A stretch of DNA of 64,000 nucleotides from an uncultured bacterium (GTDB lineage: Bacteria; Zixibacteria; MSB-5A5; UBA10806). The notes under the pieces were generated by a model. That model was not told where the DNA came from, searched no databases, and saw only the letters and a list, made by a program, of their open reading frames with translations. The stretch covers positions 32,001 to 96,000 of the forward strand of contig CBEUCH010000013.1 in assembly GCA_965541585.1 (NCBI GenBank), given 5' to 3'. How positions within the stretch are numbered: position 1 is the first letter of the stretch; each line of letters begins with the position of its first letter. The position numbers were made by a program, and so were the translations under genes. Below are positions 1-64,000 of the stretch, in pieces.

Positions 1-1
1 T

Positions 2-928
2 GCTATCGAGGATCCCCGGATCATAGGGCTGAATCTCGAAAGCGGAGTCGCCAGGATTTTCAGGATGCGGCTTTTGAATAACGACGGCAGAGTTCTCTTC
101 TCATCCCTGGCCCTGGGAGACATATCGGAGGACCGATTATTGAGCCTCGATCTAGTCTTCGGACAATCGGGCTTTGGCACGGGATCGATAGTAAAAATAT
201 TCAGAGATCGGTTGCCATGGGATAGCAGGGCCCTGGACTCTACGCTCTACGAACAGGGACTGACGCTCGGCCACGGAGGCGGCCAGTTCTATATTTATTA
301 TTCGGATATGATGGCGGATGTTGAGTTGCAGCCGGGAATTGATCTGGTCATCATATCAAACGACCAGCCGCAGATATTTTACGATAGCTATGCCGTAAAT
401 CAAGATCGGTTTGAAAACTTCGTCCGAGAAGGCGGCACCCTTCTGTGGTGTGCATGTGATCTGGGATGGAATTATGGCTCCATAACTGAAGCTGGTTTGA
501 CCCTTCCCGGCTTTATCACGACGCGGTATTCGCTCGATCAGGTCAACATCGTAACGAATTCCGAATATCAGCTTCTCTCCGGCCTTAGCGATACTCTTCA
601 CGGTAATTATGCAAGCCAGGAATATTTTGAAAATATCCCGTATGGCGCTATCGCGTATTTGACGGATACCGACGGCCGCCAGACGTTAATTGGCTACGGA
701 TTGGGTAATGGGTGGGTGATCGTCTCTGGCCAACCGCTGGAGTATAATTATGATCGGAGAGATCAGTATAATATCGGTGATTTGCTGCCCCGCATAGTCA
801 GCTTTTTGTTAGGGATTACGCCGGGTGGTTCTTTTTCCCTTATCCCTGGGTCCGGGGCGTTTGAGCGCCAATGCCGGGGTTCCGCAAGTAGCCCCGCATT
901 CGCGCTGGAGGGGACGACCCGCCAGTGA
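2..928 (+). CDS. 5'-truncated hypothetical protein; C-terminal part resembles a class I glutamine-amidotransferase-like alpha/beta domain
   Basis: Frame is open from position 2 to TGA at 928. DLVIISNDQP...FVREGGTLLW pattern. Followed by a terminator hairpin. Confidence 0.6.
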   Translation, partial: AIEDPRIIGLNLESGVARIFRMRLLNNDGRVLFSSLALGDISEDRLLSLDLVFGQSGFGTGSIVKIFRDRLPWDSRALDSTLYEQGLTLGHGGGQFYIYYSDMMADVELQPGIDLVIISNDQPQIFYDSYAVNQDRFENFVREGGTLLWCACDLGWNYGSITEAGLTLPGFITTRYSLDQVNIVTNSEYQLLSGLSDTLHGNYASQEYFENIPYGAIAYLTDTDGRQTLIGYGLGNGWVIVSGQPLEYNYDRRDQYNIGDLLPRIVSFLLGITPGGSFSLIPGSGAFERQCRGSASSPAFALEGTTRQ

Positions 929-983
929 TCATATACCGTTGGTCCGCACGGTGCGGATAGAGTATCCCGCCGAATGGATCGAT

Positions 984-1018
984 TCAGCCCCGGTTATCGA
1001 TAACGGGGCTGATTTTTT
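984..1018 (+). terminator. Rho-independent terminator
   Basis: TCAGCCCC-G-GTTAT-CG-ATAAC-GGGGCTGA stem followed by TTTTTT, downstream of the ORF ending at 928. Confidence 0.7.
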
Positions 1019-1137
1019 GATTTACAGTTACCTCCGGGTCTGCCATTATTGGGCTTTTTCGTCAAAAAGAACCGACGGAAGGGAAACCCCTGTCTCTCAA
1101 GGATAGTATAAGTCTTAGAGAGACATCGGAGGTAGTT

Positions 1138-1350
1138 ATGAGGCTTAAATCCAGAAGAGCGCCAAAATTGAAATTTGAAACATCGCCCGATAGACTATTG
1201 CTGGCGGTGGTATATCCGGGATTGTATTGCCCGCGCTGCGGATCAAAGGAGATTGGACTGAAAAAGTTGGTGGGTGAAAATGCCATCTGGGGTTGCCGCG
1301 ATTGTTCGGCGGATTTCAGATTGGAGTTTCCGAAGATCAATAGATTTTAG
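1138..1350 (+). CDS. Small zinc-ribbon protein (70 aa)
   Basis: GGAGGT RBS 4 nt before ATG. CPRC...CRDC knuckles. Confidence 0.65.
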   Translation: MRLKSRRAPKLKFETSPDRLLLAVVYPGLYCPRCGSKEIGLKKLVGENAIWGCRDCSADFRLEFPKINRF

Positions 1351-1427
1351 CAGGCCTGAATTCATTATATTATTAAAGCCCCGATGCAGAGTCGGGGCTT
1401 TAATTATTTTCGGGCAGATAAAAACCT

Positions 1428-2678
1428 CTACTGTGCGGTGGTTTTCTCTCCTCTGATTTCACTTTTTGAAAATAAGGCCAGCGTCAATCCGCCCAGTCCC
1501 ATCATTAAAACCACCATCGTCAGAAGATATCCTATAACGGGAATAAATGATAAAGCCACCAATATCACCATTCCTATTGTAAAACAAAGGTAGCCCGGTT
1601 TGCCGCCGCCGATGCCCAACAGCTCGCAGATCTTCCGGCCGATGAAAAGGGAGGCGTAAATTCCTCCTGCGAAACAGCCGGCGCCGAACAGGAGAATCAG
1701 CACCGCCCCCAGAGGGGCGCCGATTATAGTCAGCAATAGCACTACTGCGACGATAGGCGCCAGAAACAGAATTACAAACCCGATTCCCAGGCTGGGAAAC
1801 AGCCTGGTGGTTAGACTCTGTTCGGTGGACAGCGCCATACCTTTGGAAAGAAGAATCAGGATATTCCCGGAGATCGCCAGCATGATCCACAGGATCACCA
1901 TGGACATCATAGCGGGGAACGGAATGGCCGAGACAATGAAGATCAAGAGAGAGATGATTGTCATGAAAAGGAAATATCCTCGATGTGATATTAACCAGGT
2001 GGATGCCTTCCCAAACGTAACCCAGCCGCTTACCTCGCTCTCCTTGCGTTCTGTCCGGGTCCACCTGACCTCCCCTGTAATCCGAGCAGAGGATGAAATA
2101 TCGGCCTTATCCGGAGTTTCATAAATCAGGTCGCCTTCGATAACCGCATCGGGGCCGATAACGAGTTCTCGCCCTTCGAAACGAAAATACCCGCCCACCG
2201 AACCGGTAAAGGTTATCTGACCTGCGGTGACTTCCAGGTCTCCTTTTACATCACCCTGGAAAATTACGTTATCCGCAAACAGTTGAGCATCCTTGCCGAT
2301 TTCAACGTCTGGCCCGATCGTTATCTCCTGCCCAAATGCAAGAACATTCCTGCCTATGGGAGCATTACATGAAATATATCTTGCGAAACTCCGGAAACTA
2401 CCGCCGACCGGGCCGAGGCTTTGAATAGACTGGCAGAAGCTATTGAGGTTCCCATCAACGATCGAGGATTGAACCATTTCGTTGCAGGCGGCAAATAGAT
2501 CGCCGCGAATCTCGCTATCGAATTTAATCTTATTCCCGGTCATGAAAACGTCGTCATCGTAAACAGAATCTGCTTTGAAGCCCTTTTCATCGGGATTCAA
2601 AAACTGTGTGGCGAGGAGGCTCCCGGGATTGGCCATCAGGATCGAGACCAGCGCCATATTTAGGAATGTTTTTTTCAT
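1428..2678 (-). CDS. Membrane protein with bactofilin/polymer-forming-cytoskeletal-like beta-helix and a C-terminal multi-TM domain
   Basis: Signal-like N-terminus from MKKTFLNMALV (start moved from 2708 to 2678, AAAGG upstream). IxGDL/VxGN beta-helix repeats. About 6 C-terminal TM helices. Confidence 0.75.
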   Translation of the reverse strand: MKKTFLNMALVSILMANPGSLLATQFLNPDEKGFKADSVYDDDVFMTGNKIKFDSEIRGDLFAACNEMVQSSIVDGNLNSFCQSIQSLGPVGGSFRSFARYISCNAPIGRNVLAFGQEITIGPDVEIGKDAQLFADNVIFQGDVKGDLEVTAGQITFTGSVGGYFRFEGRELVIGPDAVIEGDLIYETPDKADISSSARITGEVRWTRTERKESEVSGWVTFGKASTWLISHRGYFLFMTIISLLIFIVSAIPFPAMMSMVILWIMLAISGNILILLSKGMALSTEQSLTTRLFPSLGIGFVILFLAPIVAVVLLLTIIGAPLGAVLILLFGAGCFAGGIYASLFIGRKICELLGIGGGKPGYLCFTIGMVILVALSFIPVIGYLLTMVVLMMGLGGLTLALFSKSEIRGEKTTAQ

Positions 2679-2787
2679 ACCTTTACCGCTTTGATTACGG
2701 TCTTTCAAGAAAGTTTGTTACCAGATTTTTGGAGAGCCTGTCAAGAGAATTCTTGCTCACCATCGAATCACCTGCTATTATTACGCG

Positions 2788-3360
2788 ATGACTTACTCGA
2801 ATCGGAATAAGCCTCGACCGCTGGTTGATAGATATCCGTACAGCATAATAATTCCCCGCTGGTTTTTTGCGGTGGCCGAGATGGGGTTGGCGTCCTATTT
2901 TGTTTTTTCACTCAATTTTGAGCTGGGGCTGATCTTCCTTACCTATGGAGTCGTCTGCGCCTTCCTTCTGCTTCCATTGATCAGATGCGTCCGGTGCTAT
3001 TACTACGGCAAACGATGCAATTTCGGGTGGGGTATTCTGGTATCCAGACTGCTGCCGAAAGTCGAGGGTGAGAACTACGCCTCCAGCTACGGATATTCGA
3101 TTCTCTTCTGGCCCTTAAGAATTATACCATTCGGGCTTGGCCTGAGAGATATAATATTCGGCGTTTTCCATGGTTTACAATTTCTACCGCAAGGGGTGTT
3201 CGGCATCTATTTCCTCGTGATTTTTCTTCATCGGTGGTTTTACAGGAAATTGGCCTGCAGTAGATGCCATCAGCGACCAGGATGTCCGGTTTACGATGCG
3301 AAGGCGGTCATGGGGGACACCCTGAAAGTCAATACTGTTAGTGACACTGAAGAAATTTAG
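2788..3360 (+). CDS. Membrane protein with two Cys clusters (CxxCYYYGxxC; CxxCxxxxxCP)
   Basis: About 4 hydrophobic segments. CVRCYYYGKRC and CSRCHQRPGCP. Ends 30 bp before cstA. Confidence 0.65.
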   Translation: MTYSNRNKPRPLVDRYPYSIIIPRWFFAVAEMGLASYFVFSLNFELGLIFLTYGVVCAFLLLPLIRCVRCYYYGKRCNFGWGILVSRLLPKVEGENYASSYGYSILFWPLRIIPFGLGLRDIIFGVFHGLQFLPQGVFGIYFLVIFLHRWFYRKLACSRCHQRPGCPVYDAKAVMGDTLKVNTVSDTEEI

Positions 3361-3390
3361 GCGGCTTCAGAGGAGCGGCCTGGAGATTAT

Positions 3391-5115
3391 ATGAACTCTC
3401 TCTTTCTTGGCGGCCTGGCTATAATTTTACTCTATCTCGGATATAGATTCTACGGAGCCTTTATTGAAAAAAGGCTCATCGGTCCCGAAGATAGTTTTCC
3501 CACTCCCGCTGTTACAGAAAACGATGGTGTTGACTACTCGCCCGCCAGGACCCCGATGCTTTTCGGGCACCATTTCTCCTCCATTGCCGGGGCGGGACCG
3601 ATCATAGGTCCTCTTATCGGGGTTACCTTTTTTGGCTGGTTGGTTTCTGCTCTCTGGATAGTCATAGGATCGATATTCATGGGAGCAGTGCATGATTATA
3701 CCTCCATGATGCTTTCGGTGCGCAACAAGGGTAAATCGATCGCGGAGATTGCCGGGATTTCTCTGGGGAATAGGGCCAAAATGGTCTTCTCGGTTTTTCT
3801 CTGGATAGCCTTAGTTCTGGTCGTGGCAGCTTTCGGCGATGCAACCGCTCAAACCCTGGTCAAAAAACCGGAGATCGTCATACCGACTTTTGGCTTGATC
3901 TTTATAGCCATCTTTTTTGGCCGCCTTGTCTACCGGATGGGCGTCTCGCTGATCCTCGGTACCATAATATCTCTCGGGCTTCTGGCGGCCCTGGTTTATC
4001 TTGGTGAGTTAGCCCCTATCTCTGTTCCGGGTATGGTTTTTGGAATGTCCGATGTCCGGTTCTGGTTCTGGATTTTAATGGTCTATGCTTTGATCGCCTC
4101 CGTCATTCCGGTATGGGTCCTTCTCCAGCCACGGGATTATATCTCCAGCTGGCTGCTTTATCTAGGCCTCGGACTGGGATTTCTCGGTTTGACAATCGCC
4201 CACCCGGATTTAAAGGCGCCCGCTATTGTGGCTTTTGATAGCCCGACGCAGGGGCCGCTATGGCCGATGCTGTTCGTTCTTATTGCATGCGGTGCCGTCA
4301 GCGGATTTCACTCCCTCGTGGCCAGCGGAACCACGGCCAAGCAACTTGCGCGTGAAGGACTCGGGCGAAAAATAGGTTACGGTTCAATGATCTTAGAAGC
4401 GGTTCTGGCAATTATGGTAGTCATGATTGCCGCCGCGGCCCTGAACTGGGATCCATCCGCCCGGAAGTCGGCTTTCGGTCTGCAATACCTGATGACTTCG
4501 GCCACTGCCGGTGGGGGAGGCGGTCCCATAGTCGCCTTCGCTACAGGTTTTGGCAAGGTGGTTAATATCTTGCCGGGGATCTCGCTTGCTGCAGGAATCT
4601 ATTTCGGGATGCTGATGCTGAACGCCTTCGTGATGACAACGCTCGATACAGCTACCAGGTTGGGGAGGTTTATTTTGACCGAAGCCGGCGGAGAAAAGTT
4701 TAAACTCCTGAATAACAGATGGCTGGCCACCATAATGACCGTTGCAGCGGCCGGGTTATTGGCATCGACAGGCGGTGTTAAGACTATCTGGCCGGTTTTT
4801 GGTGCCGCCAATCAACTCGTTGCAGCACTGGCGCTGGTAGTAGTATCATCATATCTGATCGGTGTAAAAAAGCCGAGGCTCTACACGGTTTTACCGGCAA
4901 TTTTCATGTTGGTAACCACAATCGGCGCTTTGATATTTAACATGACCGGCTTCTTCGCTATGGGCACCGCACGGGGCTATCTTCTTGGATGCGTTTCGGT
5001 TATACTCACCGCGTTAGCCCTTTATATTGCCTTTGAGGCCAGGGACGTTTTTCTGTTTCTGAAGCGAAAGAGAGAACCTATAGTGGCTCCACATCCGGCT
5101 TGGAGCCGAGAATAG
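3391..5115 (+). CDS. cstA: Carbon starvation protein A (peptide/pyruvate transporter family)
   Basis: TPA...DGVDY, LFGHHFSSIAGAGPIIGP, GAVHDY, IACGAVSGFHSLVASGTT, IWPVFGAANQL motifs. GGAG RBS. Confidence 0.95.
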   Translation: MNSLFLGGLAIILLYLGYRFYGAFIEKRLIGPEDSFPTPAVTENDGVDYSPARTPMLFGHHFSSIAGAGPIIGPLIGVTFFGWLVSALWIVIGSIFMGAVHDYTSMMLSVRNKGKSIAEIAGISLGNRAKMVFSVFLWIALVLVVAAFGDATAQTLVKKPEIVIPTFGLIFIAIFFGRLVYRMGVSLILGTIISLGLLAALVYLGELAPISVPGMVFGMSDVRFWFWILMVYALIASVIPVWVLLQPRDYISSWLLYLGLGLGFLGLTIAHPDLKAPAIVAFDSPTQGPLWPMLFVLIACGAVSGFHSLVASGTTAKQLAREGLGRKIGYGSMILEAVLAIMVVMIAAAALNWDPSARKSAFGLQYLMTSATAGGGGGPIVAFATGFGKVVNILPGISLAAGIYFGMLMLNAFVMTTLDTATRLGRFILTEAGGEKFKLLNNRWLATIMTVAAAGLLASTGGVKTIWPVFGAANQLVAALALVVVSSYLIGVKKPRLYTVLPAIFMLVTTIGALIFNMTGFFAMGTARGYLLGCVSVILTALALYIAFEARDVFLFLKRKREPIVAPHPAWSRE

Positions 5116-5330
5116 GCTTTTTGAAATCGTCATAGATTGAACGCTCAGGCCCAGGTTTCCGTGGAACAGCGGCTTTTTTCTTCAAGTCTTTCCTGCAATG
5201 TTCGAAGATATCTACAGATGTTCCTATATAGGATAATAGCGCCGGAATCGGTTCCGGCAGACGGTGATCCCTTATCTATGCCGGTAAATTACCGATAATG
5301 ATAAGAGTAGCACTGAGATAAGAATGGCGG

Positions 5331-7055
5331 TTGGTTACTATGCTGGATAAAAGGATGGTGGGCGAAAACCCACAGGAGTCGACAAGAAAGATAAATATAG
5401 CCTCAGAACTCAAAAAATTCTCGGCTCCAAAAACCGAGTTCAAGATCAACGGCGGGGATGATTTTGCGCTGGGAAGAAATGACCTGCGGGCGTTGTACGA
5501 GGTTTCCCGGGCCGTGAACTCCACTCTCATATTGGATGAAATATTAAGCATCGTGATGCAGAAGTCGATAGAGCTACTCCAGGCGCAGAGAGGTTTTTTG
5601 ATGCTTCTGGATTCGGACGGGAATCTGCAGTTCAAAACGGCCTATAAGATCAACAAAAAAGATCTGGATGAAAGCGATCTTCAGATTCCATCCTCGATCG
5701 CACGGACGGTGCTTGAAACAGGGCAGTCGCTTTACACCTCCGACGCTTTGAAAGATGATCGTTTTTCGCATAAAAAATCCGTTCTGGAGATGAATATACG
5801 TTCGGCTATCTGCGTGCCTTTAAGGATCAAAGATCAAACCATAGGCGTCGTATATCTTGATAATTCAGCCAGAGCCAACATATTCTTAAAATCGGATTTG
5901 CATCTATTCGAGCTCTTTGCGGATCAAGCTTCCTTAGCCATACATAATGCCCAGCTTTATACAGAGCTTTTCGATCTCCAGCGATTTCAGGAAGCGACTC
6001 TTGATAAAACACCTGTGGGAATAATGGTCCTGGCCGAGAATGGGGAAGTTATCTCATATAATAATGCCTCCTTCGCCCTGTTGTATAAGGCCTCTCTCGT
6101 GCCGGACGATGGCAGCTATGATCTTCTGGGCAAAAACTTCCTGGAGATCTTACCATCCGCGGAACGGAAATTCTGGAAGGAGAACATAGCCAGATCGGCG
6201 GAGGTTACCGAGGAGATTCCTTCGCACAGGCAAAAGATCGGTTCGGATGATACCGTTTTCAGATATCGATTTTCGCCATTTCATCATGTGAGCGACGATC
6301 TGAACGGCAGGATTATAGTTATCGAGGACATCACGGAAAAAGTGATTCTGGAGCAATCCCTGCTATTATCTGAGAAGATGGCTGCCAAGGGGGAGATGGC
6401 GGCCACTATTGGGCATGAGCTAAACAATTATCTGACAACCATATCGACCAACGCCCAGCTTCTGCCGCGCATCTTAGAGAAAGGACAAATGGATAAGGTC
6501 CCGGCGAAGGTTGACAGCATCCTGGCCGGCATTGACAAAATGAAGCGTTTCACATCGGGCCTGATGGATTTCTCAGCCCTCGAGACCAGGAAGGCCTCGC
6601 ATGACATATCGGTTGTCTTAGATGACGTGATCTTTTTTGTGAAGCCGCTGAAGAAATTCAAAGCAATTGATGTCGCTCTTGATATAGCTCTTGATATTCC
6701 GAAGGTGATGATTGATATAGGGCAGATTCATCAGGTTATCTTTAACCTCTTGATGAATGGGGCCGATGCCATAGCGGACAGCGGAGTTACCGATGGGGCC
6801 ATTAGGATCACCGCCCGGTGCGAGGCAGAGTTTGCCACCGTGGTTATCTCCGATAACGGGCCGGGTATCCCGGATGATATTCTGTCAAACCTGTTTGAAC
6901 CTCATATAACATCAAAGACGTCCGGGCACGGATTGGGGCTTTCTATCAGCCTGAGAATTATTGAGAGCCACGGCGGCCAGCTTACGGCATCGAATAATCC
7001 AGATGGCGGTGCATCGTTTAAAATAAAGCTTCCATTGGGTAAGGTTGATGAATGA
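5331..7055 (+). CDS. Cytoplasmic GAF-PAS sensor histidine kinase
   Basis: GAF (SAICVPL, IGVVYLDN), H-box GHELNNYL, N-box QVIFNLLMNGADA, G1 DNGPGI, G2 GHGLGL. No TM segment. Exact start uncertain (5331/5340/5355). Confidence 0.9.
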   Translation: MVTMLDKRMVGENPQESTRKINIASELKKFSAPKTEFKINGGDDFALGRNDLRALYEVSRAVNSTLILDEILSIVMQKSIELLQAQRGFLMLLDSDGNLQFKTAYKINKKDLDESDLQIPSSIARTVLETGQSLYTSDALKDDRFSHKKSVLEMNIRSAICVPLRIKDQTIGVVYLDNSARANIFLKSDLHLFELFADQASLAIHNAQLYTELFDLQRFQEATLDKTPVGIMVLAENGEVISYNNASFALLYKASLVPDDGSYDLLGKNFLEILPSAERKFWKENIARSAEVTEEIPSHRQKIGSDDTVFRYRFSPFHHVSDDLNGRIIVIEDITEKVILEQSLLLSEKMAAKGEMAATIGHELNNYLTTISTNAQLLPRILEKGQMDKVPAKVDSILAGIDKMKRFTSGLMDFSALETRKASHDISVVLDDVIFFVKPLKKFKAIDVALDIALDIPKVMIDIGQIHQVIFNLLMNGADAIADSGVTDGAIRITARCEAEFATVVISDNGPGIPDDILSNLFEPHITSKTSGHGLGLSISLRIIESHGGQLTASNNPDGGASFKIKLPLGKVDE

Positions 7056-10000
7056 TCGCCTTATAGCCGGGCGATATAGAATCGAAGAGCTTTTGGGCGA
7101 AGGCGGTTTAGCTCGTGTCTATCGTGCGACTGACATTCTCACCGGCAAGGCGGCAGCCCTCAAAGAAGCCCATCCCGATGATTCGTCAGCACGCGAAGCC
7201 ATAATACATGAATACAGCTTCGCGTCATCGCACCAGCACCCGACATTGGTTTTTCCCTATTCGTTGATCGACTGTTCCGACGGAACTCTGATTGTCATGC
7301 CCCTGGTTGAAGGAACCGATCTAAAATCATGGTCGAATTCAACCTCCCTCAGCCCGGATCCGGATCAGGGAAAATCTCGAATGGATGGAGTCATAGCATC
7401 GATACTCGAGTGCGCGGCATTTATACACTTTTCAGGTTATTTATATAATGATTTCAAGCCTGCAAATTTCATGATCACCGGCGACATAGTTTCGAATGCG
7501 GCTGATAATATAAGACCGGTTCTTCTGGATTATAACCTGCTGACTCCCAGAGGCGGAAACCAGTCGAGGCGCGGCACTCTCGAATATATCTCTCCGGAGG
7601 TATTGAAAGGCGACCCTCCCGGAGTACAATCCGACCTGTACTCAATTGGAGCCATGATTTATGAGTTTTTTTCAGACGCTCCGCCCCTTTCCTCAACCGG
7701 TGACTCCGAGCTAATCAGGCTCGTTACAGAAAAGGGCAGTATCGACTTCTCTCGCATCCCGCAGCGCTTCAAAGAGGGGATGGAAGCCCTTTTATCTCGT
7801 GATCCGGGCCGACGCCCGCAGGATGCGAAGGAGGCAGCGGGGATTCTGGGCCTCGATGAGCAGTTTCAGACTCTCTTCCACGTCCGGATTGGATACTATC
7901 TGTCAGCCGGAACGCCGCCCTTTGCCGCCGAATTGGAGAGTTGTTTTAAGGACTATCTTCGCAGCATGTCCGAAAAGATCTTCCTGATCCGCGGTTTAAG
8001 CTATGGCACGAGCGCATCGAATTATCTGGCATCGAGGTTTGCGATTGATGGATTTGAAATCTATCGTATCCACGCCGGGTATGACGATGATGCGTCCGCC
8101 GCGATTCTCCATGATCTCCTCCAGAGAATAGACACCGGCTTTCAGAAAAGAACTCTACTTCTGGTTGACAGACTTGAGGATTTAAATGATCAGAATGTAA
8201 GAAAGCTCAAGGTCATCGCCGGTTCTCGCGGCGATGTCCCCGTGGTCGCCGGAGCCGGGCGCTGGCATGATTTTGGCCTGCCGTATGTTTTGTTCGATCC
8301 CTTACGCAATCAAACCAGGCATAGCGCCACTACCGAGGCATTGAAAGCTTTCTTAAAGCAATCGGAATTAAATTTCGAATACGATCGCCTGAGCGAAGCT
8401 ACCGGGGGCGATCCGGAACTCATTTATTATCATCTAATTAGCGCTGCCAATGATGGCAGATTCGATCCGCTCTCCGGCAAGCAGGAATATGATCTTCGCG
8501 TAATCGATAAAGCCATACCGGGAGTGGTCGAAGCCACCGGGCGGATGTGCGATTCGTTGAGTGTAAGCGGGCAAACCGTAATGACTAAGCTCTCTGTGTG
8601 GGGCGACAGGATTCCGATGCTTCTCATGACAGGATTTGATGAAAGCGAGCAAAAAACCATAAACAGCCTGATGGAATCGGGTCATCTGGTTCGGGAGAAG
8701 GATTCTGTGGCTTTTCCCTCCGGTGATTCGAGAGATTTAATCTACTCTCGAACCTCCCCTGGTGAAAAAGAAACCCTTCACCGCTATTGGGCTGAGGCGA
8801 CTGAAAAACGGTTAAAGGACACAGACGAATACCTGGAGGCGGTAGCGTACCACTGGGGTCGCTCCGATGATATAAAAAGGGGATTCGAGGCAAATCGTCT
8901 GGCCGCCGCAGAGTATCTGAGAAAAGGAGAATTATCACGCGCCAAGGATATCGCCAAAACTCTCCTTTCCCTCTCGGAGAGAGGAGGTGGATCGAAATCC
9001 GCCGCCCTGGAGATCTATGCCGATATCGCTAAAGCCGAGGGAGATTATCAGGACGCTCGTGAAAAATATTTAAGAATTCTCTGGAATCTGCGGCTTGAGA
9101 GAGACAAGTGTCTGGAAGCCAAAACCTTAAAAGACCTGGGAGATCTTTATCGCTCGCTGAGGATATCCCGGAAGGCTCTGCTTTATACCAGAAAGGCATT
9201 GAGCTCATATACAGGGCTGTCGGACGAGCAAGGGATGGCCGATTGTCTAAACAACATGGGCCTGACCTACTGGGTAAATGAAGATTACAAGCAAGCCCTC
9301 GATTCTTTCAATTCCGCGCTTTCGGCAAACAAAAGGATGGGGAATTATCGCGAGCTTGCGAAAATCCAATCCAATATTGGTATTATCAAAGACATAACAG
9401 GAAAAACCGGGGATGTGACCAGCCATTTCTTAGATGCTCTGGACTGCGCCAGGCAGGCCGAAGATCCCAGACTTCAGGCCCTGGTTTCCAATAATCTCGG
9501 TTTCTTTTTGATCCGGCAGGGCGATTTCGAGACTGCACAAAGGCATCTCTTCGACGCCCTTGAGATATCGGAACGTATCGGTTTTACCGAGGAGATAATC
9601 AATTCCCTGACGAATCTAGGCCTTTGCCATCTTCGGCTTGGCGATCTGTTTAAGTCGGTGGAAAGCAACCAGAAGGCGCAGGAGTGGGCCAACTCATTTG
9701 GCAACAAACGGTTGGCGGCTGAAGCTGAGCTTCATCTCACTGAGGCCTGTATCCTGATGGGTAATTTTTCACTCGCCGAATCTGTCTTATCGTCAATCGA
9801 ATCCGATAAAGTATATTTGGAAGATAAAACGCTGAAATCTCAGGTCGATTTGCTCCGCTCCAGATGGCAGGTGAATTCGGGATATTATGAGAAAGCCCTA
9901 AGAACTGCGGGGGCCGTTTCCTCCGAAGCCGGAATTGCGGGCAATACGCGCTTGAGACTCGAGGCGGGATTGGTCGTCGCTGAAGCGCAGATGACCTCTC

Positions 10001-10524
10001 AGCCAAAAAGGGCGCTTTCGAATCTGGCGGTTCTGGCCGAAGAAGCACATAAATTGGGGCATGGCGATCTGGCAGAAGCAGCCGGATTGCTACTGGCAGG
10101 CATATATCTGCTATTAAAAGACTATTTCAACGCCGAGGGGTGGATTGAAAAATCCCTCTCTGGCAGGAAGCCGCCTAAGAGAGCTTATATCGAGGCCTCG
10201 ATTCTCTCCTCCGAAATCTCATATCTTAAAAACAGATATGACGATGCAATCGATAAACTAATTGAAATAGAGAGTACTGCGGCGGCCTCGGGATTCATCC
10301 CCTTGGCCCTCAAATCATCTGTTATCCTGGGGGAGATATTCACCTCCTGTCTGAAGCTATCAAGAGCAAAAAGGGCTTTTGGAAGAGCAGTGGAATACAG
10401 AGAGAAAATGTTATCTGCCTTCCCCGTAAACACTTCCACCGCACCTCTGCTTAAGCTCCCCTCCATGGTACGTCTTGAGGCAGGGCTGGCCGAGATAGAT
10501 GAAAAGGCATTTTTGAGGATTTGA
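7048..10524 (+). CDS. Ser/Thr protein kinase - degenerate NTPase-like region - TPR repeat protein
   Basis: LGEGGLARVY, AALKE, YNDFKPAN, GTLEYISPE, SDLYSIGA kinase motifs. C-terminal TPRs (LNNMGLTY, SNNLGFF, LTNLGLC). Start overlaps the histidine kinase stop, suggesting translational coupling. Confidence 0.85.
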   Translation: MNDRLIAGRYRIEELLGEGGLARVYRATDILTGKAAALKEAHPDDSSAREAIIHEYSFASSHQHPTLVFPYSLIDCSDGTLIVMPLVEGTDLKSWSNSTSLSPDPDQGKSRMDGVIASILECAAFIHFSGYLYNDFKPANFMITGDIVSNAADNIRPVLLDYNLLTPRGGNQSRRGTLEYISPEVLKGDPPGVQSDLYSIGAMIYEFFSDAPPLSSTGDSELIRLVTEKGSIDFSRIPQRFKEGMEALLSRDPGRRPQDAKEAAGILGLDEQFQTLFHVRIGYYLSAGTPPFAAELESCFKDYLRSMSEKIFLIRGLSYGTSASNYLASRFAIDGFEIYRIHAGYDDDASAAILHDLLQRIDTGFQKRTLLLVDRLEDLNDQNVRKLKVIAGSRGDVPVVAGAGRWHDFGLPYVLFDPLRNQTRHSATTEALKAFLKQSELNFEYDRLSEATGGDPELIYYHLISAANDGRFDPLSGKQEYDLRVIDKAIPGVVEATGRMCDSLSVSGQTVMTKLSVWGDRIPMLLMTGFDESEQKTINSLMESGHLVREKDSVAFPSGDSRDLIYSRTSPGEKETLHRYWAEATEKRLKDTDEYLEAVAYHWGRSDDIKRGFEANRLAAAEYLRKGELSRAKDIAKTLLSLSERGGGSKSAALEIYADIAKAEGDYQDAREKYLRILWNLRLERDKCLEAKTLKDLGDLYRSLRISRKALLYTRKALSSYTGLSDEQGMADCLNNMGLTYWVNEDYKQALDSFNSALSANKRMGNYRELAKIQSNIGIIKDITGKTGDVTSHFLDALDCARQAEDPRLQALVSNNLGFFLIRQGDFETAQRHLFDALEISERIGFTEEIINSLTNLGLCHLRLGDLFKSVESNQKAQEWANSFGNKRLAAEAELHLTEACILMGNFSLAESVLSSIESDKVYLEDKTLKSQVDLLRSRWQVNSGYYEKALRTAGAVSSEAGIAGNTRLRLEAGLVVAEAQMTSQPKRALSNLAVLAEEAHKLGHGDLAEAAGLLLAGIYLLLKDYFNAEGWIEKSLSGRKPPKRAYIEASILSSEISYLKNRYDDAIDKLIEIESTAAASGFIPLALKSSVILGEIFTSCLKLSRAKRAFGRAVEYREKMLSAFPVNTSTAPLLKLPSMVRLEAGLAEIDEKAFLRI

Positions 10525-10533
10525 GGATCGCCC

Positions 10534-10561
10534 AAAAAAAAGGGCCGCATTTGAGCGGCCC
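10534..10561 (-). terminator. Rho-independent terminator oriented for the minus-strand peptide gene
   Basis: Minus strand reads GGGCCGC-TCAAAT-GCGGCCC-TTTTTTTT. Confidence 0.8.
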
Positions 10562-10583
10562 GAGTTTTCCGGTAGAGTGGGTA

Positions 10584-10661
10584 TTAGGATCCTGCTCCAG
10601 TATAACCGCCTGGGGCGATCCTTTCCTCTAGTTCCTCAACCTCAAGGATGAAATCTACCAT
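10584..10661 (-). CDS. 25-aa peptide MVDFILEVEELEERIAPGGYTGAGS (RiPP/pheromone-like precursor); absent from the ORF track
   Basis: Hand-translated ATG(10661) to TAA(10584). SD-like GAAGGGGGTGA 4 nt upstream. Terminator directly downstream, TTGACA upstream. Acidic EELEERIAP leader-like motif followed by GG. Confidence 0.75.
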   Translation of the reverse strand: MVDFILEVEELEERIAPGGYTGAGS

Positions 10662-10760
10662 CGCTTCACCCCCTTCCGGAGTTGTTGCTGCATTGAGGAT
10701 TTCACAAGGTCCTCGAGGAGGATTCTTTGGACATCCCCTCCTCGGACCACCATCTGTTAA

Positions 10761-10791
10761 AAAATGAAACGATTATCGATAACCGTGTCAA
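10761..10791 (-). promoter_or_regulatory. Putative promoter of the peptide gene with a palindromic operator in the spacer
   Basis: TTGACA (10791-10786). Weak -10: CATTTT at 19 bp or TTCATT at 17 bp. 18-bp near-palindrome ACGATTATCGATAACCGT at 10769-10786. Confidence 0.45.
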
Positions 10792-11383
10792 GGGAAAAAT
10801 GCAATTTTTTTCAGATAATGTGAAATCCTGTATACATGGCCAACATATGAAATTTGTTGGTATTTATAGTGTTATCGCGTAATATCCTGCAAGATCCCAG
10901 GGCAGAGATTTTGATCGCTTCGCGCGAATTAGCTTAGTCTGACCCCAGGAACCCGGGCAAATCCAGGAGGCCGCGATTGTGGGCCAGGTCCTTTGGGGGT
11001 ATTTACAACTGATGGCATCCGGGAAAGGAGCGATGCCATTCCCGTGAAAACGAAGATCCACTTTCGCATGGAAAGATTCCGCTTTGAGTGCCCTCTGGTT
11101 TCACGAGACAATCCAAAAAGTCGGGCAATGATTCAACTGGCTATGTGATTCCGGAAATGGTGAGGTAAGCTGATAAGGGCTTGCCTTCAGGCGTTGTAGG
11201 AATTATTTGGGCATCTGGCCGGGTCGATCGTTGGCTGGTTGTCCCGGGAGTTGGAATTACCTCATTTCGATGGGTGAAAGGCCTGATCTTCGCCACTCCA
11301 TGCACTCAAGGCAAACTCCCGGGAGAGACTCTAAGCACGTTTTGACAATCTCCAGTAGTTATAATGTTTTTTTAAAAAAGGAC

Positions 11384-11411
11384 TTGACAGGTTTGCGAGT
11401 GTAGGTATATT
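11384..11411 (+). promoter_or_regulatory. Putative sigma70-type promoter of the cohesin-dockerin cluster
   Basis: TTGACA-16 bp-TATATT with an upstream T/A tract. Confidence 0.5.
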
Positions 11412-11737
11412 TACCAGTGTCTGATGTAGCCCCGATTTTACTTCGGTGCAATGTGTTCTTCGCTTTACTGTTCAAATGAGGCTTCGATTCTGTGAAGAAG
11501 CGAGCTTAAATGAATGAGACCGCACTTATTGGAGAAGCTATCGACTGACAGTGCTATCGGTTGGGTCATGCCGCGAATCTGTATGGCATGATATCGTTGC
11601 TCTCTTGAAAAACTGAAAATCGTTCATTTGGCTCTAAAAGCCGGTGATGCGGAACGCAAAATCGATTGCTTCCCAACTCAATCGACGCTCAGCCGGCAGA
11701 ATTAGCTTGACAGAAAAGCGAAAAAAGGAAGCCGGGT

Positions 11738-12484
11738 ATGTTAAAAGTCTTAGTTATCGCTGTTGTGTCTACATTAGTGATGTTTTTCGGAATTTCCGCC
11801 GCTCAGAGTGATCCGGTCAGCATCACCATCGGTGAATCTTGCGATTCAATCCCCAGGCTGAGTATCCCTATTTACATGAACAATCCGGATTCCGTGGGAT
11901 CATTTACGATAAGGATAATCCTTAGTGACTTTAATCTGCCTGATCCGATGTGGCTGGTTTTCGATCCTGACGATCCCGATGCCGCCGATACGATAGGCAG
12001 CCGGATCAACTACTGGCCTTTCTTCACCTTCTATATGGATGAGCCGGATACGATTGTAGTGAACGCTGCCCGAATCGGCTATCCTGAAGAGGCTCAATCC
12101 CTGCCAGCGGGCAATGGTTTGATATTCACTATTCATCCTATCATAACGGAAATATCTAATACCTGCCAGCGTCTGCGGTTTGGCGATGGTTGCTTCGTTT
12201 ACGACGAGAGTCAATATAATTATTATAATCTGAACTATATCAGGGGAGATGCCTGTTCCGGTTGCGATCCGTCCTGGCTACATGGCGACGTGGATCGCTC
12301 CGGGAGCATAGATTTGTCCGACGTAATCGGCATGATCAGCGCCTATAGAGGCGGCTCCTTTTGTGACTCGTGTGCCTGCACGGGGGACGCTGACGGCAGC
12401 GGCATCCCGTTTGAGTTGGCCGACGTGGTGGCCATCATAGGCCATTACAGGACCGGGGAACCCGTGATGCTACCATGTGAATGA
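11738..12484 (+). CDS. Secreted cohesin-like + dockerin protein, no T9SS-type CTD
   Basis: Signal peptide. IPIYMNNPDSVGSFTIRI...LPAGNGLIFTIH cohesin-like sandwich. Duplicated EF-hand-like dockerin GDVDRSGSIDLSD...GDADGSGIPFELAD. Confidence 0.75.
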   Translation: MLKVLVIAVVSTLVMFFGISAAQSDPVSITIGESCDSIPRLSIPIYMNNPDSVGSFTIRIILSDFNLPDPMWLVFDPDDPDAADTIGSRINYWPFFTFYMDEPDTIVVNAARIGYPEEAQSLPAGNGLIFTIHPIITEISNTCQRLRFGDGCFVYDESQYNYYNLNYIRGDACSGCDPSWLHGDVDRSGSIDLSDVIGMISAYRGGSFCDSCACTGDADGSGIPFELADVVAIIGHYRTGEPVMLPCE

Positions 12485-12537
12485 AAAGGGATTAAATAGA
12501 AAAAGTTTGTTCTTCAGATAAACCTGGTTTCCTTGTG

Positions 12538-12547
12538 AAGGAGGTGA
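12538..12547 (+). promoter_or_regulatory. Orphan perfect Shine-Dalgarno element in the 5' UTR (STAB-SD-like)
   Basis: AAGGAGGTGA about 130 nt upstream of ATG 12676, which has its own AAGGAG RBS. Confidence 0.4.
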
Positions 12548-12675
12548 GTGCCAAGAGAGAAAAAAACGTTTGTAAAGAGGGGAGAATTCGGTTTGTCCTG
12601 GAAATGGATTTCCAGGCTTACGCAAACAAGGTGTTAACAAGAAAAACGCCTGTGCATGATTTTAAGGAGTAAAAC

Positions 12676-14943
12676 ATGAAAAAATTGTTGCTCTTGGCTT
12701 TAGTTACAATTTTCACTTTCAGCCTAGCATCTGCTCAGACCAATAAGGCCGTATTCGGGCCGCTGGTCGGTGATGGCGCTGGTCAGATTATTGCCGTCAA
12801 CGGTCAGTCCATCGATCTCGAGGTGTGGGTTCGCACCGATCCGGGCAACCCTGCCGTGATCGTCGGCACGGCTCATGGCCTGATGACCGAGGATCAGTAT
12901 ATCGCGGAACGTAACGACGGCACCGCGGAGCCTGAATGGGCCATGCCCAATTGGGAGCAGTTCTTCATTGATCCCCCGAATCCCCCGTCCCCCCCAGGAC
13001 ATCCTCTTGGCTATTATACGGATGCCGATGGGGGCGATTTCCCGTATGACCCAGGCTTTAAGGGCGAGGTGCAAGGCGCCCTTTACACGGTGTTTAATCC
13101 GCCGGTTGGCGATCCCCTCGACACTCAGGGTGAATGGGTGAAATATATGACCTGGCATGTGGTCATGAACGTCGACATCGAAGTCGAGCAGGAGGTCTGT
13201 CCGTTCAGCGCGGCCTGGTATCCTCACAGTGGTGAGGGGACCAAATGGGCATTTGAAGGTGGCGGCGGCGTTACTCCGGAGCAGGATTATTCCTGCGTCT
13301 GGATCAGTGCCAACACCGACCCGGTGCTTACGGTTTGCCCGCAAGGCGGGTGCGCTGATGGCGGCATGGAGCTCTGTTTCGATATCGCCGGTGAGGACCT
13401 CGACGAGCTTGATGATCTGCAGATCACGTTGATCTCGGGCCCCGGCGAATATACCGCTGATGTTTCAGGTCCCGGTGGCGCAGCTTCCGGAACCTGGTGC
13501 TGGGATGATCCTCAAGCCGGTGAATACGTGGTTGTTCTCGAGTTGAACGACAATGCCGGCGCCGCCGTTCTCTGCGAATTCCCGCTTTCGGTCGGCGATA
13601 TCACTTTTGAGATTGACTGCGTAGCCAGTTTCCCCGGCGGCGTGGTTATCGTTCCGGTTCGCCTGCACACCTGTGCCTTCGAGACCGGTGGTATCGAGTT
13701 TCTGGGTCGCTGGGATCCGACAGCTCTCGAGCTTTTGGACGTTCAGCCGCAATCCAGGATCGATTTCGGTGAGGAATACTTCTACTGGAATGATACCGAT
13801 CCCTGCGAAGAGTGCCCTCCAGGCGGCGCCGTCAGGGTGACATGGATCTCCGATATCAACAACGGAGTTCCGCATGCTCCGGCCCCGCCGGGCAGCGCTT
13901 CGGTATTCAACCTAATCTTCCAGGTCGATCCCGCCCTGCCATGGGGTATGGAAATCCCAGTCGAGTTCCATAATCTGCATTATTCCGACAACACCATCTC
14001 TGATCAGTCGGGTTACATCTGGTGGACTCCTGAGCAGATCGATGGCTGCGTTGTGGTTGAAGACGCCGAATCGTTCAAAGGCGATCCCAACATGAACGGT
14101 ACCCCCTACGAAATCGGTGATGCAGTGATCGTAGCTCTTCGTCTGATCCATTGCAGCAGTGGCATTGACTGCCCTATCTGGTCGGAAGGCCCAGGCGGGC
14201 CAGGCGACGATGCCCTGCAGGAAGCTGCGGCTGACCTGAATAACAACGGGTTCGCCGATATTGCTGACCTGCTTAGGTTCATCAATATTATCAACGATAT
14301 CATTCCTCCCCCGAAAGTGGAGCCGAGCTCTACTGTAGCTCAGGTCAGCATGCCTGATGTTATCGGTGATAATATGGAAGTAACGCTTAAGGCCGGTGTC
14401 GATGTTGGCGGCGTTCTGCTGAGCATCGAGCACCCGGGTGTTGAACTCGACACTCCTGTTGCCAACAACGGCATGGAGCTTCTCTATCATGACGCCGATG
14501 GTGTTATGAATGTGGTAGTCTTCTCCAAGACCGCCGAAGTTCTGGCAGCCGGCAACTCGTCGTTGTTCACCATTCCGGTGCTGTCGAACGATGGCGGCTC
14601 CATGAGCTTTGCCGAGGTTTCCTCTTCCGACTCTTATGGTCGTCTGATGGAGACTGTGGCTTCTCTGGAGGCTCCTCTGCCGACTACCTTTGCCGTCGAG
14701 CAAAACTACCCGAATCCGTTCAACGCCAAGACCCAGATCGGCATAGCTCTGCCTGAGGCCAGTGATGTTGTTGTAGATATCTACAGCATCACCGGTCAGA
14801 TGGTGGAGTCGGTCTCCGGTTATTTCGAGGCTGGAAACCATTCCATCACATGGGATGCTTCCGACGTCTCTTCCGGCGTTTACTTCTACAAAATAACGGC
14901 GGGTGACTTTAGCCAAACGATGAAGATGACCTTGCTGAAGTAA
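12676..14943 (+). CDS. Secreted scaffoldin-like protein: N-domain, Ig, cohesin, dockerin, cohesin-like, T9SS-type CTD
   Basis: Signal peptide. FPGGVVIVPVRL...GGIEFLGRWDPTALELLDV cohesin. GDPNMNGTPYEIGD...ADLNNNGFADIADL dockerin. QNYPNPFN...SSGVYFYKI...KMTLLK CTD. Confidence 0.85.
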   Translation: MKKLLLLALVTIFTFSLASAQTNKAVFGPLVGDGAGQIIAVNGQSIDLEVWVRTDPGNPAVIVGTAHGLMTEDQYIAERNDGTAEPEWAMPNWEQFFIDPPNPPSPPGHPLGYYTDADGGDFPYDPGFKGEVQGALYTVFNPPVGDPLDTQGEWVKYMTWHVVMNVDIEVEQEVCPFSAAWYPHSGEGTKWAFEGGGGVTPEQDYSCVWISANTDPVLTVCPQGGCADGGMELCFDIAGEDLDELDDLQITLISGPGEYTADVSGPGGAASGTWCWDDPQAGEYVVVLELNDNAGAAVLCEFPLSVGDITFEIDCVASFPGGVVIVPVRLHTCAFETGGIEFLGRWDPTALELLDVQPQSRIDFGEEYFYWNDTDPCEECPPGGAVRVTWISDINNGVPHAPAPPGSASVFNLIFQVDPALPWGMEIPVEFHNLHYSDNTISDQSGYIWWTPEQIDGCVVVEDAESFKGDPNMNGTPYEIGDAVIVALRLIHCSSGIDCPIWSEGPGGPGDDALQEAAADLNNNGFADIADLLRFINIINDIIPPPKVEPSSTVAQVSMPDVIGDNMEVTLKAGVDVGGVLLSIEHPGVELDTPVANNGMELLYHDADGVMNVVVFSKTAEVLAAGNSSLFTIPVLSNDGGSMSFAEVSSSDSYGRLMETVASLEAPLPTTFAVEQNYPNPFNAKTQIGIALPEASDVVVDIYSITGQMVESVSGYFEAGNHSITWDASDVSSGVYFYKITAGDFSQTMKMTLLK

Positions 14944-14970
14944 GAAGTTCGGCAAGTCGCTTCGAGCTAA

Positions 14971-15003
14971 CAGGATAAGAGAGGGTCTCCCTCTCTTATC
15001 CTG
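14971..15003 (+). other. Perfect 15-bp intergenic stem-loop without a U-tract
   Basis: CAGGATAAGAGAGGG-TCT-CCCTCTCTTATCCTG, followed by AATAAAA rather than a T-run. Confidence 0.8.
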
Positions 15004-15315
15004 AATAAAATGAACATCTTACGAGAGGGAGGGGGTGATTTGAAATAGGCGTGTGCAAATAATTTGTTTTTTGTTGCAGGAGTGGTAATTTGTTTTGGGT
15101 TTTTCTTGTATTTTCGATGTTTTTTACTGGTTCGATTATTTTATCCCACAAAAGAAGAAATATCTATGAACTTGAAGAGAAGCTATTTAGCGTGTGGAAT
15201 AATGTTAACCTGATGATGGTGAAAAAGTTATGACATCAGAGGCACGTATTTTGCTAAGTTATACTATAAAAGGAAGCGAGATTTACGCTTAAACCGATTA
15301 TCTCGGGGGATTAAC

Positions 15316-16158
15316 GTGAGATCTTTTGTCTTGATTGCAGTTCTGAGTTTATTTCTGGGAGCGACAAATGCATTTCCCCAGTCTCCGGACAGTCTGATCG
15401 TAACGAATGCTGTGGCGCCTCCCGGGGATACCGCAATCGTCTCGGTCATGTTGCATAATACTCAGTTTTCGGTCGGCGGTTTTGCGATGAGATTCGTCTT
15501 GCTCGATTCTGTGAATGCCTCGTTTCAACGGGTCGAGCGTGGGGCCGACACGCAGGATTTCGATCATTTCAATATCCAGCAGTCTGATGGGACATGCAAG
15601 GTCGTGGGGATCGTTGATATGCCAGGCGGCAATAATGCTCCGCCTCTACCAATCGGAATTAATGAACTTGCTAAGGTGTTTATATTTATCGAGGATACCG
15701 CCCCGTGGGGCATGACGGATTCGATACTGTTTATGGATGACACGCTTCCCCCGGAACGTGATAATTCCATTTCTGACAGCACCGGTTATATAAACGAAGT
15801 ACCGACGTTGATCGGCGGAGAGATTCTTGTTGACGTCGCCATCGGCGTCAGTGAGATTCCCACCGGCATTCCAGATAAGATGGAGTTATATCAAAACTAC
15901 CCCAACCCTTTCAATTCTGAGACAATGATTCGGTTCGGACTGTCGGCGGAAATAGATGAGGTTTCTCTTTCTGTCTATGACATTGTTGGCCGGAGGGTAG
16001 GCAGGTATTACTGGGGCGGCCTTCCGCCGGGTCAGCACGAGGTAATATGGAGCGGCTATGACGATAATGACAGACCTCTTGCGTCCGGCGTGTATTTTTA
16101 CAGGCTGGAGGCCGGGTCGTTGCCGGCTATTGTGAAGAGGATGACCCTGCTGAAATAG
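15316..16158 (+). CDS. Secreted single-cohesin + T9SS-type CTD protein
   Basis: Signal peptide. PGDTAIVSVMLHN...VGGFAMRF cohesin. QNYPNPFN...LASGVYFYRL...KRMTLLK. Confidence 0.85.
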   Translation: MRSFVLIAVLSLFLGATNAFPQSPDSLIVTNAVAPPGDTAIVSVMLHNTQFSVGGFAMRFVLLDSVNASFQRVERGADTQDFDHFNIQQSDGTCKVVGIVDMPGGNNAPPLPIGINELAKVFIFIEDTAPWGMTDSILFMDDTLPPERDNSISDSTGYINEVPTLIGGEILVDVAIGVSEIPTGIPDKMELYQNYPNPFNSETMIRFGLSAEIDEVSLSVYDIVGRRVGRYYWGGLPPGQHEVIWSGYDDNDRPLASGVYFYRLEAGSLPAIVKRMTLLK

Positions 16159-16260
16159 GCAGATGGTATGAATTGTCTTATGCTTTTGGTACCCAATACT
16201 GGAAATGGAGACCGTCAATCCGGACGGTCGTATGACCGTAATGGTCATGGAGAAAATGAT

Positions 16261-17091
16261 TTGAGCAAAACGCTATCCTTTGTATTTATTTTTGTGATGT
16301 TGATTTGCTCCGGTTCTGTATGGGGGCAGACATTCTCCGATGACGATACATTGAGTATTCCATCGGGAATCGGTGAGCCGGGTGATGTGATTCTGGTGCC
16401 GATAGATCTGGTAAATACGTTTATGGTTGGAGGCTTTGCCGTCAGGATCTCTTACGATAGCAGCGCTTTTGAACCCACTACAGTAGACACCACAGAGCGG
16501 TCGGCCAGCCTTGAATTACACGGCGCAGATTTTCAAGTCCCCGGGATCATCCGATATTGGGCAACCTCCATGCGGCCTCTTGAGAACGGGATGCCGGCAG
16601 GATCGGGCCCCGTAGCGGTGCTATCCCTGGCGATCAAGTATACTGCGCAGGACGGCTATTATGACCTTGCTTATACCGATGAAGATTCAACGTCGTATGA
16701 TAACCAATTATCTGATTCCCTTGGACTTACACTGGTCATCCCGATTCAGGTCGGAGGCCGGATCGTAGTCGGAGATCCAACCGGAATTGAGGATGACAAA
16801 CCGCTTCCGGAATCTTTTGCGTTGTCGCAAAATTTTCCCAATCCGTTCAATCAGCAGACGCGAATCTCCTTCAATCTGGCGAGTTCAGGCGAAGTCGGAC
16901 TTGAGATATTCGATATTCTCGGAAGAAAAATAGCGACTTTATTCTCAGGTCGGGCTGATGAAGGAGAAACCGAAGTTAGCTGGGACGGGCGGTCTGCGTG
17001 GGGAGGGGATGTGTCTTCGGGCGTTTATTATTATCGATTGCGGAACGCGGGGGGGGAATCGATAGTCAGGAAAATGACCTTGTTAAAGTAG
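16261..17091 (+). CDS. Secreted single-cohesin + T9SS-type CTD protein
   Basis: Start moved to TTG 16261 (GGAG upstream, signal peptide follows). PGDVILVPIDLVN...VGGFAVRISYD cohesin. QNFPNPFN...KMTLLK. Confidence 0.85.
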   Translation: MSKTLSFVFIFVMLICSGSVWGQTFSDDDTLSIPSGIGEPGDVILVPIDLVNTFMVGGFAVRISYDSSAFEPTTVDTTERSASLELHGADFQVPGIIRYWATSMRPLENGMPAGSGPVAVLSLAIKYTAQDGYYDLAYTDEDSTSYDNQLSDSLGLTLVIPIQVGGRIVVGDPTGIEDDKPLPESFALSQNFPNPFNQQTRISFNLASSGEVGLEIFDILGRKIATLFSGRADEGETEVSWDGRSAWGGDVSSGVYYYRLRNAGGESIVRKMTLLK

Positions 17092-17104
17092 TGGGGCCGA
17101 TGAT

Positions 17105-19234
17105 ATGAAAAAGCTAATCTTGCCTCTTGTCATAGCGATCTTTCTGGCAGCATCATGGTCTGATGCAGAGGCGCAGGAATATTCTGATGCCGATACCATG
17201 GCCATAATTGATGGCTATGGCAATCCCGGGGATACGGTCGGCGTCATAATGCACATGGCTAACCATACTATCGACGTTGGGGGGTATCTTCACAGAATCG
17301 TTTACGACGAGACGCTCCTGGAGCCCCTGATGGTCACCGACACCATAATGAGTAGCGAATGTCTGGATAGGGGCTGTCAACTCGGAGCATCAGCCGATGC
17401 TCTTGAGCCGGGCGTCGTCAGGATTCTGGCGTATAGCCAATTTGGCGACTATATTCCAATGGGCAGCGGTCCTGTATTGCAGCTTAATTTTATAGTCAAA
17501 CCGACAGCGCCGCCCGGGACCATTACTATTCTGCAATTCCAGGATCTAATCCCGCCGCAGGATAATAACTGGTCTGATTCACTGGGGGAGCGTCTCCTGG
17601 TGCCTCAGCTGTTACCCGGCAATTTCTCCATTCTGGGGGGAGGCTTAAACTCGCCGCCGGTCATCAACTTCGTCGGCGATCAGGAGGTGGCCGAGGGGCA
17701 GTTGCTGGAGTTTTCCGTGACCGCTCATGATCCGGACTCAGATCCGATTACATTGACCGCCCAGAACCTCCCCGATAATGGTTCGTTCCCCGTAGTCCAG
17801 GGTGATTCGCTGGTTACCGGTACCTTTTCTTTTCGCCCTGATTTCGACCAGGGGCCCGATACGTTTGTTGTAACTTTCAGAGCAACAGACAATTCCAACA
17901 ATGTCACCGAACGTCCGGTTCAGATTGTCGTTCTCGATCAGCCGGATGATTTCTTATCCATCAGCACCGACCAGGGAGGTATTCCGGGGGCGACGGCGAG
18001 GCCGGTGGATATCATCCTGTTCAATTCCATTCCGGTATTTGGCGCCCAGTTCGAGATTCTGTATGATCCTTTTCAGATCCAGATCCCGGAGGTCTATTCG
18101 ACGGAGAGAGCCTATGATATGTGGTTCTCTTACAACGAACCGGATCCCGGGAGAATTATAATCCTGATATTCTCGGTTGGCCTGGATTCGATCTCATCGG
18201 GAGGCGGGCCTCTGGCACAGCTTATCGTCGACGCCGATCCCTTTGCAACCTTCGGCCCGACAGAACTGATCCTTCAAGAGGCCATTGAGGTTATCGACTC
18301 TACTGGAACATCGAAGCCACTCATTACGGAAGATGGATTTTTCACGATCGACCAATTCGGCGATTCCAATCTCGATGGTATTGTCAATGTTGGAGACTGC
18401 ATAACCATAGTAGCGTATCTGATCGGGCGGGGCACCTTGAGCGAAAGGCAGCATGATGCCGCCGACATAGACAGCACCGGCCGAGTGGATATAGGCGATC
18501 TTCAGCAATTGATTAACATCATATTGGAAATAGGTATTCCACCTCTGTCTTATCCGCAGGATTTGCCTGTAATCGTAGAATTGTTGAAGGAAGATATTGG
18601 CCGCCAAGGAGATAAGCTAACCGTTCCGCTCTGGGCCGATATTACAGGCGAGGCCTCGGCCGTGCAGTTCGAACTGACTTTCGATACCGATAAGCTCGGC
18701 GAAATAGAGATCGTCAAGGGCGATATGGTCTCTGATATGACGCTTGATTATACGGTCGCCGGCGGCAGCATTAAAGGACTAGTATACCATCTGGGTGGTA
18801 ACAACTTCGGACCCGCCACAGGACGGCTTGTAGAATTTAAGTTCGACGCCCTGACCGGCGATTTCGATCCGAGCAGCGATATAAACCTTGCCGATTTCCA
18901 GGTAGTCAACCCGGCCGCCGACTTTATGCCGGTGGAAATTAAAGGACGATTGCCGGAAATTTTCAGGCTCGCTCAAAATTACCCGAATCCATTCAATGCG
19001 GGCACGAACATCAGCTTCAGTTTACCGTTATCCGGATATGTAGAGCTTTCGGTTTACGATCTCCTGGGACGAAGAGTAACAATTCTTCTTGATAGCTTCC
19101 TGCCGGCCGGAAATCATCTTGTGACCTGGAACGGTCGTTCCGGTAATGGAGAATCGATGGCCACGGGCATTTACTTCTATCGCCTGGCGGCCGAGGGATT
19201 TGACGAAACAAAAAAGATGTTGTTGGTGAAGTAG
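17105..19234 (+). CDS. Secreted scaffoldin-like protein: cohesin, cadherin-like Ig, cohesin, dockerin, cohesin, T9SS-type CTD
   Basis: Three cohesin-like segments (PGDTVGV..RIVYDETLL; FGAQFEILYDP; SAVQFELTFD). NSPPVI..EG..DPD Ig repeat. GDSNLDGIVNVGD...ADIDSTGRVDIGDL dockerin. CTD ending KKMLLVK. Confidence 0.85.
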   Translation: MKKLILPLVIAIFLAASWSDAEAQEYSDADTMAIIDGYGNPGDTVGVIMHMANHTIDVGGYLHRIVYDETLLEPLMVTDTIMSSECLDRGCQLGASADALEPGVVRILAYSQFGDYIPMGSGPVLQLNFIVKPTAPPGTITILQFQDLIPPQDNNWSDSLGERLLVPQLLPGNFSILGGGLNSPPVINFVGDQEVAEGQLLEFSVTAHDPDSDPITLTAQNLPDNGSFPVVQGDSLVTGTFSFRPDFDQGPDTFVVTFRATDNSNNVTERPVQIVVLDQPDDFLSISTDQGGIPGATARPVDIILFNSIPVFGAQFEILYDPFQIQIPEVYSTERAYDMWFSYNEPDPGRIIILIFSVGLDSISSGGGPLAQLIVDADPFATFGPTELILQEAIEVIDSTGTSKPLITEDGFFTIDQFGDSNLDGIVNVGDCITIVAYLIGRGTLSERQHDAADIDSTGRVDIGDLQQLINIILEIGIPPLSYPQDLPVIVELLKEDIGRQGDKLTVPLWADITGEASAVQFELTFDTDKLGEIEIVKGDMVSDMTLDYTVAGGSIKGLVYHLGGNNFGPATGRLVEFKFDALTGDFDPSSDINLADFQVVNPAADFMPVEIKGRLPEIFRLAQNYPNPFNAGTNISFSLPLSGYVELSVYDLLGRRVTILLDSFLPAGNHLVTWNGRSGNGESMATGIYFYRLAAEGFDETKKMLLVK

Positions 19235-19462
19235 CGTCAACGGCACTTCCGGGTTGAGGTCTTGCTCTAAATGGGCATAGATGACCCGAAGTGACGGCAT
19301 GAAAGAGGCCGAGATGATTGCTGAATTAAAATATATTCTATCTGATTTTATTCAGATTTCAGAGGGTCAGAGTCTATCATCGTACACCCTCTCCCCGGAT
19401 ATGGATAGAAGATCCTTTTCATTAAATAGCCTACATGGTTTTACTGGCGTCGGGGCTTGCAA

Positions 19463-22400
19463 ATGATACCTAAACAGCCGCGAAAAGCCATTGGATACCT
19501 TCCGCTCGCGTTGTTTGCTCTAATTTTCCTTTTCCCACTCTCCGCCAGAGCGCAACTGGCGGAATCGCTTTATGTGGACTCGTCCTCCAGCTCCAGACCG
19601 ATTAGTTCGGAGATCAACAGTCATGGTGCGACCGATGGTGCTGAAGCAAGCATTTCAGGGAATTTGGCCGCTCCTCAAGACACTTGGACGTTTGATTTTG
19701 ATGACACGATTAACCCCGGCCAAGTGATCATAAATGCCCAGATTTTCATTACTCACCGACAGTCTGGATATATTGACGACAGCCTGGTGATCGAATATTT
19801 TGATGGAAACAATTTTATTCAATTTGAGTCGTTCGCCAATGTGCCTACTTCTCTAACCACAATTGGGCCCTTCAACGCAGATTCTATCACCTCCACTGAT
19901 CAGCTCAATGGATTTCAGGTTCAGATGCGGGGTATTCAGAAAGCTCGCGGGCATGACGTGATAACATATTACGTCGATGCCGTAGAGCTTCGATTGACTT
20001 ACCAAGCTAACGAACCACCTGTTGTTGACCCTATCCCTCCTCAAATAATAGCTGAGGGCGCCCATCTTGATGTGAGGTTGACTGCAAGCGATCCGGATAT
20101 CGGCGATATATTAACCTTAACTGCGGAAAATCTTCCCCCAAATGCCAGCTTCAGTGATTCATCCGGCGGCGTCGGTGGTCTAATATTTGACCCCGATTTT
20201 ACCCAAGCAGGATTTTATCAGGTAAGCATTATAGCTACGGATCAGGGGGGGCTTGCCGATACGGGAACGGTTGATATAACTGTCACGAATGTCGATCTAC
20301 CTCCGGTTTTAGATCCTATATCACCACAGATAATGGCGGAAGGCGCTCACCTCGATTTGACGATAACGGCGTCTGATCCTGACGGGGATGTCATCGGTCT
20401 GGTGGCGGAGTTATTGCCACCCAATTCGGCTTTCTTCGATTCCACCGGTGGGATAGGCGGCTTCACCTTCGATCCTGATTATACTCAATCCGGTCCTCAT
20501 CAGGTGCGGTTTATAGCGAGTTCTAATTCACTTGCAGACACTCAGCTTGTTGATATCACTGTCACCGATGTCGACCGTCCGCCGGTTTTAGATCCTATAT
20601 CGCCACAGATAATGGCGGAGGGCGACCATCTCGATTTGCGTGTTACGGCGTCTGATCCAGACGGGGATGTCATCAGTCTGCTGGCGGAACTGTTACCTCC
20701 TAATTCCGCTTTCTTCGATTCGACCGGAGGGGTGGGCGGTTTCACGTTTGATCCTGATTATACTCAATCCGGTCCTCATCAGATAAGATTTATAGCAAGT
20801 TCTAATTCACTAGCAGACACTCATCTTGTAGATATCACTGTCACGAATGTTGACCGTCCGCCGGTTTTAGATCCGATATCGCCGCAGATTATGGCGGAGG
20901 GCGATCATCTCGATTTGCGTGTAACGGCTTCAGATCCCGATGGCGATCTGATCGGTCTGGTGGCGGAGTTATTACCACCCAATTCGGCTTTCTTCGACTC
21001 GACCGGTGGGGTGGGCGGATTCACCTTCGATCCCGACTATACGCAGTCGGGTCCTCACCAGGTGCGGTTTATAGCGAGTTCTAATTCACTTGCAGACACT
21101 CAGCTTGTTGATATAACTGTCACGGATGTCGACCGTCCACCGGTTTTAGATCCTATCTCTCCTCAAACTATGGCGGAGGGCGATCATCTCGATTTGCGTG
21201 TAACGGCCTCTGATCCTGACGGCGATCCAATCAGTCTGGTGGCGGAATTATTGCCACCTAATTCTGCTTTCTTCGACTCGACCGGTGGGGTGGGTGGCTT
21301 CACGTTCGATCCCGACTATACGCAATCCGGTCCTCACCAGGTGAGGTTTATAGCCAACTCGAACTCGTTGGCTGATACCCAGCTTGTTGATATAACCGTC
21401 ACGAATGTCGACCTGCCGCCGGTATTGGATCCTATCTCTCCTCAAACCATGGCAGAAGGCGATCATCTCGATTTGACGATAACGGCGTCTGATCCTGACG
21501 GGGATGTCATCGGTCTGGTGGGGGAGCTTTTACCTCCCAATTCGGCTTTCTTCGATTCGACCGGTGGGGTGGGCGGATTCACGTTTGATCCTGATTATAC
21601 TCAATCCGGTCCTCATCAAGTAAGGTTTATAGCCAACTCGAACTCGTTGGCTGACACCCAGCTTGTGGATATAACCGTCACCAATGTCGATCTGCCGCCT
21701 GCTCTGGATCCGATCTCACCCCAGACAGTATTTGAAGGTGCGCATCTTGATTTACGGGTGACGGCCTCGGATGCCGATGGGGATGTCATCAGTCTGGTGG
21801 CGGAATTATTGCCTGCCAATTCGGCTTTTTTCGATTCCACCGGAGGAATCGGGGGATTTACATTTGATCCGGATTATGACCAGGCGGGGCCATATCAGGT
21901 TCGATTCATAGCTTCTTCCACCGCTCTTGCAGATACGCAGTTAGTGGACATAACGGTCATAAATGTCGGCCTGCCTCCTGTGATTGACCCTGTTTCAGCT
22001 CAATCTGTGGATGAGGCGGGACATCTCGACGTAAGGGTAACCGCCTCAGATCCTGATCTGGGAGATGTGATTACATTGACCGCAGAGCAGCTGCCGGCCA
22101 ACGCCAGTTTTGCTGACTCTTCGGGTGGTGTAGGGGGTTTGGTTTTTGACCCTGACTTTACACAGGCTGGTTTTTATCAGGTCAGAATAATAGCCACCGA
22201 TACGGGGGCGCTGGCCGATACGGAAATGGTTGACATTACGGTCAATCAGATTAATGCGCCGCCGGTACTGGAACCTATCGGCCCACGGTTTGTCGATGAG
22301 GGTTCCCATCTTGAATTTGTATTAATCTCCTCCGATGTGGATGGAGACAGTATAATATTGACTGCTGAAAATCTTCCTGCCAACTCAGCATTCGCCGATA

Positions 22401-25400
22401 GCGGCAACGGACACGGGCTATTCCAATTCGATCCGGATTTCAATCAGAGCGCAATCTACCCCGTTAGATTTATCGCCTCCGACGGTATCCTTGCAGATTC
22501 TGAGATTGTAGATATAACGGTTAACGATGTTGACCGGTCGCCGATTTTAGATCCTATATCGCCGCAGATTATGGCTGAGGGTGGTCATCTCGATTTGAGG
22601 GTAACGGCCTCCGATCCGGATGGCGATCCGATCGGTCTTATAGCGGAGTTGTTGCCTCCCAATTCGGCTTTCTTTGATTCGACCGGAGGCGTGGGCGGTT
22701 TTACCTTCGATCCTGATTACACCCAATCGGGACCTCACCAGGTGAGATTTATAGCAAACTCAAATGCTTTAGCAGATACTCAACTTGTAGATATCACTGT
22801 CACGAATGTCGATCTGCCGCCGGTTTTAGATCCGATATCGCCGCAGACTATGGGTGAGGGTGGTCATCTCGATTTGAGGGTAACGGCCTCCGATCCTGAC
22901 GGTGATCCGATCGGTCTTATAGCGGAGTTATTGCCAGCCAATTCAGCATTCTTTGATTCGACGGGAGGAGTGGGTGGTTTCACATTCGATCCTGATTACA
23001 CTCAATCAGGACCTCACCAGGTGAGATTCATAGCAAACTCGAACTCTTTGGCGGACACTCAGCTTGTAGATATAACTGTCACGAATGTCGATCTGCCGCC
23101 GGTTTTGGATCCGATATCGCCGCAGATAATGGCCGAGGGCGGTCATCTCGATTTGAGGGTAACGGCCTCCGATCCGGATGGCGATCCGATCGGTCTTATA
23201 GCGGAATTATTGCCTCCCAATTCGGCATTCTTCGATTCGACCGGAGGAGTGGGAGGTCTCATTTTCGACCCGGATTACACTCAATCAGGACCTCATCAGG
23301 TGCGGTTTATCGCGAATTCAAACTCATTGGCGGACACTCAGCTTGTTGATATAACTGTCACCAATGTAGATCTGCCGCCGGTTTTAGATCCGATATCGCC
23401 GCAGATTATGGCGGAGGGTGATCATCTCGATTTGAGGATTACAACTTCAGATCCTGATGGCGATCCCATCGGTCTTATAGCGGAGTTATTGCCTCCGAAT
23501 TCGGCCTTCTTCGATTCCACCGGAGGAGTGGGAGGATTCACATTCGATCCGGATTACACTCAATCAGGGCCTCACCAGGTGAGATTTATTGCGAATTCAA
23601 ACTCATTGGCGGACACTCAGCTTGTAGATATAACCGTCACGAATGTAGATCTGCCGCCGGTTTTAGATCCGATATCGCCGCAGATTATGGCCGAGGGCGA
23701 TCATCTCGATTTGAGGGTAACGGCCTCTGATCCCGACGGTGACCCCATCGGTCTTATAGCGGAGTTATTGCCTCCCAATTCGGCCTTCTTTGATTCCACC
23801 GGAGGAGTGGGAGGCTTCACATTCGATCCGGATTACACCCAATCAGGACCTCACCAGGTAAGATTTATTGCAAACTCGAATGCTTTAGCAGACACTCAAC
23901 TTGTAGATATCACTGTCACGAATGTCGACCTGCCGCCTGTTTTAGATCCGATATCTCCGCAGATTATGGCCGAGGGCGGCCATCTCGATTTGAGGGTAAC
24001 GGCCTCCGATCCGGATGGAGATCCCATTGGTCTTATAGCGGAGTTATTGCCAGCCAATTCGGCCTTCTTCGATTCCACGGGAGGAGTGGGTGGTTTCACA
24101 TTCGATCCTGATTACAGCCAATCAGGACCTCACCAGGTGAGATTTATTGCAAATTCAAACTCTTTGGCGGACACTCAGCTTGTAGATATAACCGTCACGA
24201 ATGTAGATCTGCCGCCGGTTTTAGATCCGATATCGCCGCAGATTATGGCTGAGGGCGATCATCTTGATTTGAGGATTACGGCTTCAGATCCCGATGGCGA
24301 TCCAGTCGGTCTTATAGCAGAGTTATTGCCTCCCAATTCGGCTTTCTTTGATTCCACCGGAGGCGTGGGAGGTTTCACATTCGATCCGGATTACACCCAA
24401 TCAGGACCTCACCAGGTGCGGTTTATTGCAAATTCAAACTCATTGGCGGACACTCAACTTGTAGATATCACTGTCACGAATGTCGATCTGCCGCCGGTTT
24501 TAGATCCTATATCGCCGCAGATTTTGGCTGAGGGGGATCATCTTGATTTGAGGATTACGGCTTCAGATCCTGACGGCGATCCAATAGGTATTATAGCGGA
24601 GTTATTGCCAGCCAATTCGGCATTCTTTGATTCCACCGGAGGAGTGGGAGGATTTACCTTCGATCCGGATTACACCCAATCAGGACCTCACCAGGTGCGG
24701 TTTATTGCAAATTCAAATACTCTAGCGGATACTCAGCTTGTAGATATCACTGTCACGAATGTAGATCTGCCGCCTGTGTTAGATCCTATATCCCCGCAGA
24801 TTATAGCCGAGGGCGGCCATCTCGATTTGAGGGTAACAGCTTCTGATCCCGACGGTGATCCCGTCGGTCTTATGGCGGAGCTATTGCCTGCCAATTCGGC
24901 CTTCTTTGATTCGACAGGAGGAGTGGGCGGATTGACATTCGATCCGGATTACACCCAATCAGGACCTCACCAGGTGCGGTTTATTGCGAATTCAAATACT
25001 CTAGCGGATACTCAGCTTGTAGATATCACTGTCACGAATGTAGATCTGCCGCCTGTGTTAGATCCGATATCGCCGCAGATTATGGCTGAGGGCGATCATC
25101 TTGATTTGAGGATAACGGCCTCCGATCCCGATGGCGATCCGATCGGTCTGATAGCGGAGTTATTGCCGGCCAATTCGGCCTTCTTCGATTCCACCGGAGG
25201 CGTGGGAGGATTCACATTCGATCCGGATTATACCCAATCAGGACCTCACCAGGTGAGATTCATAGCAAACTCGAACTCATTAGCAGACACTCAACTTGTA
25301 GATATCACCGTTACCGATGTTGATTTACCGCCGGTCTTTGATCCTATTCCTTCGCAATCGGTTGACGAAAACAGCCATCTGGATATCAGGGTTACAGCAT

Positions 25401-28400
25401 CGGATTTCGACGGTGACCCGATCATATTAACCGCAGAGGGGCTGCCTGCCAATGCCAGTTTTGCTGATTCTTCCAATGGTGTGGGTGGCTTTACGTTCGA
25501 CCCGGATTTCTTCCAATCCGGCGACTATACGGTTACTTTTATTGCTAATTCAAACGCCCTGGCGGATACGGAATTTGTAGATATAACAGTAAATAATGTA
25601 AACCGCGCCCCGTTATTGAATCCGATTGGCAATCGCTCAGTCATCGAGGGTGGAAATATCAGCTTCGAGATTACAGCCTCTGACCCGGATTTGGTGACGC
25701 CTTCCCTTACAGCCCAGGATTTACCAATAAATGCCAGTTTTGTGGATTCTCTCGATGGTACAGGCCAATTTACTTTTAATCCCGGCTACACGCAGGCCGG
25801 ATTATATGATGTGCTCTTTATCGCCAGCGATGGAGACCTGGCCGATTCTGAAATGGTGCAGATAACTGTATTCGATGCCGGTAACCAGCCGCCCGAAATA
25901 GACTACATAGGCCCGCAGCTGGTTTACGAAGGATATCATCTTGAACTTCTGGTCACGGCCAGCGACCCGGATAGCACAATACCCGCTTTGCAGGGATTGA
26001 ATTTGCCCGCCAATTCAGCTTTTGCGGATTCAGGCAACGGGAATGCATCGTTTACGTTCGATCCCGATTATACCCAGTCGGGAGTTTATAATGTTTTATT
26101 CAGAGCTTACGATGGTGGTCTTTATGATTCGCTCTGGGTGGGGATCACCGTACTGGATTCCAATCGCACTCCGATCTTGGATCCCATCGGCTCTCAAACT
26201 GTTACAGAAGGCAATAGGCTTCAGTTTGTGATTACATCCTCCGATCCTGACGGAACAACACCGCAGCTATCAACCGGTGCGCTACCGTTCAATGCTGTTT
26301 TTGAGGATTCGCTCAACGGAAATGGTCTGTTTACATTCGATCCTGATTTCACTCAATCGGGTATCGATACCATTCTATTTGTTGCTGCCGACGGTCTTCT
26401 GGCCGATTCGGAGTTCGTTGAGATAACAATACTGGAATTCGGCAATAATCCCCCTGTATTAGATCCCATTGGCCCTCAGTCTGTGGACGAGGGGAGTCAA
26501 TTACAGGTGATCATCTCGGCGTCGGATCTCGACGGCACTATTCCCTCTCTGGCGGCAGAAGGTCTACCGGCGAACGCTGCCTTCACCGATAGCCTGAACG
26601 GCCGCGGTTTATTTGAATTCTCACCATCATATTTCCAATCGGGCCCTTATCAGGTCAGATTTATAGCATCCGACGGGGTGGCGTCTGATACAGAGCTTGT
26701 AGATATTACAGTTAATGATATTGATCGTCTGCCGGTCTTAGATCCGATTTCGCCACAGATTTTGGCTGAAGGCGATCATCTTGATTTGCGTGTAACGGCC
26801 TCGGATCCCGATGGCGATCCAATCAATCTTTTGGCAGAGTTGTTACCTGCGAATTCGGCTTTCTTCGATTCGACCGGAGGAGTTGGAGGTTTTACCTTCG
26901 ATCCGGATTACACCCAATCAGGACCTCACCAGGTGAGATTTATTGCAAATTCAAATGCTCTTGCTGATACTCAACTTGTAGATATAACTGTCACGAATGT
27001 AGATCTGCCACCGGTTTTAGATCCCATTTCAGCACAGATAGTTGCCGAGGGTGATCATCTTGATTTGCGCATTACAGCATCAGATCCTGACGGTGATCCG
27101 ATCGGTCTGGTGGCGGAGTTATTGCCTCCCAATTCGGCCTTCTTCGATTCCACCGGAGGCGTGGGAGGTTTCACCTTCGATCCGGATTACACTCAATCCG
27201 GCCCTCACCAGGTGCGATTCATAGCATCATCCACTACTTTTGCGGATACCCAACTGGTTGACATAACCGTTACAGATGTCGATCTGCCGCCGGTTTTAGA
27301 TCCCATTTCAGCACAGGTGATTGCCGAGGGTAATCATCTTGATTTGCGCATTACAGCATCAGATCCCGACGGTGATCCAATCGGCCTGGTGGCAGAGTTA
27401 TTGCCTCCCAATTCAGCCTTCTTCGATTCGACAGGAGGAGTGGGAGGTTTTACCTTCGATCCGGATTACACCCAATCAGGACCTCACCAGGTGAGATTTA
27501 TTGCAAATTCAAATGCTCTTGCTGATACTCAACTTGTAGATATCACTGTCACGAATGTCGATCTGCCACCGGTTCTGGATCCTATCTCGCCGCAGACTAT
27601 GGCTGAAGGCGATCATCTTGATTTGAGGATAACGGCCTCTGATCCCGATGGTGATCCCATCGGCCTTATAGCGGAGTTGTTGCCTCCCAATTCGGTCTTC
27701 TTCGATTCCACTGGAGGAGTAGGAGGATTCACATTCGATCCGGATTACACCCAATCAGGACCTCATCAGGTGAGATTTATTGCAAATTCAAACTCATTGG
27801 CGGACACTCAACTTGTAGATATAACTGTCACGAATGTAGATCTGCCGCCTGTGTTAGATCCGATCTCACCTCAGACCATGGCTGAAGGAGACCATCTCGA
27901 TTTGAGGATTACAGCTTCCGATCCGGATGGTGATCCCATCGGTATTATAGCGGAGTTATTACCTCCCAATTCGGCCTTCTTCGATTCGACAGGAGGCGTG
28001 GGAGGTTTTACCTTCGATCCGGATTATACTCAATCCGGCCCTCACCAAGTGAGATTCATAGCGAATTCCAATTCTCTGGCAGATACCCAGGTCGTTGATA
28101 TAACCGTTACTGAGGTAGACCGTCCACCTGTTTTAGATCCGATATCGCCACAAACTATGGCCGAGGGCGATCATCTTGATTTGAGGATAACAGCCTCAGA
28201 TCCCGACGGCGATCTCATCGGTCTGGTGGCGGAATTGTTGCCGGTTAATTCAGCCTTCTTCGATTCGACCGGAGGAGTAGGAGGTTTAACCTTCGATCCC
28301 GATTACACGCAATCCGGCCCTCACCAGGTGAGATTCATAGCCAGTTCGAATTCGTTAGCAGACACTCAGCTTGTTGATATAACTGTCACGAATGTCGATC

Positions 28401-31400
28401 TGCCGCCGGTGTTAGATCCGATATCGCCGCAGACTGTAGCCGAGGGCGGCCATCTTGATTTGAGGATAACGGCCTCTGATCCCGACGGCGATCCGATCGG
28501 TCTGGTAGCAGAGTTGTTGCCGGTCAATTCGGCCTTCTTCGATTCCACGGGAGGAGTAGGAGGATTCACATTCGATCCCGATTACACCCAATCAGGACCT
28601 CATCAGGTGAGATTTATAGCAACTTCAAATTCATTAGCCGACACTCAGCTTGTTGATATTACAGTTACTGAATTAGACCGTTCACCTGTGTTAGATCCGA
28701 TATCGCCGCAGACCATGGCTGAAGGCGATCATCTCGATCTGCGGATAACGGCCTCCGATCCCGATGGCGATCCTGTTGGTCTGGTAGCGGAGTTGTTGCC
28801 GGCCAATTCGGCATTCTTTGACTCCACTGGAGGAGTCGGCGGTTTCACCTTCGATCCCGATTACACTCAATCCGGCCCTTATCAAGTGAGATTTATAGCA
28901 AATTCAAATTCTCTGGCCGACACTCAGCTGGTTGATATAACCGTTACTGAATTAGACCGTCCACCTGTTATAGATCCGATATCGCCGCAGACTATGGCCG
29001 AAGGAGATCACCTCGATTTAAGGATAACAGCGGCTGATCCGGACGGCGATGCCATATCTCTTGTGGCCGAGCTATTGCCGGTCAATTCGGCTTTCTTCGA
29101 TTCCACCGGAGGAGTAGGAGGATTCACCTTCGATCCGGATTACACCCAATCCGGCCCTTATCAAATAAGATTCATAGCAAATTCAAATTCATTAGCAGAC
29201 ACCCAGCTTGTTGATATAACCGTTACGAATGTCGATCTGCCGTCGGTGTTAGATCCGATATCGCCGCAGACTATGGCTGAGGGCGATCATCTCGATTTGA
29301 GGATAACGGCCTCTGATCCGGATGGCGATCCGATCGGTCTGGTGGCGGAGTTATTGCCTGCCAATTCGGCCTTTTTTGATTCGACCGGAGGAGTAGGAGG
29401 TTTCACCTTCGATCCCGATTACACTCAATCCGGCCCTCACCAGGTGAGATTTATTGCAAATTCAAACTCGTTAGCAGACACTCAGCTTGTAGATATCACA
29501 GTTACTGAGCTAGACCGTCAGCCGGTGTTAGATCCGATCTCGCCGCAGACTATGGCCGAAGGCGATCATCTCGATTTGAGGATAACGGCTTCTGATCCGG
29601 ATGGCGATCCGGTAGGCCTGGTAGCGGAGTTGTTGCCTCCCAATTCGGCTTTCTTTGATTCGACGGGAGGAGTCGGTGGATTTACGTTCGATCCCGATTA
29701 TACTCAATCCGGCCCTTATCAGGTGAGATTTATCGCGAATTCGAATTCTCTGGCAGACACCCAGCTTGTAGATATAACCGTTACGAATGTCGATCTGCCG
29801 CCGCTATTAGATCCCATATCGCCGCAGACTGTGTCGGAGGGCGGCCATCTCGATCTGAGGATAACGGCCTCAGATCCGGATGGCGATCCAGTTGGTCTGG
29901 TGGCGGAGTTGTTACCTCCCAATTCAGCGTTTTTCGATTCGACGGGAGGCGTTGGTGGATTCACATTCGATCCGGATTATACTCAATCCGGTCCTTATCA
30001 GGTGAGATTCATCGCGAATTCAAACTCTCTATCTGATACCCAACTGGTGGATATCACGGTGCTTGAGGCGGGGGATCAGCCGCCGATATGGGATCCCATA
30101 TCGCCGCAGACGGTTGCGGAGGGGGATCATCTGGATCTTCAGGTGACGGCCACCGATCCTGAGGGCGATATCATTTCACTGACGGCGGAGTTGTTGCCTG
30201 CAAATTCGGCGTTTGTCGATTCGACCGGAGGAGTTGGAGGATTCACGTTTGATCCCGACTACTTCCAGGCCGATTTATATCAGGTCAGGTTCATTGCGAC
30301 TGCAAACGCCCAATCGGATACGGCGCTTGTAGACATCACGGTCACCGACACACCTCGTCCGCCTATCTGGGATCCGATTGGTGACCGGGCCTTATTTGAG
30401 GGTGAGAGCATCAGCTTTATTGTCACGGCCACTGATCCCGATTTGACTATACCGTTGCTTAGCGTCGACAGCCTGCCTGCCAATGCTGTCTTTACCGACA
30501 GTCTCAATGGTAACGGACTGTTCAGTTTCTCGCCGGATTACACGCAGGCGGGTCAGCATATTTTGACCTTTATCGCCTCCGACGGAGTTTTATCCGATTC
30601 GGAGGTGGTTAACATATTCGTTTTCGAGGCCGGCAACCAGCCGCCGGAGATAGATTCGGTGGCTCCGCAGTCGGTGGTTGAAGCACAGCATCTCGAGTTT
30701 GTGGTGACCTCCTCCGATCCGGAGGGTACAATACCGGCCTTGCAGGCCTTTGATCTGCCTGCCAATGCGGCCTTTGCCGATTCGGGCAACGGTCACGGTC
30801 TGTTTACTTTCGATCCGGACTATACGCAGTCCGGTGTCCACAATGTCTTATTCCAGGCCTTTGACGGTGAGTTGTACGATTCGCTCTATGTGGAGATCAC
30901 GGTAGTGGACTTCCCGTTCGCGCCTGTGTTGGATCCCATCGGGGCTCAGATAGTAACTGAGGGTGACACGCTGCAGGTTGTAATAACCTCATCGGATCCT
31001 GACGGCACCGATCCGCAGCTTCTGACCGGTCCACTTCCGGTCAATGCTACATTTGAGGATTCATTAAACGGTCATGGTCTGTTTGTATTCACTCCTGACT
31101 TTACGCAAGCCGGGATTGATACGGTGTTGTTCATTGCTACCGATGGCGCTTTGTCGGATTCGGAGTATGTGCAGATAACGGTGGTGGAGTTTGGCAACAA
31201 TCCACCGGTGTTGGATCCTATCAGTTCGCAGACTGTCGATGAGGGATCGCTGTTGCAAGTTTTAGTCTCGGCTTCCGATCCGGACAGCACCATACCGTTG
31301 CTTTCAACAATTATCCTTCCCGTGAACGCGACCTTTACAGACAGTCTCAACGGTACGGGGTTGTTGGAGTTTACCCCGGACTACTTCCAGTCGGGCGTAT

Positions 31401-34400
31401 ACTTTGTGACTTTCATCGCCTCCGACGGCGCTCTGGCCGATTCGCAGAACGTGATGATCACGGTCAACAATATTAACCGTGCACCTGTTTTAGATACCAT
31501 ACCGACGCCGCAGGTTGTAGCCGAGGGATCTTTGCTGCAGCTAACGGTTACCTCGAGCGATCCGGACACCACTATTCCGGTACTGACGGCCGAGAATCTG
31601 CCGCCTAACGCCACCTTTGCCGATTCCGGTGACGGCAGCGGCGATTTCCAGTTCAATCCGGATTATACGCAGTCAGGTTCGTATCAGGTGTTGTTTATAT
31701 CCTCGGATGGAGACCTGGCCGATTCGCAGTATGTTGATATAGATGTTATCGAGACCGACCGTCCGCCGGTCTTAGATCCGATCCTGCCGCAGACAGTAGC
31801 AGAAGGCGATCATCTCGATCTGCGGATAACGGCCTCCGATCCGGATGGCGATCTCGTCGGTCTGGTGGCGGAGTTATTGCCGGCCAATTCGGCTTTCTTC
31901 GATTCCACGGGAGGCGTCGGTGGGTTTGTCTTCGATCCCGATTACACTCAATCCGGCCCTTACCAGGTGAGATTTATCGCTAATTCTAATTCTCTGGCGG
32001 ACACCCAGCTGGTTGATATAACGGTTACAGAATTAGACCGTCCGCCGGTACTGGATCCGATCTTGCCGCAGACGGTTGATGAGGGCGATCATCTCGATTT
32101 GAGGATAACGGCCTCGGATCCGGATGGCGACGTCATATCTCTTGCGGCCGAGCTATTGCCGGCCAATTCGGCCTTCTTCGATTCCACCGGCGGAGTGGGT
32201 GGTTTTGTCTTCGATCCGGATTACACCCAATCCGGCCCTTATCAGATAAGGTTCATAGCCAGTTCGAATTCGTTAGCCGACACCCAGCTGGTGGATATAA
32301 CCGTTAACGACGTCAATCTGCCACCGATCCTGGATCCTATCCCGACGCCTCAGTCGGTTGCCGAGGGTTCGATCCTGGAGTTTACAGTTACTTCCTTTGA
32401 TCCGGACGGCACCAATCCGGCCTTAGTGGCCTTGAATGTTCCGGTCAATGCGGTCTTCACGGACAGTCTCAACGGGCATGGTTTGTTTGAATTTGCACCT
32501 GATTTTACACAATCAGGCGATTATCAGGTGTTATTCGTAGCGTCCGATGGTGTTTTAGCTGATTCACAATATGTTGATATCACGGTGACGGAGAATAATC
32601 GCCCGCCGGTTTTAGATCCGATTTTGACGCCACGGAATGTGGCCGAGACTGCGACTCTGGAGTTTAGTATCACCGCTTCGGATCTTGATGGCAACATACC
32701 GGCATTGTTTGCGGAGGATCTGCCGGTCAACGCCGTTTTTGTGGATTCGGCCAATGGCGTGGGGACATTTACGTTCACGCCGGACTACACGCAATCCGGG
32801 CCATATGCGGTATTGTTCTATGCCACGGATGGGCAGTTTTCCGATTCACAATATGTTGATATAACTGTGACGGATGTCAATGCTTCTCCGGTCATCACGG
32901 TTCCCGGTGCGCAGGTGGTGAACGAGTCCGATTCGCTTTTGTTCACGGTGAGCGCATCCGATATTGACGGCACCGTTCCGTTGTTATCGTTCTTTGACGT
33001 TCCCGCCAATTCGTCGTTTGAGGATAGCTTAAATGGGGTGGGTTTATTCCGGTTCTATCCAGATTTCACGCAGTCTGGTATATATACAGTAGGATTTATA
33101 GCCTCGGATGGTTTGCTATCAGATACCGGTTATGTGAGCATAACGGTTCTGGATGCCGGTAACCAGTCACCCGTATTGGATCCGATCGGCCCTCAGACCG
33201 TTGATGAGGGGGATACGCTGCGGTTTGTTGTGAGCGCCACAGATCCGGATAGCACCGTCCCGCAGCTTTTGACTGATCCTCTGCCGACCAATGCTACATT
33301 TGAGGATTCGTTAAACGGCCATGGTCTGTTTGTCTTTGCTCCTGACTTTACACAATCGGGAGTTGATACGGTTTTGTTCATCGCCACCGATGGTGGTCTT
33401 TCGGATTCGGAGTATGTGGAGATAACGATTGTTGAGGCCGGGAATCAAGTGCCTGTTTTAGATCCTATCGGTCCGCAGGCTGTTGGCGAGGGCGATTCGT
33501 TGCTCCTGGTTATCACGGCCAGCGACCCGGACGGCGCCACACCGACACTTGTGGCCTTAGGCGTGCCTTCTAACGGCAGTTTTGTGGACAACGGCGATGG
33601 GACGGGTGATTTTGATTTCTACCCGGATTATTTCCAGGAGAATATCTTTACGGTGACGTTTATTGCCTCCGATGGTGTTCTGGCCGATACGGAAGCTGTG
33701 GAAATAACGGTCGCCGACACACCTCGTCCGCCTATCTGGGATCCAATCAGTGACCGGGCATTATTTGAGGGTCAGACAATCAGTTTTGGTGTATTCGCCT
33801 CTGATCCGGATTTGACCATACCGTTGCTTAGCGTTGACAGCCTGCCTGCCAATGCGGCTTTTACGGACAGTTTGAACGGACATGGTTCGTTCAGCTTCTC
33901 GCCGGATTACACGCAGGCGGGTCAGCATATTTTAACCTTTATCGCCTCCGACGGAGTCTTATCCGATTCGGAGGTGGTTAACATATTCGTTTTCGAGGCC
34001 GGCAACCAGCCGCCGGAGATAGATTCGGTGGCTCCGCAGTCGGTGGTTGAAGCACAGCATCTCGAGTTTGTGGTGACCTCCTCCGATCCGGAGGGTACAA
34101 TACCGGCCTTGCAGGCCTTTGATCTGCCTGCCAATGCGGCCTTTGCCGATTCGGGCAACGGTCACGGTCTGTTTACTTTCGATCCGGACTATACGCAGTC
34201 CGGTGTCCACAATGTCTTATTCCAGGCCTTTGACGGTGAGTTGTACGATTCGCTCTATGTGGAGATCACGGTAGTGGACTTCCCGTTCGCGCCTGTGTTG
34301 GATCCCATCGGGGCTCAGATAGTAACTGAGGGTGATACGCTGCAGTTTGTGGTGACCTCCTCGGATCCGGACGGCACCGATCCGCAGCTTCTGACCGGTC

Positions 34401-37400
34401 CTCTTCCGGCCAATGCCGCCTTTGAGGATTCATTAAACAGCCATGGTCTGTTTGTCTTCGCTCCAGACTTTACGCAAGCCGGGATTGATACGGTGTTGTT
34501 CATTGCCACCGATGGTGCCTTGTCGGATTCGGAGTATGTCCAGATAACGGTGGTGGAGTTTGGCAACAACCCACCGGTATTGGATCCCATCAGCTCGCAG
34601 ACTGTCGACGAGGGATCGCTGTTGCAGGTTCTGGTTACAGCTTCCGATCCGGACAGCACCATACCGTTGCTTTCAACGATTACTCTTCCCGTAAACGCGA
34701 TCTTTACAGACAGCCTCAACGGTGCGGGGTTGTTGGAGTTTGCCCCGGATTACTTCCAGTCGGGCGTATACTTTGTGACCTTTATCGCCTCCGATGGCGC
34801 TCTGGCCGATTCGCAGAACGTGATGATCACGGTCAATAATATTAACCGGGCACCGGTATTGGATTCCATCCCTACGCCGCAGGCTGTGGCCGAAGGATCT
34901 TTGTTGCAGGTAACGATTACCTCGAGCGATCCGGACACCACTATTCCGATATTGACGGCCGAGAATCTGCCGCTTAACGCTACTTTTGCCGATTCCGGTG
35001 ACGGCAGCGGCGATTTCCAGTTCAACCCGGATTATATACAGTCAGGTCCGTATCAGGTGTTGTTTATATCGTCGGATGGAGATTTAGCTGATTCCCAGTA
35101 TGTTGATATAGATGTTATAGAGACCGACCGTCCGCCGGCTTTAGACCCGATCCTGCCGCAGACAGTAGCAGAAGGCGATCATCTTGATCTGCGGATAACG
35201 GCCTCTGATCCGGATGGCGATCTCATCGGTCTGGTGGCGGAGCTATTGCCCGCCAATTCGGCTTTCTTCGATTCCACGGGGGGCGTCGGTGGGTTTGTCT
35301 TCGATCCGGATTACACTCAATCCGGTCCTTATCAAATAAGATTCATAGCCAGTTCGAATTCTTTATCAGACACTCAGCTGGTTGATATAACAGTTACAGA
35401 ATTAGACCGTCCGCCGGTACTGGATCCGATCTTGCCTCAGACGGTTGATGAGGGCGATCATCTCGATTTGAGGCTAACTGCCTCTGATCCGGATGGCGAC
35501 GTCATATCTCTTGTGGCGGAGTTGTTGCCGGCTAATTCGGCCTTCTTCGATTCCAGCGGCGGAGTTGGTGGTTTTGTCTTCGATCCGGATTACACCCAAT
35601 CCGGCCCTTATCAGGTGAGGTTCATAGCCAGTTCGAATTCGTTAGCCGACACCCAGCTGGTTGATATAACCGTTAACGATGTCAATCTGCCGCCGGTATT
35701 AGATCCTATCCCGCCACAAACCGTTGCCGAGGGCAGCCATCTCGATTTGAGAATAACGGCCTCTGATCCGGATGGCGATCCGATTGCTCTATTGGCGGAG
35801 TTATTGCCTCCCAATTCAGCCTTCTTCGATTCCACCGGGGGAGTGGGTGGTTTTGTCTTCGATCCGGATTACACTCAATCCGGTCCTTATCAGGTGAGGC
35901 TCATTGCGAGTGCGAATTCACTGGCCGACACCCAGCTTGTTGATATAACTGTTACTGAAGTTGACCGTCCGCCTGTTTTAGATCCGGTCTTGCCGCAGAT
36001 TGTGGCCGAGGGGGATCATCTGGAGTTCCGTTTGACGGCATCGGACCCGGATGGCGATGTCATAACACTTGTTGGCGAGCTTCTGCCTCCCAATTCAGCC
36101 TTCTTCGATTCCACAGGCGGAGTCGCCGGGTTTGTTTTCGATCCGGATTATACTCAATCCGGCCCTTATCAAATAAGATTCATAGCTAACTCGAATTCTC
36201 TGGCAGACACTCAGCTTGTAGATATCACAGTTACTGAGCTAGACCGTCAGCCGGTGTTAGATCCGATCTCGCCGCAGACTATGGCCGAAGGCGATCATCT
36301 CGATTTGAGGATAACGGCTTCTGATCCGGATGGCGATCCGGTAGGCCTGGTAGCGGAGTTGTTGCCTCCCAATTCGGCTTTCTTTGATTCGACGGGAGGA
36401 GTCGGTGGATTTACGTTCGATCCCGATTATACTCAATCCGGCCCTTATCAGGTGAGATTTATCGCGAATTCGAATTCTCTGGCAGACACCCAGCTTGTAG
36501 ATATAACCGTTACGAATGTCGATCTGCCGCCGCTATTAGATCCCATATCGCCGCAGACTGTGTCGGAGGGCGGCCATCTCGATCTGAGGATAACGGCCTC
36601 AGATCCGGATGGCGATCCAGTTGGTCTGGTGGCGGAGTTGTTACCTCCCAATTCAGCGTTTTTCGATTCGACGGGAGGCGTTGGTGGATTTACATTCGAT
36701 CCGGATTTTACTCAATCCGGTCCTTATCAGGTGAGATTTATTGCGAATTCAACCTCTCTATCTGATACCCAACTGGTGGATATCACGGTGATTGAGGCCG
36801 GGGATCAACCGCCCGTATGGGATCCCATATCGCCGCAGACGTTTGCGGAGGGAGATCATCTGGATCTTCAGGTGACGGCCACCGATCCGGAGGGCGACAT
36901 CATTTCACTGACGGCGGAGTTGTTGCCTGCCAATTCGGCCTTTTTCGATTCGACCGGAGGAGTTGGAGGATTCACGTTTGATCCCGACTACTTCCAGGCC
37001 GATTTATATCAGGTCAGGTTCATTGCGACTGCAAACGCCCAATCGGATACGGCGCTTGTAGACATCACGGTCACCGACACACCTCGTCCGCCTATCTGGG
37101 ATCCGATTGGTGACCGGGCCTTATTTGAGGGTGAGAGCATCAGCTTTATTGTCACGGCCACTGATCCCGATTTGACTATACCGTTGCTTAGCGTCGACAG
37201 CCTGCCTGCCAATGCTGTCTTTACCGACAGTCTCAATGGTAACGGACTGTTCAGTTTCTCGCCGGATTACACGCAGGCGGGTCAGCATATTTTGACCTTT
37301 ATCGCCTCCGACGGAGTTTTATCCGATTCGGAGGTGGTTAACATATTCGTTTTCGAGGCCGGCAACCAGCCGCCGGAGATAGATTCCATCGCTCCGCAGT

Positions 37401-40400
37401 CGATGGTTGAAGGAGAGCATCTTGAGTTTGTAGTCATCTCCTCCGATCCTGACAGCACTATACCGGCCTTGCAGGCATTTGACCTTCCCGCCAATGCGGT
37501 TTTCGCCGATTCGGGCAACGGTCATGGTCTGTTTACTTTCGATCCTGATTTTACGCAGGCGGGCGTTCATAATGTGTTGTTCCGGGCCTTCGATGGCGAG
37601 CTATATGATTCGCTTTACGCAGAGATTACGGTAGTGGACTTCGGCTTCCCGCCCGAACTCGATCCTATCGGTCCTCAAACCGTAACTGAGGGTGACACGC
37701 TGCAGGTTGTAATAACCTCCTCGGATCCGGACGGCACCTATCCGCAGCTTCTGACCGGTCCTCTTCCGGCCAACGCCGCTTTTGAGGATTCATTAAACGG
37801 TCATGGTCTGTTTGTCTTCACTCCAGACTTTACGCAATCGGGGATTGATACGGTATTGTTCATGGCTACCGATGGCGCCTTGTCGGATTCGGAGTATGTG
37901 GAAATAACTATAATCGAGGCCGGCAACCAGCCGCCCACTCTGAATCCCATCGGGCCACAGGTTGTTGATGAGGGCGATACGCTACTTGTTATAATAAGCG
38001 CCAGCGATCCCGACAGCACGATACCGGGATTATCAGTTGTCGGACTGCCTCCCAATGCTACATTTAATGATAATTTTGATGGTACCGGCACTTTTGAATT
38101 CAGACCCGATTACACACAGGGCGGATTGGATACTGTATTATTCATTGCCACCGACACGGCTCTGGCCGATTCCGAATACGTAGAGATAACTATTTATGAC
38201 ATCAATCTGCCTCCGATTCTTACCCCCATCGGGCCTCATTTTACGGATGAGGGAGTACTTCTCCAGGTTATGGTGACGGCAACGGATCCCGATGGCACCA
38301 TACCGTCCCTGACAGCAGACTCGCTACCGCTTAACGCGACTTTCGTGGATTCCTCCAATGGCGCAGGTCTATTCGAATTCATGCCGGATTTCGATCAGGC
38401 AGGCGTTTACAACGTATTGTTCGCCGCTTCCGATGGCATCCTGGCTGATTCAGAACTGGTGGTGATCACGGTTGTCGATGTCAATCGGCCGCCGCTGTTC
38501 GATCCGGTTGGAGACCAGCAGGTAACAGAGGGAGACAGCCTCTTCTTTACCGTGCAGGCTGTCGATCCCGAGGGTTTGATACCGTCGTTAAGCGTAGACT
38601 TGCTGCCCACAAATGCCGTCTTTACAGACAGCGGCAATGGAACCGGCTTATATGAATATCGTCCGGATTACACCCAGTCAGGTGTCGATACCGTGGCTTT
38701 CCTTGCCAGCGATGGGGTACTGATAGATACTCTGAAAGTTCAAATCACCACCATTGAAGCCGGCAATCAGTGGCCGGTGCTTTCTCCGATCGGCCCCAGA
38801 GTTGTGGATGAGAGCCAGCTATTGCAGTTCAATGTTTATGGCAGCGACGCTGATGACGGGCCCCCGAGCCTGCAGGTGGGAAGTCTACCGTTGGGCTCTA
38901 CATTCTACGATTCTACCAACGGGGTCGGCACCTTTACGTTTACGCCAGACTTCTTCCAGTCGGGAATCTATATCGTCCTCTTCTTTGCTACGGACGGTTC
39001 AGCTGCCGATTCGGAGTATGTGCTGATAACGGTCAATAACATAAACCAGCCCCCCCAGCTAACGCCTATAGGAAACCAGGCAATATTCGAGGGTGATTCG
39101 CTTGGTCTGAATATCATAGCCTCCGATCTGGACGGCGATTCTCTCGTTATTACCGCTGAACTAATTGAAGTCAATATGACATTTACGGACAATGGCGACG
39201 GGACGGCATTCTTCCAGTTTATGCCAGATTTTACACAGGCGGGAATATATCCCCTCACCTTTGCCGTCACAGATGGAGTGGACGCCGATACTGATCTGGT
39301 TCAGATAGAGGTTATAGAGGTCGGCAATCAGCCGCCCGTGCTTGCTGCGATCGATACGGCATACTATATCACAGAAGGCTATCTGCTTGTGATTCCTGTT
39401 TCTGCAACAGATCTCGATGCAGACTCTCTGGTTCTCAGCGCCGATTCGCTTGTGGAGAATATGACATTCGACGATTACGGAGATGGCTCCGGGTCGTTTA
39501 CGTTCGCTCCGAGTTATCTTCAGTCCGGCACGTATCCGCTTACTTTCAGCGCCTTTGACGGTCAAGCTTATGACTCGTTGCAGACGATCATATACGTAGC
39601 GGAAGAAGGTAACCAGCCTCCAGTACTCGATCCTATCGGGCCACAAACGGTTGCCGAAGGGGATAGTCTGGTTCTGGATATTTCCGCCAGCGATCCGGAA
39701 GGATTCATACCGATTCTCTTAGTTTCCGATCAACCGGATTCGTCGTATTTCACGGACAACGGCGACGGCACCGGGAGATTTAGATATTATCCCGATTTCT
39801 ATTCCGCGGGTGTTGATACAGTAAGGTTTACGGCTATGGATGACGGCGGGCTGACCGATTACGAGGACGTACTCATTACGATAACAGACGTCAACTTACC
39901 GCCGTTTATAGTCTTTGATGGCGATACGCTGGTGCACGAGGGCGATACGCTGGTTGCCATTGTAATCGCCACCGACTCAAGCGATTTTGAGCCGGGACCG
40001 ATCTCGCTATCACATGGTTATCTGCCGCCGAATTCCGATTTCGTGATAACGGGCAACGGTGTGGGAGAGTTCAGATTCTACCCGGATTTTGAGCAGACGG
40101 GGATCGATTCAGCTTACTTCTATGCGGTGGATAGCGATATTCCCCCGATGTCTGATGAGAAATGGGTGAACCTGACAGTACTGGCCAGCAATCGTCCGCC
40201 GGAACTGGTACAGCCACCTGGTGGATCTGTCGATCAAGGCGATACATTGACGATTGATCTTTTCGCCACCGATCCCGATGGCGATTCTATAGTACTATTC
40301 ATCAATTGCGATTGCCCCGAGCCGTTGCCGCCAAGATCTGAGTTCCAGGATTTCGGCGATGGCACCGGCCAGTTTACCTTCTATCCCGACTACACGCAAA

Positions 40401-42196
40401 CCGGTATCTTCATCATTTACTTCGCGGCCACGGACGGCGAGTATGTTGACACGAAACCGACTCTGGTTCAGGTTATCGATATGGGCAACCAGCAACCGAC
40501 TCTAAACTCCATCGGCGCACTGTCAGTGCTCGAGGGAGATTCGCTCGAGGTGCTGATATCGGCCACCGATCCGGATTCAACCTTCCCGGCCTTCGCAGTG
40601 GAGGAAGCGCCGTACAATCTGGTGTTGACGGATTCCTCCAACGGTTACGCCACCCTATCGTACGCTCCTTTCTATAATCAATCAGGCGTCTATAGCATGC
40701 TGGTAATCGCTGATGACGGCGATGGAGCTGCCGATTCGGAATATGTCGATCTTACGGTAATCGAAGCCGGCAACCAGTATCCCGAACTGGAGCCTATTTC
40801 AGATGCGACGGTTACTGAAGGGGATAATCTGCAATTCTCAGTTTTTGCCGTTGATCCTGATTCCACGCTTCCAATAATGGATGCTCATAACCTCCCCGGG
40901 AATTCCGGTTTCACGGATATGGGTGACGGAAGCGGGCAGTTCTCATTCGATCCCAGTTTCTTCCAGGCGGGAGATTATCAGGTGACATTCCTTGCAATCG
41001 ATGCGGAGGATGCCGCAATCGCCGACTCCCAGATCGTCACTATCACGGTTGTCGACGACAACAGGCGCCCCGATTTTGAACATATGGGACCGTTCACGAT
41101 TTCGGAGGGTCAGAATCTCAATATAACAGTGGTTTGTACAGATCCCGATAGCACCATCCCAGTTCTGGAAATCCTATTGTCTCCGCCTAATTCCTCCTTT
41201 ATCGATAACGGTGACGGCACGGGCATCTTCGATTTCAACCCGGATTATTTCCAGGCGGGCGTTGATTCCGCCCTTTTCAGGGCGGTTGATGAAACCGATC
41301 CGGAATTGTCAGATGAAATGATGATCTATTTCATAATTGAAGATGTTAACCGTCCTCCAGTGCTCTCGCCGATTCCGGATACAAGCATCGGCGATGGATT
41401 CGTGCTCAATCTGGATATTGTTACGACCGATCCCGATTTAACCATTCCTCTGCTTTTCTTCAGGAATATTCCGAATTTAGCGGAGTTTACAGACTATGGT
41501 GATGGAACTGCATTGTTCTCGTGGCGCCCGAGATTCGAAGATATTGGTCTCTATCTGGTCACCTTCGGATGCTTTGATCAAATAGATCCATCCCTGGCCG
41601 ATTCGCAGGTGGTGGCCATTCAAGTGGTTACGTCCGGCAACCATCCGCCGGTGTTTGTACCGATCCCCGATCAACAGGTAAACGCCGACGATACTCTTGA
41701 TCTGCGCATTGTAGCCACAGATCCGGAGAATGATCCCCTTACGCTGGACTATGTCGGGACCCTGCCGTTCGGAATGACGTTTGTAGATTCGGGGGGCGGG
41801 ATAGGATCGATTCACTGGGTGCCAACCATGGATCAGGGGGGCGATACAACCGTTACGCTCGTGGCCACAGAGAGTTTTGGCCTGACTGACACGCTTCGAG
41901 TGAATATAGCCGTCTTGACCTTTATAAGGGGTGATATCGATGGCAATGGTGTAATCGAGCTACCGGATATCATAATGATTGTAGATTATTATAGGTATGG
42001 GGTGGAGATCCCGGAGCCTATTGAGCGAGCCGATGTCGACGGCAACGGAACCATAGGGGATCTTGCAGATGTCATCTATCTTATCGACTATTATAGAGGA
42101 GGCCCTCCGCCACCTCCACCGTCGCCTCCGGGTGGAGGACGGATAGGTATAATTCCGAGGAATATTATGAATTTTGAAGCAGGGAGGGGGAGATAG
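19463..42196 (+). CDS. Giant (about 7577 aa) secreted adhesin-like protein: small N-terminal beta-sandwich, 78 tandem cadherin-like Ig repeats, C-terminal dockerin
   Basis: Single open frame of 22.7 kb. Signal peptide (..SARA/Q). About 93-94-aa repeats (D/N)xPPVLDPIxPQxxxEG...SDPDGD...FDPDYTQSG...DITV, 78 counted by hand. GDIDGNGVIELPD...ADVDGNGTIGDLAD dockerin. No CTD. Start ATG 19463 or TTG 19457. Confidence 0.9.
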   Translation: MIPKQPRKAIGYLPLALFALIFLFPLSARAQLAESLYVDSSSSSRPISSEINSHGATDGAEASISGNLAAPQDTWTFDFDDTINPGQVIINAQIFITHRQSGYIDDSLVIEYFDGNNFIQFESFANVPTSLTTIGPFNADSITSTDQLNGFQVQMRGIQKARGHDVITYYVDAVELRLTYQANEPPVVDPIPPQIIAEGAHLDVRLTASDPDIGDILTLTAENLPPNASFSDSSGGVGGLIFDPDFTQAGFYQVSIIATDQGGLADTGTVDITVTNVDLPPVLDPISPQIMAEGAHLDLTITASDPDGDVIGLVAELLPPNSAFFDSTGGIGGFTFDPDYTQSGPHQVRFIASSNSLADTQLVDITVTDVDRPPVLDPISPQIMAEGDHLDLRVTASDPDGDVISLLAELLPPNSAFFDSTGGVGGFTFDPDYTQSGPHQIRFIASSNSLADTHLVDITVTNVDRPPVLDPISPQIMAEGDHLDLRVTASDPDGDLIGLVAELLPPNSAFFDSTGGVGGFTFDPDYTQSGPHQVRFIASSNSLADTQLVDITVTDVDRPPVLDPISPQTMAEGDHLDLRVTASDPDGDPISLVAELLPPNSAFFDSTGGVGGFTFDPDYTQSGPHQVRFIANSNSLADTQLVDITVTNVDLPPVLDPISPQTMAEGDHLDLTITASDPDGDVIGLVGELLPPNSAFFDSTGGVGGFTFDPDYTQSGPHQVRFIANSNSLADTQLVDITVTNVDLPPALDPISPQTVFEGAHLDLRVTASDADGDVISLVAELLPANSAFFDSTGGIGGFTFDPDYDQAGPYQVRFIASSTALADTQLVDITVINVGLPPVIDPVSAQSVDEAGHLDVRVTASDPDLGDVITLTAEQLPANASFADSSGGVGGLVFDPDFTQAGFYQVRIIATDTGALADTEMVDITVNQINAPPVLEPIGPRFVDEGSHLEFVLISSDVDGDSIILTAENLPANSAFADSGNGHGLFQFDPDFNQSAIYPVRFIASDGILADSEIVDITVNDVDRSPILDPISPQIMAEGGHLDLRVTASDPDGDPIGLIAELLPPNSAFFDSTGGVGGFTFDPDYTQSGPHQVRFIANSNALADTQLVDITVTNVDLPPVLDPISPQTMGEGGHLDLRVTASDPDGDPIGLIAELLPANSAFFDSTGGVGGFTFDPDYTQSGPHQVRFIANSNSLADTQLVDITVTNVDLPPVLDPISPQIMAEGGHLDLRVTASDPDGDPIGLIAELLPPNSAFFDSTGGVGGLIFDPDYTQSGPHQVRFIANSNSLADTQLVDITVTNVDLPPVLDPISPQIMAEGDHLDLRITTSDPDGDPIGLIAELLPPNSAFFDSTGGVGGFTFDPDYTQSGPHQVRFIANSNSLADTQLVDITVTNVDLPPVLDPISPQIMAEGDHLDLRVTASDPDGDPIGLIAELLPPNSAFFDSTGGVGGFTFDPDYTQSGPHQVRFIANSNALADTQLVDITVTNVDLPPVLDPISPQIMAEGGHLDLRVTASDPDGDPIGLIAELLPANSAFFDSTGGVGGFTFDPDYSQSGPHQVRFIANSNSLADTQLVDITVTNVDLPPVLDPISPQIMAEGDHLDLRITASDPDGDPVGLIAELLPPNSAFFDSTGGVGGFTFDPDYTQSGPHQVRFIANSNSLADTQLVDITVTNVDLPPVLDPISPQILAEGDHLDLRITASDPDGDPIGIIAELLPANSAFFDSTGGVGGFTFDPDYTQSGPHQVRFIANSNTLADTQLVDITVTNVDLPPVLDPISPQIIAEGGHLDLRVTASDPDGDPVGLMAELLPANSAFFDSTGGVGGLTFDPDYTQSGPHQVRFIANSNTLADTQLVDITVTNVDLPPVLDPISPQIMAEGDHLDLRITASDPDGDPIGLIAELLPANSAFFDSTGGVGGFTFDPDYTQSGPHQVRFIANSNSLADTQLVDITVTDVDLPPVFDPIPSQSVDENSHLDIRVTASDFDGDPIILTAEGLPANASFADSSNGVGGFTFDPDFFQSGDYTVTFIANSNALADTEFVDITVNNVNRAPLLNPIGNRSVIEGGNISFEITASDPDLVTPSLTAQDLPINASFVDSLDGTGQFTFNPGYTQAGLYDVLFIASDGDLADSEMVQITVFDAGNQPPEIDYIGPQLVYEGYHLELLVTASDPDSTIPALQGLNLPANSAFADSGNGNASFTFDPDYTQSGVYNVLFRAYDGGLYDSLWVGITVLDSNRTPILDPIGSQTVTEGNRLQFVITSSDPDGTTPQLSTGALPFNAVFEDSLNGNGLFTFDPDFTQSGIDTILFVAADGLLADSEFVEITILEFGNNPPVLDPIGPQSVDEGSQLQVIISASDLDGTIPSLAAEGLPANAAFTDSLNGRGLFEFSPSYFQSGPYQVRFIASDGVASDTELVDITVNDIDRLPVLDPISPQILAEGDHLDLRVTASDPDGDPINLLAELLPANSAFFDSTGGVGGFTFDPDYTQSGPHQVRFIANSNALADTQLVDITVTNVDLPPVLDPISAQIVAEGDHLDLRITASDPDGDPIGLVAELLPPNSAFFDSTGGVGGFTFDPDYTQSGPHQVRFIASSTTFADTQLVDITVTDVDLPPVLDPISAQVIAEGNHLDLRITASDPDGDPIGLVAELLPPNSAFFDSTGGVGGFTFDPDYTQSGPHQVRFIANSNALADTQLVDITVTNVDLPPVLDPISPQTMAEGDHLDLRITASDPDGDPIGLIAELLPPNSVFFDSTGGVGGFTFDPDYTQSGPHQVRFIANSNSLADTQLVDITVTNVDLPPVLDPISPQTMAEGDHLDLRITASDPDGDPIGIIAELLPPNSAFFDSTGGVGGFTFDPDYTQSGPHQVRFIANSNSLADTQVVDITVTEVDRPPVLDPISPQTMAEGDHLDLRITASDPDGDLIGLVAELLPVNSAFFDSTGGVGGLTFDPDYTQSGPHQVRFIASSNSLADTQLVDITVTNVDLPPVLDPISPQTVAEGGHLDLRITASDPDGDPIGLVAELLPVNSAFFDSTGGVGGFTFDPDYTQSGPHQVRFIATSNSLADTQLVDITVTELDRSPVLDPISPQTMAEGDHLDLRITASDPDGDPVGLVAELLPANSAFFDSTGGVGGFTFDPDYTQSGPYQVRFIANSNSLADTQLVDITVTELDRPPVIDPISPQTMAEGDHLDLRITAADPDGDAISLVAELLPVNSAFFDSTGGVGGFTFDPDYTQSGPYQIRFIANSNSLADTQLVDITVTNVDLPSVLDPISPQTMAEGDHLDLRITASDPDGDPIGLVAELLPANSAFFDSTGGVGGFTFDPDYTQSGPHQVRFIANSNSLADTQLVDITVTELDRQPVLDPISPQTMAEGDHLDLRITASDPDGDPVGLVAELLPPNSAFFDSTGGVGGFTFDPDYTQSGPYQVRFIANSNSLADTQLVDITVTNVDLPPLLDPISPQTVSEGGHLDLRITASDPDGDPVGLVAELLPPNSAFFDSTGGVGGFTFDPDYTQSGPYQVRFIANSNSLSDTQLVDITVLEAGDQPPIWDPISPQTVAEGDHLDLQVTATDPEGDIISLTAELLPANSAFVDSTGGVGGFTFDPDYFQADLYQVRFIATANAQSDTALVDITVTDTPRPPIWDPIGDRALFEGESISFIVTATDPDLTIPLLSVDSLPANAVFTDSLNGNGLFSFSPDYTQAGQHILTFIASDGVLSDSEVVNIFVFEAGNQPPEIDSVAPQSVVEAQHLEFVVTSSDPEGTIPALQAFDLPANAAFADSGNGHGLFTFDPDYTQSGVHNVLFQAFDGELYDSLYVEITVVDFPFAPVLDPIGAQIVTEGDTLQVVITSSDPDGTDPQLLTGPLPVNATFEDSLNGHGLFVFTPDFTQAGIDTVLFIATDGALSDSEYVQITVVEFGNNPPVLDPISSQTVDEGSLLQVLVSASDPDSTIPLLSTIILPVNATFTDSLNGTGLLEFTPDYFQSGVYFVTFIASDGALADSQNVMITVNNINRAPVLDTIPTPQVVAEGSLLQLTVTSSDPDTTIPVLTAENLPPNATFADSGDGSGDFQFNPDYTQSGSYQVLFISSDGDLADSQYVDIDVIETDRPPVLDPILPQTVAEGDHLDLRITASDPDGDLVGLVAELLPANSAFFDSTGGVGGFVFDPDYTQSGPYQVRFIANSNSLADTQLVDITVTELDRPPVLDPILPQTVDEGDHLDLRITASDPDGDVISLAAELLPANSAFFDSTGGVGGFVFDPDYTQSGPYQIRFIASSNSLADTQLVDITVNDVNLPPILDPIPTPQSVAEGSILEFTVTSFDPDGTNPALVALNVPVNAVFTDSLNGHGLFEFAPDFTQSGDYQVLFVASDGVLADSQYVDITVTENNRPPVLDPILTPRNVAETATLEFSITASDLDGNIPALFAEDLPVNAVFVDSANGVGTFTFTPDYTQSGPYAVLFYATDGQFSDSQYVDITVTDVNASPVITVPGAQVVNESDSLLFTVSASDIDGTVPLLSFFDVPANSSFEDSLNGVGLFRFYPDFTQSGIYTVGFIASDGLLSDTGYVSITVLDAGNQSPVLDPIGPQTVDEGDTLRFVVSATDPDSTVPQLLTDPLPTNATFEDSLNGHGLFVFAPDFTQSGVDTVLFIATDGGLSDSEYVEITIVEAGNQVPVLDPIGPQAVGEGDSLLLVITASDPDGATPTLVALGVPSNGSFVDNGDGTGDFDFYPDYFQENIFTVTFIASDGVLADTEAVEITVADTPRPPIWDPISDRALFEGQTISFGVFASDPDLTIPLLSVDSLPANAAFTDSLNGHGSFSFSPDYTQAGQHILTFIASDGVLSDSEVVNIFVFEAGNQPPEIDSVAPQSVVEAQHLEFVVTSSDPEGTIPALQAFDLPANAAFADSGNGHGLFTFDPDYTQSGVHNVLFQAFDGELYDSLYVEITVVDFPFAPVLDPIGAQIVTEGDTLQFVVTSSDPDGTDPQLLTGPLPANAAFEDSLNSHGLFVFAPDFTQAGIDTVLFIATDGALSDSEYVQITVVEFGNNPPVLDPISSQTVDEGSLLQVLVTASDPDSTIPLLSTITLPVNAIFTDSLNGAGLLEFAPDYFQSGVYFVTFIASDGALADSQNVMITVNNINRAPVLDSIPTPQAVAEGSLLQVTITSSDPDTTIPILTAENLPLNATFADSGDGSGDFQFNPDYIQSGPYQVLFISSDGDLADSQYVDIDVIETDRPPALDPILPQTVAEGDHLDLRITASDPDGDLIGLVAELLPANSAFFDSTGGVGGFVFDPDYTQSGPYQIRFIASSNSLSDTQLVDITVTELDRPPVLDPILPQTVDEGDHLDLRLTASDPDGDVISLVAELLPANSAFFDSSGGVGGFVFDPDYTQSGPYQVRFIASSNSLADTQLVDITVNDVNLPPVLDPIPPQTVAEGSHLDLRITASDPDGDPIALLAELLPPNSAFFDSTGGVGGFVFDPDYTQSGPYQVRLIASANSLADTQLVDITVTEVDRPPVLDPVLPQIVAEGDHLEFRLTASDPDGDVITLVGELLPPNSAFFDSTGGVAGFVFDPDYTQSGPYQIRFIANSNSLADTQLVDITVTELDRQPVLDPISPQTMAEGDHLDLRITASDPDGDPVGLVAELLPPNSAFFDSTGGVGGFTFDPDYTQSGPYQVRFIANSNSLADTQLVDITVTNVDLPPLLDPISPQTVSEGGHLDLRITASDPDGDPVGLVAELLPPNSAFFDSTGGVGGFTFDPDFTQSGPYQVRFIANSTSLSDTQLVDITVIEAGDQPPVWDPISPQTFAEGDHLDLQVTATDPEGDIISLTAELLPANSAFFDSTGGVGGFTFDPDYFQADLYQVRFIATANAQSDTALVDITVTDTPRPPIWDPIGDRALFEGESISFIVTATDPDLTIPLLSVDSLPANAVFTDSLNGNGLFSFSPDYTQAGQHILTFIASDGVLSDSEVVNIFVFEAGNQPPEIDSIAPQSMVEGEHLEFVVISSDPDSTIPALQAFDLPANAVFADSGNGHGLFTFDPDFTQAGVHNVLFRAFDGELYDSLYAEITVVDFGFPPELDPIGPQTVTEGDTLQVVITSSDPDGTYPQLLTGPLPANAAFEDSLNGHGLFVFTPDFTQSGIDTVLFMATDGALSDSEYVEITIIEAGNQPPTLNPIGPQVVDEGDTLLVIISASDPDSTIPGLSVVGLPPNATFNDNFDGTGTFEFRPDYTQGGLDTVLFIATDTALADSEYVEITIYDINLPPILTPIGPHFTDEGVLLQVMVTATDPDGTIPSLTADSLPLNATFVDSSNGAGLFEFMPDFDQAGVYNVLFAASDGILADSELVVITVVDVNRPPLFDPVGDQQVTEGDSLFFTVQAVDPEGLIPSLSVDLLPTNAVFTDSGNGTGLYEYRPDYTQSGVDTVAFLASDGVLIDTLKVQITTIEAGNQWPVLSPIGPRVVDESQLLQFNVYGSDADDGPPSLQVGSLPLGSTFYDSTNGVGTFTFTPDFFQSGIYIVLFFATDGSAADSEYVLITVNNINQPPQLTPIGNQAIFEGDSLGLNIIASDLDGDSLVITAELIEVNMTFTDNGDGTAFFQFMPDFTQAGIYPLTFAVTDGVDADTDLVQIEVIEVGNQPPVLAAIDTAYYITEGYLLVIPVSATDLDADSLVLSADSLVENMTFDDYGDGSGSFTFAPSYLQSGTYPLTFSAFDGQAYDSLQTIIYVAEEGNQPPVLDPIGPQTVAEGDSLVLDISASDPEGFIPILLVSDQPDSSYFTDNGDGTGRFRYYPDFYSAGVDTVRFTAMDDGGLTDYEDVLITITDVNLPPFIVFDGDTLVHEGDTLVAIVIATDSSDFEPGPISLSHGYLPPNSDFVITGNGVGEFRFYPDFEQTGIDSAYFYAVDSDIPPMSDEKWVNLTVLASNRPPELVQPPGGSVDQGDTLTIDLFATDPDGDSIVLFINCDCPEPLPPRSEFQDFGDGTGQFTFYPDYTQTGIFIIYFAATDGEYVDTKPTLVQVIDMGNQQPTLNSIGALSVLEGDSLEVLISATDPDSTFPAFAVEEAPYNLVLTDSSNGYATLSYAPFYNQSGVYSMLVIADDGDGAADSEYVDLTVIEAGNQYPELEPISDATVTEGDNLQFSVFAVDPDSTLPIMDAHNLPGNSGFTDMGDGSGQFSFDPSFFQAGDYQVTFLAIDAEDAAIADSQIVTITVVDDNRRPDFEHMGPFTISEGQNLNITVVCTDPDSTIPVLEILLSPPNSSFIDNGDGTGIFDFNPDYFQAGVDSALFRAVDETDPELSDEMMIYFIIEDVNRPPVLSPIPDTSIGDGFVLNLDIVTTDPDLTIPLLFFRNIPNLAEFTDYGDGTALFSWRPRFEDIGLYLVTFGCFDQIDPSLADSQVVAIQVVTSGNHPPVFVPIPDQQVNADDTLDLRIVATDPENDPLTLDYVGTLPFGMTFVDSGGGIGSIHWVPTMDQGGDTTVTLVATESFGLTDTLRVNIAVLTFIRGDIDGNGVIELPDIIMIVDYYRYGVEIPEPIERADVDGNGTIGDLADVIYLIDYYRGGPPPPPPSPPGGGRIGIIPRNIMNFEAGRGR
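20006..41915 (+). repeat. Intragenic tandem array of about 279-282 bp units with higher-order block duplications
   Basis: Near-identical DNA blocks recur at offsets 3369 bp (e.g. 30601 vs 33970) and 6729 bp (29474 vs 36203). Confidence 0.9.
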
Positions 42197-42199
42197 GCA

Positions 42200-43678
42200 A
42201 TGCGTAAAACGTGGGCATCGCTGTTCATATTTCTATTTTTCGCAAGTGCGGTCTCTCGGGCGACCGGCTCATCGTATTCGCCTACCGTACCGACTGATAC
42301 TTACGAGATTAGTTTTGGCCCACTTATCGAGGCCTTTCCAGGAGAGCCTGATCTCCTGATTCCCGTACGGATTTCAGTCAGCCAGCCGACGATCGGAGTA
42401 AATATAGTCATCTCCTATGACCAGAGTCTTTTCACCCTCGGCGCAGTGGCCCCTAATATGTTCTTCCAGAGATTCATAGTGGATCTCAGCATTCCCGGAC
42501 GGATATATATAAATCTTCTAACAGATTTACCGCCTCCTCCTCAGATCCCACCGCTCGAAGGCGATACTATTATTGCCTGGATCGTATGCGCTGTGACCTC
42601 GGAGGATCTGGGGTATGATCTCCTCACCCATATAACTTTTTACGAGGACCCGGATACTCCCTATCCCGATAACTCTCTCCTTCTGGAGGACGGTACCTGG
42701 ATTATTCCGCCGAATCTATCTCTGATCCGGGGCGACATTCTCATCATTCACCCCATATACGGCGATATCAATCTTAATGAATTCGCTTTCGAAATCGGTG
42801 ACGCCGTAACTTTTCTGAATTATTTTATGGGCTTGACCGAATTCAACCGACGGCAATATGCCAACTCCGATTGCAATCGCGATGGTATACAGGCGAGCAT
42901 TGCCGACCTGGTTTACCTTCTCGCCGTCGTAAGCGGGGATACCAATCTTGTCGCTCCTCCGCTTCTTATCGCGGAAAATCATGCTCTTAAAAGTGGTTCT
43001 GATTCCGAAAACCATTTCAGGAAAATGGCTGGCGACTATAACAGATTAGATATGGTTATCCAGGGGACCGAGCCTATCGGCGGGGCGTATTTTGTTCTCG
43101 AATATGATGCCGATAGTGTGGAGCCTGTGGCTGTCCTTTTGGATACCTCGGCGGCTCCGCTGCAATTATCATGCGCGGCTTCAGAGGGGAGATTGTTGAT
43201 CGCCGTTTATGATTGGGATTCACAGGACTCGTATTTTTCGGCGGGCAGATTACTCTCCGTCATATATTCAAGGTCTGGTTCTGGAGCCCCGTTGTTCGAT
43301 ATCACCAAAGCGGAGTTTTCAAACAGGATGGGACAAGCCATTGATATAGACTACAATGTCGTCTATTCCGGCTTAAAACCACCCACAACAGAGCCTATCG
43401 AACCGCGCATTTCAGTTTCATGTTACCCCAATCCGTTTAACGGAGCGGTCTCGGTCAGCTACAGTCTCCCTTCGGACGGGGAGTATGATCTGATAGTATA
43501 CGATATACTGGGGAGAAAAGTGAGGGTTCTGGAACGAGGCTTTCTACCCGCCGGGCCGCGCAGGGTTTTCTGGGACGGCAAAGACGAGAGCAGTCGTGGT
43601 GTTGCCAGCGGGATATATTTCGTCCGGCTCTACGGTGAGGGCGCCAGCGCCAGCACCAAAGTTTTTATGTTGAAATAG
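42200..43678 (+). CDS. Secreted cohesin + dockerin + cohesin-like + T9SS-type CTD protein
   Basis: Starts 3 bp after the giant gene. AFPGEPDLLIPVRI...ISYD cohesin. GDINLNEFAFEIGD...SDCNRDGIQASIADL dockerin. YPNPFN...VASGIYFVRL...KVFMLK. Confidence 0.85.
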   Translation: MRKTWASLFIFLFFASAVSRATGSSYSPTVPTDTYEISFGPLIEAFPGEPDLLIPVRISVSQPTIGVNIVISYDQSLFTLGAVAPNMFFQRFIVDLSIPGRIYINLLTDLPPPPQIPPLEGDTIIAWIVCAVTSEDLGYDLLTHITFYEDPDTPYPDNSLLLEDGTWIIPPNLSLIRGDILIIHPIYGDINLNEFAFEIGDAVTFLNYFMGLTEFNRRQYANSDCNRDGIQASIADLVYLLAVVSGDTNLVAPPLLIAENHALKSGSDSENHFRKMAGDYNRLDMVIQGTEPIGGAYFVLEYDADSVEPVAVLLDTSAAPLQLSCAASEGRLLIAVYDWDSQDSYFSAGRLLSVIYSRSGSGAPLFDITKAEFSNRMGQAIDIDYNVVYSGLKPPTTEPIEPRISVSCYPNPFNGAVSVSYSLPSDGEYDLIVYDILGRKVRVLERGFLPAGPRRVFWDGKDESSRGVASGIYFVRLYGEGASASTKVFMLK

Positions 43679-43742
43679 AATACTCTAATTATCCGAATTG
43701 ATCGGATCATCAGCAAGCTTCATAATAGTCTAAGCGGGCTCT

Positions 43743-45704
43743 CTAAAACGCTCTTTTTAGGATCTTTCCCCGTCTGCGAATTACGGCAATCGTGCCGGTA
43801 GCCATCAACAATAGCGCCATGATTATCATTCCCCATTCGGTGATAGTGGGAATCGACGGTTCAAATAAAGTCGTCTCTGAACTCGAACGGCCATAGTCGG
43901 TTTCGATATCATCGTCGTTTCGAGCCTTAGCCCGGAAGGAGTACTCGGTTTGAGGGGTGAGCCCCTGTACCGTGGTCGTGCCCCACTGGCTGTCCGTCTG
44001 CCATACTTCGGAGTTGGAGGGGTTACCGGAAGCGTTGACGAACCTGTGGTCCCATTCCGGGTCGGAGGTTGCGCAGGTAACCGCAAAAGCCGTGTTACTC
44101 GGGTTGGGTCCCGGGTGGACGTTCAGGTCGATCGTTGTCGACGTTACATTCGTGAGTTCCGGGGCTCCCGGTATGTCTGCCAGAGTGTAAGCGTTGGCGA
44201 TGGACGAATACGCCGTTTCGTTGCGGGGCTGGCCGTTATCGCGTGCCCGGCAGCGGTATCTGTACTCTGTGTTTGGAGTGAGACCATTATCTATATAGGT
44301 TCGCGACCCCCAGCCACTATCGGTACCTCCCGGCCCACCTGAGTAGAAGTCGAACTGGTATTGAATTGGAGGCGTGTCATCGCTTGCCAAGGTCGCCGTC
44401 ATGGTGATGGATATCGAGTTGGCTGCCGACGGCCGCGATTCGAATGTCATCGGATCGGGGCTCGGCGGCGTAAAATCCAGCGTGGCATAAATCGCCCTTA
44501 TTCCGTTGATGTCATCTTGCGCCAGACCGTCATATGGGGAATAATACGCCCAATACATCACGGCGTTAGGATCAGCTGAGTGTCCCAATCCCAGGGAATG
44601 ACCGCACTCATGAAGCGCGATGGAGTACATATCGACACCGTATCCGACTCGCCAGAACTCACTGTCGTCGAAATGTATATCGCCGGCTATAGGTTCGGGA
44701 TTCGGGTTGGCGGGAAAGAAAGCGTGGGCCAGAACACCGCCGGGACCGTCAAAAGGAGAACCGTCGCCGTGGGAGTAGGTGGCAAAGAGACAGTCAAATG
44801 AGGCATTTAGCCCCGGGCTTGAGGTCTCCGTGAAATATAGTTGAACGTGGTCAGCCCATTCGGTGATACCTTCAGCTATCTCGATTTGCTCTATATCGCC
44901 CGCTATGTCCGGCGTTCCATTGACGAAGTAGTATGTCAAAGAGGCGGAACCTTGACCGGGGCCGTCCCAACCCTGATGAACGATGACGTAGTTGGCAACG
45001 TGCCCGTACTTGGTCATGGGACCAGGACAGAAATATACCTGCCGGCCTGTCTTCAGAGCCTCCGATGCCGGGATGATCCAGGCCACTGCATCTTTTGCCA
45101 CAATTTTCTCCACGTCCGTGGCGCTTAGCATCGTAACTGCCATAAAATCAGGCAAACCCGGATTGTCGATCGCAGTGGCAGCTAACTCACCGAGAATGCT
45201 CGTAATCTCAGCAGGCGCCACATCGGAGAAGAACTCGATTACTACAGCGATGCGCTCATCGGGATGTTCCTTCATAAGCCGGGCTACCGTGTCGCTTATT
45301 TTGTCTGAAGCGTTCAGCAAGCCGAGCCAGCGAATAGACGGATGATTCTCAATCGAAAAGTCCCTCGGCACCGATACCTCAAGAGCATTGGTGGGAATGT
45401 AGTGCAGGACGGAAACTCCATCGGCCGCAAGCGCTTGCAATGCCGACTCTTCCGGCTCCCCCTGGAATTGAATAATGGCGTGATACCTGCGAACAGCCTG
45501 ATCGTCCCGGATCGCCATTACAGATTCGTCGAAACCCGGCTCAGGAACAAACTGGCGAGACCTCAACAAAATGGCGTCGGGATTGCCCGCGATCGCCACC
45601 GTGATGCCGCCGGTTGAAGGATCGTTTACTGCCTGTTGATCGCCTCTCGCGACCGTCCACGACACAAGCAGGCATGATAGAATCAGGAATAATCGCTTAA
45701 TCAT
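43743..45704 (-). CDS. Matrixin (M10) zinc metalloprotease with long prodomain, two FN3-like domains and IPTL-CTERM
   Basis: HGDGSPFDGPGGVLAHAFFP, GDIHFDDSEFW, HECGHSLGLGH, Met-turn AVMY. LTPNTEYRYRCRA and LTPQTEYSFRAKA FN3 motifs. C-terminal IPTITEWG-TM-RRR. Confidence 0.9.
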   Translation of the reverse strand: MIKRLFLILSCLLVSWTVARGDQQAVNDPSTGGITVAIAGNPDAILLRSRQFVPEPGFDESVMAIRDDQAVRRYHAIIQFQGEPEESALQALAADGVSVLHYIPTNALEVSVPRDFSIENHPSIRWLGLLNASDKISDTVARLMKEHPDERIAVVIEFFSDVAPAEITSILGELAATAIDNPGLPDFMAVTMLSATDVEKIVAKDAVAWIIPASEALKTGRQVYFCPGPMTKYGHVANYVIVHQGWDGPGQGSASLTYYFVNGTPDIAGDIEQIEIAEGITEWADHVQLYFTETSSPGLNASFDCLFATYSHGDGSPFDGPGGVLAHAFFPANPNPEPIAGDIHFDDSEFWRVGYGVDMYSIALHECGHSLGLGHSADPNAVMYWAYYSPYDGLAQDDINGIRAIYATLDFTPPSPDPMTFESRPSAANSISITMTATLASDDTPPIQYQFDFYSGGPGGTDSGWGSRTYIDNGLTPNTEYRYRCRARDNGQPRNETAYSSIANAYTLADIPGAPELTNVTSTTIDLNVHPGPNPSNTAFAVTCATSDPEWDHRFVNASGNPSNSEVWQTDSQWGTTTVQGLTPQTEYSFRAKARNDDDIETDYGRSSSETTLFEPSIPTITEWGMIIMALLLMATGTIAVIRRRGKILKRAF

Positions 45705-45803
45705 CGCATCCCCCGAGTCTTATTATTTATCGATTTGGTTGTTTTCTCAGGCAATTGTATTACCTCTTATTGGCCCCAGCCAGAAGCAAAGTATGCATTT
45801 GAC

Positions 45804-45831
45804 ATTATACCAGGATTCTGCAGATAATCAA
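45804..45831 (-). promoter_or_regulatory. Putative promoter of the matrixin gene
   Basis: Minus strand TTGATT-16 bp-TATAAT with extended -10 TG. Confidence 0.45.
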
Positions 45832-46113
45832 GCGTATTTAATGATATGGACAGAGATATTTTGCAGGCAGGAAGGGTTAGCCCTGGAGTCCGAGAAATTA
45901 CGAGAGTGATTATGGAGTTGGTGTGAAATTATTCGCACCCATGCCGATTTTAGAATATGTAAACGCACAAACCAAAGTGGCAGGATTTCCAGATCAGGAA
46001 AAGAATTCAGTGAAAATTAATGCAAAATCGAGTTGTTTGCATAATATCAACTATACTTAACATTTCCCGCACCTGGATAATAATTAATAATGAAAAAAAA
46101 ACGGGTAATTTAC

Positions 46114-46142
46114 TTGACAAACTTTGTGACTGGGCTTATATT
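46114..46142 (+). promoter_or_regulatory. Putative sigma70-type promoter of the 1406-aa gene
   Basis: TTGACA-17 bp-TATATT with an upstream A-tract. Confidence 0.55.
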
Positions 46143-46456
46143 TATGGCGTTCGGGTTCACCGATGGTGGGCCGGGATTGTTGACAATTGCGGGGAAAGAG
46201 TATGATTCCCGCACAGTGCTTCGGCTCGGGGGATCTTCCCCACATGTATTGATAGTAGTTGACGCAAAAGACATCAGAAACATTCAGTTCTTTTAACTTT
46301 AAACCGTCTGAAAAGGAGGTGGTTCGTAGAAGCAAACCTTCGTGGATTGTTTATGGATTAAGTGTTAACGAACTTCAGGAAACCAGGAAGTACGTAACGA
46401 ATCGAAGGAAATTTTGGACTTATTAAAAACGTTTTTAAAGAGAGAGAGAAATTGAT

Positions 46457-49400
46457 ATGAGAAAACTCTTTCTGTGGACTTTCGTCCTGACGTTGCTCTG
46501 TTGTTGGTCGTTTGCGATTGCCGACACAGGGCCGACAGGCAATTTAACATCATCTCAGGCTCCCGAAGTTCAGGCAGCTCCGAAGTCGGACGTTGATCTG
46601 GAAGCCGCCAGGCAGCAGAAGGAAGCTCTCAGGCAGGAAATGCTCTCCGAACAGGAGCAGATTATTGCTGAGGGAATCCAGGGCAGGCAGAGCATGGGCG
46701 ACATGCCGACTGCTCAGAATACGCCTGTAGTTGATCTTGCCGCGTTGGAGCTGAAGGAAGCCGCCGCGCTGGAGATGCTTGCCCAGAGGGAATTGCATGA
46801 AACGCTGGTTGGAGATGCTTCACACATCGCCACTCTCGGCCCAAGAACGCCGGGAGAGGATCTGATCCTCGTGGAAGTGTGTCCGCTGGGCTGGACTATA
46901 TTCGGTCAGGACCCCGAACCTACCGATGGTGCGTGGGCGTTCAATACCAGCGATATCGATGCCCCGGACCCAAGGCCGGACGGCTTCTACAAGGTCTACG
47001 ACAACTTCTGGGGTGTCGATGAGCCGATCTGCGATCTCCACTTTTGGGGTCTCGACATGTACTTCGACGCCGGTTGGTTCGATTGCGACGAACCGGACCC
47101 GCCATGGGATATCGAAATCATCTTCTACCCTGATGACGGTTCTGGAGCCCCGAATGTTGGCAGTCCGTCATTCACCTATACTCCGGTGATAACCAGAACT
47201 CTCACCGGTGAGTTCTACGCCGGCTTATACGAAATGAACCGCTACGACTGTATACTCGATCCCTGTTTCGACTTATTGACAGACGGTTGGCTATCTATCC
47301 AAGGCACCGACCTCGACGGTTCTCCTCAGAATTGCTGGTTTATGTGGGCCAATAACCGGAATGGCGACGGCAGTGCCTACCAGCAGCAGACAACGGATCC
47401 CAACGTTCTGACTCAGTTGGGTATGGACCAGGCCTTCTGCCTGACCAGGGCGGAATATCAGCCGGTCACCGGCGCCTGCTGTGACGATGAAACGGGTGTC
47501 TGTAATGACGATGTCGATGTATCTGATTGCCCGCCGCCGTTGCGCTTTGCAGAGGGTACGCTGTGCGCGGATCTGGATCCGCAATGCGGTGATACCGGCC
47601 CGCCGAATGACGACTGCGCCGATGCCATAGAGATCGGCGAAGTGGTAGACCTGCCATTCGACAATATCGATGCTACCACCGACGGCCCTGATGAGCCTGT
47701 CGATTGCTCATGGTTCGGCTACACCCATATAGATTCCGATGTCTGGTATCGCTACACGGCTTCCTGTGACGCTGACGTCACGGTCAGCCTGTGTGGATCC
47801 GCTTACGATACGAAGATTGCGGTTTACACCGACCAGGAATGTCCTCCTCAGCCCGGTCCGATCACCTGCAACGATGACGATTGCGGGCTGCAGTCGCAGG
47901 TTACTTTCGCGGCTTCGGCGGGCACGGCCTACCTGGTTCGTATCGGCGGCTACGAGGGCGCCCAGGGAGCAGGAATCTTGAACATTTCCTGCGATATTCC
48001 TGATCCTTGCGAGAATGCGATCTGGCATAACGGCAACCCGCTCGGTGGCGCTAGCGCCTCTCAGTGCGCTTATGACTATCCGTTCGCGGCTGCAGTAGCC
48101 GACGACTTCATATTGGAAGGCGCCGAGCCGATCACCATCAATCAGGTTGTGGCCTGGATATGGGGCTGGAATGCCGCTTTTCCGACTCCTGCTGATTATG
48201 ATGGCGTCAACGTTACCATATACAACCATGACCCGGTGAACAACTGGCCCGGCGGCAATCCGATCGACGGCGATCCCGATTGCGGCCATACAGGCGATAT
48301 CGTCGCTACTCAGTATGTTCCTGCCGGTAGCTTCTCTTACACCGATGCCGGACATCCGATGTACAGGCTCGATATCCCTGTCTGCATAGAGGTCGAGCCG
48401 AATACCATACTCTGGCTGGAAGTTCAGCCGGTAGTGGCGTTCGGTGTGGGCGGACAGACCGGAATGGTCCCATCTGATATTCAGCAGGGATTCTTCGGAC
48501 ACCAGGTCTTCGAGCTGCTCGGAACTCCGCCATGGGAGGCGCAGGATACCGATTACGCGTTCTGCCTGTTAGCGGGCGAATGCGAGGTAGTCTGTCCGGA
48601 AGACGAGATCACGGTCGACATCTTTACCGATTCTTATGGCAGCGAGACCACCTGGGAAATAGTCGACCAGGCTACTCAGGAAGTTGTCTGCTCCGGTGGA
48701 CCTTACACCGGTCAGAATAACGAGCAGATTAGCGAGACCTGCTGCGTTTCCGCCGACGGCTGCTACGATTTCACCATCTATGACCTATACGGCGACGGCA
48801 TCTGCTGCCTCTACGGCGACGGTCACTACGAAGTGTACCTCAACGGTGTGTTGCAGGGAGAAGGCGGCGAGTTCGAGTATGAGGAATCCATCCTCGGTAT
48901 CGGTAACGGATGCGCCCCTTGCATTGTGGACTGCCCCGAACCGAGCACACCCGAAGGCGAGCCTGATTGCGGGCCTGAATATGTGGACGTAACCAACGGC
49001 GGTTGTAACTCCGAGCCCCCTGTGTTCGGATCGATCTCCTGCGGCGAGACCATTTGTGGTACGGCCGGCGTCTTCCCGTCAGGTGAAAACACCTATCGTG
49101 ACACCGACTGGTACACACTCATACTGGACAACCCGACACGGGTGACCATTACCGCTATGGCCGAGTTCGAGATACAAGTTCTGATGTTAACTCCGGCCGA
49201 TCCGCCCGAGCCATGCCCATCATCAAGTTCAGGGCTGCCGTCGGGAACAGCGGAAGAATGCGTAGAGCTCGTCCTTGTCGGCGATGTCGACGCTGGAACT
49301 TACTATATCTGGGCCGGTACCGCGGATTGGAACACCGAATGGGAGTGCGGTAGCGTTTACTACCTAACCGTGGAATGCTCGGAACCTCCATTAGGCGCCT

Positions 49401-50677
49401 GCTGTAATGCGGACTTAGAGTGCATCGGTGACTTGAACGTCTTCGAATGCTCTGCGCAGGGTGGCGGCTGGTTCGAAGGTGAAACATGCGCCGATTTCGA
49501 ATGCGTCCTCTTTGAGCAGGTTTGCGCAGCGGAAACCGGCAATATGAAAGAATGCGATGTTTCCAACTACGGCGCCTTAGGTGATTTCGACAATGGTGGC
49601 CTGAGCTATGACTGGAACGAAACCGGCGATGCCAACTACGGTGGTACTTTCATGCTTGGTAACTCGGCTACGACAATGCTGCTGAAATACGGCACCGGTG
49701 TGGACAACAATCCGTTCATTCCGGCCGGCTTCCTCAACTGTCTTGACACATACCATCCGAGTGCCGCGTACGATGATGGCGGCGTCTACAATGGCCTGCG
49801 CGTTGATTACGCTGGCTGCGGATTCTTACCGCCTGAGGAAGAGGATATCTTCATTCACGAGTTCGTGATCACCAACACTTCAGGCACTGACATCAACGGC
49901 CTGTATGCGGCCGTCTTCTTCGATTGGGACATCGGAGCCGGCGCCGCAGACACTGTGGAGTTCGACGCAGCTAACAACCTTCTCATTCAATATCCACGTC
50001 CTCCGGGGGAAGGCACGTATTACGGCATAAGCCTTCTGACAGAGTCGTTCAACACCCTTATGATCGTTTCGCAGCCCAATTACAGTTGGCCTCAATCCGG
50101 CTGGCACGGGGAATCGCTGTATACCTATATGAGCATGGGTGGTACTCAGTATCCTTTTGACCCGCCTGAGCAAGATATGGGTTCGCTTGTCAGCCTGGGT
50201 CCGTTCGACCTGACTGCTGCCGGAGCGACACAGTCCAAGACGGTGGCATTCGCCATTATCGGCGGTGCTTCTGCGGCGGACGTTTCCGATAGAGCGGCCC
50301 TGGCGCCTACTCTATACCCATGCCTGGAAGGCGACTGCGTCTACGTGCCTGGTGACAGTGACGAAAACGACACTGCGCGTGAGCTTACGGACGTTGTCAA
50401 GATGATCGCGTACTATAGAGGCTTTGATACGCCTGGATATGTCTGCTATTGCACGGAGGATCTCCCTGAGTATAAGCCTTCGGCCGATGTGGACGGAAAC
50501 TGCGTTAGCTTTGAGCTTACCGACGTCGTCAAGTCGATCGCGGCCTACAGAGGCCCCGAACCGCTTGCCGGCTGTCCGGATTGCCCTGGTTCGCGCTTAG
50601 GTGCTCCGGGAGAAGGAACGCTCATAGTACCGTCATTAAAGTCAAAAGCCAAGATTAACCAGAGGTTTGGGGATTAA
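46457..50677 (+). CDS. Large secreted acidic Cys-rich multidomain protein with C-terminal dockerin
   Basis: Signal peptide. Helical N-segment. GACC Cys modules. PPNDDCADAI beta-sandwich. TDSYGSETTW..YGDGICC module. GDSDENDTARELTD...ADVDGNCVSFELTD dockerin. No catalytic motif recognised, no CTD. Confidence 0.8.
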   Translation: MRKLFLWTFVLTLLCCWSFAIADTGPTGNLTSSQAPEVQAAPKSDVDLEAARQQKEALRQEMLSEQEQIIAEGIQGRQSMGDMPTAQNTPVVDLAALELKEAAALEMLAQRELHETLVGDASHIATLGPRTPGEDLILVEVCPLGWTIFGQDPEPTDGAWAFNTSDIDAPDPRPDGFYKVYDNFWGVDEPICDLHFWGLDMYFDAGWFDCDEPDPPWDIEIIFYPDDGSGAPNVGSPSFTYTPVITRTLTGEFYAGLYEMNRYDCILDPCFDLLTDGWLSIQGTDLDGSPQNCWFMWANNRNGDGSAYQQQTTDPNVLTQLGMDQAFCLTRAEYQPVTGACCDDETGVCNDDVDVSDCPPPLRFAEGTLCADLDPQCGDTGPPNDDCADAIEIGEVVDLPFDNIDATTDGPDEPVDCSWFGYTHIDSDVWYRYTASCDADVTVSLCGSAYDTKIAVYTDQECPPQPGPITCNDDDCGLQSQVTFAASAGTAYLVRIGGYEGAQGAGILNISCDIPDPCENAIWHNGNPLGGASASQCAYDYPFAAAVADDFILEGAEPITINQVVAWIWGWNAAFPTPADYDGVNVTIYNHDPVNNWPGGNPIDGDPDCGHTGDIVATQYVPAGSFSYTDAGHPMYRLDIPVCIEVEPNTILWLEVQPVVAFGVGGQTGMVPSDIQQGFFGHQVFELLGTPPWEAQDTDYAFCLLAGECEVVCPEDEITVDIFTDSYGSETTWEIVDQATQEVVCSGGPYTGQNNEQISETCCVSADGCYDFTIYDLYGDGICCLYGDGHYEVYLNGVLQGEGGEFEYEESILGIGNGCAPCIVDCPEPSTPEGEPDCGPEYVDVTNGGCNSEPPVFGSISCGETICGTAGVFPSGENTYRDTDWYTLILDNPTRVTITAMAEFEIQVLMLTPADPPEPCPSSSSGLPSGTAEECVELVLVGDVDAGTYYIWAGTADWNTEWECGSVYYLTVECSEPPLGACCNADLECIGDLNVFECSAQGGGWFEGETCADFECVLFEQVCAAETGNMKECDVSNYGALGDFDNGGLSYDWNETGDANYGGTFMLGNSATTMLLKYGTGVDNNPFIPAGFLNCLDTYHPSAAYDDGGVYNGLRVDYAGCGFLPPEEEDIFIHEFVITNTSGTDINGLYAAVFFDWDIGAGAADTVEFDAANNLLIQYPRPPGEGTYYGISLLTESFNTLMIVSQPNYSWPQSGWHGESLYTYMSMGGTQYPFDPPEQDMGSLVSLGPFDLTAAGATQSKTVAFAIIGGASAADVSDRAALAPTLYPCLEGDCVYVPGDSDENDTARELTDVVKMIAYYRGFDTPGYVCYCTEDLPEYKPSADVDGNCVSFELTDVVKSIAAYRGPEPLAGCPDCPGSRLGAPGEGTLIVPSLKSKAKINQRFGD

Positions 50678-50741
50678 GTAATCCGTTGACATACTGAGTT
50701 AGTCTCGACTTGAGGCTACAGTCCTACTGATCTGTAGGACG

Positions 50742-50776
50742 AGAATCGGGGTCTTCAAAGACCCCGATTCTTTTTT
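50742..50776 (+). terminator. Rho-independent terminator
   Basis: AGAATCGGGGTCT-TCAA-AGACCCCGATTCT-TTTTT, preceded by two small hairpins at 50701-50740. Confidence 0.85.
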
Positions 50777-50956
50777 GATATCTGAAATCACCATGCCAAT
50801 CTGGCAGTATGGTGACAGGCAAATGACCTGACTGCATTTTTAATCTATTATATTACAAGAAGTTATAGTTTTTTAATTGACTTTTGTCAGTAATTCTGTT
50901 AATATAATAGTCTATTTTATGGATCGATTTCTTAGACTGCCAAAGCTTTAGGGGAT

Positions 50957-53125
50957 ATGATGTTAGGAGTAATTGATAACAAATTCGTGATAGGCCGGGA
51001 CGAGTTTTTCCCGTTTTCGGCGGAGATGCACTATTTCCGGGTGGAGAAGCGCTATTGGTCGATCTGCTTCGAGAGGATCAAGAAAGCCGGATTCAAAATC
51101 ATATCGACATACATTCCCTGGAATCTTCATGAGCAGAAACCCGGGGAATTCGATTTCAGAGGCTACACCGGTCCGGAGAAGGATCTGATCGTATTTCTGG
51201 AACTCTCCCGGGAGTTTGGATTTAAGGTCATTCTGAAGCCGGGGCCGTGGATTAAGGCCGAATGGAATAACGGCGGGCTTCCAAAATATCTTTTTTTTGA
51301 TGAGGCGATTGTGGCCCGGGATAATCAGGGAGAGTTGGTCTCTGCCGACAACGGTCCGGGTATCGCGGACAGTTATCAGCCGAGTTACCTGCACCCCAAA
51401 TATCTCGGCCACGTGAAGAGGTATCTGGGGGGGCTTATAGACGTCATACAGAATTACATATTTCCCAAAGGGCCTGTATTCATCATCCAGATTGACGATG
51501 AATTGAGCTTCGGGGGCAATCTCCAACCGCTGGCCGCCGACTACAATAACCTTATCATAACGGAGAGTTACCATTCTTTTCTGGAGGAGAAATATCAGAA
51601 TCCCAGGAGCATTCCGCCGGCGTATGGGAAGAAAATAAGACGCTTTCCGGGTATCGAGCCTCCCTTATCCATCGAGGCGAAAAAACCTGAGGACCTGGTT
51701 AAATATTTCGACTGGATAGAATTCAAAAGTTCACTTCTGGCCGGTTATGTGGAGAATATAAGGGAAAGGCTGGAGGCCCTGGGAGTGGGATGCTTTTTCT
51801 CGGTCAATGTGCCCTGGACCAATGATTTCGGACTGCCATTGTTCATGGACTCGATGCTCGGGGAAAAGACGATTCTGGGCATGCCCGTTCCCGATCCCAG
51901 CGACTATTGCAGATTGGGGCGGAATATTCGTTACCTGGATAGCAAGACAGGTTTCTGCTGGACGCCAAATCTCTACGGCGGAGCCCCCACAGACGGGGAT
52001 GGCGTTCTCGAAGAGCGAGCTTTTGCCGTAAATCCACGTTACCACCGCTACTTGATTGTCAGCGCGCTGGCGGCCGGCCTGAAGGGGATGAACCACTATA
52101 TGTTTGTGGGTCGCGATCACTGGCACGGTTCACCGCTCGGTTCCGACGGCACCGTCAACGAAAATTACGATACTATCAGAAAGATGAACACCGCCCTGGA
52201 GCATATCGGTATCAACACCGCAAAATCGGTTTCGAGGATAGGGATAGCCTATCATAAGCCGTATCTCATCCAGCACCACCTGGGCATTAAGGAACAATTC
52301 CCATATGTTCTCGATCTGGTATCGCAGAGTCTCAATCCCTTAGGGCAGGATTTCATGAATCTCAAATTCGATTACTCCGTCGTCGACATCGATTCTGAGA
52401 ATTCATTAGACGAAAAGGACCTTTATTTCGTACCGACGGCGGAATATATGGCCGAGGCGGCTCAGAATAATGTCGCGAAAGCTATAAAACGTGGCAGGTG
52501 CGTGGTGCTGTTCGGACTGATGCCGAAATACAACGAACATTTCAAGGCCTGCCGGATTCTCTCGAGGGCCGTGGGATTGAATACCGCTTTCGATTGGCAA
52601 CCGTGCAATATCGTCTGGGACAAAACCGAGATTCGGGCCATTAGATATGGCTATATATCATCGAAGGGATCAGGTAAAGTGCTGGCGAAAAGCGGCGCCA
52701 AGGTAACGGGTATTTATAAGAAAGTGGGCAAAGGATCGGTTTATCTCTTTACTTTCGATATTTCGCCTAAATACGATCCGGTCAGATTGAATCTGTTGCG
52801 GTCATTGTTCAAAGCCCAGAAGATCACCTCGCCGGTGGCGACGTCCGATCCCAAGGTCGATCTCATAGCACAGGTGAACGATAATGGTGTAATCCTCTAC
52901 CTGATCAACACCGATATCACGTTTACCTCTCCCGGCAGCGATTTTAAGAAGAAGATAGTGGCCTCGGTGGATCTCCATGCACTGGGGATAAAGCAGGCCA
53001 AAATTAAGATGTACGACGTCCTGGACGACGAGATCTTGAACTTCACCTCCAGAGAATTGAGGGAGGGCGTGGTCTTCCCGATCGGTTTCCGCGAGGCTAA
53101 GATATTTTACGTACCGAAGAAGTAG
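50957..53125 (+). CDS. GH35/GH42-like glycoside hydrolase-fold protein, no signal peptide
   Basis: SAEMHYFRV, STYIPWNLHE..PGEFDF, KPGPWIKAEW.NGGLP, GPVFIIQIDDE, NHYMFVG. Trimerisation-like C-terminal domain. Confidence 0.85.
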   Translation: MMLGVIDNKFVIGRDEFFPFSAEMHYFRVEKRYWSICFERIKKAGFKIISTYIPWNLHEQKPGEFDFRGYTGPEKDLIVFLELSREFGFKVILKPGPWIKAEWNNGGLPKYLFFDEAIVARDNQGELVSADNGPGIADSYQPSYLHPKYLGHVKRYLGGLIDVIQNYIFPKGPVFIIQIDDELSFGGNLQPLAADYNNLIITESYHSFLEEKYQNPRSIPPAYGKKIRRFPGIEPPLSIEAKKPEDLVKYFDWIEFKSSLLAGYVENIRERLEALGVGCFFSVNVPWTNDFGLPLFMDSMLGEKTILGMPVPDPSDYCRLGRNIRYLDSKTGFCWTPNLYGGAPTDGDGVLEERAFAVNPRYHRYLIVSALAAGLKGMNHYMFVGRDHWHGSPLGSDGTVNENYDTIRKMNTALEHIGINTAKSVSRIGIAYHKPYLIQHHLGIKEQFPYVLDLVSQSLNPLGQDFMNLKFDYSVVDIDSENSLDEKDLYFVPTAEYMAEAAQNNVAKAIKRGRCVVLFGLMPKYNEHFKACRILSRAVGLNTAFDWQPCNIVWDKTEIRAIRYGYISSKGSGKVLAKSGAKVTGIYKKVGKGSVYLFTFDISPKYDPVRLNLLRSLFKAQKITSPVATSDPKVDLIAQVNDNGVILYLINTDITFTSPGSDFKKKIVASVDLHALGIKQAKIKMYDVLDDEILNFTSRELREGVVFPIGFREAKIFYVPKK

Positions 53126-53232
53126 GGCGGGAGCCCTGCGCTCCCGACAACCTGTTTAACGTGCGGTAAGGTGGCCTCACCTGACCGCCCTTTAGGTTGC
53201 TGCAAGTAGCTGTCGGATCAGGCGACCCAACA
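53122..53232. repeat. Cluster of three REP-like palindromes between convergent genes
   Basis: GTAGGGCGGGAGCCCTGCGCTCCCGAC; GCGGTAAGGTGGCCTCACCTGACCGC; TGTCGGATCAGGCGACCCAACA. Confidence 0.55.
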
Positions 53233-53277
53233 ACACAGAAATCCAGCCATTGATGAAGACAATCTCTATTGTTGAAA

Positions 53278-53874
53278 TTATTTGCGAAAATGGACCAAAA
53301 GCAAGTAGAGAAGTGTAGACACTAATACTAAGGCAAACAATGCAAGATTAACAAATATCAGAATGGAATCCCATGACGAGTTGGAGAGTTCGCTAATGAT
53401 CTTAACAGTGGTCAGAGATAGCAGCATAATGGGGAAAACCAGTCTATATATCTGTGTCACGAATTTCAAGAAAAGAGGATAGTTCTTTTTGTATGCATAA
53501 CCTTCTCTCGTATATACACCACTTGTGAAGTGAGTCGATAACTCATCCTCCAACGAATGGATGTATTTGTACTGACGCTCAATGTAAGCAGTCGCCTGAT
53601 AATACGCCACCACAAGGGCGAGTAACCCGAACCAGATAATGCTGGTCACAAATGACATGTTAAGTGTGGCGTCTGTTCCAATCTTATCCTTTATAAGTTC
53701 TGATATCGCTTGGCCAAATTCTATTGGAGAGAACAGTTGAAATGCCATAATCGAGAGCAGAATTAGAATATAAACAAGGAGCCTACCCCTTTGCTTCCTA
53801 TGATTCTCAAGATGACTGAAGCTGTCCTTATAGTGGTCGTGGAGAATTTGAATCTTAGTGTTTTCGTCCGGCAT
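53278..53874 (-). CDS. Four-TM membrane protein, putative effector paired with the TIR gene
   Basis: Four hydrophobic segments. HYK..R..R, W....Y..IH.LE.L pattern. 14 bp downstream of the TIR gene. AT-richer than neighbours by eye. Confidence 0.7.
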   Translation of the reverse strand: MPDENTKIQILHDHYKDSFSHLENHRKQRGRLLVYILILLSIMAFQLFSPIEFGQAISELIKDKIGTDATLNMSFVTSIIWFGLLALVVAYYQATAYIERQYKYIHSLEDELSTHFTSGVYTREGYAYKKNYPLFLKFVTQIYRLVFPIMLLSLTTVKIISELSNSSWDSILIFVNLALFALVLVSTLLYLLLVHFRK

Positions 53875-53888
53875 CTTAAGTAGTAAGG

Positions 53889-54773
53889 TTATCCGGCCTC
53901 AAGTAGAGCTTGTATTATCTGGTCCTGCTTGAAGCTCATAGCCAATGAAGCATTTGCTCCGATCAACGCGTACGGAGACGTATAGCTGCGATCGATCTTA
54001 ACGGCAAGAAGTTTCTTCTTGAGTTCCTTACTCTTAGCCACTTCGAAGTTTATCCAATTTCTAAAGCCGATAAGCTTATGGTCTTTATGTAATTTGTTTG
54101 CCTCCTTTCCGACGATAACGAGGGTATGAGTGGCCGATGCTATCTTAAGAGTTAGTGCTGCCTTAACACGTCCTACATTGTTGCTGTTGATCTCTCGAGG
54201 AGTAGCGTCAAAGAAAACGAAATGGAAGTGAGGATTATTATTCCAAGCTTCCAGCATGAACTTATACTGCTTATCATTGTCATAATCGAAACTAACAAAC
54301 ACTTTCTTGTTGGGCAACCGTAAGCCCAAAGGCCGGGGACGAAGTGGCGCGGTAGTTTTGATCGGAGACAGTTTTCGAGGACCTTGTTTTAACCTGCTTA
54401 CTAACGGCCGCCCGTAGGGTTTGGGAGCCAATGGCTTGGGACGGGAGGCACCCAATAAGTGTGCCATAAATTCTGGTCTTTTGGGAGCGGCTAACTTAGG
54501 ATGCGGGGGACCTATTAAGTGTGCTAATAGATCTGGTTTTTTGGGAGCGGCTAGCTTAGGATGCGGGGGACCTATTAAGTGCGCTAATAGATCTGGTTTT
54601 TTGGGAGCTATTGGTTTAGGATAGCGGGCACCCAATAAATGCCCTATAAGATCCGGGTTTGTTGGAGAAACTCGTTTAGGAGAAGGAACTCCTAATATTT
54701 GCGCCATGAGATCCGGGGATGCAGGAGCCCCATTCAGTCTGCCATAACGCCTTGGATCATTGAAATCCTTCAT
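53889..54773 (-). CDS. Thoeris ThsB/MTH538-type TIR-like domain protein with an N-terminal Pro/Lys-rich repeat extension
   Basis: KVFVSFDYDND...TLVIVG...NWINFEVAKS...LLAVKI, with the catalytic-type Glu in WxxxE. GGGGGA RBS. 12 bp after nrdJ. Confidence 0.85.
   Translation of the reverse strand: MKDFNDPRRYGRLNGAPASPDLMAQILGVPSPKRVSPTNPDLIGHLLGARYPKPIAPKKPDLLAHLIGPPHPKLAAPKKPDLLAHLIGPPHPKLAAPKRPEFMAHLLGASRPKPLAPKPYGRPLVSRLKQGPRKLSPIKTTAPLRPRPLGLRLPNKKVFVSFDYDNDKQYKFMLEAWNNNPHFHFVFFDATPREINSNNVGRVKAALTLKIASATHTLVIVGKEANKLHKDHKLIGFRNWINFEVAKSKELKKKLLAVKIDRSYTSPYALIGANASLAMSFKQDQIIQALLEAG
54421..54720 (-). repeat. Five tandem 60-bp units encoding 20-aa repeats (PDLLAHLIGPPHPKLAAPKK-like)
   Basis: Visible period of 60 nt. 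Units at 54481 and 54541 differ at 2 positions; outer units are more degenerate. Confidence 0.9.
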
Positions 54774-54785
54774 TCAAATCCCCCC

Positions 54786-57044
54786 TCAACATCTTGAAAA
54801 CCCGCAATCGGGACAGACGATGCATCCGGATTCGGTTTCGAGTCGACTGCTGCAATCGGGGCAGTTCAACGCCGAGAGGTCGGTCTGTGGCTTTAAGGCC
54901 TTGCCGTTGCCGAAATGTTTATGAAGCACTTTGGCGATGGCATCCGGCACCGAGCGTATAAGCCCGCCGGCGCCGTAAACGGGAGAATCGCCCCCTATAC
55001 CGCGGAGTTGTTCGATTATCACCTCGACGTCGATACCGCTTCTCAGGGCCAGCGACATGAGACGGCAGATGGCCTCGGTGTCGGCCATGGTGTCGTACCC
55101 CGACTTGCCTATCTGAGCGAAGACCTCGAACGGCTTCCCGTTTAGCGTGTTAATAGTAATATAAAGGTTACCGAATCCCGTCTTTATCTTATTTGTAATT
55201 CCCTGGAGTGTTTCAGGGCGTCCTTTTATGGCGGTGGCCTGCATTGACTCGCCGGATTTCTCGGTTTGCATTGTGGAAAGAACCTGAAAGGCCCTGGAGC
55301 CGTCGCGGTATATAGTGACACCTTTACATCCAAGCCCGTAGGCAAGCTCGTAGGTGGTCTTGACATCGTCCGTGGTGGCTTCCTTTGGAAGGTTGATGGT
55401 CTTGGAAACCGCGTTCTCGGTAAGCTTCTGGAAGGCCGCCTGGATCTTCACATGCCATTCGGGCGAAACATCGTGGGATGTGACAAATATGTCCCTGACG
55501 GACTTCGGTATCTCATCAAAATCAACTATAGAATTTTTCTCAGCGATCCGTTCCATCAGCATCTGCGAGAAAAATCCCATTTCTTTGGCCCGTGATTCAA
55601 ACATCGGATTGAACTCGATCAAGCGGGTATTATCCATAACATTGCGGATAAAGCTGACGGCGAATATCGGCTCGATCCCGGAGGAGCAGCCGGCGATAAT
55701 GGAGATGGTGCCGGTTGGCGCTATGGTCGTGACGGTTGAATTCCTTCGCGGCTTGCCCTCTTTCCCGAAGACAGATTTTTCCCAATTGGGAAAGGTGCCC
55801 CTCTTATCAGCGAGGTTCTGGCTTGCGAGATCAGCCTCGGTTTGAATAAACCCCATAATTTTATCCGCCAGTTCCAGCGCCTCGTTGGAGTCGTAACGTA
55901 GATCGAGCATAATCAAAAGATCTGCCCATCCCATGACACCGAGGCCTATTCTGCGGTTCTTTCTGGTGGCTTCGGCGATTTGCTTCAAGGGGTATTTATT
56001 CTGCTCGATAACGTTGTCGAGAAAGTGCACTCCTTTCCAGACGAGATCTTTAAGCTTGTCCCAATCGATTTCATTTCTGAACATTTTGGAAGTGTCCGAA
56101 GAATCGACGACGGCACGAACGATTTTCGAGAGGTTGATAGATCCCAGGTTACAGCTTTCATAAGGGAGTAGAGGCTGTTCGCCGCAGGGATTGGTAGCCT
56201 CTACCAGCCCTGCATCGGTGGTTTTTTCGTATTTATTGATCTTATCGAGGAAGATGACTCCGGGTTCGCCGGTCTTATGGGCATGTGCGACAATTGACTG
56301 GAATACCTCGCAGGCATCCAGGCTCAGGGGCTTGCCGTCAATAATATATTGCTCGCCGGTACGAGGATCGATAAGGGGATAAGATGTACGTTCTTTTACC
56401 GCCTTCATGAAAGTATCTGTCACGCCCACGGAGATGTTGAAATTGGTCAACTCCGAGAGGTCATCTTTGCATTTGATGAACTCCTTGATATCGGGGTGAT
56501 CGACTCTGAGAATCCCCATATTGGCGCCTCTGCGGGTCCCCCCCTGTTTGACAGCTTCTGTGGCGGCATTAATTACCCTCATGAAGCTTATCGGCCCTGA
56601 TGCCACGCCGGAAGTCGATGCTACGACTGAATTCTTTGGTCTCAGCCGTGAGAAAGCGAATCCGGTGCCGCCGCCGGATTTATGGATCAGCGCTGTGTCT
56701 TTTACCGCCTCGAAGATCGACTCCATGTTATCGTCGATAGGCAAAACGAAGCAGGCCGAGAGCTGGCCCAGCTTCCTGCCGGCGTTCATCAAGGTCGGGG
56801 AATTAGGCATGAACTCAAGCCTGGCCATCATTTCATAGAATCTGGTAGCCGTTTCATCGATCTCTTCCGTGGTGGCACCGAAGTTGGCATCGCCGGCTGC
56901 AATTACTGTTGCTACACGCATAAACAGCTCCTCCGGCGTCTCTACGACCTGCCCCTGGTCGTCCCTGATCAGATAACGCCTCCTTAATACGGCAAGCGAG
57001 TTTGCCGAAAGCTGGGGCTTTATCTGAGTCTGTTGTTTGTGCAC
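54786..57044 (-). CDS. nrdJ: Class II (adenosylcobalamin-dependent) ribonucleotide reductase with C-terminal TSCPD-like domain and Zn ribbon
   Basis: FMPNSPTLMNAG, QLSACFV, QGGTRRGANM, TNPCGEQPL, TIAPTGTIS, KGVTIYRDGSR, RSVPDA, CPDC..CIVCPDCGFSRC. Confidence 0.95.
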   Translation of the reverse strand: MHKQQTQIKPQLSANSLAVLRRRYLIRDDQGQVVETPEELFMRVATVIAAGDANFGATTEEIDETATRFYEMMARLEFMPNSPTLMNAGRKLGQLSACFVLPIDDNMESIFEAVKDTALIHKSGGGTGFAFSRLRPKNSVVASTSGVASGPISFMRVINAATEAVKQGGTRRGANMGILRVDHPDIKEFIKCKDDLSELTNFNISVGVTDTFMKAVKERTSYPLIDPRTGEQYIIDGKPLSLDACEVFQSIVAHAHKTGEPGVIFLDKINKYEKTTDAGLVEATNPCGEQPLLPYESCNLGSINLSKIVRAVVDSSDTSKMFRNEIDWDKLKDLVWKGVHFLDNVIEQNKYPLKQIAEATRKNRRIGLGVMGWADLLIMLDLRYDSNEALELADKIMGFIQTEADLASQNLADKRGTFPNWEKSVFGKEGKPRRNSTVTTIAPTGTISIIAGCSSGIEPIFAVSFIRNVMDNTRLIEFNPMFESRAKEMGFFSQMLMERIAEKNSIVDFDEIPKSVRDIFVTSHDVSPEWHVKIQAAFQKLTENAVSKTINLPKEATTDDVKTTYELAYGLGCKGVTIYRDGSRAFQVLSTMQTEKSGESMQATAIKGRPETLQGITNKIKTGFGNLYITINTLNGKPFEVFAQIGKSGYDTMADTEAICRLMSLALRSGIDVEVIIEQLRGIGGDSPVYGAGGLIRSVPDAIAKVLHKHFGNGKALKPQTDLSALNCPDCSSRLETESGCIVCPDCGFSRC

Positions 57045-57079
57045 TTTATCTCCCTCCGATATTTCAAAAGAAAGCTATC

Positions 57080-57832
57080 TTAAGTATCGTATTCAAATGT
57101 TGCCGACTTGGTTTCTTCGTCAATTTCGAAATCGCCGAAGACAATGGGCGCTTCCTTTTTCATGATCTTAAGCATCTCGATGGCTATCTCCCTGATCTCC
57201 CAGTGAGCCCGGGGATTGGTCCTCACACAGAAGAAATGGCGAAGCTCCCGGAAGTTTGCGGTAATGACTATCTCGGAGACCGTGGCATTGGGGAGCACAT
57301 AGCGCGCATCCTCGGGCGCCACGCCGGCATCGAGGAGCTCTTCGTATAAATCATAGCAGTATGCGATCGCCTCCCTGTAGAGCTCTGCGGCGCTCTTGAC
57401 TTTGCCGGGCAGTTTGGCTTGCGCAATCGTCGGGGGGGTCACTATCTCATAGTCTTTGGTCTTCTTGCGGTTCGGCTTATCGGCGTAGCAGACGTATCTC
57501 TGGCTCTCCTGTGACGGTGATATGAAACGATGCCTGACCAATTCATGGGTGAATACTCTCGACCCGCCCCTGATCCTGAATGTTGCCGAGGCATGCTCCA
57601 GAACGGAGTGATGCCGTTTCTTTATGATCTTCAAGATCAACTCCTCGGTCGAATTCGGTGGATCGTATCGGTGGAATGAGAGGTAACAGGTTCGGCAGGC
57701 CCGCTCGATGACATCCTCGCCGTTCGGAGTTATGGCCATCAATTCTACCGAGCGTTTGGTTTCGACGGGCACGACAATACTCTCACTTTCTTTTTTCACC
57801 AATGAAGACACACTTATACCCTCAACCCCCAA
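57080..57832 (-). CDS. thyX: FAD-dependent thymidylate synthase
   Basis: HHSVLEH, RHRFISPSQESQRY (RHRx7SxR), EDARYVLPNA, NFRELRHF, AHWEIR. True start may be a few codons downstream. Confidence 0.95.
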   Translation of the reverse strand: MGVEGISVSSLVKKESESIVVPVETKRSVELMAITPNGEDVIERACRTCYLSFHRYDPPNSTEELILKIIKKRHHSVLEHASATFRIRGGSRVFTHELVRHRFISPSQESQRYVCYADKPNRKKTKDYEIVTPPTIAQAKLPGKVKSAAELYREAIAYCYDLYEELLDAGVAPEDARYVLPNATVSEIVITANFRELRHFFCVRTNPRAHWEIREIAIEMLKIMKKEAPIVFGDFEIDEETKSATFEYDT

Positions 57833-57912
57833 CTCCCTTTTTCAAATTTATGAAAATTACGGCTGAAAATACAGTCTTCGTTCTTTACTCAATCATCTTT
57901 TCAGCGGATGCC

Positions 57913-57942
57913 ATTTTAACGACGGAGCCTTATATTTGTCAA
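57913..57942 (-). promoter_or_regulatory. Putative promoter of the thyX-nrdJ operon
   Basis: Minus strand TTGACA-18 bp-TAAAAT. Confidence 0.6.
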
Positions 57943-57969
57943 GAAAAAAGCAAACATTTTTCAAAAAAA

Positions 57970-58017
57970 ATACAACATGTTGTGTCTCAATGTCTTCCGG
58001 AATACCATATATCGTGG
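57970..58017. promoter_or_regulatory. Tandem NrdR boxes
   Basis: ATACAACATGTTGTGT (57970) and ATACCATATATCGTGG (58002) fit acaCwAtATaTwGtgt. They are 32 bp apart and upstream of an nrdJ operon. Confidence 0.75.
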
Positions 58018-58103
58018 TTCGGAGCGGTTATTGTGGTCGAAATGATATTGACTTGGAACTCTTTTTTGTTAAATTATTGTTAGGAAATAAGAAAGGAGAA
58101 CCA

Positions 58104-60575
58104 ATGAAAACAGCATTTTTAATTCCTGTAATGCTCATAGCGTTTTTGACTCTCTCAGCGTCGGCCGCGGATAGTTTTATAATCGTGGTGAGTAATCATT
58201 CCGACGCCGATCTTAGTATACTCCAGGCCTATTCCGGCAGGGCGTGGGGCAGGACAGCGGATAAAATCTATCTTTCCGGTGGACGGGAGGAGGCTGGCTG
58301 GCTCAAAGAACATCATATTGAATTTGAGCTAATCGAATACGACGATGATCTATCGTCGCTCTATATTTGGTACGATATGCCCCGACAAGGGTTGCCGAAC
58401 GATATGGATATCCTCGACCGGGGCGAAGGTTATATATTGACGGCCCACCCGCCACCTGGAATGATCGAATATCGTCACCTGAGACTCAGAAGGCTGCCGT
58501 TTGTCCAGCGTGAGAGACGGGGAGATTTGCTTCTTGATTATGATCCGGCCGTGGATGCTCTTATCGGCGCAGTGAGCCAGGATACCGTCATCGATTTCCT
58601 CAGCAGGCTTACGGGTGCAAGCCCGATTGAGATCAACGGTGGGCTGGATACGATTCATACCAGATACTCCGGCACGCCGGATAATGAACTGGCGGCGCAG
58701 TTTTTGAGAGAAACCCTCGAAGGGTACGGCTATGAGGCCGAATATCATGGATTCTATGGCGGCCAAATAAGGCATATAGCCTCTTACAGCGAGAACCTGG
58801 CCTGGTTGGTAACCGAAGATTCCGAGGTTTTGAAAACGTCAGATGGCGGCCAGAACTGGACGGTAGTACCCGACGGCACCAATAGCAGTCTCTGGGGAAT
58901 CGCCAATTATGGACCGAATCATGTCTGGCTTACCGGTAACAACGGCACAATCAAATTTTCCGATAACGGCGGGGAGAGCTTCGTCTCACAGAATTCAGGA
59001 ACCAACGCTTTTCTTTTCGGCGTCGTTTTCGGTGACGCGTCCCAGGGTTGGATTGCCGGGGATAACGGCATTGTACTTCGCACAACTAACGGCGGGCAGG
59101 ATTGGGTAATGCAATCTACCCCTACTAATGCGCGTTTGTATGACGTTCATTTTGACCCTTCTTTAAACGGCTGGGCTTGCGGTAGAGACGGCGTTATCAT
59201 TCATAGCACCGACGGCGGCGAAACATGGACGCTCCAGAATTCAAATACCAATCAAAGATTATACGGGATAGATTTCACAGCCGACACAGACCACCATAAC
59301 GGCTGGGTCGTCGGATGGGGCGGAGTAGTCAGACGGACTACCGATTACGGCGCGAACTGGCAGACTGTGGACCTGGGATCAAATGTCGAGAAATATAGCG
59401 TCGAATTCGCCGACCCTCAATTCGGATGTATAGCGGGTTGGAACGGCGAGATCTTTATCACCACCGACGGCGGCGAAAACTGGGAAGAGATATCGTCGGG
59501 AATCCAGGGTGATTTCTACGGTGTCACGTTCGACGACGACCAGATCGGATATGCGGGCGGAAACGGTGTCCTTGTAAAAACCACCGATGGCGGTCAGACC
59601 TGGTTCAATCAGACCATGAACATCGAGACCGCCTGGCTCAATATACTGGGGACGAAGACCGGCACCGTTTACCCCGATCAGCAGGTCGTGATTTGCGCTC
59701 ACATGGACAACCGCTCCGAGCAGCCGGAGACGAATGCGCCCGGCGCCGATGACAACGGTTCAGGGTCAACGGCCACTATCGAGGCGGCCAGGGTTTTTGC
59801 CGATTTCAATTTCGAAAGGACCATCAAGTTCTGCCTGTGGACAGGCGAAGAGCAGGGGCTTTTGGGTTCTGCCGCCTATGCCGAGGAGGCCTTCGCGCGG
59901 GGTGATGATATTGTTGGCGTTTATAATTTCGATATGATCGCCTGGGATGGCAACTCCGATAACGCGATCGATCTGCATTGCGGTACCAATAGCTCGTCCA
60001 TAGAGCTTGGCAACGCCCTGGCGGAAGTCATCACCGACTACAATCTCGCACTTATTCCCCAGGTAATCACCTATGGCTCGTCGGGAGCCTCAGATCATGC
60101 ATCCTTCTGGGATTACGGCTATCCGGCGATAATGGGGATCGAGGATTTCGGTGATTTCAATCCGTATTATCATAGCACCGGCGATAATATAAATCATATT
60201 ATGGATGGTTATTTCACCGAATTCACAAGGGCCGCCATCGGGGCCGTAGCGACACTTGCCGTACCGGATACGGTTATGACATTCGTCGATGAAAGCGAGT
60301 CATTGCCGTTCGGATTTGCACTGCATGAGAATTATCCCAACCCTTTTAATGCCTCCACAACCATCTCATTCTCAGTCGCTAATGACACGGAGATCGATCT
60401 GGGGATATATGACATCCTGGGCCGGAGAGTGGCCACGCTGTATAACGGGCCGGTCGATGCCGGCACCCACAGGGTCAGGTTGAATGCCAGCGGTCTAACA
60501 TCGGGTGTTTATTTCTACCGATTGGCCGCAGCGGACGGTAATGATGCGATCGGCAGGATGACGCTGCTGAAGTAA
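58104..60575 (+). CDS. Secreted M28-family aminopeptidase with inserted YCF48/BNR-type beta-propeller and T9SS-type CTD
   Basis: Start moved to ATG 58104 (AAAGGAG RBS, signal peptide). AHMD, GADDNGSG, GEEQGLLGS, NFDM, SDHASF, YHSTGD. (T/S)xDGGxxW repeats. NYPNPFN..RMTLLK. Confidence 0.9.
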   Translation: MKTAFLIPVMLIAFLTLSASAADSFIIVVSNHSDADLSILQAYSGRAWGRTADKIYLSGGREEAGWLKEHHIEFELIEYDDDLSSLYIWYDMPRQGLPNDMDILDRGEGYILTAHPPPGMIEYRHLRLRRLPFVQRERRGDLLLDYDPAVDALIGAVSQDTVIDFLSRLTGASPIEINGGLDTIHTRYSGTPDNELAAQFLRETLEGYGYEAEYHGFYGGQIRHIASYSENLAWLVTEDSEVLKTSDGGQNWTVVPDGTNSSLWGIANYGPNHVWLTGNNGTIKFSDNGGESFVSQNSGTNAFLFGVVFGDASQGWIAGDNGIVLRTTNGGQDWVMQSTPTNARLYDVHFDPSLNGWACGRDGVIIHSTDGGETWTLQNSNTNQRLYGIDFTADTDHHNGWVVGWGGVVRRTTDYGANWQTVDLGSNVEKYSVEFADPQFGCIAGWNGEIFITTDGGENWEEISSGIQGDFYGVTFDDDQIGYAGGNGVLVKTTDGGQTWFNQTMNIETAWLNILGTKTGTVYPDQQVVICAHMDNRSEQPETNAPGADDNGSGSTATIEAARVFADFNFERTIKFCLWTGEEQGLLGSAAYAEEAFARGDDIVGVYNFDMIAWDGNSDNAIDLHCGTNSSSIELGNALAEVITDYNLALIPQVITYGSSGASDHASFWDYGYPAIMGIEDFGDFNPYYHSTGDNINHIMDGYFTEFTRAAIGAVATLAVPDTVMTFVDESESLPFGFALHENYPNPFNASTTISFSVANDTEIDLGIYDILGRRVATLYNGPVDAGTHRVRLNASGLTSGVYFYRLAAADGNDAIGRMTLLK

Positions 60576-60604
60576 GCCAAAGAAAAAATAATAGATTACT
60601 ACTT

Positions 60605-60704
60605 GTAGGGGCGAATTGGATTCGCCCCTTTTTCTAATTCTGGATTCCCAATCAAGTTGGGAATGACAGAGGGGCGTTGCAGGGCGTATCGCAATAGCCC
60701 CTAC
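60605..60704. repeat. REP-like cluster: two inverted GTAG-type palindromes flanking a GTCATTCCC...GGGAATCCAG-type element
   Basis: GTAGGGGCGAATTGGATTCGCCCC (+); TGTCATTCCCAACTTGATTGGGAATCCAG (-); GTAGGGGCTATTGCGATACGCCC (-). Lies between convergent genes and could also act as a terminator. Confidence 0.65.
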
Positions 60705-60713
60705 ATAAGATCT

Positions 60714-61907
60714 CTACAACGTCATTCTGAATATAGTAATCACACCGTCCCTGTCTATGGGGCGGGGATTTAAGAGATGATCTTTATCGCGCATATACAA
60801 CCTGACCGCATCATCGGCCATGACTTCGAATTTGGAGTCATCTATGCCCAGGTCGGTGAAAGTCAGAAGCCGCCCGATAGAAGCCAGCCAGCCTTTCATG
60901 GCGTCGATGCTGATCTTGGCCGCATGATCCTTATCTTCGGTATCGAATCGTAATCCGAATATGTTCGTCCCCATTTCGATATATTTCTCAGGCGCCGTCA
61001 GGACCGTGTAATCCATCAATGCCGGCAGGAGCAGCGCCAGGCCTCGGCCGTGGCTGATATCGTAGTGGGCGCTGACGACATGTTCCAAGGCGTGCAGGGG
61101 GTAGTATCCGCCCCTGCCGGAATTGACCAGCCCCGATAGAGCCACGGTCGAACTCCAGGAGAGTTGGGTTCTGGCCTCGATGTCGGAACCGTTTTTCACA
61201 GCGCGAGGAAGATATTTCATCACCGTCTTAATGACCGCCTCGGACAGGCGATCTTGCAGGTAGGCCTCGGTAGTCGATGTGAAATAGCTTTCTATAACAT
61301 GCGTGATGATATCGACGCCGCCGTCGGCCGTGTAATCGGGGGGGCAGGTGGTTGTGAGCTCAGGGTCGATGATGGATGCAACGGGGAAGAGAGCAGGCCC
61401 CCAGATGCCCGTTTTTTCATGAGTCTCCCAGTTTGATATTATGCCTCCGGAATCGGCCTCGCTGCCGGTGGCTGCGATAGTCGGTATACAGACGATGGGG
61501 AGGGCTTGTTCGATCTTGCGCTGTAGTTTGTCCGGGCTGCTGTAAACATAATCCCAGACGGAGTGACCCGTTTTAGCAGTAATGGCGATGCCCTTGGCGG
61601 CATCCATGGCCGAGCCGCCACCCAGGCCGATTATGAAATCACAGCCCTTATCGCGCGCCAGAGCGGCAGCCTTATCGCAGGTCGTGTGTCTCGGGTTAGG
61701 CTCGATCCCCTCGAATACGACCGAATCGATGTCCGTTTTTTTCAAATTCCCGGTGATCTTGTCCAACACGCCGAGTTTACGCATGGATGATTTGCCGGTT
61801 ACTACCAGCGCCTTTTTGCCGACCGGTTTTAAGTATTTCCCGATGCTGTTAATTTTGCCGGGGCCAAAATATAATTTGGTCGGAAGCTGGAAATCAAACG
61901 GTAGCAT
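60714..61907 (-). CDS. Iron-containing alcohol dehydrogenase (BdhA/YqhD-like)
   Basis: PTKLYFG, IEPNP, GLGGGSAMDAAK, PTIAATGSE, D..TH..E, HALEH, HGRGLA. GGAGG RBS. Confidence 0.92.
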   Translation of the reverse strand: MLPFDFQLPTKLYFGPGKINSIGKYLKPVGKKALVVTGKSSMRKLGVLDKITGNLKKTDIDSVVFEGIEPNPRHTTCDKAAALARDKGCDFIIGLGGGSAMDAAKGIAITAKTGHSVWDYVYSSPDKLQRKIEQALPIVCIPTIAATGSEADSGGIISNWETHEKTGIWGPALFPVASIIDPELTTTCPPDYTADGGVDIITHVIESYFTSTTEAYLQDRLSEAVIKTVMKYLPRAVKNGSDIEARTQLSWSSTVALSGLVNSGRGGYYPLHALEHVVSAHYDISHGRGLALLLPALMDYTVLTAPEKYIEMGTNIFGLRFDTEDKDHAAKISIDAMKGWLASIGRLLTFTDLGIDDSKFEVMADDAVRLYMRDKDHLLNPRPIDRDGVITIFRMTL

Positions 61908-62079
61908 CAAACCTCCCTTTATTGAATTCAGGAACTAAAAATCGATCTCGGCCATATAGCCGGTCAACTCATTATAGCGATCTTTGAATTTTTTGGCAAT
62001 TCTTCAAATTAATAGCCGCGATCCAGAAGGACCGCGGCAATCAGTATCGCTGTCAAAATATAATCGCGCCCGAATTCGA

Positions 62080-63228
62080 TTACGGCTCCGGTGGACAATC
62101 CGCACAGCCTGTGAGCGGTTCGGGGCCTCTGTAGGCCGCTATCGACTTGACGACGTCGGTAAGCTCAAAGCTCACGCAGTTGCCGTCCACATCGGCCGAA
62201 GGCTTATACTCGGGACGCTGCTCCGTGCAAAGGCAGACATAACCGGGTTGATCAAAGCCCCTGTAGTAGGCGATCATCTTGACAACGTCCGTAAGTTCAC
62301 GAGCGGTGCCGTTTTCGTCGCTGTCACCGGCGATATAAGAACAGGGACCGGCGGGGAGGTTGACGGTTACGATGCCCTGCATCGAGAGGGGGTGGTAGGA
62401 GCATTCATAATCGTATACACCATCGGTATCGAATGTAAAATCGAAGAAGTCGCTGAGACCCATGTCTCCCGAATCCCAGCCGCCTCCCAAGGCAGTGGTG
62501 GTATGGATCATAGTAACCGTGTTGACCCACCTGACTGTCTGACCGACATCGATCTGGATTTCCGCGGGCTCGAAGAAGAAATTTCCCAATTCAACTATGA
62601 CATCGGCGGGATCGCCAACAATTACGGTACCTCGCATGGTGACGGGATGATAGGTACAATCGTAATCATAAACACCCTCGGTGTCGAAAGTAAAATCGAA
62701 GAAGTCGTCGAGACCCATATCGCCGGAGTCCCATTCGCCTCCCGAGGCGGTTGTGGTATGGATCATGGTAACCGTGTTAACCCACCTGACCGTCTGTCCT
62801 ACATTGATCTCTGTTAACAACGGATTGAAAAAGAAATTCCCCATATCGACCTGAACATCGAAGGTGGGCAGCAGATTTATGGTGAAATCACCGGACTGGT
62901 CTTCATAATCGACCCCCGTATTGTCCATATAGATCCTGATGCGGCCCTGGGCCGTCTCGACCCCGGGAACCGTCCAGAGATAATTCAACTGGGCCGGGGG
63001 CAGATTCATTTCGATAACCTCCCAATTGGAGCCGCCATCCTGGGAAAAATACAGATCCCAATTCTGGAGGTCGTGCGGGATGACAATGTGCCACTGTATA
63101 TCGACAACCTCGCCCTCTGTAAAGGTCTCACCTCCGAGCGGGGAGTCCAGTGCAACATGTGCTCCGGCAGAAGAACCGAGAGCGAGTGCGACAAAAAACA
63201 TCAGGACTGCAACCTTTGCACTTTTCAT
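62080..63228 (-). CDS. Secreted protein: N-terminal His1 Ig-like domain, two type-1 copper cupredoxin domains, C-terminal dockerin
   Basis: Signal peptide ending AGA/H (start 63228 after AAAGGA). Two WVN...HTTT...Y.C.YHP..M.G domains. Dockerin nearly identical to that of the 46457 gene. Confidence 0.85.
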   Translation of the reverse strand: MKSAKVAVLMFFVALALGSSAGAHVALDSPLGGETFTEGEVVDIQWHIVIPHDLQNWDLYFSQDGGSNWEVIEMNLPPAQLNYLWTVPGVETAQGRIRIYMDNTGVDYEDQSGDFTINLLPTFDVQVDMGNFFFNPLLTEINVGQTVRWVNTVTMIHTTTASGGEWDSGDMGLDDFFDFTFDTEGVYDYDCTYHPVTMRGTVIVGDPADVIVELGNFFFEPAEIQIDVGQTVRWVNTVTMIHTTTALGGGWDSGDMGLSDFFDFTFDTDGVYDYECSYHPLSMQGIVTVNLPAGPCSYIAGDSDENGTARELTDVVKMIAYYRGFDQPGYVCLCTEQRPEYKPSADVDGNCVSFELTDVVKSIAAYRGPEPLTGCADCPPEP

Positions 63229-63526
63229 AAGATGTCCTTTCATAGTCTTTATTTTGATTCAACAAGCTTGCATCGAATTTAGTCGTCTTTCAGAAGATCT
63301 AACGCCTTTTCCCGCAGAAACCGGGGAGGCTGACTTTGGTGCGCAGAAGGATAAACCGTCCATATACAGTAATAAAACCGATTAGCAGCGTCAGTTGTTT
63401 CCGCTAATTTTCAGATTGCGTATGAACCCGCCTGTCAGGGTAGGATTGGCCCTGCGATGCGTAAATTATGTATGCTGGTTGTGCAAAATATAGGGTGGTC
63501 TATATAAAATAGTGACTCAGGTAATC

Positions 63527-64000
63527 TTAGGTATTGCCTCGATTGAACAGAAACATAGCGATGCCTGCAGCCACCGCGGCGTTCAGCGATTCCACCTCTT
63601 TTGATATGGGTATTCTGACCTTGTAATGCGATGCTTTCAGAAACTGATCGCTCACTCCGGCAATCTCCGCTCCCACAATCAAAGCAGCCTTGCGGTTTAT
63701 TCGAATCGAGTGCAGATCTGAATCTCCACCGGCAGACAATGCGTGGATGGCGTAATCTCGACGAAGCCTACCTAAGATGTTTCTTATACTTATGCGCTGG
63801 GCGATGTCGATTGTGAACATGGCGCCCTGGGTTGCACGCACAACCTTGGGATTGAATATATCCACCGATCCGGCGGTAGTAATGAATGTGCCGAAACCGA
63901 AGGCCGCGGCCGTTCTGATTATGGTTCCCATATTGGCGGGGTCCTTCAGACCGTCGGCGATAAGAATTCTATCGTGCAACGAAATACTCTTCAGGTCGTT
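63527..64000 (-). CDS. TrmH/SpoU-family RNA methyltransferase, 5' end outside the window
   Basis: DPANMGTIIRTAAAFG, KVVRATQGA, GAEIAGVS, VESLNAAVAAGI. Confidence 0.9.
   Translation of the reverse strand, partial: NDLKSISLHDRILIADGLKDPANMGTIIRTAAAFGFGTFITTAGSVDIFNPKVVRATQGAMFTIDIAQRISIRNILGRLRRDYAIHALSAGGDSDLHSIRINRKAALIVGAEIAGVSDQFLKASHYKVRIPISKEVESLNAAVAAGIAMFLFNRGNT

Follow-up and report, generated by a model that had tools for sequence, protein, structure and literature searches.

A conserved peptide gene convergent to a kinase-STAND-TPR gene in Zixibacteria and its predicted RRE–site-2-protease–membrane-fusion partner

The window analyzed here, a stretch of 64,000 nucleotides from an uncultured member of the Zixibacteria (genome G000; 3.52 Mb, 98% complete), contains an open reading frame of only 25 residues that faces the genes for a histidine kinase and a kinase-TPR protein. 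Is this frame a gene and, if so, which protein would process its product and which would read it?

The peptide gene and its signals

The following features were located in the window.

10584..10661, minus strand: precursor peptide gene, 25 aa, reads MVDFILEVEELEERIAPGGYTGAGS
10611..10661, minus strand: leader, residues 1-17, ending in ELEERIAP; predicted RRE-binding sequence with a predicted cut after Pro-17
10587..10610, minus strand: predicted core GGYTGAGS; phylum consensus x-G-[YFI]-S-x-G-G-[Q/S]
10666..10676, minus strand: Shine-Dalgarno sequence GAAGGGGGTGA; the GGAGG type is also found in homologs
10708..10748, minus strand: hairpin in the 5' UTR, present in the centroid fold and kept in the closest genera
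10763..10804, minus strand: sigma70-type promoter with TTGACA at 10791-10786, a weak -10 (TTCATT) at 10768-10763 and a 17-nt spacer
10533..10561, minus strand: intrinsic terminator between the peptide and kinase genes, hairpin at 10561-10542 followed by a T run
5331..7055, plus strand: GAF-PAS histidine kinase, cytoplasmic; overlaps the start of the kinase gene; putative downstream partner
7045..10524, plus strand: kinase-STAND-TPR gene, cytoplasmic product of 1,159 aa

The ORF, Shine-Dalgarno sequence, TTGACA, 5' hairpin and terminator all lay where a first-pass annotation of the DNA had put them, and the peptide gene was convergent to the genes for the GAF-PAS histidine kinase and the kinase-TPR protein, as described there. 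G000 held one copy of the peptide gene. Transcription would start at about 10756. An element upstream of TTGACA within 10763..10804, TTGCATTTT, was conserved in part in this order. The 5' hairpin was common to the 5 closest genomes tested, with some compensatory changes; as judged by eye, the 5' leaders of the remaining relatives were unrelated or shorter, and the fold of the whole transcript reached a z of only -2.0. A promoter scan called 0 sites, and within the window alone the signals of the gene did not rise above chance (terminators, 1 versus 1.1 in shuffles). Their conservation in relatives, given below, did. No family in Pfam or NCBIfam matched the window peptide. A role as attenuator or arrest peptide was ruled out, as the terminator has no co-oriented gene after it, and so was a sigma54 promoter, the TTGC being without GG at -24.

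Conservation across Zixibacteria

A profile built from 29 peptides found the peptide in 234 of 285 Zixibacteria genomes (E up to 0.05), mostly in single copy. A strict DNA pattern matched 42 of the 285 and its reversed control 0; in viral contigs the pattern matched three times, twice inside longer frames. Relatives reached via the kinase gene carried the same ORF convergent to the kinase 3' end, and a convergent kinase-TPR gene was present within 700 nt of the peptide in 89 of the 102 genomes with readable flanks. Conservation of the ORF and linkage to the kinase, two of the points that the first-pass annotation named as checks, were both borne out. Public records that carry a name and show this motif and gene layout belong to Zixibacteria, and the phylum was assigned on that basis.

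The counts below refer to 107 genes, which came from 99 loci out of 107 inspected. Their leader reads L-x-[IV]-E-x-L-E-x-[RK]-[IV]-A-P, with L11, E12 and P17 invariant; it may resemble the LEPR/LESR-type export motifs of planctomycetes. The core had 8 residues in 74 of the 107 genes, with the consensus x-G-[YFI]-S-x-G-G-[QS], and more than half of all cores ended in GGQ. The original proposal of a precursor whose acidic leader is of RiPP type and ends in IAP, followed by the short core GGYTGAGS, is supported. Ser or Thr occurred in 106 of the 107 cores and at +3/+4 in 86; G000 has Thr where Ser is common, Ile occupied +4 in 11 cores, and one core had neither Ser nor Thr. TTGAC[AGT] stood 60-200 nt upstream of 67 of the 107 homologous genes (11.1 when shuffled), and a terminator-like hairpin accompanied 97 (1.6 when shuffled). 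Over 18 codons in 18 close relatives, codon positions 1, 2 and 3 carried 8, 8 and 33 extra alleles, respectively. That the peptide ORF is a real gene is practically certain. Some cores (at L113, L118, L125, L127, L130, L131, L133 and L138) were extended after GGQ by a Gly/aromatic-rich stretch, which may be trimmed.

The double glycine had been taken as a mark of cleavage by a C39 peptidase. This part of the proposal was given up: GG followed the leader in only 12 of the 107 genes, and a C39 search (PF03412) yielded no match in G000 (98% complete), whereas controls were matched in 7 of 14. The cut falls more likely after Pro-17, made by the RRE-M50 protease described below, as in daptides. Pearlins were considered as well: the leader is weakly like their ammosamide/lymphostin leader (NF033737), and M50 proteases occur in pearlin clusters. 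Of 36 homologs, NF033737 matched 3, the best with E 0.008; the score listed was 15 bits, below the cut-off of 30, and the window peptide was not matched. The loci read also differ from pearlin clusters in having no biosynthetic genes, and a LanB/PEARL search (PF04738) found no match in G000, nor in any control. PqqD, SPASM and YcaO family searches of G000 gave zero matches; the PqqD search overlooked a fused RRE, so such blank family searches of G000 are no proof. Despite the GG behind the G000 leader and the three NF033737 matches, a precursor of double-glycine/C39 or pearlin type is highly improbable, as is an ORF that arose by chance around a terminator, in view of the rarity of GG, the blank C39 and PEARL searches (the latter blank in the controls too) and the coding-type conservation.

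The RRE–site-2-protease–membrane-fusion protein

The first-pass annotation had noted that no maturase is visible in the window. This holds for the window itself, but G000 encodes a candidate on contig C16.

G000:C16:74950-77238: RRE–site-2-protease–membrane-fusion protein; its gene lies among unrelated genes, away from the contig of the peptide gene

It is the ortholog of a 769-aa protein encoded directly upstream of the peptide gene in most families, which matched PqqD (weakly), Peptidase_M50 and HlyD, and best the model of the daptide intramembrane metalloprotease. The top NCBIfam match was this daptide model (NF041824, 215 bits, cut-off 300). The EpeP-type model NF058609 matched with E 1.7e-9 and 37.7 bits against a cut-off of 225. 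In the structural model of the G000 protein, residues 2-88 formed the RRE fold of lasso-peptide proteins (6jx3, Z 10.7, rmsd 2.6, 83 aligned; 5v1u, Z 10.4, rmsd 2.8, 82 aligned), 6jx3 being the complex of a lasso B1 protein with its leader. Residues 123-307 were SpoIVFB/RseP-like (SpoIVFB, Z 10.8, rmsd 4.2, 137 aligned) and residues 429-739 EmrA/MacA-like adaptor (Z 14.4); Foldseek with the whole model gave the adaptor only among the matches listed. PqqD matched 14 of 24 N-terminal domains of the protease. The motifs HELSH and NPLLKLDG were intact in G000, and HExxH and NP..LDG were invariant in 22 of 22 homologs. TolC-type channels are encoded in G000. In the Atlas, RRE-M50-HlyD proteins bear only generic names. 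At the start of the G000 gene (L201:8930-8950, G000:C16) a strong Shine-Dalgarno sequence precedes ATC and there is no ATG, GTG or TTG, so that a rare start codon may be used.

In most families the protease gene lies directly upstream of the peptide gene on the same strand; the two adjoin in 49 of 99 genomes. In the order of G000 the peptide gene was separated from the protease gene and stayed with the kinase gene. Over the 285 genomes, 228 had both peptide and protease, 41 neither, 6 the peptide only and 10 the protease only (raw counts 227/40/7/11; the peptide of G272 had been missed by the first profile, and the G095 match lay within a long ORF). Because kin are not independent, the argument from co-occurrence rests not on a p-value but on repeated joint absences, which recurred in six families (f1 genus g4, f2 genus g9, f3, f4, several f9 genera and two f18 genera). 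In 6 of the 10 protease-only genomes the kinase gene reached the end of its contig or stopped no more than 50 nt short of it. Three queries detected no RRE-M50 protein in four peptide-bearing genomes that are 80-93% complete (G004, G118, G121, G215). Of the 41 genomes without both, 33 were also without a kinase-TPR ortholog at about 200 bits, genus g4 being counted as having one. The peptide is thus predicted to be, very probably, a substrate of the RRE-M50-adaptor protein.

Leader and protease outside Zixibacteria

A wider genome scan matched at least 120 stretches, of which 80 were analyzed; many were antisense or in-gene chance matches. The same leader and protease were found in records of Acidobacteria, Deltaproteobacteria, Gemmatimonadota, Verrucomicrobiota and Phycisphaerae, and at nine or more non-Zixibacteria loci the protease gene was next to the peptide gene. 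Cores there were 30-80 residues long, rich in Gly, Asn and Pro and often arrayed beside the protease (long-core loci L213, L228, L233, L243, L245, L248, L258, L259, L270, L278, L289 and L291), with near-identical cores (NPGNNNPP..., GYEGQPGNQGG repeats) in unrelated phyla and up to six per locus. No modifying enzyme was among 25 proteins scanned at these non-Zixibacteria loci, and at many protease-peptide loci the 12 kb that were read contained no kinase gene. At L269:2480-5761 the leader opens a frame of more than 1,000 residues, which suggests that it can tag large cargo. The gemmatimonadal locus L265 (Gemmatimonadales) encodes three peptides with basic cores of 5-7 residues, the protease, a GAF-HlyD and an HlyD protein, together with a BTAD-AAA regulator and a kinase.

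The kinase-STAND-TPR protein as predicted receptor

The model of the 1,159-aa protein (pLDDT 89.7) consists of a kinase, a STAND-like module and a TPR superhelix.

Residues ~10-260: Hanks kinase
Residues ~300-570: degenerate STAND-type module
Residues ~600-1158: TPR superhelix, with an Asn ladder at N736/N737/N777/N816/N817/N857, spaced by 40 residues

AAA_16 did not match the G000 protein, its NTPase being degenerate, and neither this protein nor the histidine kinase contains a membrane segment. Sixteen kinase residues were near-invariant in 54 orthologs. Among the nearest solved relatives of the TPR are kinesin light chain, LGN/Pins and OGT, whose TPRs bind extended peptides. Contacts of Asn with the peptide backbone are a feature of peptide-binding TPRs described for Rap-Phr in PMC3601957.

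As evident from 50 peptide-bearing orthologs, the ladder was kept at 10-13 of 13 sites in 49 and at 8 in G135, which has an aberrant truncated core (IGWSID) and an altered first Asn pair. The four genomes of g4, without peptide and protease, retained 5-7 of the 13 sites and had deletions within repeat three, whereas all 16 of the 16 kinase residues were kept; the 13 sites had been chosen on an alignment that included the g4 rows, and because g4 is one lineage, the decay counts as one event. When four regions were compared in the nine other f1 genomes, the TPR core showed the highest conservation, with 50-85% identity to G000. In g4 it was about the least conserved, with 29-32% identity to G000 compared with 38-42% for the kinase. 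G098 and G099 no longer carry the peptide-protease block, yet their ladder is still at 13/13, which fits only a recent deletion of peptide and protease. Groove residues varied with the core type: cores ending in GGR went with SY/SF at the first Asn pair, and GAGS/GSGS cores with K773/I780, a covariation that follows lineages, in counts that ignore kinship. For the TPR region of G039 (480-900) and the 34-aa precursor of that genome, complex prediction scored 0.02, which is evidence neither way. The tight linkage and the decay of the ladder after peptide loss support the earlier suggestion of a TPR peptide receptor, and the peptide is probably a ligand of the TPR. The first-pass annotation had also raised phosphorylation of the peptide by the kinase; this is possible and now less favored, since the kinase remains catalytically intact once the peptide is lost.

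Downstream partner of the kinase

The histidine kinase GAF domain has many conserved Ser and Thr residues, and at L260 the histidine kinase is fused to the kinase-TPR protein. In acidobacterial locus L282, a kinase-STAND-TPR-GAF-sigma54 gene is followed by a peptide gene with a 6-residue core and then by the protease, and the GAF behind the kinase-STAND-TPR part is homologous to that of the histidine kinase. The histidine kinase has stayed conserved in genus g4, with an interruption in G013. In genus g62, which is without a kinase ortholog, two genomes (G122, G124) have the GAF deleted, and in a third (G120) it is decayed. We infer that the GAF is the partner or substrate of the kinase.

The peptide of g62 has been amplified to tandem arrays of 4-7 genes with different cores (Ser-[RK]-[YWF]-Gly), the +4 Ser being lost and the protease gene lying alongside; it may have been repurposed.

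L181:9609-11348 (G122): array of 7 peptide genes
L182:10191-11249 (G124): array of 5
L183:9542-10656 (G120): array of 4

Proposed circuit and its alternatives

In the scheme we propose, the RRE–site-2-protease–membrane-fusion protein would bind the leader, cut the precursor after Pro-17 and itself export the 8-residue core, presumably through a TolC-type channel. The core would then be taken back into the cytoplasm and dock in the TPR groove of the neighboring kinase, which it may activate or inhibit, and the kinase would signal via the GAF of the adjacent histidine kinase. Since G000 has one Opp-type binding protein, re-import is possible; no dedicated importer was seen linked to the peptide loci, and CstA occurs in the kinase operon only in some genomes, some of them without the peptide. 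We give the whole circuit with export and return an even chance. Tentatively, it could be generalized as phylum-wide peptide signaling in double-membraned bacteria. The RRE–protease–adaptor protein would by itself process and export whatever cargo bears the leader, and the Zixibacteria octapeptide would be read inside the cell by the kinase-STAND-TPR protein, which would relay the signal, through Ser/Thr phosphorylation, to the GAF histidine kinase (in the acidobacterium, to a GAF-sigma54 activator).

The co-loss and the ladder decay also fit a reading in which no signal passes between cells. The TPR would then bind precursor or core in the producer, with the protease-adaptor as a sink and the kinase reporting the state of export or of the envelope. 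Both kinases being without membrane segments, the lack of a linked importer and the likeness of cores between genera (the GGQ end in more than half of the 107), which is unlike kin-specific signals, agree with such a monitor. We nevertheless regard it as unlikely: the adaptor fused to the protease is periplasmic and points beyond the outer membrane, core classes are lineage-specific with matching changes in the groove, and G000 has its Opp-type binding protein. Less probable still is that the kinase serves as the maturase, with the TPR holding the precursor, the kinase phosphorylating Ser/Thr of the core and the protease exporting a phosphopeptide. The near-universal Ser/Thr in the cores (106 of 107, 86 at +3/+4, Thr in G000 at the common Ser position), the near-invariant catalytic residues, the absence of PqqD, SPASM, YcaO and C39 family matches from G000 and the loss of the +4 Ser in kinase-less g62 would be explained in this way. 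However, the kinase of g4 kept 16/16 residues after peptide loss and so has another substrate, the GAF decays upon kinase loss, one core is without Ser/Thr and 11 have Ile at +4.

To the same low degree we credit an unmodified exported product (effector, matrix or antimicrobial) with the kinase-TPR gene merely an old neighbor. Outside the phylum the leader does head arrays of 30-80-residue cores beside the protease without a kinase, it opens the 1,000-residue frame of L269, and the g62 arrays persist without the kinase. Against this, the peptide gene of the present order parted from the protease and remained with the kinase, and the ladder decay was specific to peptide loss.

Comparison with known systems

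Among known systems, daptides come closest in processing. The preprint bioRxiv 10.1101/2023.03.08.531785 places an RRE-site-2 peptidase, said to remove the leader, beside ELExMEAP leaders numbered to P(-1), and, with PMC12670281, describes MpaP/DapP with the RRE N-terminal to the M50 protease, as here. Shared with daptides are an acidic leader ending in E-L-E-x-x-x-A-P, a core counted after Pro and several precursors per locus in some genomes; ELEERIAP and ELExMEAP have E-L-E and A-P in common and not M-E. Unlike in daptides, a membrane-fusion adaptor is fused C-terminally, the peptidase score is below the family cut-off, C-terminal Thr occurs in 0 of the 107 peptides, the core is short, polar and linked to a kinase-TPR gene, and decarboxylase, aminotransferase and methyltransferase of the DapBCDM type were not among the conserved neighbors at the loci read. 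One M50 intramembrane protease, EpeP (YydH, with EpeX/YydF, in Bacillus subtilis), is thought both to cleave and to export its peptide, according to PMC10885120, which resembles the route proposed here; epipeptides differ in that a radical SAM/SPASM match is absent from G000 and in the RRE and adaptor fused to the protease.

In reception, the likeness is to RRNPP systems. Peptide signaling via intracellular TPR receptors is described for Firmicutes in PMC10075063, and there and in PMC3601957 (Rap-Phr, PlcR-PapR) a small propeptide gene lies beside a gene for a cytoplasmic TPR protein with conserved Asn, the short mature peptide being at the C-terminus, as is predicted here. Three of five RRNPP features were found, a propeptide of 10-100 aa (here 25), a TPR receptor and adjacent genes (89/102). 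The other two were not: the receptor has 1,159 rather than 250-500 aa, and there is no Sec/PptAB-type signal, the leader, as read from its sequence, being acidic and without a basic N-region or hydrophobic core. Further differences are a kinase and STAND-type module in place of an HTH or helix bundle, the RRE/M50/adaptor route and a double-membraned host.

MalT is a STAND signaling protein with a TPR sensor. The NTPase-helical-winged-helix-TPR architecture is that of STAND proteins with a TPR sensor (PDB 6mfv; AfsR, 8k60), from which the Zixibacteria protein differs by its N-terminal Hanks kinase output, the NTPase degenerate in G000 and a predicted ligand that is a gene-encoded peptide. Our literature search, which covered subscription papers little, found no description of a peptide-protease-kinase system of this kind. 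If the proposal is right, TPR-receptor peptide signaling, of a type known mainly in bacteria with a single membrane, would extend from Firmicutes to a double-membraned uncultured phylum with different parts, namely RiPP-style leader recognition, a fusion of intramembrane protease and efflux adaptor, and a kinase receptor of eukaryote-like type. The widespread kinase-STAND-TPR(-GAF-sigma54) proteins would gain a candidate ligand and RRE-M50-HlyD proteins a class of substrates, and a cut-and-export route in one protein would serve peptide secretion. Natural cognate and non-cognate pairs (GAGS, GGQ and GGR cores; the decayed g4 receptor) allow tests with synthetic octapeptides.

Genomic surroundings

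The first-pass annotation had placed the peptide just upstream of a surface-scaffold cluster. That link was found within this order; elsewhere the upstream neighbor was the protease (49 of 99 genomes) or other genes, and the link was rejected as a general feature, being lineage-specific. In other families (L111-L150), the histidine kinase comes after an NtrY/NtrX-like pair, an Omp85-family protein and DUF4390, while the protease has a CLC channel and a DAO-family oxidase behind it. The genes around the kinase operon in the window include the following.

1428-2708: 426-aa protein that combines a bactofilin-like repeat and several membrane segments; within this order it is conserved, its gene pointing away from the kinase operon
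2788-3360: 190-aa Cys-rich membrane protein without a Pfam match; of the 21 regions read in this order, 15 have it upstream of the histidine kinase
3391-5115: CstA peptide/pyruvate transporter, before the histidine kinase in 8 of the 21 regions read in this order
19457-42196: ORF of 7,579 aa that comes after cohesin/dockerin and T9SS-tail genes

Follow-up and report, generated by a model that had tools for sequence, protein, structure and literature searches.

Seven genes in the genome of an uncultured Zixibacteria bacterium (GCA_965541585.1, contig CBEUCH010000013.1) form a conserved Zixibacteria cluster that is likely, at a probability of roughly 0.6, to be the anchoring hub of a cellulosome-style, non-cellulolytic surface display. 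The cluster occupies 11738..43678 of the window, by which is meant the whole 64,000-nt stretch of this contig that was analysed. It would likely hold a stalk of 7,579 residues, together with some fifty further dockerin proteins, at the cell surface through a recognition code that varies from genome to genome.

Architecture of the locus

The preliminary description of this DNA reported seven co-oriented genes with signal peptides. An ORF check placed all seven (g1 to g7) on the + strand, and the products share a hydrophobic N-terminal stretch (7/7) and carry no lipobox (0/7). The features of the locus and its surroundings are as follows.

11384..11411, + strand: sigma-70-like promoter (TTGACA-16-TATATT) serving g1-g2; 11 of 12 consensus positions; aligned in 9 of 10 genomes
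11738..12484, + strand: g1, 248 aa; divergent cohesin (11807-12268) and terminal dockerin (12275-12469), without a CTD; likely adaptor
12522..12545, + strand: leader motif in the g1-g2 gap with a strong Shine-Dalgarno-like AAGGAGGTGA; kept in 9 of 9 aligned genomes; no Rfam match
12676..14943, + strand: g2, 755 aa; hypervariable cohesin X (12736-13311), Ig, cohesin, internal dockerin, cohesin, CTD; a candidate for the role of principal anchor and receptor
14973..15001, + strand: perfect 13-bp hairpin 3' of g2; kept in 10 of 10 aligned genomes
15054-15078: palindrome TGCAAA...TTGCA, a candidate activator site
15241..15255, + strand: sigma-54-like -24/-12 promoter preceding g3, proposed for g3-g7
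15316..16158, + strand: g3, 280 aa; cohesin and CTD, a minimal anchor
16168..17091, + strand: g4, 307 aa; cohesin and CTD, a minimal anchor; likely start TTG 16261
17105..19234, + strand: g5, 709 aa; cohesin, Ig, cohesin, internal dockerin, cohesin, CTD
19457..42196, + strand: g6, 7579 aa; tip (19547-20011), Ig-like repeats (20012-41929), terminal dockerin (41921-42115), without a CTD; likely start ATG 19463
42200..43678, + strand: g7, 492 aa; cohesin, internal dockerin, cohesin, CTD
46114-46142: promoter-like site, g8's own
46457..50677, + strand: g8, 1406 aa, secreted; terminal dockerin (50342-50569); beyond the coordinates first described
50741-50772: terminator-like hairpin of g8
50957..53125, + strand: GH35/GH42-like gene, a conserved landmark downstream of the locus

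Among g1-g7, only g4 and g5 exceed the Pfam Cohesin cut-off. Profile-to-profile comparison links the four position classes, which hold ten sandwiches, at 93-99.8%, with controls (reversed X, Ig and CTD) all at or below 1.9%. In a fold search, the middle cohesin of g5 matches 6kge_A with a Z of 20.4 (rmsd 1.4 over 132 residues). The early estimate of about ten cohesins thus stands for these ten, but the cluster total is 11, since the domain then left as "X" at the N-terminus of g2 is likewise of cohesin fold (4uyp_A, Z 14.9, rmsd 2.5, 142 residues), and the first 20 rows of that search are all cohesins. X is joined to the cohesins by fold search only, and profile comparison found no link between it and the others (0.9% with this genome's copies, 17% with position-defined classes). 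The N-terminal domains of g2 in distant families are X by position, with a profile link of 0.9% to the X of this genome, and their profile has a weak link (74.5%) to the g3/g4/g5 class. Cohesin-like folds match pilin domains too, at Z 8-10.

Five dockerins are present, as first described. Only that of g5 passes the Pfam cut-off; its model matches 2ccl_B with a Z of 12.8 (rmsd 0.9, 62 residues). The profile of terminal dockerins retrieves 18 PDB sequences, all 18 dockerin-bearing by name or entry, and the cluster dockerins show duplicated calcium-loop/helix repeats. They fall into two classes, terminal and internal. The internal dockerin is predicted to pack on its flanking cohesins within a single chain, a cis clasp that is the reading of one score (pTM 0.83). 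The chaining of proteins that carry both modules, as originally proposed, is therefore not obviously free to proceed through the internal dockerins.

The stalk of g6 consists of exactly 78 Ig-like repeats (residues 186-7491) followed by the dockerin, the number originally given; the DNA of g6 includes three perfect repeats, 377-488 nt long, so that an assembly error could distort the repeat count, and the counts among relatives omit two g6 copies broken by runs of N. The repeats average 94 aa with a mean pairwise identity of 0.56 and are acidic. If each repeat spans 4-5 nm, the stalk would measure about 0.3-0.4 micrometre. Its length is variable, and the 155-aa tip is exchangeable. The tip has no profile link to the cohesins; it has six longer homologues, one named as Acidobacteriota and five Zixibacteria-named or unnamed partial proteins. 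Look-alikes of the tip in the Atlas are phage clusters at 0.94, of low recognition value and only a lead. Marinomonas MpIBP and Salmonella SiiE are giant Ig-repeat adhesins secreted by type I systems. Their long acidic Ig/cadherin-like stalks, variable length and exchangeable tips resemble those of g6, which differs in having a signal peptide and a dockerin at its end; the RTX family is absent among its Pfam hits, its N-terminus is hydrophobic and its C-terminal end is the dockerin. The role of the stalk is most likely adhesion.

Promoters, conservation and proposed anchoring

Co-transcription of the whole cluster, which the preliminary description would require, gives way to a likely arrangement of two transcription units, g1-g2 and g3-g7, since a conserved sigma-54-like promoter lies ahead of g3. 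The sigma-54 consensus is GG-N10-GC, and this site is the sole + strand match to the pattern within 10500-53200. A site of this kind is found behind g2 in 24 of 29 genomes, against an expectation of 3.1, and RpoN is encoded in the genome. The palindrome at 15054-15078 may be the site of the sigma-54 activator. The hairpin after g2, altered on both arms in one genome (G017), is a candidate terminator or transcript stabiliser; it was missed by a simple terminator scan, which gave no excess of sites. Rfam had no matches in 10500-53400.

The gene order of the cluster is kept throughout the phylum, in line with the conservation first supposed. g5 is matched in 122 of 141 Zixibacteria genomes, and an Ig-repeat gene directly follows g5 at 31 of the 32 loci in relatives; the remaining contig ends within g5. 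g1 stands first at the locus in 12 of the 13 distant genomes, and g7 is found in the two closest families only. Most relatives have a large dockerin protein at the position of g8, for which there was no Pfam family. Four genomes from two families lack the locus and have 0, 0, 0 and 1 dockerin matches, compared with 22-151 in each of 18 other genomes; this joint loss represents perhaps one or two events, and SprA is retained. The cluster is not indispensable, because dockerin matches number 37 in G152 (a single contig) and 26 in G125, and g1-g6 were not found in either. Both retain small X-like-CTD genes.

The presence of T9SS-type CTDs in five of the seven proteins was borne out. TIGR04183 is over its cut-off in g2, g4, g5 and g7; the tail of g3 passes FlgD_ig and misses Por_Secre_tail (PF18962) by 1 bit. 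The genome encodes the SprA/PorV-like export genes that such an anchor calls for: SprA (723.7 bits, cut-off 200), PorU (687 bits, cut-off 420) and a PorV-family protein (240.5 bits, cut-off 90) that passes the family model and not the PorV equivalog. The GldM model TIGR03517 had no matches in this genome, and likewise none in 14 controls. The CTDs, with their conserved lysine end, and the SprA, PorU and PorV-family genes resemble those of type A T9SS substrates as presented in the accessible part of PMC10994853, although the host lies outside the Bacteroidota, unlike those described there.

By analogy with these CTDs, g2, g3, g4, g5 and g7 would be exported by SprA/PorV, lose their CTDs and be fixed to the surface by PorU. 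The tail of cohesin, internal dockerin and cohesin would form a single rigid base, and the N-terminal cohesins of the CTD proteins would face outward as sockets. The hypervariable X of g2 and its 26 paralogous domains would likely bind terminal dockerins, with g1 acting as an adaptor. The g3-g7 genes would constitute a separate unit under sigma-54 control, supplying the giant stalk together with its own anchors.

Cargo and a proposed dockerin code

The genome encodes 35 cohesin proteins (49 domains), 55 dockerin proteins and 187 CTD proteins. The CTD-less dockerin proteins do look like plug-in cargo, as had been suggested, although most of this cargo lies outside the cluster: there are 49 such proteins genome-wide, C25 and M28 peptidases among them. 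A true cellulosome, or another polysaccharide-degrading multienzyme complex, would accord with the type I-like folds and with the GH35-like gene downstream. However, GH5, GH9 and CBM3 had no match in this 98% complete genome (the search controls were positive), which contradicts such a complex for cellulose. No glycoside hydrolase was found among the 30 of 55 dockerin proteins scanned, nor any catalytic family in g1-g7 by Pfam and NCBIfam, as the preliminary description had noted. The GH35-like gene carries no dockerin and also occurs in genomes without the locus, and so is probably not part of the system. A cellulosome proper is thus very improbable. A peptidase-centred complex is possible and would be compatible with the anchoring hub.

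There are 27 copies of X in the genome, that of g2 included. Twelve proteins combine X with a terminal dockerin, three of them with 2-3 X copies, and the longest cohesin tandem in the genome, three, is within an X-X-X-dockerin protein. Of 302 X-profile matches, the best 150 show X plus terminal dockerin more often than any other form, frequently with a peptidase or propeller head in front. Since many subunits thereby bear both a socket and a plug, they might polymerise head to tail from the CTD anchors into a filament or branched lattice that enzymes and the giant stalk would cap. This is put forward tentatively, as a supplement to the anchoring hub rather than a replacement. It requires that X bind its own dockerin class in trans, but X could instead stabilise the adjoining dockerin, as the X-module does for type II dockerins, and no obvious length-control gene was seen.

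The same X domain can end in either a dockerin or a CTD, and X-dockerin and X-CTD paralogues alternate in one array on C16. These alternative C-termini raise the idea that the terminal dockerin is itself an export tag, by which cargo would be drawn through SprA on a cohesin-CTD carrier (g3, g4 or X-CTD). Such hitch-hiking would suit the 49 CTD-less dockerin proteins, 45 of which begin with a hydrophobic stretch and all of which lack a lipobox, in a genome with no match to the type II secretion component GspK. It is nevertheless rather doubtful: the genome has three secretin operons, one of them with the best GspD, GspF and GspG matches, all below cut-off, so that a type II-like route is conceivable. 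A non-covalently bound passenger of 7,579 residues would also be a hard case, and no precedent was found in the portion of the T9SS review available.

The terminal dockerins carry recognition residues particular to each genome. At positions 9-11, paralogues within a genome are 0.62 alike (46 pairs) and orthologues 0.20 (627 pairs), whereas whole internal dockerins show the reverse trend (0.29 versus 0.47). These residues are common to unrelated proteins of one genome and appear on both internal repeats, which have an identity of 0.73 to each other. They drift jointly within each genome, which argues for a genome-specific code. In one family, the g6 dockerin bears a separate signature.

X varies with the g1 dockerin signature across 23 genomes (partial r 0.48, Mantel p 0.001; the related genomes are non-independent points), while the other six cohesins give -0.10 to 0.22; the g1 dockerin and X lie about 270 bp apart, so that linkage can imitate co-evolution. 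With the g6 and g8 dockerins as targets, X is no better (0.25 and 0.20) than the last cohesin of g2 (0.35 and 0.19). Among small proteins of relatives with at least 30 bits to g2 N-termini (17 of 52 tested), the g2 of their own genome was the best match in 15 of 17. Taken together, the terminal-dockerin residues likely represent a lock-and-key code, with X as the cohesin that tracks it best. Across the 27 copies of X, the strands of the would-be binding face differ, which fits a variable ligand-binding domain as well.

These differing faces, the internal dockerins predicted to be occupied in their own chains and the pilin matches noted above would also suit a purely structural role, in which cohesin-dockerin tandems are calcium-stiffened spacers, the cohesins bind other ligands and the giant protein is a released or loose adhesin. 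This is improbable, as it leaves unexplained both the dockerin recognition residues shared by unrelated proteins and the joint loss of dockerins and locus.

Relation to known systems and significance

Experimentally characterised cohesin-dockerin assembly comes almost solely from Gram-positive cellulose degraders, and the role of most non-cellulosomal cohesins and dockerins is, to our knowledge, an open question in the field. The Zixibacteria locus shares type I-like folds with the clostridial and ruminococcal cellulosomes (C. thermocellum CipA and OlpA/OlpB/SdbA; A. cellulolyticus; R. flavefaciens sca). Also common to both are clustered scaffold genes with cargo scattered genome-wide, single-cohesin anchors, adaptor-like proteins and two-fold symmetric dockerins with genome-specific residues. 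Unlike cellulosomes, the system has a Gram-negative host and a T9SS CTD as anchor in place of SLH or sortase motifs. It is without a multi-cohesin, CBM3-bearing primary scaffoldin and without cellulases, and it has a giant Ig stalk as cargo, an internal dockerin between two cohesins and a sigma-54-like promoter. For cellulosomes, the accessible text of PMC12484212 describes dual binding and a recognition that is specific to the species.

The view that no characterised system has this organisation holds for experiment, but CTD-bearing scaffoldins have been described in silico in Cloacimonadota. In the part of PMC8542988 available, ‘Ca. Stygibacter’ has a cohesin protein whose C-terminal domain is attributed by citation to T9SS. 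Its single scaffoldin of 3,755 aa has tandem cohesins and CBM2/3, and the dockerin cargo comprises GH18, GH57 and S8 and C25 peptidases. By comparison with that account, the Zixibacteria have several genes in one conserved locus, a giant stalk and what is likely a dockerin code particular to each genome, and they lack CBM3. The hypothetical ‘Planctosome’ of Nemodlikiaceae (Planctomycetes) is a non-cellulolytic assembly of anchor, adaptor and peptidase through cohesin-dockerin pairs; as far as the accessible part of PMC6461901 goes, its proposed anchor is a lamin-tail domain, not T9SS, and it has no giant stalk. A literature search, run mostly outside subscription papers and with supplements excluded, found no published description of the locus; the words cohesin, dockerin and scaffoldin are absent from a paper on Latescibacteria (PMC4454575), and PMC11205867 holds nothing bearing on it.

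A bolder and so far speculative picture is that of an outer coat built from cohesin-dockerin parts, in which T9SS-anchored sockets would seed X-dockerin chains. The terminal dockerin would be a second display tag (possibly one for hitch-hiking export) on tens to more than 100 proteins per genome, and the drift of the code in each genome would let cells retain their own secreted proteins. A sigma-54 switch would add a stalk of several hundred nm with a swappable tip.

For the anchoring hub, the locus singles out parts that can be tested, namely the pairing of X with terminal dockerins, both inside one genome and between genomes. Should the code prove real, it would offer a large natural collection of orthogonal binding pairs, a display route for CTD-less proteins and a case of lock-and-key drift over dozens of unrelated genes. 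The cohesin-dockerin pair would be a conserved surface core across nearly a whole Gram-negative phylum, coupled to type IX secretion.

Modules of the cluster and its giant stalk

The seven co-oriented secreted genes (g1 to g7) were recovered as the preliminary description had given them, with five dockerins and five T9SS-type C-terminal domains (CTDs), and Pfam and NCBIfam place no catalytic family among the seven proteins. Cohesin modules are present as proposed, but the count of about ten becomes 11, since X, the hypervariable N-terminal domain of g2, is also a cohesin by predicted fold. Pfam alone picks out few of these modules, with Cohesin over threshold in just g4 and g5 and Dockerin in just g5, and the modules were therefore tested directly. 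When cohesin classes defined by position were compared as profiles, using the source genome and 19 loci from relatives, the links between them reached 93–99.8% probability, with controls below 2%. In fold searches, a model of g5 residues 281–616 (62 sequences; pLDDT 93.9, pTM 0.83) aligns with type I cohesins (6kge_A at Z 20.4 and rmsd 1.4 over 132 residues) and with a dockerin of type I (2ccl_B at Z 12.8 and rmsd 0.9 over 62 residues). The last cohesin of this model gave no separate match in fold searches, and its probable identity rests on the profile-linked position classes and the strand pattern. The X model (pLDDT 90.5) matches 4uyp_A (Z 14.9), and cohesins fill the top 20 of the 50 rows. 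Since the three-domain g5 model scores a high pTM, the internal dockerin may be clasped by neighbouring cohesins within one chain.

The giant Ig stalk, g6 (7579 aa), consists of a 155-aa tip, 78 Ig-like repeats of ~94 aa, the number originally counted, and a C-terminal dockerin. The repeats are 15% acidic residues and almost devoid of lysine, and are grouped in blocks with internal duplication. The g6 DNA contains three exact repeats of 377–488 nt, so the repeat count is possibly off through assembly error. Relatives' intact stalks have 15 to 61 repeats, with tips that are different or absent. Tips are exchanged: G031, from a distant family, shares that of g6, whereas genomes closer to the source have no tip at all. 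An alternative tip of short beta repeats is found in g6 orthologues at loci L047–L048, L050–L051, L108–L109 and L120–L121. In several families the giant is split into two genes (L109–L110, L126, L129, L132, L115), the first with an Ig stalk and a different conserved C-terminal domain bearing a repeated F.AGFG.NF motif, the second made up of a conserved domain at the N-terminus, then Ig repeats and a dockerin; binding between the two ends is possible. An 8,656-aa open frame in another genome (G051:C16) is likewise built of these Ig repeats and terminates in a dockerin.

Gene order, loss and control of the locus

Features around the seven genes are as follows:

330 bp before g1: TTGACA-16-TATATT site, aligned in 9 of 10 genomes
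15241–15255, before g3: GGCACGTATTTTGCT, sigma-54-like promoter matching the sigma-54 consensus
46457–50677: g8, a large dockerin protein gene; such a gene, followed by a GH35-like gene, occurs in most relatives

The locus is real and conserved, and the g5 homologues that carry a name are from Zixibacteria. Among 141 genomes drawn from the phylum, g5 without its CTD is matched in 122 and the g2 cassette in 105. Gene order is kept among relatives: in 32 loci chosen for having g5, an Ig-repeat gene lies directly 3' of it in 31, and the remaining contig stops within g5. Three genomes (G004, G014, G017) have all seven genes in the same order; in more distant families a g5-like paralogue or nothing takes the place of g3–g4, and g7 is absent. 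The leading gene is g1 in 12 of 13 distant genomes. Between g7 and g8, the window has an inserted Matrixin (M10) peptidase gene with fn3 and IPTL-CTERM (43743–45704, minus strand), for which a search of the relatives' loci gave no equivalent. A ThsB-like TIR domain gene (53889–54773, minus strand) lies between membrane protein and ribonucleotide reductase genes.

Four genomes from two families lack the locus and have 0–1 dockerin matches while retaining SprA; 18 other genomes have 22–151 each. In 17 further genomes without a g5 match, some of them fragmented assemblies, a profile gave mostly Ig hits. Evidence against strict dependence on the locus comes from G152 (a single contig) and G125, which have dockerins without g1–g6. 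Each still has genes like g8 as well as small CTD genes, the latter with an N-terminal domain like the first domain of their own family's g2, so the minimal system may be X-CTD plus cargo.

Downstream of g2 and before the gene that follows, 24 of 29 genomes have a sigma-54-like pattern, against 3.1 expected from shuffles; its strict form is there in 15 of 29 (0.4 expected). Of the g1–g2 gaps, 3 of 28 hold the pattern (1.5 expected). A perfect hairpin 3' of g2 is conserved in 10/10 genomes, and RpoN is found in the genome. Given these and the site before g1, g1–g2 and g3–g7 are likely separate transcription units, and the stalk would be inducible. The g1–g2 gap (12522–12640) holds a conserved leader (ACCTG.TTTCC..GAAGG.GGTGA, a purine run and a short hairpin) with no Rfam match, possibly a cis-regulatory RNA or ribosome-stall stabiliser. 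Genes for a GAF-PAS histidine kinase and a Ser/Thr kinase-TPR protein (5331–10524) lie 5' of the locus, as in the two closest families, and are possible regulators.

Cargo and dockerin classes

Profiles built from the cluster's own modules detect 55 dockerin proteins in the source genome, 49 of them lacking a CTD. They also detect 35 cohesin proteins, which hold 49 domains (27 of these X), and 187 CTD proteins. The cluster is only part of the system, probably its hub. Among 30 dockerin proteins scanned, 18 have a Pfam family at 1e-5, including peptidases (one C25, two M28), FG-GAP, LVIVD, Vps10 and SBBP propellers, beta-helices and a cupredoxin, and none a glycoside hydrolase. A cupredoxin-domain protein with a terminal dockerin (62080–63243, minus strand) places a redox protein in the cargo.

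Dockerin and CTD are alternative C-termini, because neighbouring genes on contig C16 alternate, one X domain type ending in either. This 16-gene array (G000:C16:42389–59295, L083) interleaves 8 X-dockerin genes, 7 X-CTD genes and one full g2 paralogue, and is a second, recently expanded socket cluster. X-dockerin, a form whose subunits may polymerise, is the commonest among the top 150 of 302 X-profile hits. A g2 paralogue that breaks off directly behind its internal dockerin lies immediately upstream of the window (G000:C13:29852–31513, L080); at this position relatives carry either a complete copy or a pair.

Internal dockerins (g2, g5, g7) follow orthology: orthologues score 0.47, and g2 against g5 of one genome 0.29. 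Terminal dockerins (g1, g6, g8) behave in the opposite way, in keeping with a genome-specific code. At positions 9–11 of each repeat, presumably the recognition positions, they agree at 0.62 among same-genome paralogues (46 pairs) and 0.20 among orthologues (627 pairs), and repeats 1 and 2 of a dockerin at 0.73 (61 signatures). Of 94 terminal dockerins, 86 could be tested, and 44 of these have their nearest neighbour within their own genome, against 4.7% expected. For cellulosomes, recognition is reported to be species-specific, through symmetric dockerin residues (PMC12484212). Outside their dockerins g1, g6 and g8, which are old paralogues, are unrelated, so this within-genome agreement calls for shared selection, and a single common receptor would be its simplest source.

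Among the cohesins X changes fastest (0.22–0.25 identity to family orthologues; others mostly 0.35–0.63). Across 23 genomes, which include related and thus non-independent kin, X tracks the g1 dockerin signature best (partial r 0.48, Mantel p 0.001; next 0.22). Of 52 small X-like paralogues tested, 17 scored above 30 bits, and 15 of these match their own genome's g2 best. However, the last cohesin of g2 equals or beats X when the g6 or g8 dockerin is the target, which counts against X, and the g1 dockerin and X adjoin in DNA, so linkage may look like co-evolution. In one large family, g6 has a dockerin signature of its own, which suggests a dedicated socket among g3–g5.

Export and likeness to cellulosomes

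The genome is 98% complete, and the SprA/PorV-like export genes anticipated for such a cluster are present, with SprA, PorU and a PorV-family protein above cut-offs. The GldM model (TIGR03517) had no hit in this genome, nor in any of 14 controls. PorU adjoins an 863-aa protein (G000:C11:27512–34170, L097) whose two ends have PorV-family stretches, with a weak PorZ match in the middle; this may be a fused attachment complex. Three secretin operons are type IV pilus-like; the best hits of one are type II secretion parts, below threshold, and GspK was not found in the genome. Searches of the genome for GH5, GH9 and CBM3 found none, while controls were detected. The system would act as the anchoring and adaptor layer of a cellulosome does, but it falls outside true cellulosomes for want of cellulases and a CBM3 scaffoldin in these searches. 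In-silico relatives appear in reports on Cloacimonadota (PMC8542988) and Planctomycetes (PMC6461901); a literature search found no published description of this locus or of Zixibacteria dockerins.

By analogy with Bacteroidota, where T9SS anchors CTD proteins (PMC10994853), the five CTD proteins would be anchored with their sockets facing outwards; X would be the receptor for terminal dockerins, g1 an adaptor and the stalk an adhesin. The modules, gene order, census, co-loss, drift and promoter motif are established here, and their best explanation, at a probability of roughly 0.6, is that the cluster is the anchoring hub of a cellulosome-style, non-cellulolytic surface display system.
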